This document shows positions 1 through 55,276 of a DNA stretch of 55,276 bases, one piece after another. The notes below the pieces were generated by a model, which had not been told where the DNA came from, did not search any database, and saw only the letters and a list, made by a program, of their open reading frames with translations. Each line of letters starts with the position of its first letter. Positions within the stretch are counted from its first letter, which is position 1. A program made the position numbers and the translations under genes. The DNA comes from a virus (Duplodnaviria > Caudoviricetes): positions 1 through 55,276 of the IMG/VR virus record IMGVR_UViG_3300032322_000863; one strand, given 5' to 3'.

Positions 1-123
1 ACCTGCGACAGAACATTGTCGGACCACAAAGAGTCCCACAAGTGTATCGCATAGGTCTCTTCCATATTAAACTCTGAAGCAGGTTTATGGAAGACGGACT
101 GATCGTCCCAGTAGAACGGGCAG
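1..123. repeat. 123-bp direct terminal overlap (copy 1), indicating a circular or circularly permuted assembly
   Basis: 1..123 is identical to 55154..55276. A minus-strand ORF reads in frame through the junction. Confidence 0.95.
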
Positions 124-2300
124 AAAGTAGCGCAGGGCAGTGTTCTGACGAGATTGGGGAACTTGTGGGCCAACTCGGCAGACAGGACCACAGACCACTC
201 TGCCCAAACGCCGTTCATGCGGGACGCCATGCGCTCCAGCCAGATCTTCAGGAACGGGCTGTTCGCCGGGGTGGCGATGAACGCATTGGACAACGCGTGG
301 CCGGTCTTTGACTCGTAGGACATGACGGTTGACCGCCCGAGGAGGCCGTCAATCTTCTTCACGAGCACCATGTCGTTGTCAAAGTAGATGCCGCCCTCCT
401 GAAGCAGGATTCGGATCCGGGCGATGTCCGCCTTGTACTGGGGCCAAGGGATTTCCTTGCCCTCAAAGTGGGTGATGTCGTCAATCGGGCGAAACTTGAC
501 GTATGGCCGAATAGCCTCCCAATTCGGATTATCTACAGGCTCCTGCGTGCAGTGCATGTAGATCACGTCCGGCTGCTGCACCTCGTAAGCGGCGCGAACG
601 GCCAGATAGTTCACGTAGCTAAAAGGCCGACCGCCGAAATAGAGGAAATGGACGACGTTCGGGGTCTCGCCCATCGCTGGCAGCGCTGCAGTGGCGACCT
701 GAGCCTCCATGAAGTCCACATTGCCCCGAATGCGTGCGTCATCAGAACACAAAGAGAGGGCTTCCTTGGCGTATTGCAGCGCCTGCTCACGCAGGCCGAG
801 AGCCCACCCCGAGATGCTGGCAAGGTCATGAGGCAGAGCGCCCCATGCCGCAGGATCAATGGTGTAGACCTGCGGGCGATCCTTGATGCTCAGCGCTCGC
901 GTAGAATAGGCAAAGCACTCATTCCAGCGGCCCTGCTGGTGCATCAGCATCGCCAGCTCGCACCAACCCTCGCGGGTGTGCGGAGCCTCTAAGGCGGCAT
1001 GATGAAATGCCTTCTCGGCCTCTTGAGCCTCGCCCATGGACGCATGGCACTTGCCAATGACGCGATAGGCGTAAGCGCGCTCATGGTCCCACGTCGCCGC
1101 CGGAAGCGCCAAGTAGCGCTTGCACTCAGTAATCGATTCGCGCCAGCGGTGATTAAACGACAGCTCTCGGGCGTAGTAGAACGCATTACGAGGACAGTGC
1201 GGGTCTTCCTTGACCGAAAGCTCTAGGAGGTCGAGGTAGAAGCCACGGCTCTTATGCGGGTCCGCGCCATGGACGACCATGAGCATGTCGCTGTGCGCCC
1301 AATCCTCCTGAATGCGGCCATCCGGGACAGGATACTCGTGGCAGGGATGGTGCCAGCGGTAACCGTGGCGAGCGTGGATCTTCTCGTAGTAAAACCGAAC
1401 GCCGGGGGACCACTCGTAGCGATACCGCAAACGGGTCGTCTTCCCGAGAAGCCAGACGCGCTCCATCTCCTCGCGCCAGCCCGGCTGCAACATCTCATCG
1501 ATGTCTAGGGAGACGCAAATATCGAAATCACGCGGCACAAGGGCCAGAGCAGCATTCCGGGCAAGGTCAAAGCGCCAAGGAGAAATGCAGATGTCGTGTA
1601 CGACAGCGCCATGCTGTCTCGCCACGTCAGGAAGGCCATCAGTTGACCCCGTGTCCGCGATGAGGATCAGGTCCGCGTCCTTGGCGGACTCGCAGAAACG
1701 CGGAATGAAGTGCGCCTCGTTCTTAGCGATGGCGTAGACGCAGATCTTTGGTTTCTTCAGCTTATGGCGAGACGCCTCGTTGCAGTAAACGAACACGCCA
1801 ATTCTGAATTGGCCATGATCAGACCACTGAGGTTCTCCAACATATTGCCAATCCGGCGCACCAAACGCCTCGACCACTGTCTCCACAGACCAATCGTCGG
1901 TGACGTGGATCTCGTAGGGGTTGCCCTCAAGGTCATCTTGCGGGAGGTGGCCGATGGGAATGCTGACAATAACAGTGTCAGCAGATGCCCGAAGCTTGCC
2001 GAGAAGAGCAATGGCCTCGTCTCTCGTCATGTGCTCCAGAACGTCACCCGCCACCGCCAATTCCCAACGGCGATTGGGCTGCCACTCGCGAGCATCTTGG
2101 AGATGGAAGGTCGGATAGACAGACCTCAGATCGTACTGGTGGACGTAGGGCTCCCACACCTCGACGCCAGTCCACTCCAAGTCGGGGAGTAGCTTGGCGT
2201 ATGTGCCAAGGCCGCAGCCGATGTCCAAGGCTGTTTGCGCGCCGAGGCGCGAGACAACCCACTTAATTTCTTCCTTACCCGACCCTGAGCTGAACGGCAT
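1..2300 (-). CDS. Multidomain SAM methyltransferase + GT2 glycosyltransferase + TPR + GT32-like (DXD) glycosyltransferase. 5' part; continues across the origin to 55069 (794 aa total)
   Basis: Translated by hand with no stop from ATG 2300 (MPFSSGSGKEE). Motifs: ALDIGCGLGTY and GDVLEHM (class I MTase); KICVYAIAKNE, ADTGSTD, SLDIDE (GT2); helical NAFYYAREL..AYAYRVIGKC..GWCELAML (TPR-like); PNVVHFLYFG, KADIARIRILLQEGGIYFDND, LSNAFI, YAIHLW (GT32/Gly_transf_sug-like). Absent from the ORF track because it runs off the edge. Confidence 0.88.
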   Translation of the reverse strand, partial: MPFSSGSGKEEIKWVVSRLGAQTALDIGCGLGTYAKLLPDLEWTGVEVWEPYVHQYDLRSVYPTFHLQDAREWQPNRRWELAVAGDVLEHMTRDEAIALLGKLRASADTVIVSIPIGHLPQDDLEGNPYEIHVTDDWSVETVVEAFGAPDWQYVGEPQWSDHGQFRIGVFVYCNEASRHKLKKPKICVYAIAKNEAHFIPRFCESAKDADLILIADTGSTDGLPDVARQHGAVVHDICISPWRFDLARNAALALVPRDFDICVSLDIDEMLQPGWREEMERVWLLGKTTRLRYRYEWSPGVRFYYEKIHARHGYRWHHPCHEYPVPDGRIQEDWAHSDMLMVVHGADPHKSRGFYLDLLELSVKEDPHCPRNAFYYARELSFNHRWRESITECKRYLALPAATWDHERAYAYRVIGKCHASMGEAQEAEKAFHHAALEAPHTREGWCELAMLMHQQGRWNECFAYSTRALSIKDRPQVYTIDPAAWGALPHDLASISGWALGLREQALQYAKEALSLCSDDARIRGNVDFMEAQVATAALPAMGETPNVVHFLYFGGRPFSYVNYLAVRAAYEVQQPDVIYMHCTQEPVDNPNWEAIRPYVKFRPIDDITHFEGKEIPWPQYKADIARIRILLQEGGIYFDNDMVLVKKIDGLLGRSTVMSYESKTGHALSNAFIATPANSPFLKIWLERMASRMNGVWAEWSVVLSAELAHKFPNLVRTLPCATFCPFYWDDQSVFHKPASEFNMEETYAIHLWDSLWSDNVLSQ

Positions 2301-2326
2301 GATTTCCCCCTTTCAATGCCAATTCA

Positions 2327-2650
2327 TCAATTCTGCGCGAACGGGGGAACCTGCGGAACGACCGGCGGGTTCTTCTTCTTCGCAATCTCGCCAGCAAGAG
2401 CCACCTCAACAGCCGGAAGGTCGATCAAAGGCGAGGTCTGATCGATAGCCCACTGCTCGGTGATGTCCGCGTATGGCGTGAAGCTGTCGGGGTTCGGTTC
2501 GCCAAGAGCCACGGTGCCGTAAGCGCCGGCGGTAATCCCACCCTCGATGGCGTCCAGACGCCAGTGAATGGTCTTCACAACCTCGCTCAGGCCGTCCTCA
2601 GACGGAGCCACGTCGAACTGCGGGAAGGTCCAAGAGTATGCGATAGCCAT
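2327..2650 (-). CDS. Small acidic conserved phage protein in the tail-fibre module (possible fibre assembly helper)
   Basis: 107-aa ORF with GGAG RBS; MAIAYSW..VVKTIHWRL..FTPYADITEQ type found next to phage fibres. Confidence 0.6.
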   Translation of the reverse strand: MAIAYSWTFPQFDVAPSEDGLSEVVKTIHWRLDAIEGGITAGAYGTVALGEPNPDSFTPYADITEQWAIDQTSPLIDLPAVEVALAGEIAKKKNPPVVPQVPPFAQN

Positions 2651-2670
2651 GCTTGCTCCCTTTCGGTTAG

Positions 2671-4098
2671 TTAGAGGCCAAGACCGTTGATATATGCTGT
2701 TCCAAGTTTAGTCTGTCCAGCCACTGTCGGGTGAAGACCGTCGCTGTAATCAGCATTTGTTAGCGTCGTCCTCAGATCGACTGTTGGAAGTCTCCGAGAA
2801 TTGCTAACGAATTGGATTACATCGTCATAGTCGCTACGAGTAAAGCCCGGCAGGATGTACCACGATGCGGAGTTAGGGGTCGGCGGATACGTCAAGACGA
2901 TTGGCGATGTGGGGGATACAGTTTGAATAGCGTCAATCAACGCATTTAGTTCCGTGAGATACGCCGAAGGGCTTATCCTACGATCCCCCGGGGGGCTGGC
3001 GGATACCGTATTAAAATACATGCTAACAGTGCCGAGAGCGATAACGTATACCGGGGCCACCGTTGGAGTGAGCGGGTCTGAAAGCGGGAAGATTACTGAC
3101 TCGTGAATATCCGCCATGTCATTTGAATAATCATCAAACGTATAGGAGCCGCGCGCATTGATCTGCACGTTGATGTATCCGTTAGTTGCAAAGGTAGTGG
3201 GGTCAGGCGGTGCAGAAGGGGGCGGAGGATAAAAGTTTGTCGGGTTAATTGACAGCAAACGGCAAACCGCGCCGCCAGCAGTGTCTGTTCTGCGAATAGT
3301 GAAGCTGGTTGAGCTAGATCCCGTGTCGTAAATGAAACGGTAAATGTTGTTGACGCCGATGTTAGATCCGCCAACCGTAGCGACGGTCCCAGTCAAAGGG
3401 GTAAGACCCGGAGACGTGACTGTTGCGCTTCCCGATCCGGTCACTTTGACCATGATGGTCAAGTATCGCACAGGATTTTGCAGGGAAGAGGGCGTGACCT
3501 GAACCTCACTATTTAACCCGTTCAGTAAGATCGCTGGGTTGAAATACGCTGAAATCGAGGTCGATCCAACGGATTGGGAATTGTTCACATTGTATGTGCC
3601 AACACCGCCCGTCCCACTACCAAGAGAAACAATATATGTTTCAGAAGTGATGCCAGATCCAGTAGTGTTGCGTATGGTTTGACCGACCCTGATTGTTCCA
3701 GATGAAACCGAAGAGACGGTCAAAGTTGTGCCGGAAATGCTGCCTGTAAACACAGCGTCCACAATTTCGCGGCTATAAGTCGATCCGAAAGGCCCACTGT
3801 TTTGATACAAAATCCCAACCGGAGACTGTAACTTTAGCGTCACGCCATCTCTGTTTTCAATCAGGTCATCTGCATGTACGTTGCGCGATACCCACTCGTC
3901 GGTGTTTGTCCCGCCTGCAAGAACCGTATCAATTTTTTCCTGCATTGCCTTGGCGTAAGTTTGATACTGGAAAACTCCCCAGCCCCATGTGATTGAGTCG
4001 CCAAGGAGCATGAGCGTCCGCCGACGATTGGCAGAATAAAAGTTCGGTGTCGGGGCAACGAAAGACCCGCCAGCGAGCAACATATTGAAAATACTCAT
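2671..4098 (-). CDS. SGNH/GDSL esterase-domain protein, probably virion-associated
   Basis: LLGDSITWG (block I) and DGLHPTVAG (block V), separated by a Thr/Ser/Gly-rich beta-type insert. Start chosen at MSIFNMLL. Confidence 0.75.
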   Translation of the reverse strand: MSIFNMLLAGGSFVAPTPNFYSANRRRTLMLLGDSITWGWGVFQYQTYAKAMQEKIDTVLAGGTNTDEWVSRNVHADDLIENRDGVTLKLQSPVGILYQNSGPFGSTYSREIVDAVFTGSISGTTLTVSSVSSGTIRVGQTIRNTTGSGITSETYIVSLGSGTGGVGTYNVNNSQSVGSTSISAYFNPAILLNGLNSEVQVTPSSLQNPVRYLTIMVKVTGSGSATVTSPGLTPLTGTVATVGGSNIGVNNIYRFIYDTGSSSTSFTIRRTDTAGGAVCRLLSINPTNFYPPPPSAPPDPTTFATNGYINVQINARGSYTFDDYSNDMADIHESVIFPLSDPLTPTVAPVYVIALGTVSMYFNTVSASPPGDRRISPSAYLTELNALIDAIQTVSPTSPIVLTYPPTPNSASWYILPGFTRSDYDDVIQFVSNSRRLPTVDLRTTLTNADYSDGLHPTVAGQTKLGTAYINGLGL

Positions 4099-4137
4099 GG
4101 TGCGAGTCCTTAGCCTGTTAATACGAGAACCGAACAC

Positions 4138-7100
4138 TCAGCTAACCCCGCTCCCGGAGATCACATAAACGTCTAAAGCCACACATACGAGAGTTGCCAC
4201 CCCATACTGCGCTATTGTTCTATTAGTTGCAGGCGTCCCACCCACGCTAGTGCCGGCCAGTCGAACGGTCACACCCGTCCCCACTGTCAGAGTGATTGTC
4301 GATCCTGAATTGTTAAAGATCGAAACCGTCTGTCCGGGCGAGAAGCTTGTCGAACCATTGATCGTGACCCCAGCCCCACCGGATGAAGTAACGAGGCGTC
4401 CTGCATCATTAGCCACCAGCGTCGCGTTCGTGCTTGTGGGCAGCCCACTCGCAGGAAGGTCAACCCAAACGCCTCCAGCGCGAGCCTGAAGTCTCTCCAC
4501 AGTAGAGTTGTACAGCACGAGACCATTCGGTGGCGACGCTATACCGTCGCGCTGCGCTGTCGTCATGCGCGGGGGTAAAAATCCGCGTGTAGTTGACGTA
4601 AGATCAAGCAATGCGACTGCGTTAGGGGTCGCCCCGATACCCACGTTGCCTGCGCTCGTGATGCGCATACGCTCAATGGGCGTCGTGCCGGTATAGAAGT
4701 ACATGTCGGCAGTGACGCTGCTGGCGTCCTTGGCTGTAGCGATGGTGCCGATGCCACCCGCTGTACGAGCCACACCGCCAGTATCGGCTATTGTATAGCG
4801 AAGGCCCAAGCCATTGCCAGCCGCTGAGCTGGTGTTCGCCAAAATGGCAACCGGCTGGCTCAAGAACGCCGTCTGCGCGGAGTTAGACTGGGCCGTGAAC
4901 CCGAGGGTAAACTCGTTGTGGCCGATGACGTTGAGGACGGCAGACGGGTTAGTAGCTCCGGGGCCAATGCCGACGAAGCCTCCACTCGTGATGCGCATGC
5001 GCTCCTGAAGCGAACCCGCACTGTCTGACGTATTAAGGATGAAGAACCCACCGTTTCCGGTGCCGTCCTGCTGCCCATAGATCTCCGAACGCGTCCTGCC
5101 GTTTGCGTAAAGATCAAGGATAGCGGTCGAGTTTGAAGACGTATTCGGGTTGTTGATCCGCAGCCGTGCGTCAACGATGCTTGAACCAGCGCCGGTTACC
5201 TCAAGCCTTCCGCCCGGCGACAGCGTCCCGATGCCTACGTTGCCGGCAAAGTAGTTATTCGCCGTACCATTGGCGAAGAAGTTCCAGCGCCCCGTGCCAG
5301 AGGCAATGTTGCTGTAGAAGCCGTAGTTGTTGGTGGCCCCCGTCAACGTGCTTTCGGCGTGGAAACCCATCTGGTTGGTTACAACCGACGACGCGCCGAA
5401 AGTCCCTTGCAGAGCATAGTAATGCCGCAACGTGCCGAGCGTGAACGAAGCTGCCTGCGTTCCGCCACCCGTCCTGAAAAGATCGGCACTCGACGTAACG
5501 TCGGAAACGACTGTTCCGTTGCTCAGAACACCAATAGCACTTGTGGCATTGGTGATGGCCCTACCCACTTGGAGAGAGGTGCTTGACGCAGGGGGCGCTC
5601 CAATACCCACGCTGCCCACGCTCGTGATGCGCATACGCTCATTTGCGCCATTGACTCGGAAAATTATGTTTGACGCAGAATCTTTCGCATCAATGTAAAG
5701 ATTGTTGTCGGAGAAATAAGTTACTGCGCCTCCGGTTGCCGTAGTACTCCACACGCCGGAAGCGTTTAGGAAAAGCAGGCTGGATTGGTTCGATAGCATT
5801 ACGCTACGTCCGCTACCGTATCCGGCGGCTGTAGTCGTCGTCCCGATGCCCACGTTGCCGACGCTGTCGATGCGCATCTTCTCATCGGTAGAGGGCGACC
5901 AGTTCGCAGCGTCTGACGCGCTGTCGTTATAGAAGACCAGCGCACCAGCGCCGTTTGCAGCTTGGCGAAGAAGACCGATAGCGGCCTTGGTGTACGTCGT
6001 GTCTGAGGCAAACTGAATGCCGCCGATGCCGGTGTTGCTATTGGAATTGATGGCAGTAATTCCGGCAAATCCCGTTGCATCAGTCCCCTGAACGGCCAAG
6101 CGGCTCCAACTGTTGGGAGTTGTCGTCCCGACCCCCACGTTGCCCGCGCTCGTAATCACAGCAGAAGGAGTGCTCGTAAATGTGCCTTTTACAAAACGAA
6201 GCGCGGAAGCCCCGAGACCAGAACCTGTAGCGACGATGTTCCATTCGTCGTCCACAGAAGTCTGACGCGAGACAATGCGAACGCTAGATGTTTGAACCGT
6301 TCCCGTTGACTGGACGTTGACGAAAGCGTCGCCGCTATCAACGACATCAAGTCTATAGCCGGGCGATGTAGTTCCCACACCAACGCGGCCATCACCCGTC
6401 ACCACAAATGGGCTGCTATCCGGGTTCGCGCTGTCCTCGACCAGCAGCGCGTTACTATTAGGGCCCGTACCCGTTTGCGTAATGCGGACAAGGCTATCAG
6501 CCGTGGACCCAGAGACCGTTAGGCTCGTGCCGTCAGTCGTAATGCCCGCAGCACCCGCAAATGCGCCCGCATTGTTGTACTGGATCTGCGTGTTGGAGCC
6601 GCCCGGAGACGCGGTCGGGCCGGTCGGGCCAGTGGGGCCGGTAGGACCGGTGGGGCCGGTGGGGCCAGTGGGACCGACAACAGTGACAGGACCATTATCA
6701 ATCCATGCCGAGCCGTTCCACACCCACAGACGACTGGTGTCTAGGGTAACGTATGCATCGCCGACATTGTTGCCCGCAGGCCCCGGCGGCAAATTAGCCG
6801 CCGTCAAAACAGCGCCTTTGTACGTAATACCGCCGCCAGCCGGGCCAGTGGGGCCAGTCGGACCCGTTGGACCAGCAACGGTGGAGCCCGGGCCGGTAGG
6901 GCCAGTGGGGCCAGTGGGGCCAGTCGGACCAGTGAGACCCGTCGGGCCTGTCGGACCAGTGGGGCCCGTAGAACCAGTGGGGCCTGTAATTCCGACAGAC
7001 GCAGGGCCCGCGTCCTGCCATGCCGTCCCACTCCAAAGATACAAGTGGTCGTCAGACGTGACGACATATGCGTCGCCGGCGACGTTCCCCGTTGGTCCCG

Positions 7101-7305
7101 TCGGCAAGTTGCCAACCGTCGCCACAGTGCCCTTGTAGGTAAATCCCTTGGACCCCGTTGGTCCTGTAGGGCCGGTGGGTCCGCCGAGGTTTGCAATCTG
7201 CCGCGCCGTTAGACGGACCGACACCCCAGCCTGAACAGCTTCGAGCTGCTCTTGTCCGCTGACCGCGATTGCTGCTGGGAGGTTCGGTATCTGGACGTTT
7301 GACAT
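4138..7305 (-). CDS. Long tail fibre / receptor-binding protein with collagen-like GPT repeats
   Basis: Three (GPT)n tracts, two copies of a YKG..NLP..GDAYV....LW.W.G.AW module, and many [13 protein letters not shown] fibre repeats. Confidence 0.85.
6612..7185 (-). repeat. Coding Gly-Pro-Thr collagen-like tandem repeats
   Basis: 9-nt periodic ggggccagt/ggaccggt units encoding GPTGPTGPT. Confidence 0.9.
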
Positions 7306-7814
7306 CAGAGCGGACCTGTCTTTGGAACTGAAGTGTTATCGTAGGGCAAGCCCGGATCATTTCCGCCGGCGTCGTTGGGAACAGTAATACTTGTGCCCGG
7401 CTCTTGGTTCAAGCTTCCGGGCGCTGCGCCAGTCTGCTGCGTGACGCGCGTATTGTTGTTCTGCGTGATGCGCGTGTTTCCGCCCGGAACCGGGATGCCT
7501 GTCGTCGGATCCACCGTGTTTTGACCAGAGGTCACACGGTAGTTCGTCTCGGCATTCACGAAGTCCTGAACGCGCGGGTTCTGGATCGGAACAGGATCAG
7601 CAGGCACCACAATAGCGCGAAGCTGCGTCTGGGGCGTGTCGTAGCAAGGATTGCACACCAGAAGGCGCACGTTCTGGAGGGACGCGCCGCGCCAGTCAAA
7701 CTGCCAGCGAAGATTGACATGGTTGTACCGAAACCCGCAGCGGTCACATATTGCATGCGCTCGCGGGCTCGTTGAACTTGTTCTGGCGCGTCCGGACTGG
7801 CTGGCGTAGGCCAT
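7305..7814 (-). CDS. Conserved phage protein with CxxC..CxxC motif
   Basis: [10 protein letters not shown]...[13 protein letters not shown] overlap with the upstream gene supports start 7814. Confidence 0.7.
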
Positions 7815-8491
7815 TACGCCCTCCAATATCCTGAGAGCTGCGGCGAGATGTATTGCTGCGCCTGCTCAATGCCCTGCGAGGCGGCGACATCGTAACTCTC
7901 GTCCGCCTGCCCCTTGAGGGCAGGGGCAAGCTGCGGAGCCCAGATCCTTGCGAGGCGGTACGCCAGCCCGTCTGCGAACGCCTCCAGCCAGAGATACGGG
8001 ATCTCGGGCTGCTCGCTGTTCTGCAAGTTGCTGTCCTGCAATCGCCGCACGCGATAGTATTTCAGGCTCGTCTGAGAGCCATCAGGCACCGGCCACAGCG
8101 TGACGGTCGGTGAGATCAGGCGGTCGAACCAGAACGTGGTCGGGAAGCCCTGCTGCGCCTTGTTCGGGTACGAGGCATACTCTGTGCGGCTGATGGGCAG
8201 GATGATGCGGTCGATGCCCTCAGACACGATATAAGCGTCGAGGATCATCACCGTATTGGCGTCAACCGGATAGGTCGCCGTGCCCTGAACCAGCGGCGTC
8301 GTGATGAGATCCACACACCAGAGGTTCACTCCCATATTGGACCAGCGGGACAGCATCATGTTCGTCGCCATACGCGCCGAGTCCATGTGCTCCTGAAGCA
8401 ACGCAGTCGGTCGCACGCCGATGTTCTGATAGGCGTACAGAACGATCTCGCCGAGCGACGGGTTGAAGGTGTATGTGCCGCTGGTCGCCAT
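7814..8491 (-). CDS. Putative head-tail adaptor / neck protein
   Basis: MATSGTYTFN start, ISRTEYASYPNK..GFPT, LWPVPD, LAYRLA; located after the capsid genes. Confidence 0.6.
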   Translation of the reverse strand: MATSGTYTFNPSLGEIVLYAYQNIGVRPTALLQEHMDSARMATNMMLSRWSNMGVNLWCVDLITTPLVQGTATYPVDANTVMILDAYIVSEGIDRIILPISRTEYASYPNKAQQGFPTTFWFDRLISPTVTLWPVPDGSQTSLKYYRVRRLQDSNLQNSEQPEIPYLWLEAFADGLAYRLARIWAPQLAPALKGQADESYDVAASQGIEQAQQYISPQLSGYWRA

Positions 8492-8500
8492 GACAGCTCC

Positions 8501-9286
8501 TTACTCGGAAGCGTCGTTTTTGACGAGAAGGATGATGAACATCGAGGAGCAAGCGTTGTTCGCAGCATCGCCGACGGCCTGCGCCTCAATCGTCGTCTTT
8601 TCAGGCACAGCGAGGGGGTACTCGAACGTATAATCAGCCGCGCTGTTATTGACGGTGACCACCGCAGCCGTGAGGCGAATGTCGTTGGTTCCGCGCGTCA
8701 TGAGGCGGCCCGTTACAGCATTCGATCCGGAAGCCTGACCGGACGAGAACAACCCCTGAGATACGTACCCCGTGTACCCCGCCGGGACCGTGTAGCTCCC
8801 GGTAACACGGGCGTTGTAGTCGAACGCAATAACGTCGTAAATCGTAGCGGGGACGCCCGCCGTGACGGTGCCCGTGCCGAAATAAATCGTCCCCGCAGCC
8901 GTATTGCCCGAACCTGCCGTCTGCACATAGCAATTGTTGATGTGCAGGTACGATTTCGTCGTTGTTACGGCAGTCTGCCCGTTCAGCGTGACAGTCTCGC
9001 TGATCACGTTGTGGTTCGCGTCCAGCCCTTCGAGGTAGACGGTACGAGCACCCGTTCCCGCAGACGTGTCCGCAGCATTGCTGGAGCTAACCGAAAGCTG
9101 AAGAGCGGCGGCAGGGAAGCTGAGGATGCCGCCTTGGGGCCACACGGTCTCAACAGACGTGTCAACATCGGGATTGTAGCCGAAGACGACGATGGACTGA
9201 TGCCACGAGATCTGGCCTCGCGCTACCTGAAGTTCGAACGGCTCATACCGACCGCTCTGCGTGATTGACCAAGCTGTAGTGGACAT
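8501..9286 (-). CDS. Hypothetical beta-rich virion protein
   Basis: 261-aa ORF with FGYNPDVD and SSSNAADTSAGTGARTV, in the late operon. Confidence 0.65.
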   Translation of the reverse strand: MSTTAWSITQSGRYEPFELQVARGQISWHQSIVVFGYNPDVDTSVETVWPQGGILSFPAAALQLSVSSSNAADTSAGTGARTVYLEGLDANHNVISETVTLNGQTAVTTTKSYLHINNCYVQTAGSGNTAAGTIYFGTGTVTAGVPATIYDVIAFDYNARVTGSYTVPAGYTGYVSQGLFSSGQASGSNAVTGRLMTRGTNDIRLTAAVVTVNNSAADYTFEYPLAVPEKTTIEAQAVGDAANNACSSMFIILLVKNDASE

Positions 9287-9288
9287 AT

Positions 9289-9687
9289 TCAGTCTTCCTT
9301 ACGCTTGCCCGAGGGGCTGACAGGCCACGTCTTCCGGGCCGAACTGGTTTTCTTCCGTGCCATTGACGCTTTGTCCTCCTTGGACATGGAGGCGGCAGCG
9401 GCGGCAGGACGACAGGCCGGATAAGGACGCTTACCCTTTTCGCCTTCAATCCTACCACATTCTTTACCAGTTTTCACATCACGCCAATCTTCGCCAAACC
9501 ATTTCCCCAAACCGCCGCCAGAGGCTTTATTGACGCGATTGTCATCGCCGGACCACTTACCGCCCTTGGACTTGTACCACTTGGCCGCCCATGCGTTGGC
9601 GTAGGCGCTCGGATATACGTCAAACTTGGCGCGGGCCGCTGCCTTGGCGCGACCCCAGAGTCCAGAGTTTTGAGGCTTGGAGGCCAT
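9289..9687 (-). CDS. Basic conserved phage protein (DUF5872-like)
   Basis: YPSAYANAWAAKWYKSKGG, GLGKWFGEDWRDVKTG, YPACRP motifs. Confidence 0.65.
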   Translation of the reverse strand: MASKPQNSGLWGRAKAAARAKFDVYPSAYANAWAAKWYKSKGGKWSGDDNRVNKASGGGLGKWFGEDWRDVKTGKECGRIEGEKGKRPYPACRPAAAAASMSKEDKASMARKKTSSARKTWPVSPSGKRKED

Positions 9688-9688
9688 A

Positions 9689-10252
9689 TCAGCAGTCCCA
9701 CTTCTTAGCGACAAACTTACATATTTCAATTACCTGCGCCAGATCTGCGTCTGCTTTGAACGTATTGATTGAGTAGCAAACCAACCAGCAGTTTTCAGGC
9801 GTATATCCTTTTGAATTATCTATCCGGTCAACAGAAATCCCGTTAAAGAGCCTCTTTCCAGTTCCAGCCGAAACAACCATACGCACTCCACTAATAGCGC
9901 ATGACCATTCTTGCCGCTCCAGAGCTGACAAAAGCCATTCAGTGCTGATTAAAAAATCCATGTTCTTTTTTTTTGCACGGAACTTGGCACTGTTCACAAT
10001 ATGAGCTGCGTAGACTTGCAAGTTTTTGGTTCTTGAGGCTACGCTTCGAGAAAGCCCGTCATTTCTTTTTTTGTTGAGATCTTCGTATTTTTTCATTCTT
10101 TGCTTGTAACACGTCTTGCAGGCCGCATGATATTGAACGCGACCCGTTGCTTTTAGGACTGTTTTGTAAAAACTGCTCTCTGGAAGAGAGCAGCCGCATT
10201 GTGTGCAGCAGCGAGTTTTTACAAAAACAGCATCAATCACGGGCAGTTCCAC
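9689..10252 (-). CDS. HNH-type (homing) endonuclease with N-terminal zinc ribbon
   Basis: CTQC..CKTC, CAISG and SVDRIDNSKGYTPENCWLVC..IN motifs; AT-rich relative to its flanks. Start may be GTG at 10240. Confidence 0.75.
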   Translation of the reverse strand: MELPVIDAVFVKTRCCTQCGCSLPESSFYKTVLKATGRVQYHAACKTCYKQRMKKYEDLNKKRNDGLSRSVASRTKNLQVYAAHIVNSAKFRAKKKNMDFLISTEWLLSALERQEWSCAISGVRMVVSAGTGKRLFNGISVDRIDNSKGYTPENCWLVCYSINTFKADADLAQVIEICKFVAKKWDC

Positions 10253-10485
10253 TTTTTAAGCGCTTTGTTGATCCGACTGTTCGGATCAGCAGCCGCAGCA
10301 GCGCCAGTTAATTTGCGCTTCATGCCGGTCATTCTAGCACAGAATGACTTCTTTCGCGATCCGCCCTCGGGCTGCGGGCGCTTAATATCGTGGCCGGCTG
10401 CGCGAAGCGACGCGCGGCCCTTCTCATTAAGACCGCCGCTTGGATTTTTGCCTTCAGCGCGGGTCCATGCCGGTGACTTCGCCAT
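10237..10485 (-). CDS. Small basic conserved phage protein (DUF6321-like)
   Basis: EGKNPSGGLNEKGRAS, RKKSFCARM, DPNSRINKALKKWNC. Confidence 0.75.
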   Translation of the reverse strand: MAKSPAWTRAEGKNPSGGLNEKGRASLRAAGHDIKRPQPEGGSRKKSFCARMTGMKRKLTGAAAAADPNSRINKALKKWNCP

Positions 10486-10556
10486 CGCACCCTCCATGCA
10501 AGTGCGGGGGCTCAAAGGCCCCCGCTCCCATTACTGAAACGCAAGGGAGGAAACGC

Positions 10557-10793
10557 TCAGTAGTGGGAAGCCTTGCCGCGAGGCGTGCCGGACGAAGCCG
10601 AGGAGAACACGCCACCACCGCTCTTGCGAGCCGGACGCTCGCAGTCCGCAGCAGAGGACATGACCTTCTTGGACATGCCGCCCTTAGCGTACCCGCCGGC
10701 CATCTTCTTGGCGGCCATGCCGCCCTTCTTGAAGCCGTTGGTCTTCTCTTCGGCTTCCTTGATCGTCGAAGCCTTACCTTTGTAAGCACCCAT
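10557..10793 (-). CDS. Small Lys/Gly-rich protein with repeated xxxGG motifs
   Basis: 78 aa with GGAGG RBS; FKKGG, MAGG, YAKGG, RKSGG. Confidence 0.7.
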   Translation of the reverse strand: MGAYKGKASTIKEAEEKTNGFKKGGMAAKKMAGGYAKGGMSKKVMSSAADCERPARKSGGGVFSSASSGTPRGKASHY

Positions 10794-10805
10794 GGAAGCC
10801 TCCTA

Positions 10806-11261
10806 TTAGGCAGTCAGGTTGCGGGCCTGAACGTAGGTCACGGTGATGACGCCAACGCCAGTGCCAGTGTTTGTTGAGGTGACGACAATTTTGCGATCCG
10901 TCGTGCCAACGTCGATCCAGTTGCCGGCGCGCGTAGCGTCGGTTCCCGGAGTCGCCGAAAGCGGACCAACAGCAGCTCCGTCGAGAGCACCTGCCGCCGT
11001 AAGGAACGTGGCGGAAGCAGTCGTGCCGACGCCGAAGGTCGTCGCCGCACCAGACCAAACAGCCGTCACCATCACATCGATGGAAAGGATCTGGCTGTTC
11101 GCAGGGATCACAATGTCAGTCGCACCAGACGCCTGCGTAACAGCGCTGGACTGCGCCATAACGACGAAGCCAACGTTTGTAACGTCCTGCCCAAGGGTGG
11201 TTCCCGTGGTGTTGAGAATGTCGCCAGCCCTGACGGGGCCGGTGAAAGTAGTAGTGCCCAT
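10806..11261 (-). CDS. Putative minor capsid / decoration protein
   Basis: MGTTTFTGPVRAG start after a GGAGG RBS; beta-rich; directly downstream of the capsid gene. Confidence 0.65.
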   Translation of the reverse strand: MGTTTFTGPVRAGDILNTTGTTLGQDVTNVGFVVMAQSSAVTQASGATDIVIPANSQILSIDVMVTAVWSGAATTFGVGTTASATFLTAAGALDGAAVGPLSATPGTDATRAGNWIDVGTTDRKIVVTSTNTGTGVGVITVTYVQARNLTA

Positions 11262-11267
11262 TTGCAC

Positions 11268-11337
11268 CTCCTGCACGAGAATAACCGCGTTGTCTGTGCA
11301 GCGTCCGCTAGGCCGGTCAACGCGGTTGGGTGCCTAG
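11268..11337 (-). ncRNA. Structured RNA downstream of the capsid gene (candidate Mu-gpT-DE-like element)
   Basis: Stem AACCGCGTTG/CAACGCGGTT. Loop segments CCTAG and TGCAC are complementary to a 5' CTAGG and a 3' GTGCA that abuts the GGAGG RBS. Confidence 0.55.
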
Positions 11338-11363
11338 AAAAAGGCGGGGCTTTTGCCCCGCCT
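11338..11363 (-). terminator. Rho-independent terminator after the capsid gene
   Basis: AGGCGGGGC-AAAA-GCCCCGCCT followed by a T-run on the minus strand. Confidence 0.8.
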
Positions 11364-11370
11364 CGTAGCA

Positions 11371-12276
11371 TCAGGTCGGGAGCGATCCGAAGATCGAGCG
11401 CCAGTTGTAGTAACCGAAGCTGTAACGTTCGTAACCCTTTACGAGAAGGTTATCTGTTACGAAATCAACCTGCATGTCGGTTTCAAAGCCGACGCGCTCC
11501 ATGTAGGAGAGGCCGTCGATGTTGGTCAGCAGGAACCACGCACGGGCCGACGTAAGGTAATCGTTTACCATGTAACCTTCCGGCAGGCCGCCCGAGGTCA
11601 TCATGATAGCGTTCACATCGTTGTCGGCAGTGCCCGGACGCAGCTCCGTCTTCGTCAGACGGATAGCAACCGGCTCAAGCTGCGGCGGGACGATCAAGCG
11701 ACGACCGCGCGCGAAGACCTTCAGGCCAGCCTGATCCTTGAAGTTCGTGCGGATGGCAATCATGCCATTCAGCAGCGTGGCTTCGTTAAGATCGTTGGTG
11801 GCGTAGTTGGAAATCACGCCGCCATCGATGGGATGCGACGCCGACACAAGAGCGACGCCGTCACCGCCAACCGACGCATTGTAGGTCGTTGCAGTGTTCA
11901 GCACGTTAGCGCCGTAGATTTCCTTGGTCTGAGCGAAAGACTCGATCAGGCCGAGGTTCGACGGGGCGAACTGGCTCTTGTAGAGGTTGTCGTCGATGGC
12001 CTTGCGAGTGATCGCGTAGCCAAGACCGATCTCGACGTGCTCTTGGTTGTAGACGTAGCGTTCGCCGGCGCTGTTATCAAACGCCGTCTGACCGCCTTCC
12101 GTCTTCAACTGAGCATAGCCAAGGAAGCGCATCTCAGCGGTGCGCTCCAGAGCCATCTTCGAGTTGTGCTTCGTGAAGATCTTGTCGTACTGCGACGGGA
12201 TCTGCTCGTACTTGCCTTCAATTCCACGGAGACCGGGGAGGAGAAGGTCTTTAATGGCGGAAAGATTAACAGCCAT
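11371..12276 (-). CDS. Major capsid protein (Mu gpT-like, HK97 fold)
   Basis: LLLPGL, KTEGGQTAFD, YAITRKAIDDNLY, SASHP, LIVPPQL, AWFL, ERYSFGYYNWR motifs; 301 aa. Confidence 0.88.
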   Translation of the reverse strand: MAVNLSAIKDLLLPGLRGIEGKYEQIPSQYDKIFTKHNSKMALERTAEMRFLGYAQLKTEGGQTAFDNSAGERYVYNQEHVEIGLGYAITRKAIDDNLYKSQFAPSNLGLIESFAQTKEIYGANVLNTATTYNASVGGDGVALVSASHPIDGGVISNYATNDLNEATLLNGMIAIRTNFKDQAGLKVFARGRRLIVPPQLEPVAIRLTKTELRPGTADNDVNAIMMTSGGLPEGYMVNDYLTSARAWFLLTNIDGLSYMERVGFETDMQVDFVTDNLLVKGYERYSFGYYNWRSIFGSLPT

Positions 12277-12291
12277 AGTAACCTACTCCCC

Positions 12292-12924
12292 TTATGCGAG
12301 GCCAGTCGGGCCAGCACCGTTAGTGCGGCTGGAGGCGTTGTTGAAGGCGACGATCACGCGGTTGTACTCGGACGCCGCATCGGTTCCCTCGGCGGTCGGG
12401 GGCGACTCGATGAGGCCGACAACGATGAACGGATGTGTGACCGTGGTGGCGAGCGTGGCGACGTTCACGGAAGCCGTGGACAGGCCGTTCGCGGTATTGC
12501 CGTTCGGCGTACCCGCAAGGCCAATGCCATACCCGATGTTGACGTACTCGCCGATGTTGGCGAACGCCACAGCAGCAGTGCCGCCGCTGTCCGAGGACTG
12601 AACCTCAAACTGCATCTGCGGGTTGCTGTAAAGATACGCTTCAACATCGCCGTTGGCGTCAGCGCCGGGCCAATAGTTTGACCAGACAGTGCGCTTCAGG
12701 GAGACAGAAACGTACTTGCAGCCCGAAAAAATGCCCTCGCAGCGGACAGTGCCGCCGGCGGACATCTGGGTGATGTACCCAGTCGTCAGGGGGATTACGG
12801 GGTCGCCCTGAAAGATCTTCGTCGTGTTGTCCGACTTGATGTAGCGAGTAGCAAGCTCGTAGGTCGGCGCAGCGCCATTACCACGGTAGGGAATGAAACC
12901 GAAGGGTGCGTTTGTATTCGGCAC
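12292..12924 (-). CDS. Capsid-associated (cement/decoration) protein
   Basis: GTG start after AAGGAGG; NTNAPFGF, IFQGDPV, GIFSGC; immediately upstream of the MCP. Confidence 0.7.
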   Translation of the reverse strand: MPNTNAPFGFIPYRGNGAAPTYELATRYIKSDNTTKIFQGDPVIPLTTGYITQMSAGGTVRCEGIFSGCKYVSVSLKRTVWSNYWPGADANGDVEAYLYSNPQMQFEVQSSDSGGTAAVAFANIGEYVNIGYGIGLAGTPNGNTANGLSTASVNVATLATTVTHPFIVVGLIESPPTAEGTDAASEYNRVIVAFNNASSRTNGAGPTGLA

Positions 12925-13065
12925 GACGGTTCCTCCTTCTTACAGGAAGCTCCGTCACCTCACACCGGGGAGGCTAAGGAAGCAGGGATAAGCTATTCTC
13001 CCGCGCCGGGGGGAGAAATGAGTGCAAGCGCACCCATAAGGCTGATCATAATACTGTTCATTTCT

Positions 13066-13096
13066 GAAAAGTAAAGAGCCGCCCGGAGGCGGCTCT
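13066..13096 (-). terminator. Rho-independent terminator
   Basis: AGAGCCGCC-TCCG-GGCGGCTCT then TTACTTTT on the minus strand. Confidence 0.75.
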
Positions 13097-13111
13097 ACTT
13101 GCTGTCACCAA

Positions 13112-13684
13112 TCAATCTTTGGGGATTGGTATCGCCTCGAAGGATTTATTGATCTTCGGGGCCACCCGCGAGTCGTCTCGGGTCATCGTCCCGTCCGGAG
13201 TTGAGGCAAGCTGCTGCTCCTTTACCCGGACCTGCTGGCGAGCGCGCAGGAGATCCATGCGGCGAACTTCCGCCGAAATCTCGGACGGGCGCTCCATCAG
13301 CACCATGCCCTTGCGCTCAATCGTGCCCTTAGTCCAGTTCTCAGGCATCATCGACCGATGGCGAGCGCAGCGATCAACCGGGACAGGATCCCAGCCCTCG
13401 CGCCTCAACTGGACGGTATAGGCGGGATCTTCCTGATTGAAGATCGTGTGGCGCTTCCACTCGTAGGTCCAGCCGTCCGGAACAATGCTGGGCGGGATGT
13501 AGAACTCATCCGTGCCCTCATCGAGGCCGCCAAGATGTTCGCGGATCTCTTCGGCGCGCTTTCTGGCGCGCTCGCGCGGATCCTCTTCTTTGGGGTTAGC
13601 CCGCAGCGGCGGACGCTCTGGGGCTGCTTCGACGCTGGACGCCGCTTCCTGAAACTTGCTAACGCGAGGCATTCTCATCTCCAA
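13112..13684 (-). CDS. Conserved head-morphogenesis-region protein
   Basis: PDGWTYEWKR, EGWDPV, GMVLMERP; lies between the scaffold and capsid genes. Confidence 0.7.
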   Translation of the reverse strand: MEMRMPRVSKFQEAASSVEAAPERPPLRANPKEEDPRERARKRAEEIREHLGGLDEGTDEFYIPPSIVPDGWTYEWKRHTIFNQEDPAYTVQLRREGWDPVPVDRCARHRSMMPENWTKGTIERKGMVLMERPSEISAEVRRMDLLRARQQVRVKEQQLASTPDGTMTRDDSRVAPKINKSFEAIPIPKD

Positions 13685-13687
13685 GGT

Positions 13688-14575
13688 TTAGAGACGCCCT
13701 TCCTTCTGAAGCAGCATCTTGTTACGGGCGTATTCTTCTTCGGTCATGCCGAGGTCGCGGGCCGTCTCGGCCTCCGCGCGGGTCAGGCGCACCGTGCCGG
13801 GGCGTTGGCCGCTGGCGTTGCCAGCCCTCGTCACTGGGGCGGCGGGAGGCGCAGTACGACGCTGCACCGCCTTGGCCGCCGATGACGTGGCGTCGTCGTC
13901 GCTCTCAGCTTCCTGCTTGGCAGCCGGCGGGCGACGATTGATCTTCAGCGTGTCCTCGACAAAGCTGAAGTAGTCGTCGGTGTCGGGCTGCATTCCGTCC
14001 GCAAGGGCCAGATTGTGGGCCGCCACCATCTTCTGATACATGCGCGGATCGGTGACACAGTTCGGGTTCTTGCGAATCCAATCCGCCGAGCGGGGCGAAA
14101 GCTGGCTTGCTAGAGCCTCGACAGGATTGACCGGATCTGGACGCTGCGGCTTGGGAGCCTGCTCCATGGCCGAGCGGCCCCTTTCAAGCTCCATGAGGCG
14201 CGCAGCGTTGAGCGAAAGCGCCTCTTGGATCTCGGCGGTTTTGCCGTAGTCGCCAACAGACAGCGCCTCGCTGTAGGCACGCTTCAAAACCTCGTTATTG
14301 CCCTTCACAGTCTCGATGGCGTTCTTCACTAGCTGCAAATGGGTGTCATGCACCTCATTGCTGGCGTAGTAAGCCTGCTCTCGGGCCATCTGGGCCTGCT
14401 TTTCGGCCTCCGTACGGGCCATGCGCTCATGTTCCAAGCGCATTTTGAGGTCTTTGATCCCGTCATCGGGCTCAAGTTCCTGTTTTGCCTCTACTTCGAC
14501 CTCTTTTTCGGTCTTTGCGACCTCTGGAGCGTCGTCTTCGACCTCAATTTCAAGCTTTTCGTCGTTGTTGGACAT
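13688..14575 (-). CDS. Putative capsid scaffolding protein
   Basis: Acidic N-terminus, coiled coil, C-terminal VRLTRAEAETARDLGMTEEEYARNK; upstream of the capsid genes. Confidence 0.7.
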   Translation of the reverse strand: MSNNDEKLEIEVEDDAPEVAKTEKEVEVEAKQELEPDDGIKDLKMRLEHERMARTEAEKQAQMAREQAYYASNEVHDTHLQLVKNAIETVKGNNEVLKRAYSEALSVGDYGKTAEIQEALSLNAARLMELERGRSAMEQAPKPQRPDPVNPVEALASQLSPRSADWIRKNPNCVTDPRMYQKMVAAHNLALADGMQPDTDDYFSFVEDTLKINRRPPAAKQEAESDDDATSSAAKAVQRRTAPPAAPVTRAGNASGQRPGTVRLTRAEAETARDLGMTEEEYARNKMLLQKEGRL

Positions 14576-14582
14576 GTTTTCC

Positions 14583-14975
14583 TCACCAAACCTGATCGGG
14601 ATGCTCGATACGAGCGCGCACCGACATGTCGTCGAGCATCCGGCAGAGCGTGCCGTTCACCGTGATGTTCCAACCGTCAGACGGGCGGAACACAATCCAG
14701 TCGCCTTCCTTGATTTCGAGGCCGGAAAACCATTCTCCGTCCTTATCAACAAAGGCTGTCGGGCCTTTCCTGATGATCAGGCCCACTTTTGACTGGTAGC
14801 GGTCCTCGTCACGGGCCCTGTCGGACAGAAAGAGGCCGCTTTTGGTCTTCTCGGGGCGGATGTAGACCGCCACAAGCACTTGCATGTTGAAGACCTCAAT
14901 CTTGGAGATGTCCCCAACCTGCTCCAGAAGAACTTCCTTTGGATCCTTCTCGTGCAACATCGCGATGTTAGACAT
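14583..14975 (-). CDS. GroES/Cpn10-like co-chaperonin
   Basis: QVLV..PEKTKSGLFL, VGLIIRKGP.A, IKEGDWIVF, RMLDD. Confidence 0.8.
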   Translation of the reverse strand: MSNIAMLHEKDPKEVLLEQVGDISKIEVFNMQVLVAVYIRPEKTKSGLFLSDRARDEDRYQSKVGLIIRKGPTAFVDKDGEWFSGLEIKEGDWIVFRPSDGWNITVNGTLCRMLDDMSVRARIEHPDQVW

Positions 14976-14989
14976 TTTGTCTCCCTTTA

Positions 14990-15211
14990 TTACTGCCGAC
15001 CGAACTCTTTTCGGTTGCAGCTATCTTCAGCCAAGCTGAAAAGTTCGTCCTTTACTAGCCGGAGGCCAGTAATTACCCCAACTTTGTGTCGGTAATCGAC
15101 GAAATCAACCACGCCCATGCCTGTGCCAAGACTTTCTGTCCTCTCTTTGATCTCTTGTTCGATGATTTTTCTAAGTTCATGCGCGAAATACGCGCTGAAC
15201 GTCTGCGCCAT
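14990..15211 (-). CDS. Small conserved head-region protein
   Basis: DFVDYRHKVGVITGL; GGGAG RBS; typical position before phage GroES. Confidence 0.65.
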   Translation of the reverse strand: MAQTFSAYFAHELRKIIEQEIKERTESLGTGMGVVDFVDYRHKVGVITGLRLVKDELFSLAEDSCNRKEFGRQ

Positions 15212-15228
15212 CGCCAATCTCCCCTTGA

Positions 15229-15266
15229 AAAGGTAAGGGGCGGCTGAGTACCGAACCAGCCGCCCC
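15229..15266 (-). terminator. Putative terminator hairpin
   Basis: GGGGCGGCTG..CAGCCGCCCC followed by TTACCTTTT on the minus strand. Confidence 0.55.
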
Positions 15267-15272
15267 CGTTTA

Positions 15273-16736
15273 TCAGCTCTTGCGCGCTTGGATTTCCGTC
15301 TTTTCTAAGCGCCCAAGCCCTGATCCTGCGCCCGCGTCCATATCCTTGTAGGAGCGGTAAACTTTTCCGCCGGCCTTGCGCGCCTCGCGCTTGCCTTCGG
15401 CAATCTCGGTCTTCTGCATGCGGCCCTCGCCGGATCCAGCGCCAGCCGTCATGTCCTTGTAGGACTTGGCGACAGTACGACCGCCGGTCTTACGGCCCAT
15501 GGGGGCGGGCATCCCCGGAGGGGCCGGGGGCATGGGCATTCCGCCCATCGGAGGGGCCGGAGGCATGCCACCCGGAGCGCCGCCCGGAAGGGGCACGGGC
15601 ACGCCCGGAGGCGGCATGGGCGGGCCACCAGCACCCTGCATCGTCTCGGGGCCGGCGGGCTTGCCAGCGCCAATGATGATGTTGATGTTGGTCTTGCCCT
15701 TGGCGCGACCGCCAGACTTGCGAGCCTTGCGGCCCTCGTCCTTGTCCTTGCCGCCCATCTCGCCCATGGCCATGGCCGGGAGGACACCGCCCATGAGAGC
15801 GCCGCCGCCGAGCTTCTTGGCGCGACCGCCGTTCTTCTTGCCGTCGCCGTCGTCTTTGTCCTTAAGCGACTTGGCAAGGTTGATGCCCATCGCGAGCGGA
15901 CTAAGCATCGAGAGCGCGCCACCAAGGTCTTTACCGGTGCGACCGCCCTTCTTGTACGGCGTGCCCTGAGCCCCGGAAAACTCCATGGCCTTCGGCTTCA
16001 CCATGTTCATGCGCGGATCGCCCATCGGACCGCCCATCATCTTCTCGGCGCGACCGCCCTTCTTGTAGTGCTGGGCCTTTCCGCGCGTCGGCTTAGAGGC
16101 GGCGGCCTGCTCCTTCTGGATCTTCTCCTGCCCGGCGAGGGTGGTGGCGATCTTGCCGCCGTCCTTGCGCGCCGTGCGACCGCCAGACTTGCGGCTGCGC
16201 ATGAAGGCCGCAGCCTCTTCTGCGCTCATGGTGGACGTGTCCATGGGCGGCTTCGAGGTCGAGGGCTTCGGCTTTGCAGGCGCTGCGTTCTGAGCAGCCT
16301 CAAGCTTGCGACGGTAGTCAGCATCCGTCATGCGGTTGAGCTGGCGAACGTTGCCGCCATCCTGCTTCTTGGCTCGCCCGCCAGACTTCAGGCCACCAAT
16401 GTGCTTGATGCCCTCGCGCTCTTGATTGGCCGCCTTGGCGTCGCGGTTGATCTTCGCCTTGGCGTACTCTGCCGCCTCGGCCTTCTCTTCGGCCATCGCC
16501 TTGCCGCCAGCCTTACGCTGCGCACGACCAAGGTTCTTCGGGGCGCTCGCGCCCTCGACCTTGCCGCCAGACTTGTACGCCCGGCGAGAGATCGGGCGCA
16601 TGCCCGTCTTCACTTCCGCGTTGAGCGGCTCGGCGGGCGACCAGTCAGAGCTATCGACCTTCTGATCCTTCTCACCAGCGAGCTTTCGGGCCTTGCCCTT
16701 CATCGCCTCGCGGGCCTTCTTTGCCATGTCAGACAT
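15273..16736 (-). CDS. Disordered Lys/Gly/Met/Pro-rich protein with about 15 xxxGG motifs
   Basis: YKSGG, RKAGG, RKSGG, RKDGG, YKKGG and others; C-terminal duplicated SYKDMxAGAGSGxGRxxKTEI. Confidence 0.8.
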   Translation of the reverse strand: MSDMAKKAREAMKGKARKLAGEKDQKVDSSDWSPAEPLNAEVKTGMRPISRRAYKSGGKVEGASAPKNLGRAQRKAGGKAMAEEKAEAAEYAKAKINRDAKAANQEREGIKHIGGLKSGGRAKKQDGGNVRQLNRMTDADYRRKLEAAQNAAPAKPKPSTSKPPMDTSTMSAEEAAAFMRSRKSGGRTARKDGGKIATTLAGQEKIQKEQAAASKPTRGKAQHYKKGGRAEKMMGGPMGDPRMNMVKPKAMEFSGAQGTPYKKGGRTGKDLGGALSMLSPLAMGINLAKSLKDKDDGDGKKNGGRAKKLGGGALMGGVLPAMAMGEMGGKDKDEGRKARKSGGRAKGKTNINIIIGAGKPAGPETMQGAGGPPMPPPGVPVPLPGGAPGGMPPAPPMGGMPMPPAPPGMPAPMGRKTGGRTVAKSYKDMTAGAGSGEGRMQKTEIAEGKREARKAGGKVYRSYKDMDAGAGSGLGRLEKTEIQARKS

Positions 16737-16770
16737 GCACGTCACTCCGGAGTTGACGGGGCGTCCCCCG

Positions 16771-16799
16771 TTGCCTTTTGGCGGGGAGAAATATACACT
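16771..16799 (+). promoter_or_regulatory. Sigma70-like promoter for the antisense 59-aa gene
   Basis: TTGCCT-N17-TACACT, followed by a GGAG RBS and ATG at 16832. Confidence 0.55.
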
Positions 16800-16831
16800 G
16801 GGAAGCCGATATTACGAAATGGAGATGAAAT

Positions 16832-17011
16832 ATGAGCCACTCTGAAGACAAGAATAGATCCGAATTGAGAGACGATATTATGGACCTCGTCCTCTCAATC
16901 TATTTTATCGCAGCAGAACAGAAGGGGTGGACAGAGCCACCCCCCGAAGTTGAAAGGACGATGCACGAGATATTTGAGCTCGTGTCAGTCGGGGTCGGCC
17001 TCAAGGAATGA
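16832..17011 (+). CDS. 59-aa acidic helical protein convergent with the polyvalent gene (candidate immunity/antidote)
   Basis: MSHSEDKNRSELRDDIMDLVLSIYFIAAEQKGWTEPPPEVERTMHEIFELVSVGVGLKE; has RBS and promoter; below the ORF-track length cutoff. Confidence 0.6.
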   Translation: MSHSEDKNRSELRDDIMDLVLSIYFIAAEQKGWTEPPPEVERTMHEIFELVSVGVGLKE

Positions 17012-20000
17012 GCCCTCGGCGCTTCAGGTCCATGTAGGTACTCAAGCGATCAACAACCTCCGGCGTCATCCGAACGGCGGGGGCGCTCATCCGGTACGAA
17101 TACGCAAGTTGCGAATCATTATCAGCAAGTTGCGGCTTTTTGCTGATCTGGTCGTCAATCCACTCCTTGTTTATAACGCGCATCGGCACGTCGTATTCAA
17201 AACCGCCCACGTAACCAACCTCCGGATCAGCAGCAAGCTGGTGTCGATATGACTTGTGCGGGACGGCGGGGCTGTAAATGATACGCCCGCTAGGATCAAG
17301 CTTTGCAATTGTGCGCCCGGCACTGTAATCCGCAGCGTGCAAAAGCGATGGATCGGTGATTGCAAAGCGAGCCGCCCCAACGTCCGGCATCCCCGCGCCT
17401 TGGAAGGATGATTGCCCCATCAGCTCAGCCACCTTTGTTCGAGCCTTGCCGGGTCCGCCGCCGTACAGGTACTCCTGCAAATTCGGGCTCTTCAGTCCCG
17501 GCCAGTCTGCATACGGAGCCCACTTGTTCGCGGTGTTCGTCCGCATTTGGTTATCGAACTCTTTAATCGTCGCCGCCTTCGCCTTGCTGCTCGGCAGAAG
17601 TCCAAGCAGCGCGTCAGTCATGTGATGGGAGTAGTCTCCCGACCGAGACCCCATAGCGACATACGACAGATATGGGTCAAATCCGGCATTAGCCTCTTCT
17701 CTGACCTTGTTTGCCAGCGTTTTGATAACGCCAGCATCGGAAGCCCACACTGCGCGATCAGGGCCGCGAGCCGCGGGTCCATACATGAAGCCATGGCCAC
17801 CCTGCAATTCAACAGGCTGCGCTAGGGGCGTCTCGTTCACCGCCATCAAACGAGCCCCACTGGCTGTACGATCTCCAATGGCCGGAATTAATGACGCGCC
17901 CTCAAGACTAGAGGGGTCAATGAACCTGCGCGGGATACCCTCATCGGTGATAGCCTGCACTGCATGCATTTCTCCGAGTGGTCGCGACAGAACCGTGGAT
18001 GAGATGGAGTGCTGTTTGCGCGGATCCCGCGCACGCGCCGACTCTGGAACATGAAACCCATATTCTCCAGCCTGCGACATGAACCTTGATGACGCTGGGC
18101 GCTCTGCCGTCCGAACAAGGTCCAGAACCTGCTGGACCATCCTGCTCTTGCCCGCCTCCGCCTCCTCCGGCATCATGACGGCGGCACCAGCCCCGCCAGC
18201 CGCCACGGGCGCAGGAACACGGCCCAGCACGTCGCGAGCCGTGTCTACAGCCCTCGCGCCGGCGTCATACACCGCCCGGCCAGCCGCCATGATGGGCTTG
18301 CGGGCGTAATAGGCCGCAGGCAGGCCAGCCGACAAGCCGGCGGACAGGTAGTCCTCGTTGCGGAGGGCGTCTGAAAAGTCTGAGACCGCCAGCGGAATGC
18401 CGGCGGGCGTAAGATCCGCCACACCCATGCCAAGCGTGCCGCTGCCCGGCAGGCCGCGAGATCCGGCCACGATGTCCGCGATCCGGCTGCGCACGATGCC
18501 GCCATCGCCGGCAATCGCACCGCCAAGCACGTCACGACCACCAAGCTCCAGCGGGCGCACGGTGGCCTCGCCCTCGCGCAGCGGGCGCTCACGGAACCGG
18601 CGCACGGCGCTCGCCCAGTTCTCGCCCATGGTCGCCGGGTCCATGACCGGGCGATCCTCGAACGCGCCGAGCTGCTCCAGCGTAGCGCGGCGGCGGGACT
18701 GTGCCGTCTCGCCCCCATCCGCCATCACCTGACGCCCGACGTTCGGCAGGTACTGCGTGGGGTACTGGTCTTCGAGGAGGCGACCACCCTCCGCCCGGTC
18801 AATGCGCGGGCCGCTGAACTCGCCCGTGTTGCTGATAGCAGACTTAATCTGCTCGGGATCGCGCAGGATCACCGCAAGGTCCGGGTTGCTTTCGGGCAGC
18901 CATGCGTCGTGCCCCTGCGAGCGAAGCTGGTCGAACCACTCGGACTGGGCACGCTTGTAGTTTGGAGACATTGCAAAGTCAGGCAGTGCGCCAGTGTAAG
19001 GGTTCTCGGCCCGAGCGAACACGGGGATCACGCGGGAGGCGGTGTTCGTCTTTTCGTAGCTCCAGCCCGGCCCCGGACGAAGGCCCATGCTGTCGTTCTG
19101 GAGCGCATATTCAGAAGCCTCTTCGGGGTTCTTGGTCAACCAAACGCCGTGACGACCGACGTTAAACTGAGGGAAGTCTTTGTCCTTTGAAGTGCCATGG
19201 AAATAGCGGTCCTCAACGCGAGAGGACGGGATCACGCTCTTCCCGCGCCACTTTTCCATCTCCGGCGTGTTGAACAAGTCAGCGACAGCCTTGAGTGCCT
19301 TTTTGACGACTCCGCCCTTGTCGAACCCCTCGCGCGGCTCTTCCTGCCCCGGCTGCGCCATGCCGAGGCCAACAGCCCCCGGAACCATCGTAAAAAGCGG
19401 CAGGCCCTCTTTGATCTTCTCGCGCATGGTGGGGGTGATGTTGAGGGAGGGGAGCTGCCTAGCCTGCGGAGCCGGAGCGTCGGAACTAAGTTCGGCCATA
19501 AGCTCAGAGTCACTAAGGCGCGTCGTGCGCGCATCACGGACTGGCGTCGGGATGCTCACTGTCCCCAACTGAGCGTTCGGATCCATCGGGCGCACCAGCT
19601 TTTGAAGCTGCTGGGGCACGATCTCATCGTAGAACTTTCGCATCCCCGCTTCGCGCTTTTCCCCACCGCCCGGATACCGAGCGGCTTGCGGCGCACCCGG
19701 CGTCCACGCCAATGCGTCATAGTTGCCTTCCGCCGCCTCGCGAAGGGCGCGCTTGAGGGCGAGGTCGGTCCACTTGGGAGTGCTCTCGACAAACGGGGCG
19801 GAAGGAACGCCGCCAAACGACGGCTTGCGAGAATCTATTTCTCGCACTTGGTTAACTAAATCGTCGCGACGAGAAAGCATTGCTGTGAATTCAGGATTAT
19901 TGCGGGCATTGTCGTAATACGCATTAAGCATATCTTCATATTCGCGCGGCGACATTTTGCCGGGCTGGAATCGTGGGGCCTCTCCGCGAAGAGAGTTAAT

Positions 20001-20822
20001 GGCGTCCGCCGCCTGCTGCAATTGACGCTGAACAGCGTCGCGTTCCGCCTTCCATGCATCAACGACAGCAGGGCTATCATTGAACCCACGCTTCCGACCT
20101 TCCTGCGCCCAGTCAGACTGAATTTCCTCGACATGCAGAATGCGCCGTCCTTCCGGGTCGGTTCGATCCTTCAAGCGAAGATGCGCGAGGATGTTGGGGT
20201 CGGGGTAGTGTTCAGAAAGGTAGTTGTTGGGATCGACTCGGCGCATTCCCTGCCCGCCCAGCATCGAAAAGCGAGCCGGCTCATCATTTTCGACTTCCGG
20301 CCTCTTTAACAGCAACTCACGATAGTTCTCGCCACCGGGGAATGTGTATCGCTCGAACTTGGTCGGCTCCTCACGAGACATTCTATTATCAATGATGTCG
20401 TAATACTCGTCAGAAAGCGCTTTATATTGTGGATGCTCAGCAGGCACGCGGCCCGCCGCTATTTCACGAGCAACGATTGCTTCAATTTCACTATCTATTT
20501 CCTGCTTTCGCGCCTCAAGAGAAGCTACCCTCGGATTGTATCCAAGCACGCTCTCATCAACCCGCACCTCATTGCGCCGCAGAAAGTCCGCCACCTCGTC
20601 GCGGGTGACGCTCTGGCGGCCCTTGGCCCAGTCGTCAAAGCCGGTCCACTTCAGTTCGTCCGGCTTGACACCCTGCTTCAGGAGCGCGGCCCGCATCTGC
20701 TGGGGCGTGCCCTTGGCCTGCGGGATCTTTGACGCCTCTTCCGTGGCGCGGGAGAACAGGCCCAGCGGGTTGAGTTCACGAACCGCCTTCAGCGCCTGCT
20801 GGACAATCTTCTCACCGGCCAT
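17001..20822 (-). CDS. Large polyvalent protein with an ADP-ribosyltransferase (ART-PolyVal-like) domain
   Basis: N-terminal GGENYRELLL..LAHLR..HVEEIQSDW module; central YFHGT..GVWLT..ASEYA..IPVF..NPY..GHDA..DPEQIKSAISNTGEF; C-terminal domain not recognised. Confidence 0.75.
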   Translation of the reverse strand: MAGEKIVQQALKAVRELNPLGLFSRATEEASKIPQAKGTPQQMRAALLKQGVKPDELKWTGFDDWAKGRQSVTRDEVADFLRRNEVRVDESVLGYNPRVASLEARKQEIDSEIEAIVAREIAAGRVPAEHPQYKALSDEYYDIIDNRMSREEPTKFERYTFPGGENYRELLLKRPEVENDEPARFSMLGGQGMRRVDPNNYLSEHYPDPNILAHLRLKDRTDPEGRRILHVEEIQSDWAQEGRKRGFNDSPAVVDAWKAERDAVQRQLQQAADAINSLRGEAPRFQPGKMSPREYEDMLNAYYDNARNNPEFTAMLSRRDDLVNQVREIDSRKPSFGGVPSAPFVESTPKWTDLALKRALREAAEGNYDALAWTPGAPQAARYPGGGEKREAGMRKFYDEIVPQQLQKLVRPMDPNAQLGTVSIPTPVRDARTTRLSDSELMAELSSDAPAPQARQLPSLNITPTMREKIKEGLPLFTMVPGAVGLGMAQPGQEEPREGFDKGGVVKKALKAVADLFNTPEMEKWRGKSVIPSSRVEDRYFHGTSKDKDFPQFNVGRHGVWLTKNPEEASEYALQNDSMGLRPGPGWSYEKTNTASRVIPVFARAENPYTGALPDFAMSPNYKRAQSEWFDQLRSQGHDAWLPESNPDLAVILRDPEQIKSAISNTGEFSGPRIDRAEGGRLLEDQYPTQYLPNVGRQVMADGGETAQSRRRATLEQLGAFEDRPVMDPATMGENWASAVRRFRERPLREGEATVRPLELGGRDVLGGAIAGDGGIVRSRIADIVAGSRGLPGSGTLGMGVADLTPAGIPLAVSDFSDALRNEDYLSAGLSAGLPAAYYARKPIMAAGRAVYDAGARAVDTARDVLGRVPAPVAAGGAGAAVMMPEEAEAGKSRMVQQVLDLVRTAERPASSRFMSQAGEYGFHVPESARARDPRKQHSISSTVLSRPLGEMHAVQAITDEGIPRRFIDPSSLEGASLIPAIGDRTASGARLMAVNETPLAQPVELQGGHGFMYGPAARGPDRAVWASDAGVIKTLANKVREEANAGFDPYLSYVAMGSRSGDYSHHMTDALLGLLPSSKAKAATIKEFDNQMRTNTANKWAPYADWPGLKSPNLQEYLYGGGPGKARTKVAELMGQSSFQGAGMPDVGAARFAITDPSLLHAADYSAGRTIAKLDPSGRIIYSPAVPHKSYRHQLAADPEVGYVGGFEYDVPMRVINKEWIDDQISKKPQLADNDSQLAYSYRMSAPAVRMTPEVVDRLSTYMDLKRRGLIP

Positions 20823-20827
20823 CTACG

Positions 20828-23089
20828 CTACTCCGTCAGCGGGGGCTCGTTGCTTTGCAATCGCTGCAACATAGCAGGGTCGAGCATATTCTGCACTATG
20901 GGAAGGCCCATCGGGTTCTTCGCGATGTCCTGAGCAAGCCTGACCGCCGCCAGACGCTCGCGGCTCTCGCGCTCGCGCTCGCGGCTAACGCTTTCTAGCT
21001 GCGCGTCCTGCTGCTTGACCGCCATCTCGCGCTGTCTAAGCTGAAGTTCGGCCATTTTGACAGGGTCCATCTCGCCGCCGGGCTGGCCCTGCACGTCCGC
21101 CATGGTCTTCTGCACGTCGGCCTGCGCACGCATGGTGTCGGCGTCGGCCTTCTGCTTCTCGATGGCCAGCTTCGCCTTAGCGTACTCGACCTCGGGCGGA
21201 TCTTTCTGCTGGAGCGACGACGGCGGGACCATGAATTGCTGCGGGTTGGACCAGCCCATGGCCTGAAGGGCCGCGCTGTCGATGGCAATCGGGTCGTAGA
21301 GCGACGGGCTCGCTTGCTGGAGCTGCTTCAGCCCCATGATCTTCATCATGCGCTGCGTCTGGCTCGCCGTGTTCGGGTCCGCCTGCGGGACCAGATCGCA
21401 GTCGTTGATGGCCTTGAGGAACGTCTGCTCGTCCCACTGCATCGAGGGCTTGGCGCACCTCTGCCAGAAGCTCTCTGGGTGCTCCTTGAAGCACCGCACT
21501 AGAAGCTTGAACTCGTCAGCCTGCGCCGCGTGCATGCGCTTGTGGACCGAGTTCAGCACTTTCGTGGCCTGATCGATCATGGCGAGCGTGGTGCCCACGG
21601 GCGCGTCGGCCCGGCCCTCGCCCACCGCGATCTCAGCCGTCCCACCAATGCGCTGGCCCGTCTCGGCCATGTTCTGCGCGAGGTTCATCAGGGCGGATCC
21701 GGGCTCCTTGTAGGGGAGCGGCATGATCGCCTGATTGATCGGCATCCCGCCAGTCTTCACGAGCGCGCCGCCACCCGGCGGCACTCGGAAGATGTTGGTG
21801 TTTTGCCTCCCGCCCATGTCGGCCATTAGGAAGCCGGGGAAGTTGGCGAACATACCTGCGTCCAACATTTCGCGCCATGCAGCAGTCACCGCGTTTGTGG
21901 TGTTGCCCAGAATGTGCAAAAGGCCAATGTCGTAAAAGCCGAAGCCCGGAACGAACGTGTACTTCACGAAGTTCACGCGCGCCTCGGGAAGCTCCGCGTC
22001 GTCCTCATCGTAGTTGCGCACCACCGAGAGGATCTCGCGCGACGACACGTCGATGGTCACGCGGTAGGGGATTTCGAGCCCCGTCTCCTTGCCCTTGTAA
22101 CGATGCTCGAAGCCGCGAATATCCAGCTCGCAGTAGCACTCGTAGATCTCGCGGTCCCGGTCGTCCGGGTTCGTGGCCGTGTCAGAGATGCCCTGCGCCG
22201 ACCGCTGGGCGCGCTGCACGGCGTCCAGAGCCGCCGAGCGGGGCTGGGACAGGTCGATGTCGCGATAGACGCCCAGAAGCTGGAGCCGCTTGACCGTCGA
22301 GGGCCGCAGGTACGTGCGGTGCGTGATGCGCTTGGCGTTGCTCAGGTCCGTCGCGGCATTGCTGACGATCAGGTCGTCCGCGTCCACGGTCTCGCTCACC
22401 GGGCGGTTTCTGAGCGGGCAGAAGTACACCTTCTTGAACGCCGTCCCGCCGAAGCCGAGCATGAGCAGCATGCGGTCGGTGTCAGGGTAGTACTCGGACG
22501 CCGTGTCGGTCAGGTAATGGTTCAGGTCTCGCTCCAGCGCGCGGGCCAACTGGTCCTGCGCCAGATCGGCGTTGTTGCTGTCGTTTCGGATCTTCACCGG
22601 GCCATCGGTCGGCAGAAGCTCAGACCGGGCGTTGGCCTGAAAGCGAAGCACCGCCTCCAGCAGGAGCGGGTGGCGGACCTTGCTCATGCCCTCGACGGGC
22701 GCGCCATCGGACGCGCCCTGAAGGCCGGGGATCTCGATCTTGAGGCCCAGCAGGCTGATGCCCTGCGCCCGGTCGTCAATCCATTCCTGCCGGCTGCGGA
22801 TGTCGTCATCGATGCCGCGCAGCAGGTCGTCGGCGATCCGCGCCAGCTCCATGCCTTCGATCTGGTCCACCAGATTGTCGAACCATCCGCCGGCCTTTTT
22901 GGCCCCCGGCCCGTCGATGGGCTTGCCGTCGAGACTGACCGTGACCGAGCCATCGGCGTGATCAATCCGCAGGATGTTGCCCTGAGTGTCCACGTCGGGC
23001 ACGTCGGTGCCGGCCTCGATAATGACTTCCGGGAGTTCCGGCTCAGGCAGGCCGGGCAGGCGGATGTTGGGGTTAACGAGACCGGCCAT
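20828..23089 (-). CDS. Portal protein
   Basis: HPLLLEAVLRFQA, ELLPTDGPVK, GTAFKKVY, FVPGFGFYDIG, PLPYKEP; follows the terminase. Confidence 0.9.
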   Translation of the reverse strand: MAGLVNPNIRLPGLPEPELPEVIIEAGTDVPDVDTQGNILRIDHADGSVTVSLDGKPIDGPGAKKAGGWFDNLVDQIEGMELARIADDLLRGIDDDIRSRQEWIDDRAQGISLLGLKIEIPGLQGASDGAPVEGMSKVRHPLLLEAVLRFQANARSELLPTDGPVKIRNDSNNADLAQDQLARALERDLNHYLTDTASEYYPDTDRMLLMLGFGGTAFKKVYFCPLRNRPVSETVDADDLIVSNAATDLSNAKRITHRTYLRPSTVKRLQLLGVYRDIDLSQPRSAALDAVQRAQRSAQGISDTATNPDDRDREIYECYCELDIRGFEHRYKGKETGLEIPYRVTIDVSSREILSVVRNYDEDDAELPEARVNFVKYTFVPGFGFYDIGLLHILGNTTNAVTAAWREMLDAGMFANFPGFLMADMGGRQNTNIFRVPPGGGALVKTGGMPINQAIMPLPYKEPGSALMNLAQNMAETGQRIGGTAEIAVGEGRADAPVGTTLAMIDQATKVLNSVHKRMHAAQADEFKLLVRCFKEHPESFWQRCAKPSMQWDEQTFLKAINDCDLVPQADPNTASQTQRMMKIMGLKQLQQASPSLYDPIAIDSAALQAMGWSNPQQFMVPPSSLQQKDPPEVEYAKAKLAIEKQKADADTMRAQADVQKTMADVQGQPGGEMDPVKMAELQLRQREMAVKQQDAQLESVSRERERESRERLAAVRLAQDIAKNPMGLPIVQNMLDPAMLQRLQSNEPPLTE

Positions 23090-23091
23090 TG

Positions 23092-23325
23092 TTACGCCTT
23101 TTCAGAAAGTAAAAGCTCTATTTCCTCGACAAACAGCCGAAGACCTTCCTGCGCGGCGAGAGTATCAGATTTCGCCTGAATGGTATAGACGCGGACGTAG
23201 TCGTGGGGCTCGTCGCCGAAAACCTCGACCCGGAACCGTCCAAGCTTGAACGGACTCGGGTTTTCTTCCACGTCCACGATGGCGCGGGCAAGTATTCGCT
23301 GGGTCACAATTCCTACCTCCATCAA
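23092..23325 (-). CDS. Hypothetical protein
   Basis: 77-aa ORF coupled between TerL and portal. Confidence 0.6.
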   Translation of the reverse strand: MMEVGIVTQRILARAIVDVEENPSPFKLGRFRVEVFGDEPHDYVRVYTIQAKSDTLAAQEGLRLFVEEIELLLSEKA

Positions 23326-24953
23326 ACCGGATACAACGGCGCGGGAGCGCCGGCACGCTGCATAAGCTGGTCTTCAATCTCCGCCGACCGTTCCGCAGAG
23401 CGGGACAGCATGCCAAGCTCGCGCAGGTGGCGCAGCGCCATGGCCACAGTGTCCACCAAGTCGTCGTGCTTGCCCTTCGGGAAGACCTCGCACTGCTTGA
23501 TGACGAGATCCGCCCAGTGCCTGTCCGGGGCGTAGATCAGACCCTCCGAGAACAGGTGCTGCACGCTGTAGAGCCGCGCAAGCTTGTCTATCGCCCCCGG
23601 ATTGACGAGCTGTACTGCAAAGTCCTCCGCGCCGTAAAGGCGGCGCAGCTCCTGCGCCACCGAAATGCCGGCGGCCTTGGACTCGATCAGAAGCTTGTCC
23701 ACGCGCATGCGACGGCAAGAGGCGTTCACCTTCTCGACCAGCTCGGCCAGCTCGACCCGCTCCTGCCATGCCGCCATGAGCATGACGCGGGGGGCGCCCT
23801 CGACGTAGTAGCGCTGGATCTCGGCGATGCTCTCGCCATCCCGGCTGGCGACCTTGTTCGCCAGTGCGATGGTGTTGTCGCGGGAAAAGACGCCCCAGAT
23901 GGTAAGCGCGCTGTAGTCGTTTTCCTGCTTGGTCGTGTAGGCCGTGTCCAAGCTGGCGATGACGAAGTCCATGGGCGGGTAGGCGTCGGCGTCCCACGGC
24001 TGCCACCAGCTCGCCTTGATGACGCCACCACCTCTCGGCGTGGGCTGCTGCTGAAACTGGCCGGCGGTGGCGTAGGGCCCCATGACCTTCTCGTCGCGGT
24101 CCACTACGTCCTTCGGGAACCGGGCCGGGAACAGCAGCTCGCCGTCCTCCGTGCGCGGATCCTCGATGCCCAGCTTCGTGACGCAATGGCGCGTCTCGTC
24201 ATACCGCATGGGCAGCATGATGTGGTCGTAGCCAAGCTGCTTTTCCAAGATGACGCCGGAGACATCCTCCTCGTGCAGGCGCTGCATGATGACGACGATG
24301 GCGCTGCGGATTGGGTCGTTGAGGCGGGTCGGAATCGCCTCAAGGAACGTCGTCACCTCATTCTCACGCAAGGCTTCGGACGAGGCGCTGTCAACCGAGT
24401 GGGGGTCATCAATGATAACCCTGTCACCACGAATGCCCGTCAGTGACGTAATCGCGGTGGCTATACGAAATCCGCCAACGCTGTTCTGAAAATTGAGCTT
24501 CTCGTTCTGATCCTTGGCGAGCTTCACGCGGTCACCCCATCGCGCCTGATACCAGTCGCTCGTGATTAGCTGACGCATGCGCCGGCTGTCGCGGGCAGAC
24601 AGGTTCTCGACCTTGTGCGCCGCGCAGACGTAGCGCAGATGGGGCATGTTGCGCGGCCCCCACTCCCACGAGGGCCAGAAGACGTTGACGATGAGCGACT
24701 TCATCGTGCCGGGCGGCACGTTGGCCAACACGCGGTTGTAGGGCTCACCATCAATTTCGACGCCGTCTGTGATTGCTTCAAGGTGCTCGCAAATGAAGTC
24801 GATGTGCCAACCATGCACATACGATATTCCCGGCTCAATGACGTGCCACGCCTGCCGAATGAACTCGGCCAGCGACTCTTCGCACTCCGCCTTGGAGATT
24901 GAGAGTAGCTGGCCCTCGATGTCGATGAGCTGGCCGTTTAGATTGATGATCAT
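23322..24953 (-). CDS. terL: Terminase large subunit
   Basis: NVPPGTMKS (Walker A), IIDDPH (Walker B), IMQRLHEED, SLDTA, IESKAAG, FPKGKHDDLVD. Confidence 0.95.
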   Translation of the reverse strand: MIINLNGQLIDIEGQLLSISKAECEESLAEFIRQAWHVIEPGISYVHGWHIDFICEHLEAITDGVEIDGEPYNRVLANVPPGTMKSLIVNVFWPSWEWGPRNMPHLRYVCAAHKVENLSARDSRRMRQLITSDWYQARWGDRVKLAKDQNEKLNFQNSVGGFRIATAITSLTGIRGDRVIIDDPHSVDSASSEALRENEVTTFLEAIPTRLNDPIRSAIVVIMQRLHEEDVSGVILEKQLGYDHIMLPMRYDETRHCVTKLGIEDPRTEDGELLFPARFPKDVVDRDEKVMGPYATAGQFQQQPTPRGGGVIKASWWQPWDADAYPPMDFVIASLDTAYTTKQENDYSALTIWGVFSRDNTIALANKVASRDGESIAEIQRYYVEGAPRVMLMAAWQERVELAELVEKVNASCRRMRVDKLLIESKAAGISVAQELRRLYGAEDFAVQLVNPGAIDKLARLYSVQHLFSEGLIYAPDRHWADLVIKQCEVFPKGKHDDLVDTVAMALRHLRELGMLSRSAERSAEIEDQLMQRAGAPAPLYPV

Positions 24954-25186
24954 TTGGCCCACTTGTGCGCAGCGCACGGCGCGTGACATATCGCCAGATA
25001 TGTCTCACCAGTCTTTGCGTCTCGCCAGCAGGCGAGGCGCATAGCCTTTCGGTGACGAAGCGTCTGTGTGTAGACGAGGTCACCGTCAGGCTCCTCGTAG
25101 CAGTAGCCGTTGGCGTCGTCGCGGTCCGGGCGGCGCAGCCAGCCGTACTGCCAGTGCCATCCAGTTGAGACGAGTTCGTCGAGCAT
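24950..25186 (-). CDS. Hypothetical protein
   Basis: 78 aa, translationally coupled on both sides. Confidence 0.55.
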   Translation of the reverse strand: MLDELVSTGWHWQYGWLRRPDRDDANGYCYEEPDGDLVYTQTLRHRKAMRLACWRDAKTGETYLAICHAPCAAHKWAK

Positions 25187-25440
25187 CAGTTAAGCGTCCC
25201 TTCAGAAACCATTCCGAGCGACTTGGCGATCTCGTCGGGCGAGAACTCCTCAACGCTCTCCAGCGCGTACTCAGCCACCTCATTTGCGTTTTTTGGGTTT
25301 TCGATGATCGCCATCAAACATGCCCGCAAGTGAATCAGGGAGAGCATCGATGCCACATACGTAACAAGAAAATCTTTGGGGTCCGCCTTCATCTCATTCA
25401 CGGCTTCGTTGAAGGCATCATTCAGTTCTGACTTATTCAT
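25186..25440 (-). CDS. Hypothetical protein
   Basis: 84 aa, coupled to TerS. Confidence 0.6.
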   Translation of the reverse strand: MNKSELNDAFNEAVNEMKADPKDFLVTYVASMLSLIHLRACLMAIIENPKNANEVAEYALESVEEFSPDEIAKSLGMVSEGTLN

Positions 25441-25931
25441 CCCTTTTTCTCCTTTGCCGCCATCAGCGCCAGCTTCAGCGCCTCGCGCTGCGCCGGCTCT
25501 AATTGGGTCGCATCCACGACAATTGCTTGCGTCTGAATCGGGCCGCCGTTGTCGCCGGTCACTTCCGTGCGCGTGCGGTCACCATACATGCGGGGGGCCA
25601 TCTTCATGGCCCGCCACTGCTTCGTAGACACTTGGAGCTTAACCTGATCGATATTGTCCTTCGTCGCGCTCTTCGCGAGATCGTCGATTTCATCGACCAG
25701 ATAGTCAGCCAGTGCTTCCCGCGCGCGCGCACACCGCGCATAAAAATCGGGGTGTCTGTCAAACCATTTATACACCGTCACGCGCGGCGGCATGCCCGGA
25801 TCTTTACAGATCGCCGTCATGCTCTCGCCCTCGATCATGCGCTGGACGATCTTGTCAGCGACTTCTTCATTGTACGTTGACGGTCGTCCAGCCTTTGCCA
25901 CGCTTACGCTCCCATCTTCCTGATGATCCAA
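25437..25931 (-). CDS. terS: Terminase small subunit (Sf6/P22-like)
   Basis: GRPSTYNEEVADKI..GESMTAIC..MP..TVYKW..FYARCARARE..KMAPRMYGD. True start may be GTG at 25901. Confidence 0.85.
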   Translation of the reverse strand: MDHQEDGSVSVAKAGRPSTYNEEVADKIVQRMIEGESMTAICKDPGMPPRVTVYKWFDRHPDFYARCARAREALADYLVDEIDDLAKSATKDNIDQVKLQVSTKQWRAMKMAPRMYGDRTRTEVTGDNGGPIQTQAIVVDATQLEPAQREALKLALMAAKEKKG

Positions 25932-26125
25932 TCGCCAAGCTCACGCGTGCCCATTGCGATGATCATGGCTACGACAGCCGCCAACACCAAGGGCCACGCA
26001 AACATATCGAACATGATCTCGCTATCGTTCCGGTCACCATGCTCCAAGACGTAAGAGACGACGGCTAACGCAAACCCGATCAGCAGATATGCCGCCACGG
26101 CCACAGAGATCCAGACAGCCATCAT
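25904..26125 (-). CDS. Small membrane protein (2 TM)
   Basis: Two hydrophobic stretches, with WP motif. Confidence 0.6.
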   Translation of the reverse strand: MMAVWISVAVAAYLLIGFALAVVSYVLEHGDRNDSEIMFDMFAWPLVLAAVVAMIIAMGTRELGDWIIRKMGA

Positions 26126-26403
26126 TTGCCCCTCGCGCGTTCGATTGCCGCCTGCCCCAGCGGAGTGTCGGCAAGCATGCCCAACTCAGCCATGTAGACT
26201 GCCATCACCGCCTGCTCTTCGCGCCGCTTGTCGCTGTCCTGTTTGCGCAGGGAGACGATCTTGCGCAGGATCTTGGGATCGAACCCGTGGCCCTTTGCCT
26301 CGGCGTAGACCTCCTTGATGTCCTCGGCCAGCATAGCCTTTTCGTCTTCAAGTTTCTCGATACGCTCCACGATTGACGCTAACTGATTGTTTTCGCCTGC
26401 CAT
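26122..26403 (-). CDS. GapR-like DNA-binding protein (DUF2312)
   Basis: LASIVERIEKLEDEK..EDIKEVYAEAKGHGFDPKILRKIVSLRK. Confidence 0.9.
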   Translation of the reverse strand: MAGENNQLASIVERIEKLEDEKAMLAEDIKEVYAEAKGHGFDPKILRKIVSLRKQDSDKRREEQAVMAVYMAELGMLADTPLGQAAIERARGK

Positions 26404-26433
26404 AACCATCTCCCAATTTAACCTTACCCCCAG

Positions 26434-26468
26434 AGCCTAGCACCCTCCGAAGAAAAAGACAAATTGTC
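26434..26468 (-). promoter_or_regulatory. Leftward promoter of the GapR-terminase arm, overlapped by a GACAAATTGTC palindrome
   Basis: Minus strand TTGTCT-N17-TAGGCT; palindrome at 26458-26468. Confidence 0.5.
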
Positions 26469-26480
26469 CTCGAAAGTTGT

Positions 26481-26508
26481 TTGCACCCGAAAAGATTTCG
26501 TGTACAAA
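26481..26508 (+). promoter_or_regulatory. Early promoter 1 with CGAAAAGATTTCG operator
   Basis: TTGCAC-N16-TACAAA; operator at 26488-26500. Confidence 0.65.
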
Positions 26509-26536
26509 GATCCTGCCAACGCAATGGAGATTACAG

Positions 26537-26878
26537 ATGCTCAAGATTCACGCAGACACCTTCACCGCCACCACCGCCCCGTCCCAGTGGGCCGAGGAGT
26601 ACGGCTGGAACGAGGGCACCGTCGAGGTGACCTTCGAGGGCAAGACCAAGCGCGTCCGCTGCCTCGCCCCCGACGACAAGAGGTCCGAGTGGACCATCTA
26701 TGGCCTCTGCGCCCGCTACGCCACCGGCACGAAGGTTTGGAGCGCCTCCGTCCGCCACGACGGCAACCGCATCCTGAGCCTCTGGACCGGCTTCGAGAGC
26801 CGCTCGGGCCGCCACAGCCAGCCCCGCCTTGTCGGTTTCATCGACAACGTGAACGCGGCGCACATCTCAAAAAGATAA
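26537..26878 (+). CDS. Early hypothetical protein
   Basis: Preceded by ATGGAGATTACAG-ATG; strongly C-ending codons. Confidence 0.7.
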   Translation: MLKIHADTFTATTAPSQWAEEYGWNEGTVEVTFEGKTKRVRCLAPDDKRSEWTIYGLCARYATGTKVWSASVRHDGNRILSLWTGFESRSGRHSQPRLVGFIDNVNAAHISKR

Positions 26879-26897
26879 AAAAGGGGGCTCAGCCCCC

Positions 26898-26925
26898 TTG
26901 CACACGAAAAGATTTCGCGTATAAT
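26898..26925 (+). promoter_or_regulatory. Early promoter 2 with CGAAAAGATTTCG operator
   Basis: TTGCAC-N16-TATAAT; operator at 26905-26917. Confidence 0.75.
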
Positions 26926-26961
26926 CCTAATCACTGAAACGCACACAGATGGAGATTACAG

Positions 26962-27252
26962 ATGTTCAACCCCGACACCGCCGACCGTGAACTCGCCGCC
27001 TGCGTCTACCCCGTCGAGGAGCTCTGCCTCGACGCCGTCCTCGCCGGCGTGATGTTCAACGGCGAGCTTCAGATCGAAATCGAAGACAACGACTGGTACA
27101 TCGACAGCGTGACCGCCACCAACGCCAAGGGCGTGACGCAGGCTTACCGCTTCGGTCACCCCATCTGCGAGGCCGTCATCGCGGCAGTCATGGCCGACCG
27201 CAAGCTCTGCGACTCGATCTACCAGTCCTGCGTTGAGCACGCCGAGTGGTGA
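26962..27252 (+). CDS. Early acidic hypothetical protein
   Basis: Same ATGGAGATTACAG-ATG leader as the 26537 gene. Confidence 0.7.
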   Translation: MFNPDTADRELAACVYPVEELCLDAVLAGVMFNGELQIEIEDNDWYIDSVTATNAKGVTQAYRFGHPICEAVIAAVMADRKLCDSIYQSCVEHAEW

Positions 27253-27398
27253 TCCTCCTCACCGCCCACATCAAGGCCCTCCGCGAGCGTATCGCGGAGG
27301 CCGAGTGGCAAGACGAGCCCGCCACCCACCTTCGGACAGAGCTTGCCATCGCCCTCCAAGCGCACGAGCGCGGAGAGGTCTGGCATGTCCCGTTTTGA
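27249..27398 (+). CDS. Small hypothetical protein (49 aa)
   Basis: GTGA overlap with the previous stop; MILLTAHIKALRERIAEAEWQDE..VPF. Confidence 0.5.
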   Translation: MILLTAHIKALRERIAEAEWQDEPATHLRTELAIALQAHERGEVWHVPF

Positions 27399-27636
27399 AC
27401 GGTACACGGACGAGACCATAGTCAGCTACATCTGCGGGGAGTGCGGCAAGCCAGCCGCCTCCCCGATTACGTTTGAATGCAAGTGGCGCTTCATCGGCTG
27501 GAACAAGTTCCGGGGCGACCTCGTGGAGCACGTCGAGACGTGGCGAGGATCCATCACCTGCCCCCACTGCAACGCCGACAACGACGCCAAATGGCCGCGC
27601 GAATATCTTGAAACTTTTTGGTGCAATAGCGATTGA
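27385..27636 (+). CDS. Zinc-ribbon protein
   Basis: CGEC and CPHC motifs; GAGG upstream. Confidence 0.55.
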   Translation: MSRFERYTDETIVSYICGECGKPAASPITFECKWRFIGWNKFRGDLVEHVETWRGSITCPHCNADNDAKWPREYLETFWCNSD

Positions 27637-27662
27637 CAAGGCGAAAAGATTTCGCCTATAGT
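27633..27662 (+). promoter_or_regulatory. Early promoter 3 with extended operator palindrome
   Basis: TTGACA-N18-TATAGT enclosing AGGCGAAA-AGA-TTTCGCCT. Confidence 0.75.
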
Positions 27663-27700
27663 CTGAACGTCAACACCGACACACACCAATGGAGCCCAAT

Positions 27701-27982
27701 ATGAACATCTCCCTCGCCGACCGCTTCGCCGCCCTCAAGTACGAGATCGACGCCCTCACCAAAGAGTTCGACAAGGTTAAGGCCGAGATCAAGGCCACTG
27801 GCCTTGAGACCATCGTTGGCGAGAGCGCCATCGTCACCGTGTGCCTGTCCGAGCGCCGCACGTTCGACGCCAAGACCGCCAAGACCTTCCTCACCGACGA
27901 GCAGGTCGAGGCCTGCACCAAGGTTCTCCTGATCGAAACCCTCCGCGACAAGCCCAAGGTCAACATCAAGGTCGTCGCCTAA
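27701..27982 (+). CDS. Early hypothetical protein
   Basis: GGAG RBS; LADRFAALK coiled coil followed by a beta region. Confidence 0.7.
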   Translation: MNISLADRFAALKYEIDALTKEFDKVKAEIKATGLETIVGESAIVTVCLSERRTFDAKTAKTFLTDEQVEACTKVLLIETLRDKPKVNIKVVA

Positions 27983-28022
27983 TTAACCCGGCGGGGTCTC
28001 GGCCCCGCCAATGGAGATTAAA

Positions 28023-28409
28023 ATGACACAACACGAAAAATACCAAGCGCTATGCTTCGAGGCCGTCATTACACTGGACAAGCTGGTCGCGGCCTTTCGG
28101 CACTTCATGCACGGCTCTCTGACCAAAAGAGCCGAAGACAATTTACTCGACGCTCTTAGATCCAACAGCGACGAGTTTGAAGATCTTAACCTTGTAATCA
28201 AACGCACGGCATCTGTGATGCAAGACATTTACTATGACTTGACCGGAGACACATCGACACTCCAGTCGATCAAGAAAAAAGTCGAGGAATTAAATTCAAT
28301 TCTGCACATTGGCCGGTCACATCCCGACGGGGCTTTTCGCCGAATTGAGATGATCAAGACCGCATTTGACGAACAGGCTCTCCGAAAGAAAAAGAAAGCG
28401 GAGGCTTGA
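28023..28409 (+). CDS. Hypothetical helical protein
   Basis: ATGGAGATTA RBS; lower GC. Confidence 0.65.
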   Translation: MTQHEKYQALCFEAVITLDKLVAAFRHFMHGSLTKRAEDNLLDALRSNSDEFEDLNLVIKRTASVMQDIYYDLTGDTSTLQSIKKKVEELNSILHIGRSHPDGAFRRIEMIKTAFDEQALRKKKKAEA

Positions 28410-28412
28410 CCA

Positions 28413-28637
28413 ATGACCAGCCTCCACATCTCCGGCCACCACCGCGACTACAGCTACCACGTCCGCCACACCATGGGCGACGAGCGCGCCGACGTGGACA
28501 TCTACCACCCCGATAACATCCAACACTACAGCTTTGAGCTTGCGGTCATCTCACGCTCCCCCGGCACCCTTCCAGAGGCGCTCAGGGAGACCGTACGCTG
28601 CTGGATAGACGGGATCTACAACAGACTAGGCCTCTAA
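28413..28637 (+). CDS. Hypothetical protein
   Basis: GGAGG RBS; 74 aa. Confidence 0.6.
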   Translation: MTSLHISGHHRDYSYHVRHTMGDERADVDIYHPDNIQHYSFELAVISRSPGTLPEALRETVRCWIDGIYNRLGL

Positions 28638-28699
28638 CCACCAAGGCCGCCAGCGACCTTCCTAGGGCCTCTGGCGGCCATTTCACAAGGACACCACCC

Positions 28700-28909
28700 A
28701 TGAGCCCCGACGAACTCCAGACCGCCCTCCTGCGCCACGGCCTGTTCCAGAGCGACCTAGCCAAGATCTGCGGAGTGACCACCAAGACCATCCAGAACTG
28801 GCTCCGGGGCAGGCAGGACATCCCCCGCCCCGTCGCCCTGATCATCATGGCCCTAGACGAGGGCGCCCTGTCCCTGCGCTGGCTGGCCCAGCACATTGAC
28901 CGCGCGTGA
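28700..28909 (+). CDS. Cro/C1-type (XRE) HTH regulator
   Basis: LFQSDLAKICGVTTKTIQNWLRG..IPRPV. Confidence 0.85.
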   Translation: MSPDELQTALLRHGLFQSDLAKICGVTTKTIQNWLRGRQDIPRPVALIIMALDEGALSLRWLAQHIDRA

Positions 28910-29233
28910 CGCCGCCGAAACCATTGGGCCTGCGTGCTCTGAATATATTCCCATCATGACCTCGCAGGCCCAGTCATTGAGTTCAGTCCGAAGCTCAAGC
29001 AGTGGCGCGTCCCGGTTATATATCCTGCCCTGATTTACCCCGAGCCAATAGTTCGCCTTTGATTTTACCGACCCAAGAGAGAAGACCTTGAAGTTTACAT
29101 ATCCGTCCCCAAGGCATCTTAGGCTATAGTATATAGTCCATTTAGCGCCATCACACTCAACAAACCTCTGCGACGGAATCCACTCATCCCCATTCGGCGG
29201 CGCGCCGCAAAACTTACGCTTCTTTCGCATCAC
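28853..29233 (-). CDS. Hypothetical protein
   Basis: AGGAGG upstream of the start; KANYWLG motif; lower GC. Confidence 0.5.
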   Translation of the reverse strand: MMRKKRKFCGAPPNGDEWIPSQRFVECDGAKWTIYYSLRCLGDGYVNFKVFSLGSVKSKANYWLGVNQGRIYNRDAPLLELRTELNDWACEVMMGIYSEHAGPMVSAASRAVNVLGQPAQGQGALV

Positions 29234-29300
29234 ATCCTCCTTTTTAACAGTTATCTACTTAGTGCCCTAATCTAACTTCTGTCAACTCGACCCGCATCGT

Positions 29301-29455
29301 CCCCCGGACTGCGGACCGGACCAATCCGGACTCCCCACGTAGTGGGGTAGTCTCCGCACGGCTGGTCCGGATCGGTCCGGTCCTGTCCGGGGGAGGCGAC
29401 GCCTTGCCCCCTACCGGACTAGTCCGGAAAAGTCCGGTCCGGTCCGGTGGTCCGC
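29301..29455. repeat. CCGGAC/GTCCGG iterated inverted-repeat array, putative replication origin
   Basis: More than 10 CCGGAC/GTCCGG units in opposing orientation around CCCCAC-GTA-GTGGGG, next to an AT-rich tract and the primase 3' end. Confidence 0.65.
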
Positions 29456-31495
29456 TAGATCTTGACCACGTTTTGTAAGCATGGCCGAGGCCATAACATC
29501 ATTGATAACGATCCAGCCATGCTCATGTGCTTTGATGAAGCCCGCGTTGATCATCGACCCGATCAATTCTGTCCCTTGGCCGGGCTTCAGCATCTTCTCA
29601 ATCATGTCCTTTGTCTCGCCGTCCTCCCGCAGCTTCTGCTTGAGCCCGCCCCGGCTCAGGTAGGGCGCGTCCTCCCTTAGCTCCGCCCCGGCGTCCCACC
29701 AGATACGCTCGAATGTTTTCCTATTCGCCTCAACCTTGCTCTCCTTTTTGCTGACCTTTTGGACGCGCACTTTCTCATCCGGAACCGCCACGCAGGTCGT
29801 GGCCGGGGCCCCAAACTTGGTCTCGCCCATCTGGACGACCTCCAGCCTGAAGGGGATGTCCTCACCCTTGGACGGCAGCTCGCGCTGCTTGGTCACGCTG
29901 GCCGTCCGGTCGTCGTTTACCTCCGTCACCTCGATCTCAGTGTCGATGTGCGCCCGGATGCCCGACCATCCTCGCGCGCCGCGCGCCTGATCCTTGCCGC
30001 TGTGATGGATGATCAGCACCGCCGCGCCAGTGGCCTGCGAGAGCCGGTCGAACCGGGCCATGACCGGCCCCATGTCCTCGCCGCTGTTCTCGTTGGCCCC
30101 GGCGCTCATGCGCGCCAGCGTGTCGCCGATGATGAGCCGGACCCGCTCGCCCTTGAGGGCCTCGATGTCCTTGACCGCCGCCAGTACGTCCGTGACATCC
30201 TTCTCGCCCGAGTAGAAGTTCAGCGGGACCGGCACCATCGCGAGCCGCTTCAGGTCGCACCCGTGGAACTTCTTCAGAGCCTGCATTCGCGCCCGGATGG
30301 ATCCGGGGGCCTCGGAGGCCAGATACAGAACCAAGCCGGTATCCACGCGCCGGCCATAGCAGGGCTTGCCGGTCGCCACCGCCGTCGCCAGCGAGAGCGC
30401 AAAGAAGGTCTTGCCAGAGTTTGAGTCGCCGTACAGCACCGTAAGGCTGCACAGCGTCAGCAGGCCCTCGACAAGCTCGTCGGGCGGCTCGTAAGCGTCC
30501 CCGAGCTGGTCGCCGAAGACGACTTTGAGCTTCTCCAGCGGGTTCTCTGAGGAAGCCTGATAGAGGAGCGCCTTCAGATCATGCCCGGCCTGCACGTAAT
30601 CGTTCGCGTCGCCCGGCTCCGGCGGCATAATCACCTGAGCCCCGTATTTTGCGGAGGCCTGATCGGCATACTTCTGCCCCGTCCCGGACTTATCGTTGTC
30701 CGCCACGATCACGATTGCCTGCGTGGGGCCGAACCGCTCCCGGATCTCGCCCGTCACCGGAACCAGATTGCTGGCCGAGTACGCCACGACGCAGGGCCGC
30801 CCCGTCACCTCATGAATGGTCGCCGCAGTCGCGAAGCCCTCGGCGATAAAGATGGGTCCGGGCTCGTCCGTGATCCCGACCTGCCAGTATTTTTCCTTCG
30901 TCTGGCCACTTGGGTGGTAAAGTTTTCCACCGTCGTGGGCGATGTATTGCAGACTGGAAAGTTTTCCGTCTGAGCCATACAGCGGCACGATCAAGCGCCC
31001 ATCGCCAGTGACCCGAGCCCCGTGAGGCTGGACGCCCTTGCGCGCCAGATAGGGATGATCCGGGCTTGCGGCTGATGCCTCAACCCATATATGTTCAACT
31101 GTGTTGGCGGCGGTCTCCCGGCTCTTGGCCTGTTCTGCGTCCCGAGCCGCCTTGGCCTCCGCCAACCGCCGAGCGTGCGCCATTTCCTCGACCGGCGTCA
31201 GAGTGCGCCCGATCTCCGCCCGCCAGTTGTATTCGATGCTCGCTCGCCAGCAGCCGAATTTTCCGGCAGGTATCCCGTCTGGAAAAATGACGTACCAGCC
31301 AGTCTTGTCGCCGTGGCCGCCCTGACCCTTTGTGCCCGTCCTAAATCTGTGAAGCTTGCCATCGATGTGTATGGGGTGGGGTGGCGTCAGCCCCGCCGCC
31401 TGCATTGCGTCGGCAATCTGGTGTTCGAGGGGCGCGGCCTCCTGCTTTTCCCCAAGCGTCAGCGGGCCGCCAAAAATACTAACAAGATCAGCCAT
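29411..31495 (-). CDS. Toprim primase fused to a RepA-like AAA helicase
   Basis: HPYLARKGV, IAEGFATA, IVADND, DANDY (Toprim); YGDSNSGKT, YLASE, IGDTL, IIHHSGKD, ARGWS (AAA_25-type). Confidence 0.92.
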   Translation of the reverse strand: MADLVSIFGGPLTLGEKQEAAPLEHQIADAMQAAGLTPPHPIHIDGKLHRFRTGTKGQGGHGDKTGWYVIFPDGIPAGKFGCWRASIEYNWRAEIGRTLTPVEEMAHARRLAEAKAARDAEQAKSRETAANTVEHIWVEASAASPDHPYLARKGVQPHGARVTGDGRLIVPLYGSDGKLSSLQYIAHDGGKLYHPSGQTKEKYWQVGITDEPGPIFIAEGFATAATIHEVTGRPCVVAYSASNLVPVTGEIRERFGPTQAIVIVADNDKSGTGQKYADQASAKYGAQVIMPPEPGDANDYVQAGHDLKALLYQASSENPLEKLKVVFGDQLGDAYEPPDELVEGLLTLCSLTVLYGDSNSGKTFFALSLATAVATGKPCYGRRVDTGLVLYLASEAPGSIRARMQALKKFHGCDLKRLAMVPVPLNFYSGEKDVTDVLAAVKDIEALKGERVRLIIGDTLARMSAGANENSGEDMGPVMARFDRLSQATGAAVLIIHHSGKDQARGARGWSGIRAHIDTEIEVTEVNDDRTASVTKQRELPSKGEDIPFRLEVVQMGETKFGAPATTCVAVPDEKVRVQKVSKKESKVEANRKTFERIWWDAGAELREDAPYLSRGGLKQKLREDGETKDMIEKMLKPGQGTELIGSMINAGFIKAHEHGWIVINDVMASAMLTKRGQDLADHRTGPDFSGLVR

Positions 31496-31664
31496 TCAGC
31501 ATCCCCTTTGACTTAAGGTAAACCATGACTCGCATGACGGTGGAATACCTAGCCTCGCCGCCGGCTGCGATCCTGTAAAGGGTGTTCGGGTGGACGCCGG
31601 CCTCTCGCGCAACCTCCTTCAGGTTCAGCAGCTTGAGGATTGACCTTAGCTGTTCGATTTCCAT
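31488..31664 (-). CDS. Small Cro-like HTH protein (58 aa)
   Basis: Hand translation MEIEQLRSILKLLNLKEVAREAGVHPNTLYRIAAGG..YSTV; GAGG RBS; overlaps the primase start. Confidence 0.75.
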   Translation of the reverse strand: MEIEQLRSILKLLNLKEVAREAGVHPNTLYRIAAGGEARYSTVMRVMVYLKSKGMLNG

Positions 31665-31779
31665 TTTGCCGCCTCTTGTGATTTTTGTTCCAAAAGCTGT
31701 TTACACGATAACACGAATGGGGTAAAGATCACTTATCGCCGAACCGGATCAACCGACGCGGCGGTGGAGAAACAAACCG

Positions 31780-32019
31780 ATGAACAAGACCCAAACGATT
31801 AAAGCTCACAGATGGATGTACAGGCTCAAAATAGTTAAATCTCAAATAGATCAAATGCGCATGGACATCTATTTAGATTTAGAATGCAAGTCTGAAGATT
31901 ACATAGAAAGCGAAAAAGGAAAGCAAAAAAGCAAAGATTATTACGACTTAGTTGACATCGGAGTTCGCATCGATGCGGCGATCAACGGTCTCGAGAACTT
32001 AAGCCTCACCCCCACCTAA
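31780..32019 (+). CDS. Hypothetical protein (AT-rich)
   Basis: GGAG RBS; first gene of the rightward replication operon. Confidence 0.6.
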   Translation: MNKTQTIKAHRWMYRLKIVKSQIDQMRMDIYLDLECKSEDYIESEKGKQKSKDYYDLVDIGVRIDAAINGLENLSLTPT

Positions 32020-32030
32020 CGGGACGACCA

Positions 32031-32132
32031 ATGACAACATCTGACATGTTTGTGGTCTTCGGACCTGTGTGCGTGTTCGCGCTGTTTATAGCTGCGGCTT
32101 TTGAGATTGCGCGCTTCAAGGGGAACAACTGA
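32031..32132 (+). CDS. Possible 33-aa single-TM peptide
   Basis: MTTSDMFVVFGPVCVFALFIAAAFEIARFKGNN fills the gap before Sak4. Confidence 0.4.
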   Translation: MTTSDMFVVFGPVCVFALFIAAAFEIARFKGNN

Positions 32133-32133
32133 A

Positions 32134-32805
32134 ATGGCTATATCAATCAAAAGAACGCGCGACCTGACCAAGAGCGGCGTCAAGCTGCTCGTGTACGGCG
32201 CGGCAGGCGCAGGCAAGACCTCGCTTATCACCACGTTGCCTAAGCCCATCGTTCTGTCGGCGGAGGCTGGCCTGCTGTCCATTCAGGACGCTGACCTGCC
32301 ATTCATCGAGATCAACACCATCGATGACTTGCGCGAGGCGTATGTCTACGTCACCGGCGACGCCGGCGCGGAGTACGAGAGCGTGGCGCTCGACAGCATC
32401 AGCGAGATCGCCGAAGTGATCCTCAACGCCGAGAAGAAGATCGCCAAGGATCCGAGGCAGGCTTACGGCGCGATGCAGGAGCAGGTTTCCGACCTGATCC
32501 GCGCATTTCGCGACCTCCCCGGCAAGCACGTCTACATGAGCGCGAAGCTGGAGAAGTCGCAGGACGAGATGGGCCGCATGCTCTATGCGCCGTCTATGCC
32601 CGGCAACAAGGTCGGCCAGTCGCTGCCCTACTTCTTTGATGAGGTTCTGGCGCTTCGCGTCGAGCGTGACGCCGAGGGCAACACCCAGCGCGCTCTGATG
32701 TGCGACACAGACGGCCTGTGGGCGGCCAAGGATCGCTCCGGCAAGCTTGCGCCGTGGGAGGCTCCGGACCTCGGGGCGGTCATCGAAAAGATTGGGGGTC
32801 GGTGA
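32134..32805 (+). CDS. Sak4-like ssDNA-annealing ATPase (AAA_24)
   Basis: LVYGAAGAGKTS, SAEAGLLS, VALDSISE, AKDRSGKL. Confidence 0.88.
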   Translation: MAISIKRTRDLTKSGVKLLVYGAAGAGKTSLITTLPKPIVLSAEAGLLSIQDADLPFIEINTIDDLREAYVYVTGDAGAEYESVALDSISEIAEVILNAEKKIAKDPRQAYGAMQEQVSDLIRAFRDLPGKHVYMSAKLEKSQDEMGRMLYAPSMPGNKVGQSLPYFFDEVLALRVERDAEGNTQRALMCDTDGLWAAKDRSGKLAPWEAPDLGAVIEKIGGR

Positions 32806-33182
32806 TGATCGCCGAACTCTCCTCTCAGTGGCTCGCCGCCAAGGAGGCCGAGCGCGAAGCTATCGAGCTTCGGCGCTCTATCGAAGACAAGATAATTGAG
32901 GAGCTTCGTATTTCCGAAACCCTTGACGGGACAGAGAATTGGACCGCCGAGGGCTACAAGCTGAAGGTCGTCGGTCGTCTCAATCGTAAGATTGACGCCG
33001 ACAAGCTGCAAGAGCTGGCCGTCGAGGCCGGCGTGTACGAGCATCTCGCGAACTTGTTTCGTTGGAAGCCGGAGATCAACGCCAAGGCGTGGGATGCGGC
33101 GGATCCAACGATCACAACACCGCTTCTGGGGGCGATTACGACGACCCCCGGACGACCCTCTTTCACCATCGCAAAGGAGTAA
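32805..33182 (+). CDS. Conserved hypothetical protein of the Sak4 module
   Basis: WLAAKEAE, LFRWKPEIN, TTPGRPSF. Confidence 0.75.
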   Translation: MIAELSSQWLAAKEAEREAIELRRSIEDKIIEELRISETLDGTENWTAEGYKLKVVGRLNRKIDADKLQELAVEAGVYEHLANLFRWKPEINAKAWDAADPTITTPLLGAITTTPGRPSFTIAKE

Positions 33183-33187
33183 TAAGC

Positions 33188-33658
33188 ATGGCCGACCTCG
33201 GAAAAACCTTCCTCGCTGACGACCTTCCGTCTGGTGGAAATTACGATTGCGTTCCGGCTGGATGGTACACGGCGACCATTCACAGTGCGGAATTGAAGCA
33301 GACGAAGGCTGGCACGGGCCAGTATATTGCCATTCGCTACGACATTACCGGCCCCTCGCACCAAGGCCGAGTCGTGTATGGCAACATCAACACCGAAAAC
33401 GCCAATCCCAAAGCGGAAGAAATTGGCCGCCAGCAGCTTCGGTCAATCATGGAGTCGATTGGCGTCCCTCGCCTGAGCAACACTGACCAGCTCATCGGCG
33501 CAAACCTGAAGATTAAGTTGAAGATCAAGAGCGATCCTCAGTACGGGGACAAGAACGAAGTGAGCGGGTTTGGGGCGGCTGGATCAAAGCCTGCTGTTTC
33601 TGCCCCCGCGCCAGCTCCGGCTGCGAAGCCGTCTTCCGCGCCCCCGTGGGCTCGCTGA
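33188..33658 (+). CDS. DUF669-family ssDNA-binding protein
   Basis: PAGWY.ATI, KAGTGQYI, YGDKNEV, C-terminal PPWAR; AAGGAG RBS. Confidence 0.85.
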   Translation: MADLGKTFLADDLPSGGNYDCVPAGWYTATIHSAELKQTKAGTGQYIAIRYDITGPSHQGRVVYGNINTENANPKAEEIGRQQLRSIMESIGVPRLSNTDQLIGANLKIKLKIKSDPQYGDKNEVSGFGAAGSKPAVSAPAPAPAAKPSSAPPWAR

Positions 33659-33667
33659 TCTAAAAGC

Positions 33668-33687
33668 GCCGGGGCTTCGGCCCCGGC
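33668..33687 (+). terminator. GC-rich hairpin after the SSB gene
   Basis: GCCGGGGC-TTCG-GCCCCGGC; lacks a plus-strand U-tract. Confidence 0.45.
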
Positions 33688-33709
33688 AACACAAGGGGAG
33701 CGTGGAAAC

Positions 33710-34261
33710 GTGAAGACTCATCTTTATAGGCATTACAATGCAAAGGGAGAGCTTCTTTATGTGGGAATTTCCCTTAGTGCAGTGAATCGCCTTGGTCAGC
33801 ACAAAGATCATTCTCACTGGTTTGAATCAATAACCCGAGTTGATATTCAGCAATTTGGTAATAGAAAAGATGCGATGGACGCAGAAACTTTGGCAATTCG
33901 CAATGAAAAGCCAAAACACAACATAAAAAAACAGCGCAAAATATCTGATGAAATAGAGGTGCGGATTAAATATGAAAAGGTTTACGCTGAACACGAAAAA
34001 AGAAATCTTACAAAAAAAATTATAGGCTTTGATGCAGTCTATACTCTTGAAGATGTTGGGGCTCTTCTCAAAACTGGCGTCTCTTCCGTAAAATTGCTCA
34101 TTCAAGAAAAAAAACTTGGATCAATAATTTTACCTCCAAAGAGGCAAGGTCTTACCGCTTATGGAAAGCCGTTTCCTCCAAGAGAAGTTGTTAGCGGATG
34201 GCAGCTTATAGATTACTTTGAAACACTGCACACGGAATCAAGGGGAGTACAAAAACCATGA
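33710..34261 (+). CDS. GIY-YIG nuclease-domain protein with C-terminal HTH-like part (possible homing endonuclease)
   Basis: HLYRHY..LLYVGIS..RL.QH, AETLAIRNEKPKHN; markedly AT-rich. Confidence 0.75.
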   Translation: MKTHLYRHYNAKGELLYVGISLSAVNRLGQHKDHSHWFESITRVDIQQFGNRKDAMDAETLAIRNEKPKHNIKKQRKISDEIEVRIKYEKVYAEHEKRNLTKKIIGFDAVYTLEDVGALLKTGVSSVKLLIQEKKLGSIILPPKRQGLTAYGKPFPPREVVSGWQLIDYFETLHTESRGVQKP

Positions 34262-34626
34262 CTGACGACCGAGACATCTGCGAGCGGCTGGAGGACACCA
34301 GCTACGACGGCGCGTTCGCCATGCGCCGCGACGCGGCCAAGCTGATACGGACGCTGCGCTACTACGCGGATCGGCTGGAGGACGATCTTCGCGTGGCTGA
34401 TCTGGAAACGGAGAGCCTGCGCAAGCACATCTCAAAGCAGCAGATCGACATCATCACGCTGGGGCAGGAGGTGGGACGGCTGCGGGAGGCGCTAACGCCT
34501 TTTGCCAAGGCTGCTGATGCTTTGGACACAGATGGGTGGGAGGGCAGCATCGAAGGCTCACTTGCGGAGATTACGGCGGATGACTGCCGCAAAGCCCGCG
34601 CGGCCCTTGAAGAGGGGAAGAAGTGA
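34258..34626 (+). CDS. Hypothetical coiled-coil protein
   Basis: DICERL..LREALTPFA..ARAAL phage family pattern; ATGA coupling. Confidence 0.65.
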   Translation: MTDDRDICERLEDTSYDGAFAMRRDAAKLIRTLRYYADRLEDDLRVADLETESLRKHISKQQIDIITLGQEVGRLREALTPFAKAADALDTDGWEGSIEGSLAEITADDCRKARAALEEGKK

Positions 34627-34835
34627 TGGAAACTGCGACTCGCCTTTGGGAGATGAGCGAAAAGATAGAGAGCCTGTCAGACGAGATCGAACGCCTGCGC
34701 AAAGCTCTGGCAACCTACGCATGTCGATGCGGCGATGGCGATTGCTACAAAGACGAGTTTGTCGCGTCATGCGGGCGCTCTGCACGCGAAGCAATTGAGG
34801 AGAAGAGTGGATGCCCGACAAATACAATCAAGTAG
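34623..34835 (+). CDS. Hypothetical protein
   Basis: DEIERLRKAL; Cys-rich tail. Confidence 0.55.
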   Translation: MMETATRLWEMSEKIESLSDEIERLRKALATYACRCGDGDCYKDEFVASCGRSAREAIEEKSGCPTNTIK

Positions 34836-35029
34836 GCGTCCACTGCCCACACTGTCACGACACGCGAAGCGGCGTGGTGATGACGCGCTCGCATGATGGA
34901 AAAACATTCCGCCGGCGCAAATGCAAGACATGTAAAAGTCTGTTCACCACAGTCGAGCAGTATGTCAGCGGAAACATGACAGCCGTTGTAAGGGGAGAAC
35001 AAGAGAATGGCTCCGATACCGCCGCCTAA
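34811..35029 (+). CDS. NrdR-N-terminal-like zinc-ribbon protein
   Basis: CPHC...VVMTR....RRRKCKTCKSLFTTVE. Confidence 0.7.
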   Translation: MPDKYNQVGVHCPHCHDTRSGVVMTRSHDGKTFRRRKCKTCKSLFTTVEQYVSGNMTAVVRGEQENGSDTAA

Positions 35030-36020
35030 GAATGACATCGTGCTGCTGATCGACAAGGCGCATGAGGACAAGCCTGATCGTCCGCGTCCGCATCTTGGCG
35101 CATCCATGCTCGGACATGCCTGTGACCGTTGGATCTGGCTGTCATTCCGTTGGGCGGCACGCGAGAAGTTCTCTGGTCGCATGCTGCGCCTGTTCCGGCG
35201 CGGGCACGCCGAGGAGGCGACGATCATGAAAGATCTCGCAATGACCGGCATCGACTTCTCCAAGCGGCAGGCGAACGTGAGCTTTGGATCGCACGTCTCC
35301 GGAAGCGCCGACGCCATCATTGAGGGTGGTGTGCCCGAGGCTCCGCAGACCCGCCACATCGCTGAGTTCAAAACGCACAACAAAAAGAGCTTCGACGCGC
35401 TGGAGAAGGAAGGCGTATTGAAGGCTAAGCCCGAACACTGGGGCCAGATGCAGATTTATATGGCGGGAACATTCATCGAGCGCGCCCTGTATGTGGCGGT
35501 TTGCAAAGATGATGATCGCTACTACACCGAGCGCGTGAAATTCGACAAAGAGGCCGCAGAAAAGTTGATCGCTCGCGGCAAGAGACTGGCGCTGTCGGAT
35601 GAAATTCCGCCGCCGATTTCAACGGATCCGACGTGGTACCAATGCCGCTTCTGCCCGGCGCACTCAATGTGCCACGAGGAACAGCCGACGCAACACGTCA
35701 ATTGCCGCACCTGCGCGCACTCGACCCCGAATGAGGACTCGACGTGGAAGTGCGAGCGCTTCGACGCTGAAGGCATCCCGTTTGAGTATCAACTGAAAGG
35801 CTGCTCCTCGCATGTCCTGCATCCGGACATGGTGCCGTGGGACGCCAAGCTGGGCGATCCTGACGAGTGGTCGGTGACCTACACCATCAACGACAAGCCG
35901 GTCGTGAATGGCGAGGGAGGCTTCGCGTCCACTGAAATCGTCGTCAACCCAGAGGGCTGCGCCAGTAGCGTGGTGAGCGAGATCAAGAGGCTGTGGCCAG
36001 ATGCGAAGGTGGTGAAGTGA
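35007..36020 (+). CDS. PD-(D/E)xK Cas4-like exonuclease
   Basis: RPHLGAS..CDR, GSADAI, AEFKT, QMQIYM, CRFC..C, CRTC. Confidence 0.85.
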   Translation: MAPIPPPKNDIVLLIDKAHEDKPDRPRPHLGASMLGHACDRWIWLSFRWAAREKFSGRMLRLFRRGHAEEATIMKDLAMTGIDFSKRQANVSFGSHVSGSADAIIEGGVPEAPQTRHIAEFKTHNKKSFDALEKEGVLKAKPEHWGQMQIYMAGTFIERALYVAVCKDDDRYYTERVKFDKEAAEKLIARGKRLALSDEIPPPISTDPTWYQCRFCPAHSMCHEEQPTQHVNCRTCAHSTPNEDSTWKCERFDAEGIPFEYQLKGCSSHVLHPDMVPWDAKLGDPDEWSVTYTINDKPVVNGEGGFASTEIVVNPEGCASSVVSEIKRLWPDAKVVK

Positions 36021-36048
36021 CTACTTAGATCCTAAAAAGGAGGTTCGG

Positions 36049-36399
36049 ATGATTGAGTTTGATGCTGAAAAATCAATGCAGAATAAAAAAGACGGGATGG
36101 AGAGAGTTGCTGCCTCCAACCTGCCTTGGATGGAGGCGGTGCGAAATCGACTGCGTGAAGTTTTAAAAGGAAGGGAAGGCGAACTTCTCACAGGGGAAGA
36201 CATTCGCGCAACTCTCACTGAGTTGGGGCTTGAGCCCAATCACCCCAACGCATGGGGATCGCTTATAAAAACCTTGATAAAAAAGAAAGTATTGATCCCG
36301 ACATCTCAATACAGGCCCATGAGAGATCCTCGAAGCCATGCTCGCTCCACTAGGATCTACATTCTAAACGCATGGAAATCGGTGGAGAGCGAACCATGA
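36049..36399 (+). CDS. Hypothetical winged-helix-like protein
   Basis: AGGAGG RBS; TGEDIR..PNHPNAWGS..RSHAR. Confidence 0.65.
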   Translation: MIEFDAEKSMQNKKDGMERVAASNLPWMEAVRNRLREVLKGREGELLTGEDIRATLTELGLEPNHPNAWGSLIKTLIKKKVLIPTSQYRPMRDPRSHARSTRIYILNAWKSVESEP

Positions 36400-38009
36400 A
36401 ACTCCGCGATTATCAGCAGCGCGTCATAGACGAGCTTTACGCTTGGTTCGAGGCCGGCAACGGCGGCAATCCGTGCCTCGTCCTCCCGACCGGCGCAGGC
36501 AAGAGCCACATCATCGCCGCGCTCTGCAAGGGCGCGCTCCAGACCTATCCCGAGACGCGCATCTTGATGCTGACGCACGTCAAGGAGCTGATCGAGCAGA
36601 ACTCCGAAAAGATGCTCCAGCACTGGCCCGGCGCTCCGCTGGGCGTGTTCTCGGCGAGCCTGCGGCGCAAGGATCTGGAGGAGCCGATCACCTTCGCGGG
36701 CATCCAGTCCATTCGTGACCGGGCCTCAGAAGTTGGCCACATTGATCTGGTGATCATCGATGAATGCCATCTCGTGTCCCACAAGAACGAGGGCGGCTAC
36801 CGCAAACTGATCCGGGAGCTGACCGACATCAATCCGCGCCTGCGCGTCGTGGGGCTTACCGCAACGCCGTACCGGCTGGGCCATGGCCTGATCACCGACG
36901 AGCCTGCGCTATTCCATGCCCTGCTGGACTCGGTCAGCATCGAGGAGCTGATCTACAAGGGTTTCCTCGCCAAGCTGCGAAGCAAGACCACCGAGAGTAA
37001 GCTTGACGTGTCCAAGGTTCATCAGCGCGGCGGCGACTTTATCGAGTCCGAGCTACAGGCCGCCGTGGACAATAAGCTCACCAACGAGGCCGTTGTGCGC
37101 GAGGTCATCGAGCGCGCCGGCGACCGCAAGGCGTGGCTGTTCTTCTGCACCGGCGTCAAGCATGCCAACAACATGGCGCAGATACTCCGTGACTGCGGCA
37201 TTGAGGCTGAGTGCGTGACCGGCAAGACGCCCAAGGCGGAGCGCGAGCAGATCCTGAGCGACTTCAAGGCCGGCAGGATCCAAGCGCTCACGAACGCCAA
37301 CGTCCTGACGACCGGCTTTGACTACCCGGACATCGATCTCCTAGCCATGGTGCGCCCCACCATGAGTCCCAGCCTGTACGTTCAGATGGCGGGGCGCGGC
37401 ATGCGTCCCAAGTCCCACACAGATCACTGCCTCATCCTCGACTTTGCGGGCGTCGTGGAGACGCATGGGCCCATTACCGCCGTCAGGCCGCCCAAGAAGA
37501 AGGGGGAAGCGCCTAGTGAGCCGCCAGTGAAGGTCTGCGAGGCGTGTGGCGAGCTGTGCCACCCGAGCGCAAAAGAGTGCCCGTCTTGCAAAACGCCGTT
37601 CCCTGCCCCTCCGCCGAAGAAGTGGAAACTGTCCGACGTTGACATCATGGGGATGGACGGTTCCGTCCTCGACGTGTCCGCGTGGCGCTGGCGCAAGCAC
37701 ACTAGCCGGGCGAGCGGCAAGGAAATGCTCGCGGTGACGTACTATGGCGCACTGTCGGACCCGCCAGTGACGGAGTACCTGACAATCGGGTACGATGGGT
37801 ACGCTGGAGACAAGGCGGCGAAGCAGTTGCGCTCCTTGGCTCGTAGCGCAAAAGTGCTTACCATTGAAGTGTCCCTGAATTTGCGACCTCTTGACTCCAT
37901 CGTCACAGACATGAATGCTGGCCGGCCACCAAAGCAGATTGAATATCGCCTCGATGGGAAGTATTTTCGCGTGATTAAGAGGGAGTGGAATGTTGCAGAA
38001 ACCGTCTGA
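36396..38009 (+). CDS. SF2 DNA helicase (RadD/YejH-like) with zinc finger
   Basis: LRDYQ, PTGAGKS, DECH, TATP, LTTGFD, QMAGRGMR, CEAC..CPSC. Confidence 0.93.
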   Translation: MKLRDYQQRVIDELYAWFEAGNGGNPCLVLPTGAGKSHIIAALCKGALQTYPETRILMLTHVKELIEQNSEKMLQHWPGAPLGVFSASLRRKDLEEPITFAGIQSIRDRASEVGHIDLVIIDECHLVSHKNEGGYRKLIRELTDINPRLRVVGLTATPYRLGHGLITDEPALFHALLDSVSIEELIYKGFLAKLRSKTTESKLDVSKVHQRGGDFIESELQAAVDNKLTNEAVVREVIERAGDRKAWLFFCTGVKHANNMAQILRDCGIEAECVTGKTPKAEREQILSDFKAGRIQALTNANVLTTGFDYPDIDLLAMVRPTMSPSLYVQMAGRGMRPKSHTDHCLILDFAGVVETHGPITAVRPPKKKGEAPSEPPVKVCEACGELCHPSAKECPSCKTPFPAPPPKKWKLSDVDIMGMDGSVLDVSAWRWRKHTSRASGKEMLAVTYYGALSDPPVTEYLTIGYDGYAGDKAAKQLRSLARSAKVLTIEVSLNLRPLDSIVTDMNAGRPPKQIEYRLDGKYFRVIKREWNVAETV

Positions 38010-38187
38010 ACCCGACTTTGTCGTTGCGTGGCGCGAGTGGACCCGAAAGGGTCCGCCGCGCTGCTGCCATACATGCGAATTCTACAGCCCCAAGGGCGAG
38101 TGCGGCGCTTTTCACATGGTGCCGCCACCAGAGTTTGCTGAAAAGACAGACGCTTGCGAGAAGTGGACGCAGGAGCTTCCTTGGTGA
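37990..38187 (+). CDS. Small Cys-rich protein
   Basis: PRCCHTCEFY..C...C..W. Confidence 0.65.
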   Translation: MLQKPSEPDFVVAWREWTRKGPPRCCHTCEFYSPKGECGAFHMVPPPEFAEKTDACEKWTQELPW

Positions 38188-38507
38188 GCGAGCACTTAGA
38201 GCAGCGCGAGTTCGTCTCATGGTTCCGCAAGAATCATCCCGGCGTGCGGATCTTCGCCATTCCCAATGGCGGGGCCCGCTCGGCGGCCACCGCAGCGCGA
38301 CTGAAGGCCGAGGGCGCGACGGCTGGCGTCCCGGACTTGCTTATCCCTGCGTGGATGGTGTGGATTGAGATGAAGCGCGTAGACGGCGGCACGCTGAGCC
38401 AGAAGCAAAAGGACTGGCGAGAGTATCTGACCTCAATCGGCCAGACAGTAATCGTGGCGCACGGACAGGAAGACGCAAAGGCTCAATTAACGTCTCTGCG
38501 GCGCTGA
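38184..38507 (+). CDS. VRR-NUC domain nuclease
   Basis: SEHLEQ, AIPNGG, AGVPDL, IEMKR, SQKQKDW. Confidence 0.85.
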   Translation: MSEHLEQREFVSWFRKNHPGVRIFAIPNGGARSAATAARLKAEGATAGVPDLLIPAWMVWIEMKRVDGGTLSQKQKDWREYLTSIGQTVIVAHGQEDAKAQLTSLRR

Positions 38508-38680
38508 TTGTCCATCTTGTAGTACTGGTCCCAGCGGATCCGCCCGTCTGACTTCAAGACAATCGGCAGCCGCCACTTGTGGGGCACCTGCCCACGCTGT
38601 CGCCACTTGGCGGTGGCGTACTTCGTCACCCCAAGCTCATGAGCAATCTGCTCAATCAAGTCCCAATTCACCGCAGCCAT
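38483..38680 (-). CDS. Cro-like HTH regulator
   Basis: IAHELGVTKYATAKWRQRGQVPHKW; lone minus-strand gene with its own promoter. Confidence 0.7.
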   Translation of the reverse strand: MAAVNWDLIEQIAHELGVTKYATAKWRQRGQVPHKWRLPIVLKSDGRIRWDQYYKMDNQRRRDVN

Positions 38681-38702
38681 ACATCACCCCGCATTGAAAG
38701 AG

Positions 38703-38779
38703 AACCTAAGACAATTTGTCTGTGTGGTCAAATGCGAGACATTTTGTCCTTGACGGTCTTCTTACCCGACGAGTATGAT
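38703..38779. promoter_or_regulatory. Divergent promoters with two GACA-WWW-TGTC operators
   Basis: Minus: TTGACC-N17-TAGGTT enclosing AGACAATTTGTCT (38709-21). Plus: GACATTTTGTC (38738-48), then TTGACG-N18-TATGAT. Confidence 0.7.
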
Positions 38780-38807
38780 TGGCTCACTCTTCAGTTAAGG
38801 AGATGAA

Positions 38808-39062
38808 ATGAAGTTTCTTCTGACCATGCACATGCCGTCAAACCAAGGTAAACCAGTCCATCAAATGACCTGCGAAATAAAGGGCGTAACAAACATCGTT
38901 GAGTTTTATGATGTCCTGCATAGAAATGATTTCATCATTGTCGATGAATACTACTACGACGCAGAGGATCGCTTCCAATCTGCCGGAAAGTACAAGCTTC
39001 GCGGCACAAACATCGTGAACTGTGCCTTTATTGGCAAGATCCGCGTTCTTGAGGAGCGGTAA
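38808..39062 (+). CDS. Hypothetical protein
   Basis: AAGGAG RBS; 84 aa. Confidence 0.7.
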   Translation: MKFLLTMHMPSNQGKPVHQMTCEIKGVTNIVEFYDVLHRNDFIIVDEYYYDAEDRFQSAGKYKLRGTNIVNCAFIGKIRVLEER

Positions 39063-39377
39063 ATGGACCCCCACAACACACTCAAAGAGTGCGCACGTCT
39101 GATTGGCGAGCGCGGAGAGGACTACGGAGGGATTGAGGACAACTTTGCTAAGATCGCCGTCATCGCCTCGCTGGCGACTGGGGTCAGGTTCACAAATTAC
39201 GAAGTGGCCATGATCCTTGTGGCCACGAAGCTCGCGCGCATGTCCGGGAATCGAGACAAGCGCGACAACTATCTGGACGCCATCAACTACTTAGCCTTTG
39301 CATCGGAGATGAAACATGGGACCGCTGACCGCGATGGATCTTCTACTGTCCCTCCCGCTGGAGGGAGCGAGCAATAA
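39063..39377 (+). CDS. DUF6378-like conserved phage protein
   Basis: ERGEDYG..DNFAKIA..KLARM..DNYLDAINY. Confidence 0.75.
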   Translation: MDPHNTLKECARLIGERGEDYGGIEDNFAKIAVIASLATGVRFTNYEVAMILVATKLARMSGNRDKRDNYLDAINYLAFASEMKHGTADRDGSSTVPPAGGSEQ

Positions 39378-39546
39378 GCCTTGCCACATAGCCAATCCTG
39401 AACTGTGGGAGGCGTGGTGCTCCGCGATGGATCGTCCGCATGATAACCCGACAGATGTCTGGTCGGAGTATGACGTGGCAAGCTCGGTGGAGACGATGCT
39501 TCGCAAGTACATTCGTGATCGGGTTGCAGGGGAACGAGTGGAATGA
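39316..39546 (+). CDS. Hypothetical protein
   Basis: GGAG RBS; coupled to the next gene. Confidence 0.5.
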   Translation: MGPLTAMDLLLSLPLEGASNKPCHIANPELWEAWCSAMDRPHDNPTDVWSEYDVASSVETMLRKYIRDRVAGERVE

Positions 39547-39965
39547 ACATCGAGGAACAGCGGGCGCATTATGCGGCGGTTAAGAGCCGCCTTGCGCCAA
39601 AGGCTGCGCCTGTCGTAAGGGTCGAGAGGCCGCCAAAGATTGAACAAGACACGATGAGAAAGGAGCAGCGGCACGTCGCAATGCTGATGTACGGGCTGCC
39701 AATTGTCTCGCCAAGCATCAGGGCTTCTGTCTCGTCAATCTTGTTGGCCTACAACGTCTCTTGGGTCGCGGTGGTGGGAAGAGGACGCAGGCACCGTGTC
39801 TGCATGTGCCGGCGTGCAATCACTTGGTTACTGCACACTCGTGGGTGGTCGTATCCGAAGATCGGAGAACTGATGAAGCAGGATCATTCCACATGCGTCT
39901 ACGCCGTCCACAGGGCAAATTCTTGGCAATATCCGAATGACAATAAAATTAGGAGAGGTCGTTAA
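39543..39965 (+). CDS. DnaA C-terminal (domain IV)-like HTH protein
   Basis: GRGR....CRRAI...GWSYPKIGELMKQDHSTCVYA. Confidence 0.75.
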   Translation: MNIEEQRAHYAAVKSRLAPKAAPVVRVERPPKIEQDTMRKEQRHVAMLMYGLPIVSPSIRASVSSILLAYNVSWVAVVGRGRRHRVCMCRRAITWLLHTRGWSYPKIGELMKQDHSTCVYAVHRANSWQYPNDNKIRRGR

Positions 39966-39967
39966 GC

Positions 39968-40417
39968 ATGATTTTAACCCCGAGAATGCTCAGAGAGATT
40001 AAGCCGGTTGACCCCTTCGTGGAGAGGTCTGTGGCGAACGGCATGACTTATGGCCTCGGTCCCGCCGGCTATGATGTTAGAATCATGGAGCGCCTTCTTT
40101 TGAGGCCGGGCGCGTTTGCGCTGGCGTCAACGGTGGAGCGCTTCACCATGCACGACGACATTATCGGCTTCGTTCACGACAAATCGACATGGGCTCGAAT
40201 GGGGCTCGCAGTGCAGAACACCGTCATCGAGCCCGGCTGGTATGGCTGGCTGACGCTAGAGTTGACCAATCATGGATATAGCGAGATCATGATCGAGTCC
40301 GGATCGCCCATCGCTCAAGTGGTGTTCCATATGCTGCCGGAGCCGACAGAGTTGCCATACAGGGGCAAGTACCAGAACCAGCAGCGTGGCGCGCAAGTGG
40401 CGAAGCTTGAGGAATAA
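39968..40417 (+). CDS. dcd: dCTP deaminase / dUTPase family protein
   Basis: GLGPAGYDVR, STVE, DKSTWARMGL, IEPGWYGWLTLEL, IAQVVF, YRGKYQNQ. Confidence 0.88.
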   Translation: MILTPRMLREIKPVDPFVERSVANGMTYGLGPAGYDVRIMERLLLRPGAFALASTVERFTMHDDIIGFVHDKSTWARMGLAVQNTVIEPGWYGWLTLELTNHGYSEIMIESGSPIAQVVFHMLPEPTELPYRGKYQNQQRGAQVAKLEE

Positions 40418-40450
40418 CATTAAAAGCACCGCGTTGTCGGAGGGACAAAC

Positions 40451-40624
40451 ATGAAATCAGTTTCGCTGCGCCAGCACCGGGGCAACTACAGCCCGGAGAA
40501 GAGACGCCAGAAAGCAATCGCTGGCGCGGCGAAGAGCAAGATCCTAAATGACTTTAAGCCAGTGACGTTGGCTAAAGTGAAGTCTTTAACTCTGGAAGAG
40601 ATAGAGAAAAAGTACGGCAAGTGA
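40451..40624 (+). CDS. Small basic hypothetical protein (57 aa)
   Basis: GGAGG upstream; MKSVSLRQHRG..PVTLAKV..; below the ORF-track cutoff. Confidence 0.5.
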   Translation: MKSVSLRQHRGNYSPEKRRQKAIAGAAKSKILNDFKPVTLAKVKSLTLEEIEKKYGK

Positions 40625-40689
40625 AAAAGCATTTTTCGTCAACCGCAGTGCCTATGGAGTGAATGGTCCTGCCAGCAACAGGAGTTAGT

Positions 40690-41235
40690 ATGCGAGCGCT
40701 TATCGTTATTGTGGCCCTCTTGGCGTCTTCAGCGTCAGCATTTGCAGAAATGTCCTCTGCCGAGTTCTTTGCGCGTGACAGGTCGGGAAACTGGAGGGAC
40801 GCTCAGGTCCAGACCGCACCATCAGCCCCCGCAGCGCGGGGAGACGTGCAAAAGATCGTCGCCCGGCAGGCGGCGCAAAAGCTGGGTCCGCAGTGGGTGG
40901 ATGCCGCGCTACGCATAGCTAAACTGGAAAGCGGATTTAACTGTCGGGCAACGGGGCCCAGCACCCGCCACGGACGGGCGAAGGGCGTGATGCAGGTCAT
41001 GCCGGGATCCGCGAGAGGGCTGGGATACAACCCCGCTAGGCTCCACGAGTGCGAGTATGGCGTGGCCGCCGGGGTGGCGCATATGGCGCTGTGCATTAAG
41101 CATGGCGTCCGAACGACGCAAGAAATGGCGCGTTGCCACGTTGCCGGCGTCGGCGGATGGAACAAGAAACTCAATCGCAACGCTGAGAGGTACAAGCAGC
41201 GTTATGCGGCTATGATTATCGAGAGAAGAATGTAA
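40690..41235 (+). CDS. Lytic transglycosylase (SLT) with signal peptide
   Basis: MRALIVIVALLASSASAFA signal, KLESGFN catalytic Glu, AKGVMQVMP; AGGAG RBS. Confidence 0.85.
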   Translation: MRALIVIVALLASSASAFAEMSSAEFFARDRSGNWRDAQVQTAPSAPAARGDVQKIVARQAAQKLGPQWVDAALRIAKLESGFNCRATGPSTRHGRAKGVMQVMPGSARGLGYNPARLHECEYGVAAGVAHMALCIKHGVRTTQEMARCHVAGVGGWNKKLNRNAERYKQRYAAMIIERRM

Positions 41236-41316
41236 ACTCGAAGAACATCGGGATGTCCCTGATGTGTGACAGCCGTCTTCCGGCCTCGCCGAAAGACTCT
41301 GTCGTGTCCCTGACTT

Positions 41317-41346
41317 GGCTCCCGGTGATAAGCCGGGAGCCTTTTT
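41317..41346 (+). terminator. Terminator at the convergence of the two arms
   Basis: GGCTCCCGG-N7-CCGGGAGCC-TTTTT. Confidence 0.8.
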
Positions 41347-41355
41347 CATTGGAAA

Positions 41356-42669
41356 TTAGGCTTTAGCCTCCAAAGCAGCAACGCGCGCCGACAATGCGTT
41401 GATTTGCGTGGCTGCCTCTTGCAGAGCCGCCGTCAAGACAGGCACCAGCTTGGACAGATCTATACCTTGATAAACAGGGTTGCCCTCTGCATCGACGGCA
41501 TTGGACTGGCCTGTGACAGCCTGCGGGATCACCTGCTGAACCTCGTCAGCGATGAAGCCGAGAACTTCGCCCAAGGCGGGATTGTTGATCCACTCAAACG
41601 TAACCGGGCGGAGCTGCGCCACCAGCGAGAGCCCTGTGGTTCCCGTGACGGGCTGAATATTCTCTTTCAGACGCCGGTCAGAAGACGTGTTGTAAGAGAC
41701 CGCCGAGCCGTTGGTCGTGATGTTGCCAATGATCGTTGGGCCGTTAAAGCAGAAACCAGCCAAGGCGTTGCTTATGTTATTTACGCGGAACACAGCGGCG
41801 CCATTTCCGGCGGCACCCGAAGAATAGTTGTAAAACTCACTTGCCCAATCTGTGTTGTTCACAAACCTAGCGCGTGCGGCGCTAAAGCCTGAATTGATGG
41901 CCAAGTCGGGGCCGGAAAACAAATTGTTTCCGTTGACGTTGAACGTCAAAAAATTACCGGCATTAAATCCAGCGAAATAAGCGTTTGTGTCTGTGTTTAA
42001 CCTAACAAGTGCGCCGCCTGTGTTTGCCGGGCACAAAATTGAAACTGACTCATTTCCACCACTGACGGGTGTGGCTGTTCCAACCCGAACCGATGCAGCG
42101 TTGCTGATCGTGGTGCCGGTCATAGTCGCATTGGTGACAAGCGCCACGTTTCCTGAGCCGCTCGTGCCCAAGCCACCTAGAAAGCCACCGTTGTTGTACA
42201 GGATGTTGCTGGCGGTAATTTCGGAGATGGTCGTTGATGTGCTGAGCGACGAAGACGGGGCCGCCGTCGAACGCGCCAGACGGATGTTTCCAAGCTTGTC
42301 GGAATAGACGATTTCCGCCTGCCCTTGAGGGATAACAACCGTCGTTCCAGAAACGTTAGTGGTGCCAATCGTAAAGGTGAATGGACCGTTTGTCGCGTTC
42401 CGGACGATCCACTGGCCGCCAACAGCAGACGGAATGTTGTAGCGGACGTTGCCAGTGAGAGTTGATCCGCTCTGAAGAACGAGGTTCCTGTAATTAGCCT
42501 CACTCAAGTTATGTGTATCTGAGACCTGTGTTAAATTAGTTACATCGCCAAATGCCGCATCGATATAGTCCCAGTCTGTGTTTATCGGGCCACTCCAGCC
42601 AGTCGCCTCGCCGGAGAATTCGTTATAAAAAGGGCGAATGAGCTTCTTGTTGTTGGTAGTGTCAGGCAT
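41356..42669 (-). CDS. Tail fibre/spike with C-terminal intramolecular chaperone (Peptidase S74)
   Basis: YNTSSDRRLKENIQ, LRPVTFEW, GFIADEVQQVIP, LVPVLTAALQE. Confidence 0.88.
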   Translation of the reverse strand: MPDTTNNKKLIRPFYNEFSGEATGWSGPINTDWDYIDAAFGDVTNLTQVSDTHNLSEANYRNLVLQSGSTLTGNVRYNIPSAVGGQWIVRNATNGPFTFTIGTTNVSGTTVVIPQGQAEIVYSDKLGNIRLARSTAAPSSSLSTSTTISEITASNILYNNGGFLGGLGTSGSGNVALVTNATMTGTTISNAASVRVGTATPVSGGNESVSILCPANTGGALVRLNTDTNAYFAGFNAGNFLTFNVNGNNLFSGPDLAINSGFSAARARFVNNTDWASEFYNYSSGAAGNGAAVFRVNNISNALAGFCFNGPTIIGNITTNGSAVSYNTSSDRRLKENIQPVTGTTGLSLVAQLRPVTFEWINNPALGEVLGFIADEVQQVIPQAVTGQSNAVDAEGNPVYQGIDLSKLVPVLTAALQEAATQINALSARVAALEAKA

Positions 42670-42680
42670 GCCCCTTCTCC

Positions 42681-45347
42681 TCAAATATGCTGATTAGCAA
42701 CCTCAAGAGCCTTGGCCACCGTGTCGTCGTCGGTGTTCAAAAGCTTTTCGGTGCTGGACGTTACATGATGTTTTGCGCTCTTGGCGAGAGCCTTCAGGTT
42801 CACCGCCCCGCCTGTGGCGCGACCGCGACGCTGAAGCGGGATGGTGAGTTCGCGATACATTTCTTCGGTCGTCTTGGGCGTCGGGGTCGGCTCGTCTGGG
42901 AGACGCTCCGCCGCGAAGCCAAGGGCAGGGCCGCGTGAGGCTATCTCGCGCAGGAAGGCGTTGAGGCGAAGTGTGTTTGCCTCGGACGGCTTTTGCGCCA
43001 AGAAACGTGCGAACTGAGGATCAGTAACAGCGCGCTGGAGAGCCGCCATAGCTTGCTCTTGCGTGGTGCCATACACCATGCGCGCAGCAAACCGGGTCAC
43101 GGGGGTCATGACTTGCGATGCCGTAGCGCCTGCGGCGGCCCCCAGAGCCTCAAAGGCAATCTGGGCGGGGATAGTCATGCCGAGCGCCTTGCCTGCGCCG
43201 TATCCCGCCGCAGCCCCAGCAAATGAGCCAATAGCGCGTCCATGCAACAACGTGAACATATCGCCGCTCGACAGCAGCTTTAGTCGCTGCTGCGCACCCT
43301 GCGGAAGCTCTTCGTTGACCGGGAGCTTCTTCAAGATGTTGGCAGACTGATTGACGCGGTCGATGAAGGCGCGACCATCCGGGTCAGTCACAAATTTATT
43401 GATGTCTGCCCGGTTATTCTTGATCCAGCTCGACAGCTTTGCCGGATCACGCTGTACGGCGTCCGACAGGGACATGACGATCTGGTTGCCGAGCCCCGTG
43501 TTGGCGATCTGGTCTAAGCGCGCCTCAAGGCCGGGAACCTCGCGGATCAAGCCGTCGTAGCCGGGGTTCTTGCGAAAGCTGGCAATCATTTCCGGCGTAA
43601 TAAACGCCTTTCCGCCAAGGATCTTCGATACGACCCAATCCCCGACAGGGCGAGCTACATCGACGCCCGGAATGTTTTGGATCTCGCGGTAGCGCGATAG
43701 CGCCTCGTCGGGTGATCCGAGCACCTTGGACAGGAATAGCTCCGGCTCAATGACCGGGCGACCAGCCTCAGAATGATACCGGCTATGAACCTCGGAAAGG
43801 GGCTTCGTGGCTGGCGTCTCAAACGTGCTCTTGTACTCGCGCGTCATTGTGCGCGCGTTGTCAAACGCCGCACCAACTTCAGAGGGCGTGACACCCTTCA
43901 TGAAGATATTGGACACGGCCTTCGTGTCCGTCATCATGTCGTCGAGCTTGGTTGAGATGGCCTTTGCAGCCGTAACCGCCGAGGGCTTGGCCGTCGGATC
44001 GCGCAAAACCGAGTTCACATCCGCCTTGAGTCTTTGCACGTCGGCGAACGGGATCTGGCCCCCCGGATAATTTCGCAGCGCCTCGACCTGCTGCATGATG
44101 TCGTTGCCGATGCTCAGCCGGGCGGTTCCCATTTCCTTGAACGCATCGTCAATCGCCCGGCCCACAGCACTGGAGTTGTAGCGCGCTTGCGTAAAAGCAG
44201 GATGATCCCACGCGGCCTCATAAGCCACGCGGGCCGGCTCTTGGATGGCTCGGTAAAGGTTCTGCGCCTCTGCCGATGACATAGACATCGGGTTAACGGT
44301 CGTGTCTTTGACGCCGCCCGGCTGGATCTCCTCCGGAATTGCGGCGGCGGCGCGCTCAACGATCATGCGGCTCTGGTCGGCCTGCGTGCGCGCGGCCTGC
44401 TGCCCACCCGGCACGGCGCGCTCCAGCGCCTCCATGCGTGAGCCGTAAGCCTGCGCCGAAGTAGGATCCACACCCACTAGCGTGTCGCCAACCATCGGCG
44501 GACGACTAGCGACGTTCGGGTCGGTCTCACGAATGATGTCGCCAGCGATGCGCTCGCTGCGTTCCGCCGTGGCGGCAGGCGTGCGGCCAGCTATGGCACG
44601 ACCAGCCAGCATGCCGGGAACGACGCCAAGGACGCGCGCAGCGGCCTCGTCGTCAGTACCTCTTAAGGCTTCGCCAGCGGCCCCGCTGGTTGCCCCAGCC
44701 CCCGTGGTGGTCGTAAGTTCACGCACCGCGGCCTGACCCGGCCCAGCGGCTCTGGGCGCACCCAGCGCGCCACGCACACCCATCGACACGGCGGACGTGG
44801 CGGGTACTTGCCCAGCGAACTCGCCAATAGTGCCCACGATACGGGATGCTGGCGTCTTGCCTTCATACTTGATGCTCGGAACAGCTCCGGCGGCCAAGTT
44901 CACCATGGACTGCCCGGTGGGGAAAGGAAGTCCGGCAATTCTGTATTCGGTTCCGGCGCGCTCGCCCGGCGTCATGCGCTCCTCAATTGGCGCGAGCCGC
45001 TCCTCATATGCCTTTCGGGCAGCTCCGGGCTGCGCCTTGCCGCGCAACTCCTGAACGCGATTTTGAACCCATGCGGCGTAGGCAGGGGAGCGCTCGTAAA
45101 GCTGACCGATGTCGCCGACGATTCCCGGCAGCGACACGATTCCGCGCCCCACACCCGCCGCGCCAGCGCCAAGAATGTCAGCGGTATGCTCGCCGAAGGT
45201 CTGCGGCGTCTTCGGCGTTTCTTGGCTGCGTCTCCGCTCGACGAACTCTGCCTGACGGAGCCGCTCGAAAGGGTCTTCGTCGGGTCGTGTGGATGGCGCA
45301 GGCGCGTTGATCGGGGGGAGGTGACCGAACGGGTCTTGCTCGTTCAT
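42681..45347 (-). CDS. Large internal virion / ejection protein
   Basis: 888 aa, Ala/Gly-rich helical with TM-like segments; located after the nozzle, GNAT and pilot genes. Confidence 0.65.
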   Translation of the reverse strand: MNEQDPFGHLPPINAPAPSTRPDEDPFERLRQAEFVERRRSQETPKTPQTFGEHTADILGAGAAGVGRGIVSLPGIVGDIGQLYERSPAYAAWVQNRVQELRGKAQPGAARKAYEERLAPIEERMTPGERAGTEYRIAGLPFPTGQSMVNLAAGAVPSIKYEGKTPASRIVGTIGEFAGQVPATSAVSMGVRGALGAPRAAGPGQAAVRELTTTTGAGATSGAAGEALRGTDDEAAARVLGVVPGMLAGRAIAGRTPAATAERSERIAGDIIRETDPNVASRPPMVGDTLVGVDPTSAQAYGSRMEALERAVPGGQQAARTQADQSRMIVERAAAAIPEEIQPGGVKDTTVNPMSMSSAEAQNLYRAIQEPARVAYEAAWDHPAFTQARYNSSAVGRAIDDAFKEMGTARLSIGNDIMQQVEALRNYPGGQIPFADVQRLKADVNSVLRDPTAKPSAVTAAKAISTKLDDMMTDTKAVSNIFMKGVTPSEVGAAFDNARTMTREYKSTFETPATKPLSEVHSRYHSEAGRPVIEPELFLSKVLGSPDEALSRYREIQNIPGVDVARPVGDWVVSKILGGKAFITPEMIASFRKNPGYDGLIREVPGLEARLDQIANTGLGNQIVMSLSDAVQRDPAKLSSWIKNNRADINKFVTDPDGRAFIDRVNQSANILKKLPVNEELPQGAQQRLKLLSSGDMFTLLHGRAIGSFAGAAAGYGAGKALGMTIPAQIAFEALGAAAGATASQVMTPVTRFAARMVYGTTQEQAMAALQRAVTDPQFARFLAQKPSEANTLRLNAFLREIASRGPALGFAAERLPDEPTPTPKTTEEMYRELTIPLQRRGRATGGAVNLKALAKSAKHHVTSSTEKLLNTDDDTVAKALEVANQHI

Positions 45348-48300
45348 CAGTTGGTCCTCCAGTAGCGCGCCAGTCCGGGTGTATCAAATCGCGCATCAAA
45401 TCGACGCGACGATGATGGGTCTTTTCGAAGAATATCGACAGCACTTTCGCGCCGCGTCACAGTCTGTCCGTTGACGCGCTCAGTGATCGGGAAGGCTTGC
45501 ATCGACGCCTTAAGCCTTTGCCTCTCAAGGTCGTAGCGGTCGCCCATCTCTTTGTTAAAGTTGTCGTAGACGTTCAGTGCGGTGCCATAGCGGCGCGTGT
45601 AGGCGTCGTAGTAGCGAGCGAAATCGCGATCCCGCTGAAACTCCACCAACATATTGGCGATGATGGTGTTGGCAGACTCCTTGTCGAGGTTTCCGCTAGG
45701 CATTGCGTTGCGGATTGAAGTAGCAACAGCCGCAGCATTAAATCCGCCCTGCGCAGCCATTTGCACAGACCCAAGCTCTTGGATCTTGCGAATGATTTGA
45801 GCATCTTGAATGTCCGAGCCGACATCAATCTGCGCGCCGGGGAGCCCCGCAATTTTGGCCGCCGTATTGTAGATGTTCACCAGAGCCGCACGACCCTCCT
45901 GACCAGCGCCTTCTCCGGTAAGGTTGTTAGTGCTGATGCGGTTAACCGACGTGGCCAGAGACCACAAATCAGAGATACTACGATCCGTCGCGCGAGATGC
46001 GTCACGAATTGCCTGAGCAGTAGCCGCCTCTTTTTCTGCCCGCTCACGCAGGTTTGGCACCGTGTTGATCGCTGCCTCAATGGCGCGCGGATTGTTAATG
46101 TTGACGCCCGGAGGCAACACGCTGCGGATGTACTCGTCCGAAATTCCGCCGCGTGCCGGGGTCACGTCGATGCGGTACTCGCCCTCCTTCGGGATCTCAA
46201 TTGCACCAACCCGCGTGACAGGGCCAGTGGCGGCAGGAGGAGCAGCGGCAGGCGGACCGGCTTGCGGAGCGGTCTCTGCGGTTGCAGGAGGCTCCCGCGC
46301 CGGCTGTACACCGGATGGCGGGGGCGCGGGAGGAAGGGCGTCCGCCGTCGGGCGCCCGGCCACAGGCTGTCTGCTGCCAGCGGTAGGAGGTGCCTCACCA
46401 CGCGGACTCGCCGTGCGTACGGCCTGTTCGACTTCGCGCCGGGTTTGCGGCAGGAGATTGTACCTGTCAGGGTTCTCCAGCACTTCGTAGAAAGGAACGT
46501 AGCGCATGCCGCCACGTCCATCAGAGACAAGCACAGCCTGCGGGAAGCCCCTTGCGTCGTACTTGATGGACGCTCCCGCCGCCTGCACGTTCGTGAGCCC
46601 CGTCCGGGCGCTGGCCTCATCGGCCTCGGACTGCTGTTTCTGAAGGCCAGTGTACGCACTTGTGCCGCCAACGAGCCCTTCGCCAATAGCACTGGCCAGA
46701 TACGGAGACCTTGACGCCAGCATTGATCCGATGCCGGCGAGCGCAGGAACCCAGAGGTTTTCGGACGTAAGAGCCTGTTTTGTTTCAGGCTTCATGTCGC
46801 GACCGAACATGCCACCGATTAGGGTTGCGTAAGGCGAGCGAGAAGGAATTTGCTCGGGAGGGATCACTCCGCCAATTGGGCGCTCACCGCTCGCGACACC
46901 CGGCGGCGGTGATCTTCCCGCCTCCCGTGCCCGCAAGATACGCTCCTCATCTTCAGATCTGGGCGTGCCGCCCTCTTGATAGCCCTGCCGAGGCGCGAGG
47001 CCCGCCGCCACGTCAGTGGCGCGCTTGTAATCGACCATCTTGAGGCCGCCGAGGCCGGCAACCGCATCGCTATGTCCATTGTGCTCCAGATCCTGCGCCA
47101 TGAGGCCGATCTGGGTCTTGGGCGAGCCCTTCATGTTGTAGCGATAGATCGGCTGGCCGTCGTAAAGCTCGCCGACTGGCTCGATGTTGTCCTTCATGCG
47201 GGCATCGGACGGCAAAAACATCATCGCCGTTTTGGCGATGGATGCTGCCTTTGAGCCCGCATCCAGAAGCTCACTAGCGCCACTCTGGCCCGGCGCACCA
47301 AGCTTGCCCGCAGTCATCAGCTCGCGCTTTTGATTGTCAGCCTCGCCAATCTTCTGAAGCGGATCTTCGCCCATATCACTGGTGGAGTAAGGCATACCGC
47401 CGCCAGCATACTCACCTCGCGTCAAGCCGCCGCGATAGAACAGCTTGTCACGATCCCACTCAGCCTGCGGCAGTGATTCAGCGATACTGTCCGCTCCCTT
47501 CGGGGGCGGAGGGGCCGCGCGAGAGGGGCCCGCTTCTCCGCCTCCAAGGCCAGAAAGAAATCCCTGACGGCTGAACTCGCCGCCTTTGCCCAAAAGACCA
47601 CGGCTAGCCGCAGAGTCCCTAGTGGCGGGGGAGCCAGTCAGCGCCTCTTTGCCCGTCTTGGCGAGCCCGGCAATCTTTGATCCGGTATCCAGCGCTTCAC
47701 TGAGACCAGAGGGGCGCTGCTGCGGCAGGCTGCCAGCGGTGACGAGCTTCGGCTGCGCCATCTGCGACTGGGGGATGTAGCCGGGAGCACCAGCCCCACC
47801 AGTGCCAGCGCCACCATACAAGCCCTTCCCACCGTAGAACGCAAGCGGCTGGCCGATGGCGGCCAGAATGGCTCGCATGTCGTCGGACCCGACAACCTGA
47901 CCACCAGAGGCATACGCGCCAGAGCGGGCAACGAGGCCGCCCATGGACTGGGAGCCAACCTCGCCGCCAAACCCGTACCGGGGAGCCTGCACGCTTCCCT
48001 TGCCTGCGCTCGGCTGAAAGCCGCTCTGAGTAGGAAGACCCATCTGCGGAAGCTGTGGCCGAGGAGACTGAACAGAGTTCTTGCCGCCGATAGACGGACC
48101 ACCTACCGGAGCTGGCACGGGAGGCTGAACAGAATTTTTGCCGCCAATAGAGGGGCCACCGGTCGGCAGCGCCGAGGGCGCAGAGCTGCCGGCAGCGCCA
48201 GAGGCTACACCCTGACTGCCCGGCGGAAACTGGAACTGCTGGCCATTAGCCATATTCTGCTGGGCCTGAAAATCAGACACTGCACCAGACGGCGTACCAA

Positions 48301-49570
48301 GCCCCGTGGCCCTATTATTCACGTCGTTATAGCGCGCCATCACCTCAGAGGGGATCTGGACCTGCGGTTGAGCGCTCTGGTTGCTCATCATCGCACTTTG
48401 CGAGGGCGCAAATTGATTAGATGTGGAACCAGACAGTGCGCCCGTCCCCATCGCACTTTGCGAGGGTGCAGGGGACGGACTATAAGACGGAGCCTGCACA
48501 CCTCCCTTGCCGGCACCGCCGCCAAAGGCGCGAGACTGGCGACCTTCTGGCGCTACTACTTTTCGGCCATTAATCTCACCGACCAGCTCTGGCGCGCTCT
48601 TCTCGATGTCCTGCGCCATGGGACCAACGCGCTTGGGCGGCATGGGCCGACCATCGCGCTCCGCAGCCTCCACGTCGTCCTTGTAGTCGTAGGCATAGAG
48701 CCCCTTGCCGAGGGGCTGGACGTTGGTCTTCTCGCGCTCGTCCGAAAAGAACGGAGCCATCTGCGTTGTGGCAGTCGTTGACCCGGACAGCGCGCCCGTC
48801 CCCATCGCGATGTTCGCGAGGAACTGCGCCGTCTGGAAGTCGTATCCGCGCTCTTGCAGGAACTGATTGTAGAGCGCCTGCAACCCGGCCTGCTGCGTCT
48901 GCTGCTCAGCCGTACCAGCCGCAAGCTGCGCCTGCGCGCCGGCAAGAGCAGACTGCTGGGCCTGCGCGCCGAGGCCACCAAGCTGCTGGCCGGCCATCAT
49001 CTGGCGTTGAAGATCCTGCGCCTGCACGCCCTGCTGGCCCATCGCCGTCTGGACGGCGTTTTGGTAGGCCTGCTGGTACAGGGGCGAGATCGCCTGCGCC
49101 GTTGCAAGCCCCTGCTGGCCCTGAAGCTGTGCTCGCTGAATGCCCGCACGGTCGCCGCCGAACGCGCCAGCCTTAATTGCCTCCGCCTGCTGCTGGGCGA
49201 GCTGCTGGCCCTGCTGCTGCTGGAGCCCGGCCCGCGTGGCGTCAACCACTGACTGCGTGTACGGGTTTTGATACTGTTGGATCTGCTGCGAAGTGAGGGG
49301 CCCAACAGCCTGCGCGCCGCCCATGGTGAGGCCGGCGGCGGTGTTGAAGTACGGCTGGGTCATCCCAGCCGCCTGATTGATGTTCTGTATGCCCGCCTGC
49401 TGCGTCTGCGTTAGGGGCGCAACGAATGCGTTCGGGTCTCGGCTATAAGCCTGAAAAGGTTTACTGGCGGCGGATTCTGCCCTCGCGTTAACGGCGTTGT
49501 AACGCGCCATAACCTCTGGCGGGATCTGAACCTGCTGGGTAGCTGTTTGGGTTTTTCCGCCGCCGCTCAT
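45347..49570 (-). CDS. 1407-aa pilot/ejection polyprotein with two internal S74-like domains
   Basis: MSGGGKTQT start; Gln-rich GAFGGDR region; FSDEREKTNV..GPMAQDIE and SDARMKDNI..IGLMAQD..VDY. Confidence 0.75.
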   Translation of the reverse strand: MSGGGKTQTATQQVQIPPEVMARYNAVNARAESAASKPFQAYSRDPNAFVAPLTQTQQAGIQNINQAAGMTQPYFNTAAGLTMGGAQAVGPLTSQQIQQYQNPYTQSVVDATRAGLQQQQGQQLAQQQAEAIKAGAFGGDRAGIQRAQLQGQQGLATAQAISPLYQQAYQNAVQTAMGQQGVQAQDLQRQMMAGQQLGGLGAQAQQSALAGAQAQLAAGTAEQQTQQAGLQALYNQFLQERGYDFQTAQFLANIAMGTGALSGSTTATTQMAPFFSDEREKTNVQPLGKGLYAYDYKDDVEAAERDGRPMPPKRVGPMAQDIEKSAPELVGEINGRKVVAPEGRQSRAFGGGAGKGGVQAPSYSPSPAPSQSAMGTGALSGSTSNQFAPSQSAMMSNQSAQPQVQIPSEVMARYNDVNNRATGLGTPSGAVSDFQAQQNMANGQQFQFPPGSQGVASGAAGSSAPSALPTGGPSIGGKNSVQPPVPAPVGGPSIGGKNSVQSPRPQLPQMGLPTQSGFQPSAGKGSVQAPRYGFGGEVGSQSMGGLVARSGAYASGGQVVGSDDMRAILAAIGQPLAFYGGKGLYGGAGTGGAGAPGYIPQSQMAQPKLVTAGSLPQQRPSGLSEALDTGSKIAGLAKTGKEALTGSPATRDSAASRGLLGKGGEFSRQGFLSGLGGGEAGPSRAAPPPPKGADSIAESLPQAEWDRDKLFYRGGLTRGEYAGGGMPYSTSDMGEDPLQKIGEADNQKRELMTAGKLGAPGQSGASELLDAGSKAASIAKTAMMFLPSDARMKDNIEPVGELYDGQPIYRYNMKGSPKTQIGLMAQDLEHNGHSDAVAGLGGLKMVDYKRATDVAAGLAPRQGYQEGGTPRSEDEERILRAREAGRSPPPGVASGERPIGGVIPPEQIPSRSPYATLIGGMFGRDMKPETKQALTSENLWVPALAGIGSMLASRSPYLASAIGEGLVGGTSAYTGLQKQQSEADEASARTGLTNVQAAGASIKYDARGFPQAVLVSDGRGGMRYVPFYEVLENPDRYNLLPQTRREVEQAVRTASPRGEAPPTAGSRQPVAGRPTADALPPAPPPSGVQPAREPPATAETAPQAGPPAAAPPAATGPVTRVGAIEIPKEGEYRIDVTPARGGISDEYIRSVLPPGVNINNPRAIEAAINTVPNLRERAEKEAATAQAIRDASRATDRSISDLWSLATSVNRISTNNLTGEGAGQEGRAALVNIYNTAAKIAGLPGAQIDVGSDIQDAQIIRKIQELGSVQMAAQGGFNAAAVATSIRNAMPSGNLDKESANTIIANMLVEFQRDRDFARYYDAYTRRYGTALNVYDNFNKEMGDRYDLERQRLKASMQAFPITERVNGQTVTRRESAVDILRKDPSSSRRFDARFDTPGLARYWRTN

Positions 49571-49584
49571 ATCAGCCCCTCTGC

Positions 49585-50076
49585 TTACTCAGCCGCCTCG
49601 CGCCATTCGCCGGTTCGGACGCCATACAAAAAGTACGCTCCAGAAGGCTTCCCAAAAATCCGCTCGTACATGCGGATTTTACCTTCCGTCCGATGGTTGG
49701 AGAGAACGCCAATGGTCAGCGGGATCCCCAATTCATCCGAGACTTTCTTCCCGAACTCACAAAGCTTGCGGGCCCGCCCGCCTTTTACAGCCCTGAAATC
49801 CGGATGAATAAAAACAGCCCGTTCCTCAAGTATTGCATCGTCACTATACCAGATGTTGCCAATTCGCAAAAGGATTGCGCCTTGGGGCTTCTGGCCGGGA
49901 ACTCCGACAATACCGACGATACCCTTGTCCCGGTTCAGGGCGGGCCAAATCTCTCCCAAAAGCCGCTCCGCATTCGGCTTTACGAAGCCGTTTTCCTCGC
50001 AGGCGGCCAGCGCCAGATCCATGATGTCGTACACGTCGTCTGGGTTTCCGACCCAAACCTTCAGATTGTCGGCCAT
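49585..50076 (-). CDS. GNAT-fold protein of the podovirus tail/ejection module
   Basis: LEERAVFIHPDFR..GGRARKLCEF..RMYER; GGGGAG RBS. Confidence 0.7.
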   Translation of the reverse strand: MADNLKVWVGNPDDVYDIMDLALAACEENGFVKPNAERLLGEIWPALNRDKGIVGIVGVPGQKPQGAILLRIGNIWYSDDAILEERAVFIHPDFRAVKGGRARKLCEFGKKVSDELGIPLTIGVLSNHRTEGKIRMYERIFGKPSGAYFLYGVRTGEWREAAE

Positions 50077-50095
50077 AGTTCTCCCCTTATCTGCC

Positions 50096-50647
50096 TCAGT
50101 CACGGCGAGGCCCCGGAAGCTTTTTGAGCGTGCTAATCGTCTCCGCTCGGGTCTGCTTAATCCATTCGTCCAGAGCCTTGTGCCCGGCGTCCATGTCGCC
50201 GCCGCCAGCCCAAGCAACCTCATCGGGCGTCAGAACGTACTCACCACCGGCTGCGACAATGGCCACGGGATCGCCAACGGGGCCACCCTCCGCATATCCG
50301 CCAGACGGCGCGTTCCGAAACATGGTTTTAACGGTGCGGAACCCCGCCATAGTGTTGCCCTCGCCGAGGGCGGAAACAATGTCGGCTGGAATGACATACG
50401 AACCGGATGGAACGTGCATGGGGAGGTGATCCGTCCGCCCCGCGACGGGCGAGTGGATCGGCCCAACGTGCGTCTTGGATACGGTGGGCGTCTGCGGCTT
50501 CGGGGGAGACATGCCGCCCATGGCCTTCGTCTCTCGCGCCGTCTTGAGGGCGATGGCGATAGCCTGCTTCTGCGGGCGGCCCGAGTGAACCAGCTCGCTG
50601 ATGTTGGCGCTAATGGTCTTCTGAGACTTACCTTTTGCGAGCGGCAT
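50096..50647 (-). CDS. Conserved late protein: KQAIAIAL basic helix plus duplicated G-[SE]-YV module
   Basis: QKQAIAIAL; GRTDHLPMHVPSGSYVIPADIVSALG; YAEGG..AAGGEYVLTPDEV. Confidence 0.75.
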   Translation of the reverse strand: MPLAKGKSQKTISANISELVHSGRPQKQAIAIALKTARETKAMGGMSPPKPQTPTVSKTHVGPIHSPVAGRTDHLPMHVPSGSYVIPADIVSALGEGNTMAGFRTVKTMFRNAPSGGYAEGGPVGDPVAIVAAGGEYVLTPDEVAWAGGGDMDAGHKALDEWIKQTRAETISTLKKLPGPRRD

Positions 50648-50649
50648 TT

Positions 50650-51003
50650 TTACCCCCGAGAGTATGTCACATTGACTGATTGACCCGTTCCGGGAGTGAT
50701 AACCAGCCCATTCGTGAAGACCATGTTTGCCGGATAAACGCCAACAGTATTGGGCGTGGCCACAAGAGCCGTCGCAGCCGTCCCGCCGCCCGGCGTTCCA
50801 GCATTGTAGATAAATCCGTTGGCGGAGCCGGCGACAACAACCGCAAACGAAATTAAGCGCCCCCTTCCCGTAAGCACGAGAGTTGAAGCGGTTACAGTCG
50901 CAGATGTGTCCGTTGGGTTAAGCGCTGAGAGAGCTTGAAAGACGTTGTTTATAGCGACAACGCCATTCTTCTGCGTGGTGAGAATGTCGCCTAGAGACGC
51001 CAT
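50650..51003 (-). CDS. Small beta-rich virion protein
   Basis: DILTTQKNGVVAIN..FTNGLVITPG; coupled to the nozzle gene. Confidence 0.65.
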   Translation of the reverse strand: MASLGDILTTQKNGVVAINNVFQALSALNPTDTSATVTASTLVLTGRGRLISFAVVVAGSANGFIYNAGTPGGGTAATALVATPNTVGVYPANMVFTNGLVITPGTGQSVNVTYSRG

Positions 51004-53051
51004 CAGTATTTCCCATCGGGCTGGATGCGGTAGCGGATATTACCAATACGCCAGAACGATCCGATGTCGTTACTGTCCACCTTGATGGAGACGAGCCTTC
51101 CCCGGAAACGCGGCGTAATAAATGTGGTTGATTGCGTCATGGTGTAGGGGCCGTACTGTAACGGCGTTTGCCCAGCATAATCAGTAACATAGAACGTTAT
51201 CTGAACCTGCGCGCCCTGAGTTCCGCCATAATAGCCCCACTTCATGTCGGGCCAGATCTGATCAATAAACATCTTCACGTCCGCCTCAGACAGGGCAAAG
51301 TAGCCCGTCTGGAAGCTGGCGTTGATGGCCTGACCGTCCGCGTCCGGAGACGTTTCGTGCTGGTAGATAAAGCGATCTGGGGCCGCACCAATCGGTGGGC
51401 CGAGGACGCTCTCATTGATCCATGCGGTGCGCGCGAGAGTGCCGAAGTCCCACTGATCGATGAGAAAGTTGTATTTGACGTAGTGGCTCACCTCGCCGCC
51501 GTTGGAGCGGGTGGGATAGAACCACGAGATCTCACCAAACCGAGAATTGGGAGCAACGCGGATCTTGTCGTAGTTGTCTGTGTCCAAATCTTGGAAAATA
51601 ACGTCCCAAATCGGACAGCGGATCGGCTCGACGCCAGATCCCGCGAGGCGGAAGAACTGGCTCTGCCCCATCCAGTAAACGATACCGTTGACGGACGTGG
51701 CCGCCTTGCGCCCAATCAAACCGCAGCCAGTACCGACTTCGTTGAACTGATAGACATACGGAGGGCCAACGTACTGCATGGCCCACACGGCAAGGTCCGT
51801 CCATATCAGGCCCTGCTGCGGGCCCTGAATGGCCTGAATGATCTTGGAGCCCTTTGGGATCCGGTAGGATCCGGCCTGATTTGTGACGAGGCCGATCCAC
51901 GAATTGTAGTCGCCAACATCGCACCAGCGGATCAAGAGCGGATCTTTGATGCCGTTGAACGTGCTGCCGTAGGCAACGATCTGTCTTTGTGGCATCGCCA
52001 CAAAGCAGCCCTCATTCACCTGTGGAGCCTCAGAAATGATAGTGGCGACAGGGTTGTTCTCTGACGGTGACCACTGATAAATCGGCCCATTCAGAGGACT
52101 GGCGATCAGCGTTTCGCCCCAGTTGTCCAGTGACCAATCTATCGCCGTAATGGCGGTTCCCGGCAGGGACGGCGTGACAACGCCGGAGCCATAGCCACCG
52201 GCTCCGTATCCGCCAACGCCATAACCAGCGTTCGCCTGCTGGGGACCAACTCCATCGTAATAGACAAAGTAGGCATTGCCGTTGTTCTCGCTGATAGTTG
52301 CGGTAGAGGTTGCAGAGCTGCTCGCTGTAATGACGAAGGTGTTGGTCGTGGCGGACGAAACAGTATAGTTCCCGGAAAGAGTGATACCACCGACAGTGGT
52401 TGAAATCAGGATTGGGAATGAGTCGCCGTTAAAAAAGCCGTGATTGCTCAGGGTCACAGTGACACGAGAAGACCCTGATGTAGTTGCAAATGACGGGACT
52501 GATCCGCCAGTAGTTCCAGACGTAGCAAACGCCGGACCGCCAAGGGCATCCTTAGCTTGAATGGAAAACTGGTTAGCCCCAATTTGCGTGACATTATAGA
52601 GGCCAAACAGAATGAGGCCGCTAATGCTTATTTGCGTGCGAATATCAACAACATCGAACGAATCAAGATTGCTTTCAACTGCATTTATGACGACGGTTGA
52701 ACTATTGGACGTAGTAGTAATGCTAACTGGGACATTGGCCGCTGTTCGAGTGCGCGGCGTAATCGTAAGCTGACCAGCGCCAAGTATGGCAGAAAGAGAT
52801 TCTGTCGCCCCAACACCCAGCCATGACTGCTCTGTTTCGCTAAGATCTTTCCACGCCCACAGGGCCCGAACAGTAGAGCCGATCTGGCTGGGAAAATATC
52901 TCGTCCAGCCGCCCAGCTTCTGCACCAAGCCAATGCCATTCCTGTCCGGGATGAACCGGACCAGATTGGTGTTGGAAATGGCGGCCTCATTGAGGGCCAG
53001 CGTCTTGTTCTGATCAACGCCGGGGATGAGCTTGAGCGACTGATGCGGCAT
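51003..53051 (-). CDS. Tail nozzle / DNA stabilisation protein (P22 gp10-like)
   Basis: QKLGGW, WSLDNWGE, LIRWCD, NQAGS, VYWMG, EISWFYP, ARTAW, RFRGR, QPDG. Confidence 0.8.
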   Translation of the reverse strand: MPHQSLKLIPGVDQNKTLALNEAAISNTNLVRFIPDRNGIGLVQKLGGWTRYFPSQIGSTVRALWAWKDLSETEQSWLGVGATESLSAILGAGQLTITPRTRTAANVPVSITTTSNSSTVVINAVESNLDSFDVVDIRTQISISGLILFGLYNVTQIGANQFSIQAKDALGGPAFATSGTTGGSVPSFATTSGSSRVTVTLSNHGFFNGDSFPILISTTVGGITLSGNYTVSSATTNTFVITASSSATSTATISENNGNAYFVYYDGVGPQQANAGYGVGGYGAGGYGSGVVTPSLPGTAITAIDWSLDNWGETLIASPLNGPIYQWSPSENNPVATIISEAPQVNEGCFVAMPQRQIVAYGSTFNGIKDPLLIRWCDVGDYNSWIGLVTNQAGSYRIPKGSKIIQAIQGPQQGLIWTDLAVWAMQYVGPPYVYQFNEVGTGCGLIGRKAATSVNGIVYWMGQSQFFRLAGSGVEPIRCPIWDVIFQDLDTDNYDKIRVAPNSRFGEISWFYPTRSNGGEVSHYVKYNFLIDQWDFGTLARTAWINESVLGPPIGAAPDRFIYQHETSPDADGQAINASFQTGYFALSEADVKMFIDQIWPDMKWGYYGGTQGAQVQITFYVTDYAGQTPLQYGPYTMTQSTTFITPRFRGRLVSIKVDSNDIGSFWRIGNIRYRIQPDGKY

Positions 53052-53057
53052 GGATCA

Positions 53058-53783
53058 TCACCTCGTCGGGGTCGCGACAGGCGACGGGCTCTGAGAAGAC
53101 CACGCAGAAGCCTCAAACTTCTTGCGGGCCTCTTCGATGGCAGCGCCCTTCAGGAGTGCGTTATACTGGCTCTCATACGTGACCGACATCTGAGGGTCGT
53201 CGTTCGCGCGCCCGAAGTTACGCTGGTACGCCGAGACGTAGATCATGCTCGCCATGATGAACAGATCGGGCAGATACAGGCTAATGAACGTCGTCGGATT
53301 GGCCGAGGATAGGCTGTCTGGCCTGAAGGTGCCGACGATCTCGACGCCATACGCCTGATCTGGCACGGGGCCGAACAGGAAGATGTTGTCGCTAAAGGGC
53401 ACAAAGTATTTCGGCATCGCGCGGTTCGCCGTGGCGTTAGATCCGCACACGATGTCGAGGAACTCCTTCGTCGTCGGCAAGCATGAGTTGCGCGTGACGG
53501 TCGCGCCGTTGGGATTGGTCTGACCAACGGGCGTCAGGATGTTGATCTGTTCGGACACAACGAGCGTACCGGGGGGAATCGTCAGGCTGCGAATGCCGGG
53601 CGTCAGGGTGTATCCAGAAACGCTCGTGGATGTGCTGAGAAAGTCCAGATCGCGGTAGATCCGGTTTTCGGCGTAGGTGATCATCTGCGGGAGCACAATC
53701 ACAAACGCCGGGTCGTTCTCTTCAACGACCGCCATCGTCGCGATTTGCGACTTATATGTTGTGTAGGTTAAGCCTGTCGTCAT
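53058..53783 (-). CDS. Head-tail adaptor protein
   Basis: AENRIYRDL, FGPVPDQAY, TTFISLYLPDL; directly upstream of the nozzle. Confidence 0.7.
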   Translation of the reverse strand: MTTGLTYTTYKSQIATMAVVEENDPAFVIVLPQMITYAENRIYRDLDFLSTSTSVSGYTLTPGIRSLTIPPGTLVVSEQINILTPVGQTNPNGATVTRNSCLPTTKEFLDIVCGSNATANRAMPKYFVPFSDNIFLFGPVPDQAYGVEIVGTFRPDSLSSANPTTFISLYLPDLFIMASMIYVSAYQRNFGRANDDPQMSVTYESQYNALLKGAAIEEARKKFEASAWSSQSPSPVATPTR

Positions 53784-53823
53784 GATCAATCCGCCAGTTT
53801 TGCGAAACTGTACACGATTTTGG

Positions 53824-54012
53824 CTACTTACACCACGCGGCGCGCTTGGCGTTGTTCACCTTTACTTCTGTGATCGTTTGCTGCGTGTCCTTCTGGCTCC
53901 ATGAGACTGGCTGCCAGAAATCGCAGGCGTTAATCCCGCCGGTGCCCGTCGTTCTTGAGCAGCCCGCCAGCAGCAGTGTCGCGGCGCACAGCGTTATCAG
54001 CTTCAATCGCAT
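53824..54012 (-). CDS. o-spanin (Rz1-like lipoprotein)
   Basis: Lipobox LLAGC; overlaps the i-spanin in another frame. Confidence 0.7.
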   Translation of the reverse strand: MRLKLITLCAATLLLAGCSRTTGTGGINACDFWQPVSWSQKDTQQTITEVKVNNAKRAAWCK

Positions 54013-54163
54013 TTCTCGCCCTCCGTTCACGCTCTCTGGCCTGATCCTGCTCTAGGGCTGCCTTGCCCTCCGCACGGCCCTTCAGATAAGCCGCAAATAG
54101 GATGGACAGGGCCGCCCCGATGCCGGCCAACCAGCGTCCGATGGGTGAGAACAGCCACATCAT
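53930..54163 (-). CDS. i-spanin (Rz-like)
   Basis: N-terminal TM, YLKGRAEG, coiled coil; follows the endolysin. Confidence 0.7.
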   Translation of the reverse strand: MMWLFSPIGRWLAGIGAALSILFAAYLKGRAEGKAALEQDQARERERRARNAIEADNAVRRDTAAGGLLKNDGHRRD

Positions 54164-54813
54164 TGCGCCACCTCCCTCGACCATTTGCGGATCCGCTCAC
54201 GCAGAACCCAAGCGGCGGCGGCGATCACCACAACAGCGAGGAGAACGATGACGATCTGGGCATTGCCGTCAAGCGAGCCGATAGCAGTCACCGCAGCGCC
54301 GGCTCCAGAGGCTATCTGGATGGCAGTGGCGCGCACTGTCGTGCTCTCTGTCAGTTTTGGCTGCGGGGGCTTCTTGGCCAGCCAGCGCTGGACGTTGAAG
54401 CCGGGGCAGGCCTTGGCGGCGACTTCATTGTGGCCGCGCACGAACTTGATGTCCGCGCGGGTCTTGATCTCCTCAATGAGCTTGAGAAGAGCCGCCTCCT
54501 GCTCCGCCGTGTAGTGGTCGCGGAAGTGGTCGTTTTCGTTGGAGCCGTGGCCGCCGATCAGGCAGATGCCAATGCTGCCAGTGTTGTGGCCGACAACATG
54601 CGCGCCCGGCATGCTCTCATCGCGGCCTACGCCGACAGTACCGTCCCGGTCAATAACGTGATGATAGCCAATAGTGCCAAAACCGCGCTTCTTGTGCCAG
54701 CGAATGATTTCCGTGATTTTAGAGGATAACGGCTTTCCCTCCATCCAATCCGGCTGGGTGGCCGAGCAGTGAATGAAGATGGCATCAACCGCCTTTTTCC
54801 CGTGCCGCAGCAT
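54160..54813 (-). CDS. Endolysin, T7-type N-acetylmuramoyl-L-alanine amidase with C-terminal TM segments
   Basis: IFIHCSAT, IGYHHVI, GAHVVGHN, IGICLIGG, GHNE..KACPGF. Confidence 0.9.
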   Translation of the reverse strand: MLRHGKKAVDAIFIHCSATQPDWMEGKPLSSKITEIIRWHKKRGFGTIGYHHVIDRDGTVGVGRDESMPGAHVVGHNTGSIGICLIGGHGSNENDHFRDHYTAEQEAALLKLIEEIKTRADIKFVRGHNEVAAKACPGFNVQRWLAKKPPQPKLTESTTVRATAIQIASGAGAAVTAIGSLDGNAQIVIVLLAVVVIAAAAWVLRERIRKWSREVAQ

Positions 54814-54820
54814 GGCGTCC

Positions 54821-55066
54821 TCATGGTCTAAGGTTTTTGTCGGCCTTCCCTTCCAGCTTGTCGTAGATGCGCTGGAACATGTCCTCGATATGCTGCATGC
54901 GCTTATCGAGGTCATTTTTGTTGACGTAGGTCTTGGGAAGCTCGACCTCCAACTCGTGGAGGTCTTCTTTTAGCTTCTGGAGCGACTCCCAAATGATCCT
55001 CGCCCACCAGCCGATGCCGGTCAAAATGATGCCGCCAGCGACGTTGATGAGCGATTGGGCATCCAT
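54821..55066 (-). CDS. Holin-like single-TM protein
   Basis: MDAQSLINVAGGIILTGIGWW, LPKTYV, coiled coil; upstream of the amidase. Confidence 0.6.
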   Translation of the reverse strand: MDAQSLINVAGGIILTGIGWWARIIWESLQKLKEDLHELEVELPKTYVNKNDLDKRMQHIEDMFQRIYDKLEGKADKNLRP

Positions 55067-55068
55067 GG

Positions 55069-55276
55069 TCACGCGGCCTCCGCCTGCGGAAGGGCGTATT
55101 TGCGGAATATGGCCGCGAACGCGCTTCCAGAGCTTCTCAAATACTCTTCGTTCACCTGCGACAGAACATTGTCGGACCACAAAGAGTCCCACAAGTGTAT
55201 CGCATAGGTCTCTTCCATATTAAACTCTGAAGCAGGTTTATGGAAGACGGACTGATCGTCCCAGTAGAACGGGCAG
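55069..55276 (-). CDS. 3' end of the MTase-GT2-TPR-GT32 fusion (continuation of 1..2300)
   Basis: ..YAIHLWDSLWSDNVLSQVNEEYLRSSGSAFAAIFRKYALPQAEAA-stop (TGA at 55069-55071). Confidence 0.85.
   Translation of the reverse strand, partial: CPFYWDDQSVFHKPASEFNMEETYAIHLWDSLWSDNVLSQVNEEYLRSSGSAFAAIFRKYALPQAEAA
55154..55276. repeat. 123-bp direct terminal overlap (copy 2)
   Basis: Identical to 1..123. Confidence 0.95.

Follow-up and report, generated by a model that had tools for sequence, protein, structure and literature searches.

What is the purpose of a short motif, [RKYFM]-x-x-G-G, that recurs in the late proteins of this virus? An initial annotation took it for a possible genome-wide code, shared by at least seven late proteins, for loading cargo into the procapsid or for cutting polyproteins at di-glycine. 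The window, by which we mean the whole stretch of 55,276 nucleotides, is a complete-looking podophage genome with an SU10-type portal and adaptor, a large terminase, an HK97-type capsid protein and a GroES-like gene. Its major capsid protein (MCP) has at least 6905 near-identical metagenomic relatives. The gene list (65 ORFs) and the division into late and early proteins are our own, made from ORF position and strand. All the strings quoted in the annotation were found, at the genes it had named, and an arginine does stand three residues ahead of the motif in 19 of the 53 late 5-mers. The resulting 8-mer, R-x-x-[RKYFM]-x-x-G-G, occurs in exactly seven of the 65 ORFs, namely the post-portal polyvalent ART protein, three ejection-module proteins, two small basic proteins and a 487-aa protein:

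9289..9729, minus strand: 146-aa DUF5872 protein; 8-mer RVNKASGG at 9514-9537 (residue 65)
10557..10793, minus strand: 78-aa basic protein, pI 10.1; 8-mer RPARKSGG at 10614-10637
15273..16736, minus strand: 487-aa protein (490 aa from the GTG at 16745); 16 5-mers and 9 8-mers
16563-16586, 16503-16526, 16353-16376, 16155-16178 and 16029-16052, minus strand: first five 8-mers of the 487-aa protein
15918-15941, 15801-15824, 15708-15731 and 15366-15389, minus strand: other four 8-mers of the 487-aa protein
17001..20822, minus strand: 1273-aa polyvalent protein, directly downstream of the portal gene; ART-PolyVal at residues 540-669
19311-19334 (REGFDKGG), 18783-18806 (RIDRAEGG) and 18711-18734 (RQVMADGG), minus strand: 8-mers of the 1273-aa protein
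42681..45347, minus strand: 888-aa ejection/tail-module protein; 8-mer RRGRATGG at 42807-42830 (residue 840)
45347..49570, minus strand: 1407-aa ejection-type protein; phrog_4287 'DNA ejection protein' and two Peptidase_S74 matches
48518-48541 (RQSRAFGG), 47396-47419 (RGEYAGGG) and 46967-46990 (RQGYQEGG), minus strand: 8-mers of the 1407-aa protein
50096..50647, minus strand: 183-aa protein; phrog_2423 helical module at residues 1-42; 8-mer RETKAMGG at 50513-50536

Is the motif more frequent than composition alone would produce? After full residue shuffles the late proteins contain 53 5-mers versus 23.4 expected, the early proteins 8 versus 6.4. When the glycines were held fixed, the 490-aa and 78-aa proteins retained a clear excess (21 versus 9.1 expected, a number reached in 0 of 2000 shuffles), but the other 33 late proteins did not (32 versus 25.3, p 0.08; local shuffles gave an expectation of 25.8 and p 0.09), and the early proteins contained 8 versus 7.2 expected. 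The Gly-matched excess of the 5-mer is thus significant in the two basic proteins and not in the other late proteins; since it fails to reach significance in those 33, the 5-mer is not a genome-wide signal, and to call it one was an overstatement. The 8-mer was counted 19 times in the late proteins versus 2.1 expected from shuffles, and 9 times versus 1.5 when the 490-aa and 78-aa proteins were left out (0 of 3000 shuffles reach 9). In the early proteins it was counted 0 times versus 0.5 expected, in agreement with the remark in the annotation that no such clusters were seen in the replication proteins; it is also absent from the portal, terminase, MCP and tail fibres. The window sites lie at residues 38–861 of their proteins, most of them internal. 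Because the 8-mer was defined post hoc, after inspection of the data, its weight rests on replication in other genomes. A nucleotide repeat or recombination box beneath the motif was rejected, the mean longest stretch common to the sites being 7.4 nt.

The 487-aa protein is the richest in the motif; the approximately 15 copies first counted there correspond to 16 5-mer matches, which fall on 15 of its 22 GG runs. It is largely of low complexity and strongly basic (pI 10.3, 98 K+R versus 48 D+E, 16% Gly; net charge of the 490-aa form approximately +50), and its gene has the portal/polyvalent genes on one side and those for capsid assembly on the other. It has at least 3610 homologues in metagenomes, yet searches of the 490-aa protein against Pfam, NCBIfam and PHROGs gave no family, and the ESM Atlas matched the 487-aa protein to unnamed viral clusters only. 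Among the 120 homologues listed, the median is 14 5-mers and 7 8-mers, with 8 as the most frequent GG-to-GG spacing; K occupies position –2 (counted from GG) at 50% of the sites in the family. The 78-aa protein has five 5-mer matches at four Gly runs, the four copies reported for it, versus 2.0 expected for this protein alone (p 0.007). Neither basic protein matched any Pfam family at E ≤ 5, PF10685, the KGG stress-protein repeat, included. Co-folding of the MCP, the 295-aa and 210-aa proteins and residues 172–282 of the 487-aa protein scored 0.00 (mark 0.32), with a pLDDT below 50 for the 487-aa segment, and speaks neither for nor against binding.

Where in the proteins does the motif lie? 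The annotation had placed it in linkers between domains; PHROG and Pfam boundaries in the 146-aa, 183-aa and 1407-aa proteins, together with low AF2 pLDDT, bear this out. In the 146-aa protein, RVNKASGG falls between a phrog_27331 part (residues 27–55) and a phrog_23735 part (residues 72–132). In the 183-aa protein, which also contains YAEGG, RETKAMGG (residue 38) closes the N-terminal helical module and is followed by a hypervariable Pro-rich linker. The 1407-aa protein has eight 5-mer matches, and its first and third 8-mers each come after an S74-like segment. In the 1273-aa protein the 8-mers, at residues 497, 673 and 697, stand on either side of ART-PolyVal (PF18760; 33.4 bits versus a Pfam cut-off of 31.2, E 8.9e-8), the sole named domain in this protein; the AF2 model has a pLDDT of 82–98 in the ART core and below 60 in the three motif segments. 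A PDB sequence search with the 1273-aa, 1407-aa and 888-aa proteins returned 0, 0 and 1 matches, the single 888-aa match, at E 0.52, not being meaningful.

The same position recurs in relatives. Among 130 proteins having a 5-mer downstream of the ART domain, the 5-mer starts 5–9 residues past the domain end in 108 and exactly 8 residues past the projected ART end in 83; it lies 4–5 residues past Hydrolase_2 in 3/3 cases and 12 residues past L5_gp82 in 2/2. The tail of ART-PolyVal reads 'QIKSA...FD....[IM].[KR]A.GG'. The next module starts directly after GG ('GGK.VV.KAL'), which is also where stand-alone genes start ('MGGKK..', 'MAGEKVVQ'). A 5-mer is present in the first 25 residues of 17/146 and 15/132 proteins versus 6/321 controls. 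In the polyvalent proteins it is also internal and near the C-termini, ending 12 residues or fewer from the C-terminus in 14/146 (for example 'KRKYARGGAV' and then the stop). Some copies come after an N-terminal amphipathic helix, and in several proteins such a helix and then G-G lie inside the first ~20–45 residues. We conclude that the motif sites are in joints, predicted to be disordered, at the ends of modules. Among 121 aligned members of the 183-aa family, R38, G44 and G45 are 100% conserved and A42 97%, versus 36–64% for the x positions and 22–55% for the linker that follows. Across the 490 family, identity with the window sequence reaches 0.84 at GG and 0.83 at the upstream R, versus 0.61 at the x positions and the remaining residues and 0.65 at Gly outside the motif. 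As judged from these alignments, the motif residues are under purifying selection. Conservation beside variable linkers, combined with the enrichment of the 8-mer, upholds the view that one class of late proteins has the motif in common and that it is under selection there.

Does the motif recur in other genomes? In MW202675, a 71%-identical relative, there are 13 8-mers in 7/81 annotated CDS; every one falls within a corresponding structural gene, and the motif stands at matching positions. Orthologues paired by BLAST carry the 8-mer at residue 38 in both the 183-aa protein and its 193-aa counterpart, and at residue 344 of the 1407-aa protein versus 341 of the 1185-aa counterpart; in the latter pair the homology stops right at the first motif (residues 4–352 versus 2–349). 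The 888-aa protein and the 620-aa protein of MW202675 at the corresponding gene position, which has REGRKSGG at residue 563, were not paired by BLASTP at E 1e-5. We also assembled a portal-anchored set of 661 non-redundant ORFs (of 881) from 80 contigs. The post-portal proteins of this set, the 490 family excluded, contain 63 8-mers versus 8.6 expected, and the 490 family 113 versus 9.8; the controls gave 0 versus 1.9 (portal), 0 versus 1.6 (TerL) and 2 versus 3.5 (upstream genes). The ART segment of the 1273-aa protein matches 561 representatives at E ≤ 0.001. Relatives of this protein, whose genes adjoin the portal, combine ART with LPD23, Hydrolase_2, InPase, GP88, PBECR5, M15 and GNAT. In 146 diverse ART-PolyVal cluster representatives there are 152 8-mers versus 22.8 expected, with at least one in 83/146. 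Neither the portal-contig nor the ART-PolyVal counts are independent events, since related sequences have inherited sites in common. A GG-centred logo gave the pattern R-[IM]-x-[KRYF]-[AK]-[DE/S]-G-G-x-[VI], in agreement across two data sets: R(–6) is enriched 2.2-fold, I/M(–5) 2.4–2.9-fold, A(–2) 2.4–2.6-fold and V/I(+2) 3.6–3.9-fold, with Y/F/K at –3. In the polyvalent proteins, A is at –2 in 25–27% of the sites, with D/E at –1.

The motif is nevertheless lineage-restricted. Giant, distant ART proteins (2165–2938 aa) have only 1–5 5-mers and 0–1 8-mers. Phage SU10 has five ejection proteins, demonstrated by mass spectrometry in the SU10 paper, and the 8-mer is present in 0/5 of them. It is likewise absent from the annotated genes, ejection module included, of Caulobacter phage RW, which has the same portal type, and in the genes examined neither phage has a homologue of the 490 family. 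The motif is therefore no general requirement for encapsidation in this portal lineage. A 490-family gene is present downstream of the motif-bearing polyvalent genes, where the contig extends far enough, in 22/78 ART-anchored loci. In Pelagibacter phage HTVC027P the two halves of the 146-aa protein are separate genes, the second (gp50) beginning MRSYYSEGG, and the motif opens or closes small genes that stand alone. A search of 50,697 deposited phage genomes with the ART segment matched a single record, so that no cultured phage with proteomics was linked to the motif; the CRP-901/902 paper contains no mass spectrometry. Taking these observations together, we regard it as very probable that this is a real, lineage-restricted linear motif in the disordered module ends of probable cargo. 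The stricter 8-mer form is real.

Might the G-G pair be a cleavage site? An unrecognised phage or host protease cutting after G-G would free the modules of the polyvalent and ejection proteins, strip N-terminal leaders and break up the 487-aa protein into short basic peptides. The sites lie exactly at module boundaries and behind N-terminal amphipathic helices, as such processing would have them, and GG at P2–P1 is used by adenain, by Ulp-like and papain-like proteases and by C39 peptidases. Each internal S74-like segment of the 1407-aa protein has a motif ~65 residues on, and a self-cleaving segment of this kind could cut its own N-terminal side only. Processing, moreover, is predicted for polyvalent proteins and takes place in phage P1 DarA and DdrB, according to the main text of Iyer et al. 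2017 (PMC5512222), which also proposes processing by zincin-like MPTase domains. On the other hand, no processing peptidase was found in the 65 ORFs by Pfam, nor in the late and selected proteins by PHROGs and NCBIfam, so that the annotation was right to see no canonical prohead protease. Cell-wall M15 is the sole peptidase type in 39 related polyvalent proteins scanned; the zincin-like MPTase domain, common though not obligatory in the ART-PolyVal class, was found neither in these nor in the 1273-aa protein. Two candidates were rejected: the 295-aa protein, which has a sub-threshold Mu-like_Pro match (E 0.54) to the C-terminal half of the profile and looks scaffold-like, and the 190-aa capsid-module protein, whose AF2 model (mean pLDDT 69.9) found no PDB fold (best E 0.38) and only uncharacterised viral look-alikes (nine at E ≤ 0.001). 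A cut near the C-terminus, as in the 14/146 proteins above, or at the start of HTVC027P gp50, would achieve little, and tandem GG-x6-GG doublets would yield octapeptides. Stand-alone phrog_2423 (a 52-position profile) matches only residues 1–42 of the 183-aa protein, which suggests that this module works intact. We consider di-glycine processing unlikely.

If not a cut, is the motif simply a joint? A helix C-cap or small GG-turn hairpin could end one module and start the next with no reader in trans, inherited with modules shuffled among polyvalent and ejection proteins and giving them flexibility for threading through portal and tail. The fixed spacing from domain ends (ART +8 in 83/130; Hydrolase_2; L5_gp82), the start of the next module and of stand-alone genes right after GG, the break in orthologue homology at the motif and the closure of a conserved helix in the 183-aa family would all follow, and SU10 and RW do without the motif at no apparent loss. 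A passive hinge, however, does not call for conservation of R(–6), I/M(–5), an aromatic or basic residue at –3, Ala(–2) or V/I(+2); AF2 leaves the segments unpacked against the domain (pLDDT <60); the sites have no nucleotide identity to drive recombination (mean longest shared stretch 7.4 nt); and a separate conserved protein with ~15 copies is left unexplained. A purely structural joint is possible, if somewhat doubtful. Two unrelated things may instead have been placed under one pattern, K/R-x-G-G-R repeats of the 490-aa and 78-aa proteins that bind and neutralise packaged DNA, and A-[DE]-G-G-x-V joints as a separate type of linker. Position –2 (K in 50% of the 490 family versus A in 25–27% of polyvalent sites, with D/E at –1) and the net charge of ~ +50 would fit such a division. 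But R(–6), the basic or aromatic –3, GG, the 8-residue GG-to-GG spacing and V/I/A(+2) are common to both types, which co-occur within the same genomes, and post-portal proteins contain mixed forms ('GGRVAYKKGG', 'RKPRKAGG'), and we think the division quite improbable. That the motif is merely chance, or an artefact of composition in Gly-, Lys- and Arg-rich late proteins, could draw on the Gly-fixed 5-mer result outside the two basic proteins (32 versus 25.3, p 0.08) and on a residue class picked after the data were seen. It is scarcely credible when none of 3000 shuffles attained the 8-mer count, when other genomes, with negative controls, reproduced the result, and when the motif residues stay conserved beside variable linkers.

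We tentatively prefer a further reading, that the motif is a common recognition element for cargo and serves in its loading. The proteins that bear it are most probably carried in the head and ejected, to judge from family names and gene position. The multivalent 487-aa protein might be a hub, collecting cargo that bears the motif and holding it together with acidic assembly proteins, or later with DNA, so that the cargo would become enclosed in the procapsid; our working analogy is a cargo-loading peptide with a disordered, multivalent scaffold. The motif may be N-terminal, internal or near the C-terminus and is therefore independent of position, as expected of a docking motif. Consistent with recognition are the enrichment of the 8-mer in late and post-portal proteins (versus 0–2 in early proteins, portal, TerL and upstream genes), the conservation of motif residues beside variable linkers in the 183-aa and 490 families, the agreement of logo residues in two data sets, and the disorder and junction position of the sites. 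The 490-family gene and the motif also co-occur, SU10 and RW having neither in the genes examined, and the 487-aa protein is basic (pI 10.3), versus an acidic MCP (5.4), 295-aa protein (5.0), 210-aa protein (4.9) and portal (5.0). Recognition is harder to reconcile with the five SU10 ejection proteins and the RW ejection-module genes, which lack the 8-mer, and with the distant giant ART proteins, which have only 0–1. The basic R-K-x-G-G-R repeats and acidic A-[DE]-G-G-x-V joints, besides, may be two different things, inherited sites make the counts non-independent, and the motif was defined post hoc. Two further ideas concern the residues themselves. The motif Arg as an ADP-ribosylation target of the ART domain was considered. 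Mimicry of the GroES mobile loop, for which RETKAMGG was compared with 'ETKSAGG' of E. coli GroES, was dropped; the GroES-like loop of the phage reads KTKSGLFL and most sites have no hydrophobic triplet.

How does the motif compare with known systems? The capsid-targeting sequence (CTS) of T4 is strictly N-terminal and acts via the scaffold core, and the gp21 protease cleaves it off at L/I-x-E. Like the CTS of IPI–III and Alt, the present motif is a short peptide common to otherwise unrelated proteins, probably head-internal, and some copies stand behind an N-terminal amphipathic helix; unlike it, the sites are N-terminal, internal or C-terminal (residues 38–861 in the window) and end in G-G, and scans with Pfam, PHROGs and NCBIfam revealed no prohead protease here. 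The adenovirus protease cuts at (M/I/L)-X-G-G|X. Sites of this adenovirus, Ulp-like or papain-like type share the G-G pair at joints of basic internal or core protein precursors, and the 487-aa protein would suit the idea of a polyprotein made up of small basic peptides; the register differs, however, the residues conserved here being at –6, –5, –3 and –2 from GG, no clan CE or papain-like domain was found in the 65 ORFs (Pfam), and cleavage here is hypothetical. Double-glycine leaders of C39 peptidase–ABC exporters resemble the motif in having an amphipathic helix and then G-G near the N-terminus, but Pfam found no C39 peptidase or ABC transporter family in the 65 ORFs, the sites are mostly internal and other positions are conserved. 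Encapsulin loading peptides are likewise short Gly-containing motifs by which cargo is attached to an HK97-fold shell, and the carboxysome scaffold CsoS2, a basic, repetitive, disordered bridge of cargo and shell, may be a model for the 487-aa protein; here there is no sequence similarity to either, the shell is a DNA-packaging phage capsid and binding is hypothetical. The 1273-aa protein and its relatives do resemble the polyvalent proteins described in the main text of PMC5512222, with ART-PolyVal and other domains and a gene beside the portal, although the MPTase domain proposed there was not detected in the 1273-aa protein or its 39 relatives. That main text contains none of the words 'linker', 'glycine', 'interdomain' or 'IKSA', so the joint motif is not described in that part of the paper; our literature search found no published description of it.

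The motif bears on how tailed phages that lack a T4-type system choose the proteins they enclose and inject, polyvalent anti-defence effectors among them, and on whether these effectors are disassembled after injection. A conserved, recognisable joint motif offers a concrete handle on both loading and disassembly, and a practical rule for the limits of modules in giant polyvalent proteins; it comes, too, with basic repeat proteins that form a very large family without a name (at least 3610 homologues). In its boldest form, which we think improbable as a whole, the motif would serve a podophage lineage, abundant and uncultured, as its cargo code: the 487-aa hub would co-assemble with R-[IM]-x-[KRYF]-A-x-G-G-x-V proteins and deliver anti-host effectors into the procapsid, and the G-G joints might then be points of cutting or unfolding in ejection. 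If the cargo-code reading is true, the motif would correspond, in a phage, to encapsulin loading peptides with a CsoS2-like scaffold, and as a loading tag it could be used for packing foreign proteins into phage heads.

The 55,276-base window looks like an entire podophage genome. From the ORF table we took a working list of 65 ORFs, divided by position and strand into 35 'late' (1-25,000 and 41,300 to the end) and 30 'early' ones, and genes were named with PHROGs and Pfam.

Genes of the window named by PHROGs/Pfam (GroES/Cpn10-like protein, Pfam)
11371-12276, major head protein
14583-14975, minus strand, GroES/Cpn10-like protein, Pfam E 1.4e-6
20828-23089, SU10-type portal
directly 3' of the portal gene, 1273-aa protein with an ART-PolyVal domain
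23322-24989, large terminase
25437-25931, small terminase
45347-49570, minus strand, 1407-aa 'DNA ejection protein' with two Peptidase_S74 matches
two SU10-type adaptor proteins
tail fibres and amidase endolysin
plus strand, replication genes

The closest deposited genome is the uncultured MW202675 (portal identity 71%); Pelagibacter phages HTVC027P and HTVC023P, Roseobacter phages CRP-901 and CRP-902 and Caulobacter phage RW are remoter portal relatives. The GroES/Cpn10-like gene lies inside the capsid-assembly module and is kept in MW202675, HTVC027P and RW, which suggests that capsid folding depends on host GroEL. A GapR-like DNA-binding protein (26122-26409, minus strand; Pfam E 3.5e-30), which RW has as well, points tentatively to an alphaproteobacterial host. 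An endonuclease VII/HNH-type gene (9689-10252, minus strand) is inserted among the structural genes, and the drawn start of the 146-aa ORF falls within it. At the window end an incomplete 766-aa ORF (3-2300, minus strand), with methyltransferase, glycosyltransferase, TPR and sugar-binding DXD regions, adjoins a GDSL-lipase tail fibre protein (2671-4137).

Is the motif [RKYFM]xxGG (the 5-mer) more than a reflection of glycine content? All strings quoted in the initial annotation are present. By simple shuffles there are 53 5-mers in late proteins against 23.4 expected, and 8 in early proteins against 6.4, but glycine clustering alone accounts for much of this excess. With Gly positions fixed, the 490-aa protein (15273-16745, minus strand, starting at a GTG; 487 aa over 15273-16736) and the basic 78-aa protein hold 21 against 9.1 expected, reached in 0 of 2000 shuffles; the other 33 late proteins have no significant excess (32 against 25.3, p 0.08; 25.8 expected, p 0.09, when shuffling inside 40-residue blocks). 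Arg had been said to lie often three residues before the motif; this is true of 19 of the 53 late 5-mers, defining an 8-mer, R..[RKYFM]..GG, of which all late proteins together contain 19 where shuffles predict 2.1. Leaving out the 490-aa and 78-aa proteins, 9 remain against 1.5 expected (0 of 3000 shuffles reach this), and 7 of the 8-mers have Ala at -2 against 0.17 expected. Enrichment over shuffles thus stands for the 8-mer and, with Gly positions fixed, for the 5-mer in the 490-aa and 78-aa proteins, and fails for the 5-mer in the other late proteins. The carriers of the 8-mer are exactly seven proteins (146, 78, 490, 1273, 888, 1407 and 183 aa), in agreement with the claim of at least seven late proteins, and the early proteins have none against 0.5 expected, as befits the earlier remark that replication proteins lack such clusters. 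No nucleotide repeat is common to the 19 sites; their longest shared stretch averages 7.4 nt, and the GG codons vary.

The 8-mer recurs in homologues: in MW202675, in portal-anchored contigs and in ART proteins. MW202675 has 13, in 7 of its 81 annotated CDS, all corresponding structural genes. In BLAST-paired orthologues it stands at residue 38 of both its 193-aa protein and the 183-aa protein of the window, and at residue 341 of 1185 aa as against 344 of 1407 aa; the x residues differ in both pairs. It is found, too, at residue 563 of a 620-aa protein of MW202675 and at 840 of the 888-aa protein of the window, two proteins unpaired by BLASTP. The portal-anchored set was drawn from 80 viral contigs with portals 64-94% identical; 661 of their 881 plus-strand ORFs of at least 60 aa were kept, near-duplicates being removed. 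There, post-portal proteins other than homologues of the 490-aa protein (the 490 family) hold 63 8-mers against 8.6 expected and 262 5-mers against 142, and matches are spread over 39 of 132 post-portal proteins. The 490 family holds 113 8-mers against 9.8 expected and the GroES-to-capsid module 3 against 0.6, while the controls show no excess (portal, 0 against 1.9; TerL, 0 against 1.6; upstream genes, 2 against 3.5). An ART segment with its motifs left out, searched against 1.84 billion cluster representatives, matched 561 proteins at E <= 0.001; the best 150, minus four at >=89% identity, made a set of 146. These contain 152 8-mers against 22.8 expected (sd 4.6) and 707 5-mers against 382, with at least one 8-mer in 83 proteins. 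Centred on GG only, the logos of both sets are alike: R(-6), I/M(-5), G(-4), Y/F/K(-3), A(-2), D/E(-1), V/I(+2). The portal, TerL and upstream controls have none of these preferences. Since the sequences within each set are related, such counts measure conservation and not independent origins.

The motif residues themselves are held more firmly than their surroundings. Among 121 aligned members of the 183-aa family (>=69% identical), R38, G44 and G45 never vary and A42 reaches 97% conservation, with K, R or M at position 41. Conservation drops to 36-64% at the x positions and to 22-55% in the linker after the motif. For the 490 family (37 aligned members), the fraction identical to the window residue is 0.84 at GG and 0.83 at the upstream Arg, against 0.61 at x positions and other residues and 0.65 at non-motif Gly.

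At least 3610 homologues of the 487-aa protein, all unnamed, occur among 8000 candidates scored; Pfam, NCBIfam and PHROGs have no family for it, nor does it fall in any named Atlas cluster. Among the best 120 homologues the median is 14 for 5-mers (6-21) and 7 for 8-mers (3-10), with a commonest GG-to-GG spacing of 8 residues (unit GG-R-A-x-[RK]-K-x-GG). An N-terminal part of roughly 130 residues is strongly conserved; after it come a variable repeat-rich middle, a 'KGKTNINIVI' strand, a Pro/Met-rich tract and, at the C-terminal end, two conserved 'SYKDM.AGAGSG.GRL.KTEI' repeats. The protein is very basic (pI 10.3); the MCP, the portal and the 295-aa and 210-aa capsid-module proteins are acidic (pI 4.9-5.4). 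Three conserved proteins of 295, 190 and 210 aa (13688-14575, 13112-13684 and 12292-12924, minus strand) lie between the GroES-like and capsid genes. The first of them, helical and acidic, gives a sub-threshold hit to the C-terminal half of Mu-like_Pro (E 0.54). No PDB fold matches the 190-aa protein, and the 210-aa protein, whose family consensus matches no named family, may be an accessory capsid protein.

Where does the motif sit? The initial annotation placed it in linkers between domains, and its position at domain ends and PHROG boundaries bears this out. In 130 of the 146 ART proteins there is a 5-mer at the projected ART-domain end or farther on; it starts 5-9 residues after that end in 108 of the 130 and exactly 8 residues past it in 83. 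The tail consensus is '...QIKSA.GN.G.FD....[RH][IM][DN][KR]A.GG.V[ED]'. The next module follows GG at once ('GGK.VV.KAL...'), and stand-alone genes start there ('MGGKK...', 'MAGEKVVQ...'); the N-terminus of the 1273-aa protein is MAGEKIVQ. The motif starts 4-5 residues past the projected end of Hydrolase_2 (3/3), 12 residues after L5_gp82 (2/2) and 10 after InPase (1/2); in Peptidase_M15_3 (3/3) a 5-mer closes the match and a second copy comes about 40 residues on. None follows GP88 (0/3) or LPD38 (0/1), both C-terminal domains, and for LPD23, DUF7178 and PBECR5 the closest copy is 83-267 residues off. When residues 490-725 of the 1273-aa protein are modelled with AF2 (50-row alignment, mean pLDDT 75.9), the ART core scores 82-98 and all three motif segments below 60, which means that these segments are predicted to be disordered. 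In the 146-aa and 183-aa proteins the motif separates parts matching different PHROG families; HTVC027P has the two halves of the 146-aa protein as separate genes, the second starting MRSYYSEGG. The 1407-aa protein and its orthologue in MW202675 are homologous exactly up to the motif. A 5-mer falls in the first 25 residues of 17 of 146 ART and 15 of 132 post-portal proteins against 6 of 321 upstream controls, usually preceded by an amphipathic helix of the type 'IR.AL..AKR...[YF]A.GG', and in 14, 1 and 6 of them, respectively, one ends no more than 12 residues short of the C-terminus.

A longer conserved element, 'GGRLL.DQYP..Y.P.VGRQV.ADGG' (18711-18806, minus strand), joins two motif copies; it occurs 6 times among the 881 ORFs, and in relatives' post-portal proteins (L037, L057, L059, L075) it is internal or extreme N-terminal. 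Residues 1-42 of the 183-aa protein (50096-50647, minus strand) form a helical module, 'KQAIAIAL.TAR', matching phrog_2423 (profile of 52 positions), and a DUF6496 domain similar to it in sequence is inserted in one 490-family member (P0101). Among the head genes are two small basic proteins that contain Cys, of DUF5872 and DUF6321 (9289-9729 and 10237-10515, minus strand); HTVC027P has them too (gp49/gp50, gp52) but neither was detected in RW, and so both follow the lineage that bears the motif. In PHROGs, DUF6321 corresponds to the C-terminal ends of families that are much longer.

The motif is not found in general: the five ejection proteins of SU10 (gp20-24, identified as ejected in the SU10 paper) have no 8-mer, and 6 5-mers against about 4 expected. 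In RW the 8-mer occurs only in ORFs not matching annotated genes, and the giant ART proteins of remoter contigs (2165-2938 aa) have 1-5 5-mers and 0-1 8-mers. Of 78 ART-anchored loci, 56 include a portal homologue and 22 a member of the 490 family, where the locus extends far enough.

No description of the motif turned up in literature searches on peptide strings, capsid targeting, prohead proteases and Gly-Gly: the strings gave no phage literature among the matches listed, and the other subjects only T4 and phiKZ/SPN3US-type systems and bacteriocin leaders. The main text of a study of polyvalent proteins (PMC5512222) lacks 'linker', 'glycine', 'interdomain', 'boundar' and 'IKSA'; the consulted part of a phi24B preprint describes a 2811-aa polyvalent protein in virions and reports no such motif. 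Functional analogies are offered by the T4 CTS, adenain sites, double-glycine leaders, encapsulin loading peptides and CsoS2, but none of their testable defining features is found here.

What might the motif do? The initial annotation proposed procapsid loading and/or di-Gly cleavage. To judge by family names and gene position, the carriers would be encapsidated and ejected proteins. Cleavage stays alive as an explanation, because the sites are exactly at module ends and because, in the 1407-aa protein, the motif follows each internal S74-like segment on the side that the segment itself could not cut. These two shortened Peptidase_S74 (intramolecular chaperone) segments, at residues ~277 and ~788, have their own Ser-x4-Lys signatures (FFSDEREK, LPSDARMK; compare SSDRRLK at the C-terminal S74 of the tail fibre 41356-42684), so that this ejection-type protein may be self-cleaving at two internal sites; the first segment is also present in the MW202675 orthologue. 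Against cleavage at the motif, no processing protease was found in any of the 65 ORFs by Pfam or in selected ORFs by PHROGs and NCBIfam, just as no prohead protease had been recognisable at the outset, the 190-aa protein has no fold match, and the only peptidase domains in the 39 polyvalent proteins scanned are cell-wall M15 domains.

We prefer a reading in which the motif would be a shared recognition element and the 487-aa protein a multivalent hub, because conservation of its side chains speaks for a reader, it works wherever in a protein it stands, it is accompanied by a dedicated protein with many copies and no protease was found. A joint with a purely structural role is roughly as likely as such a hub. 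The motif is real in a narrower, sharper form than first stated: it is a conserved, selected, predicted-disordered joint element restricted to one class of late proteins.
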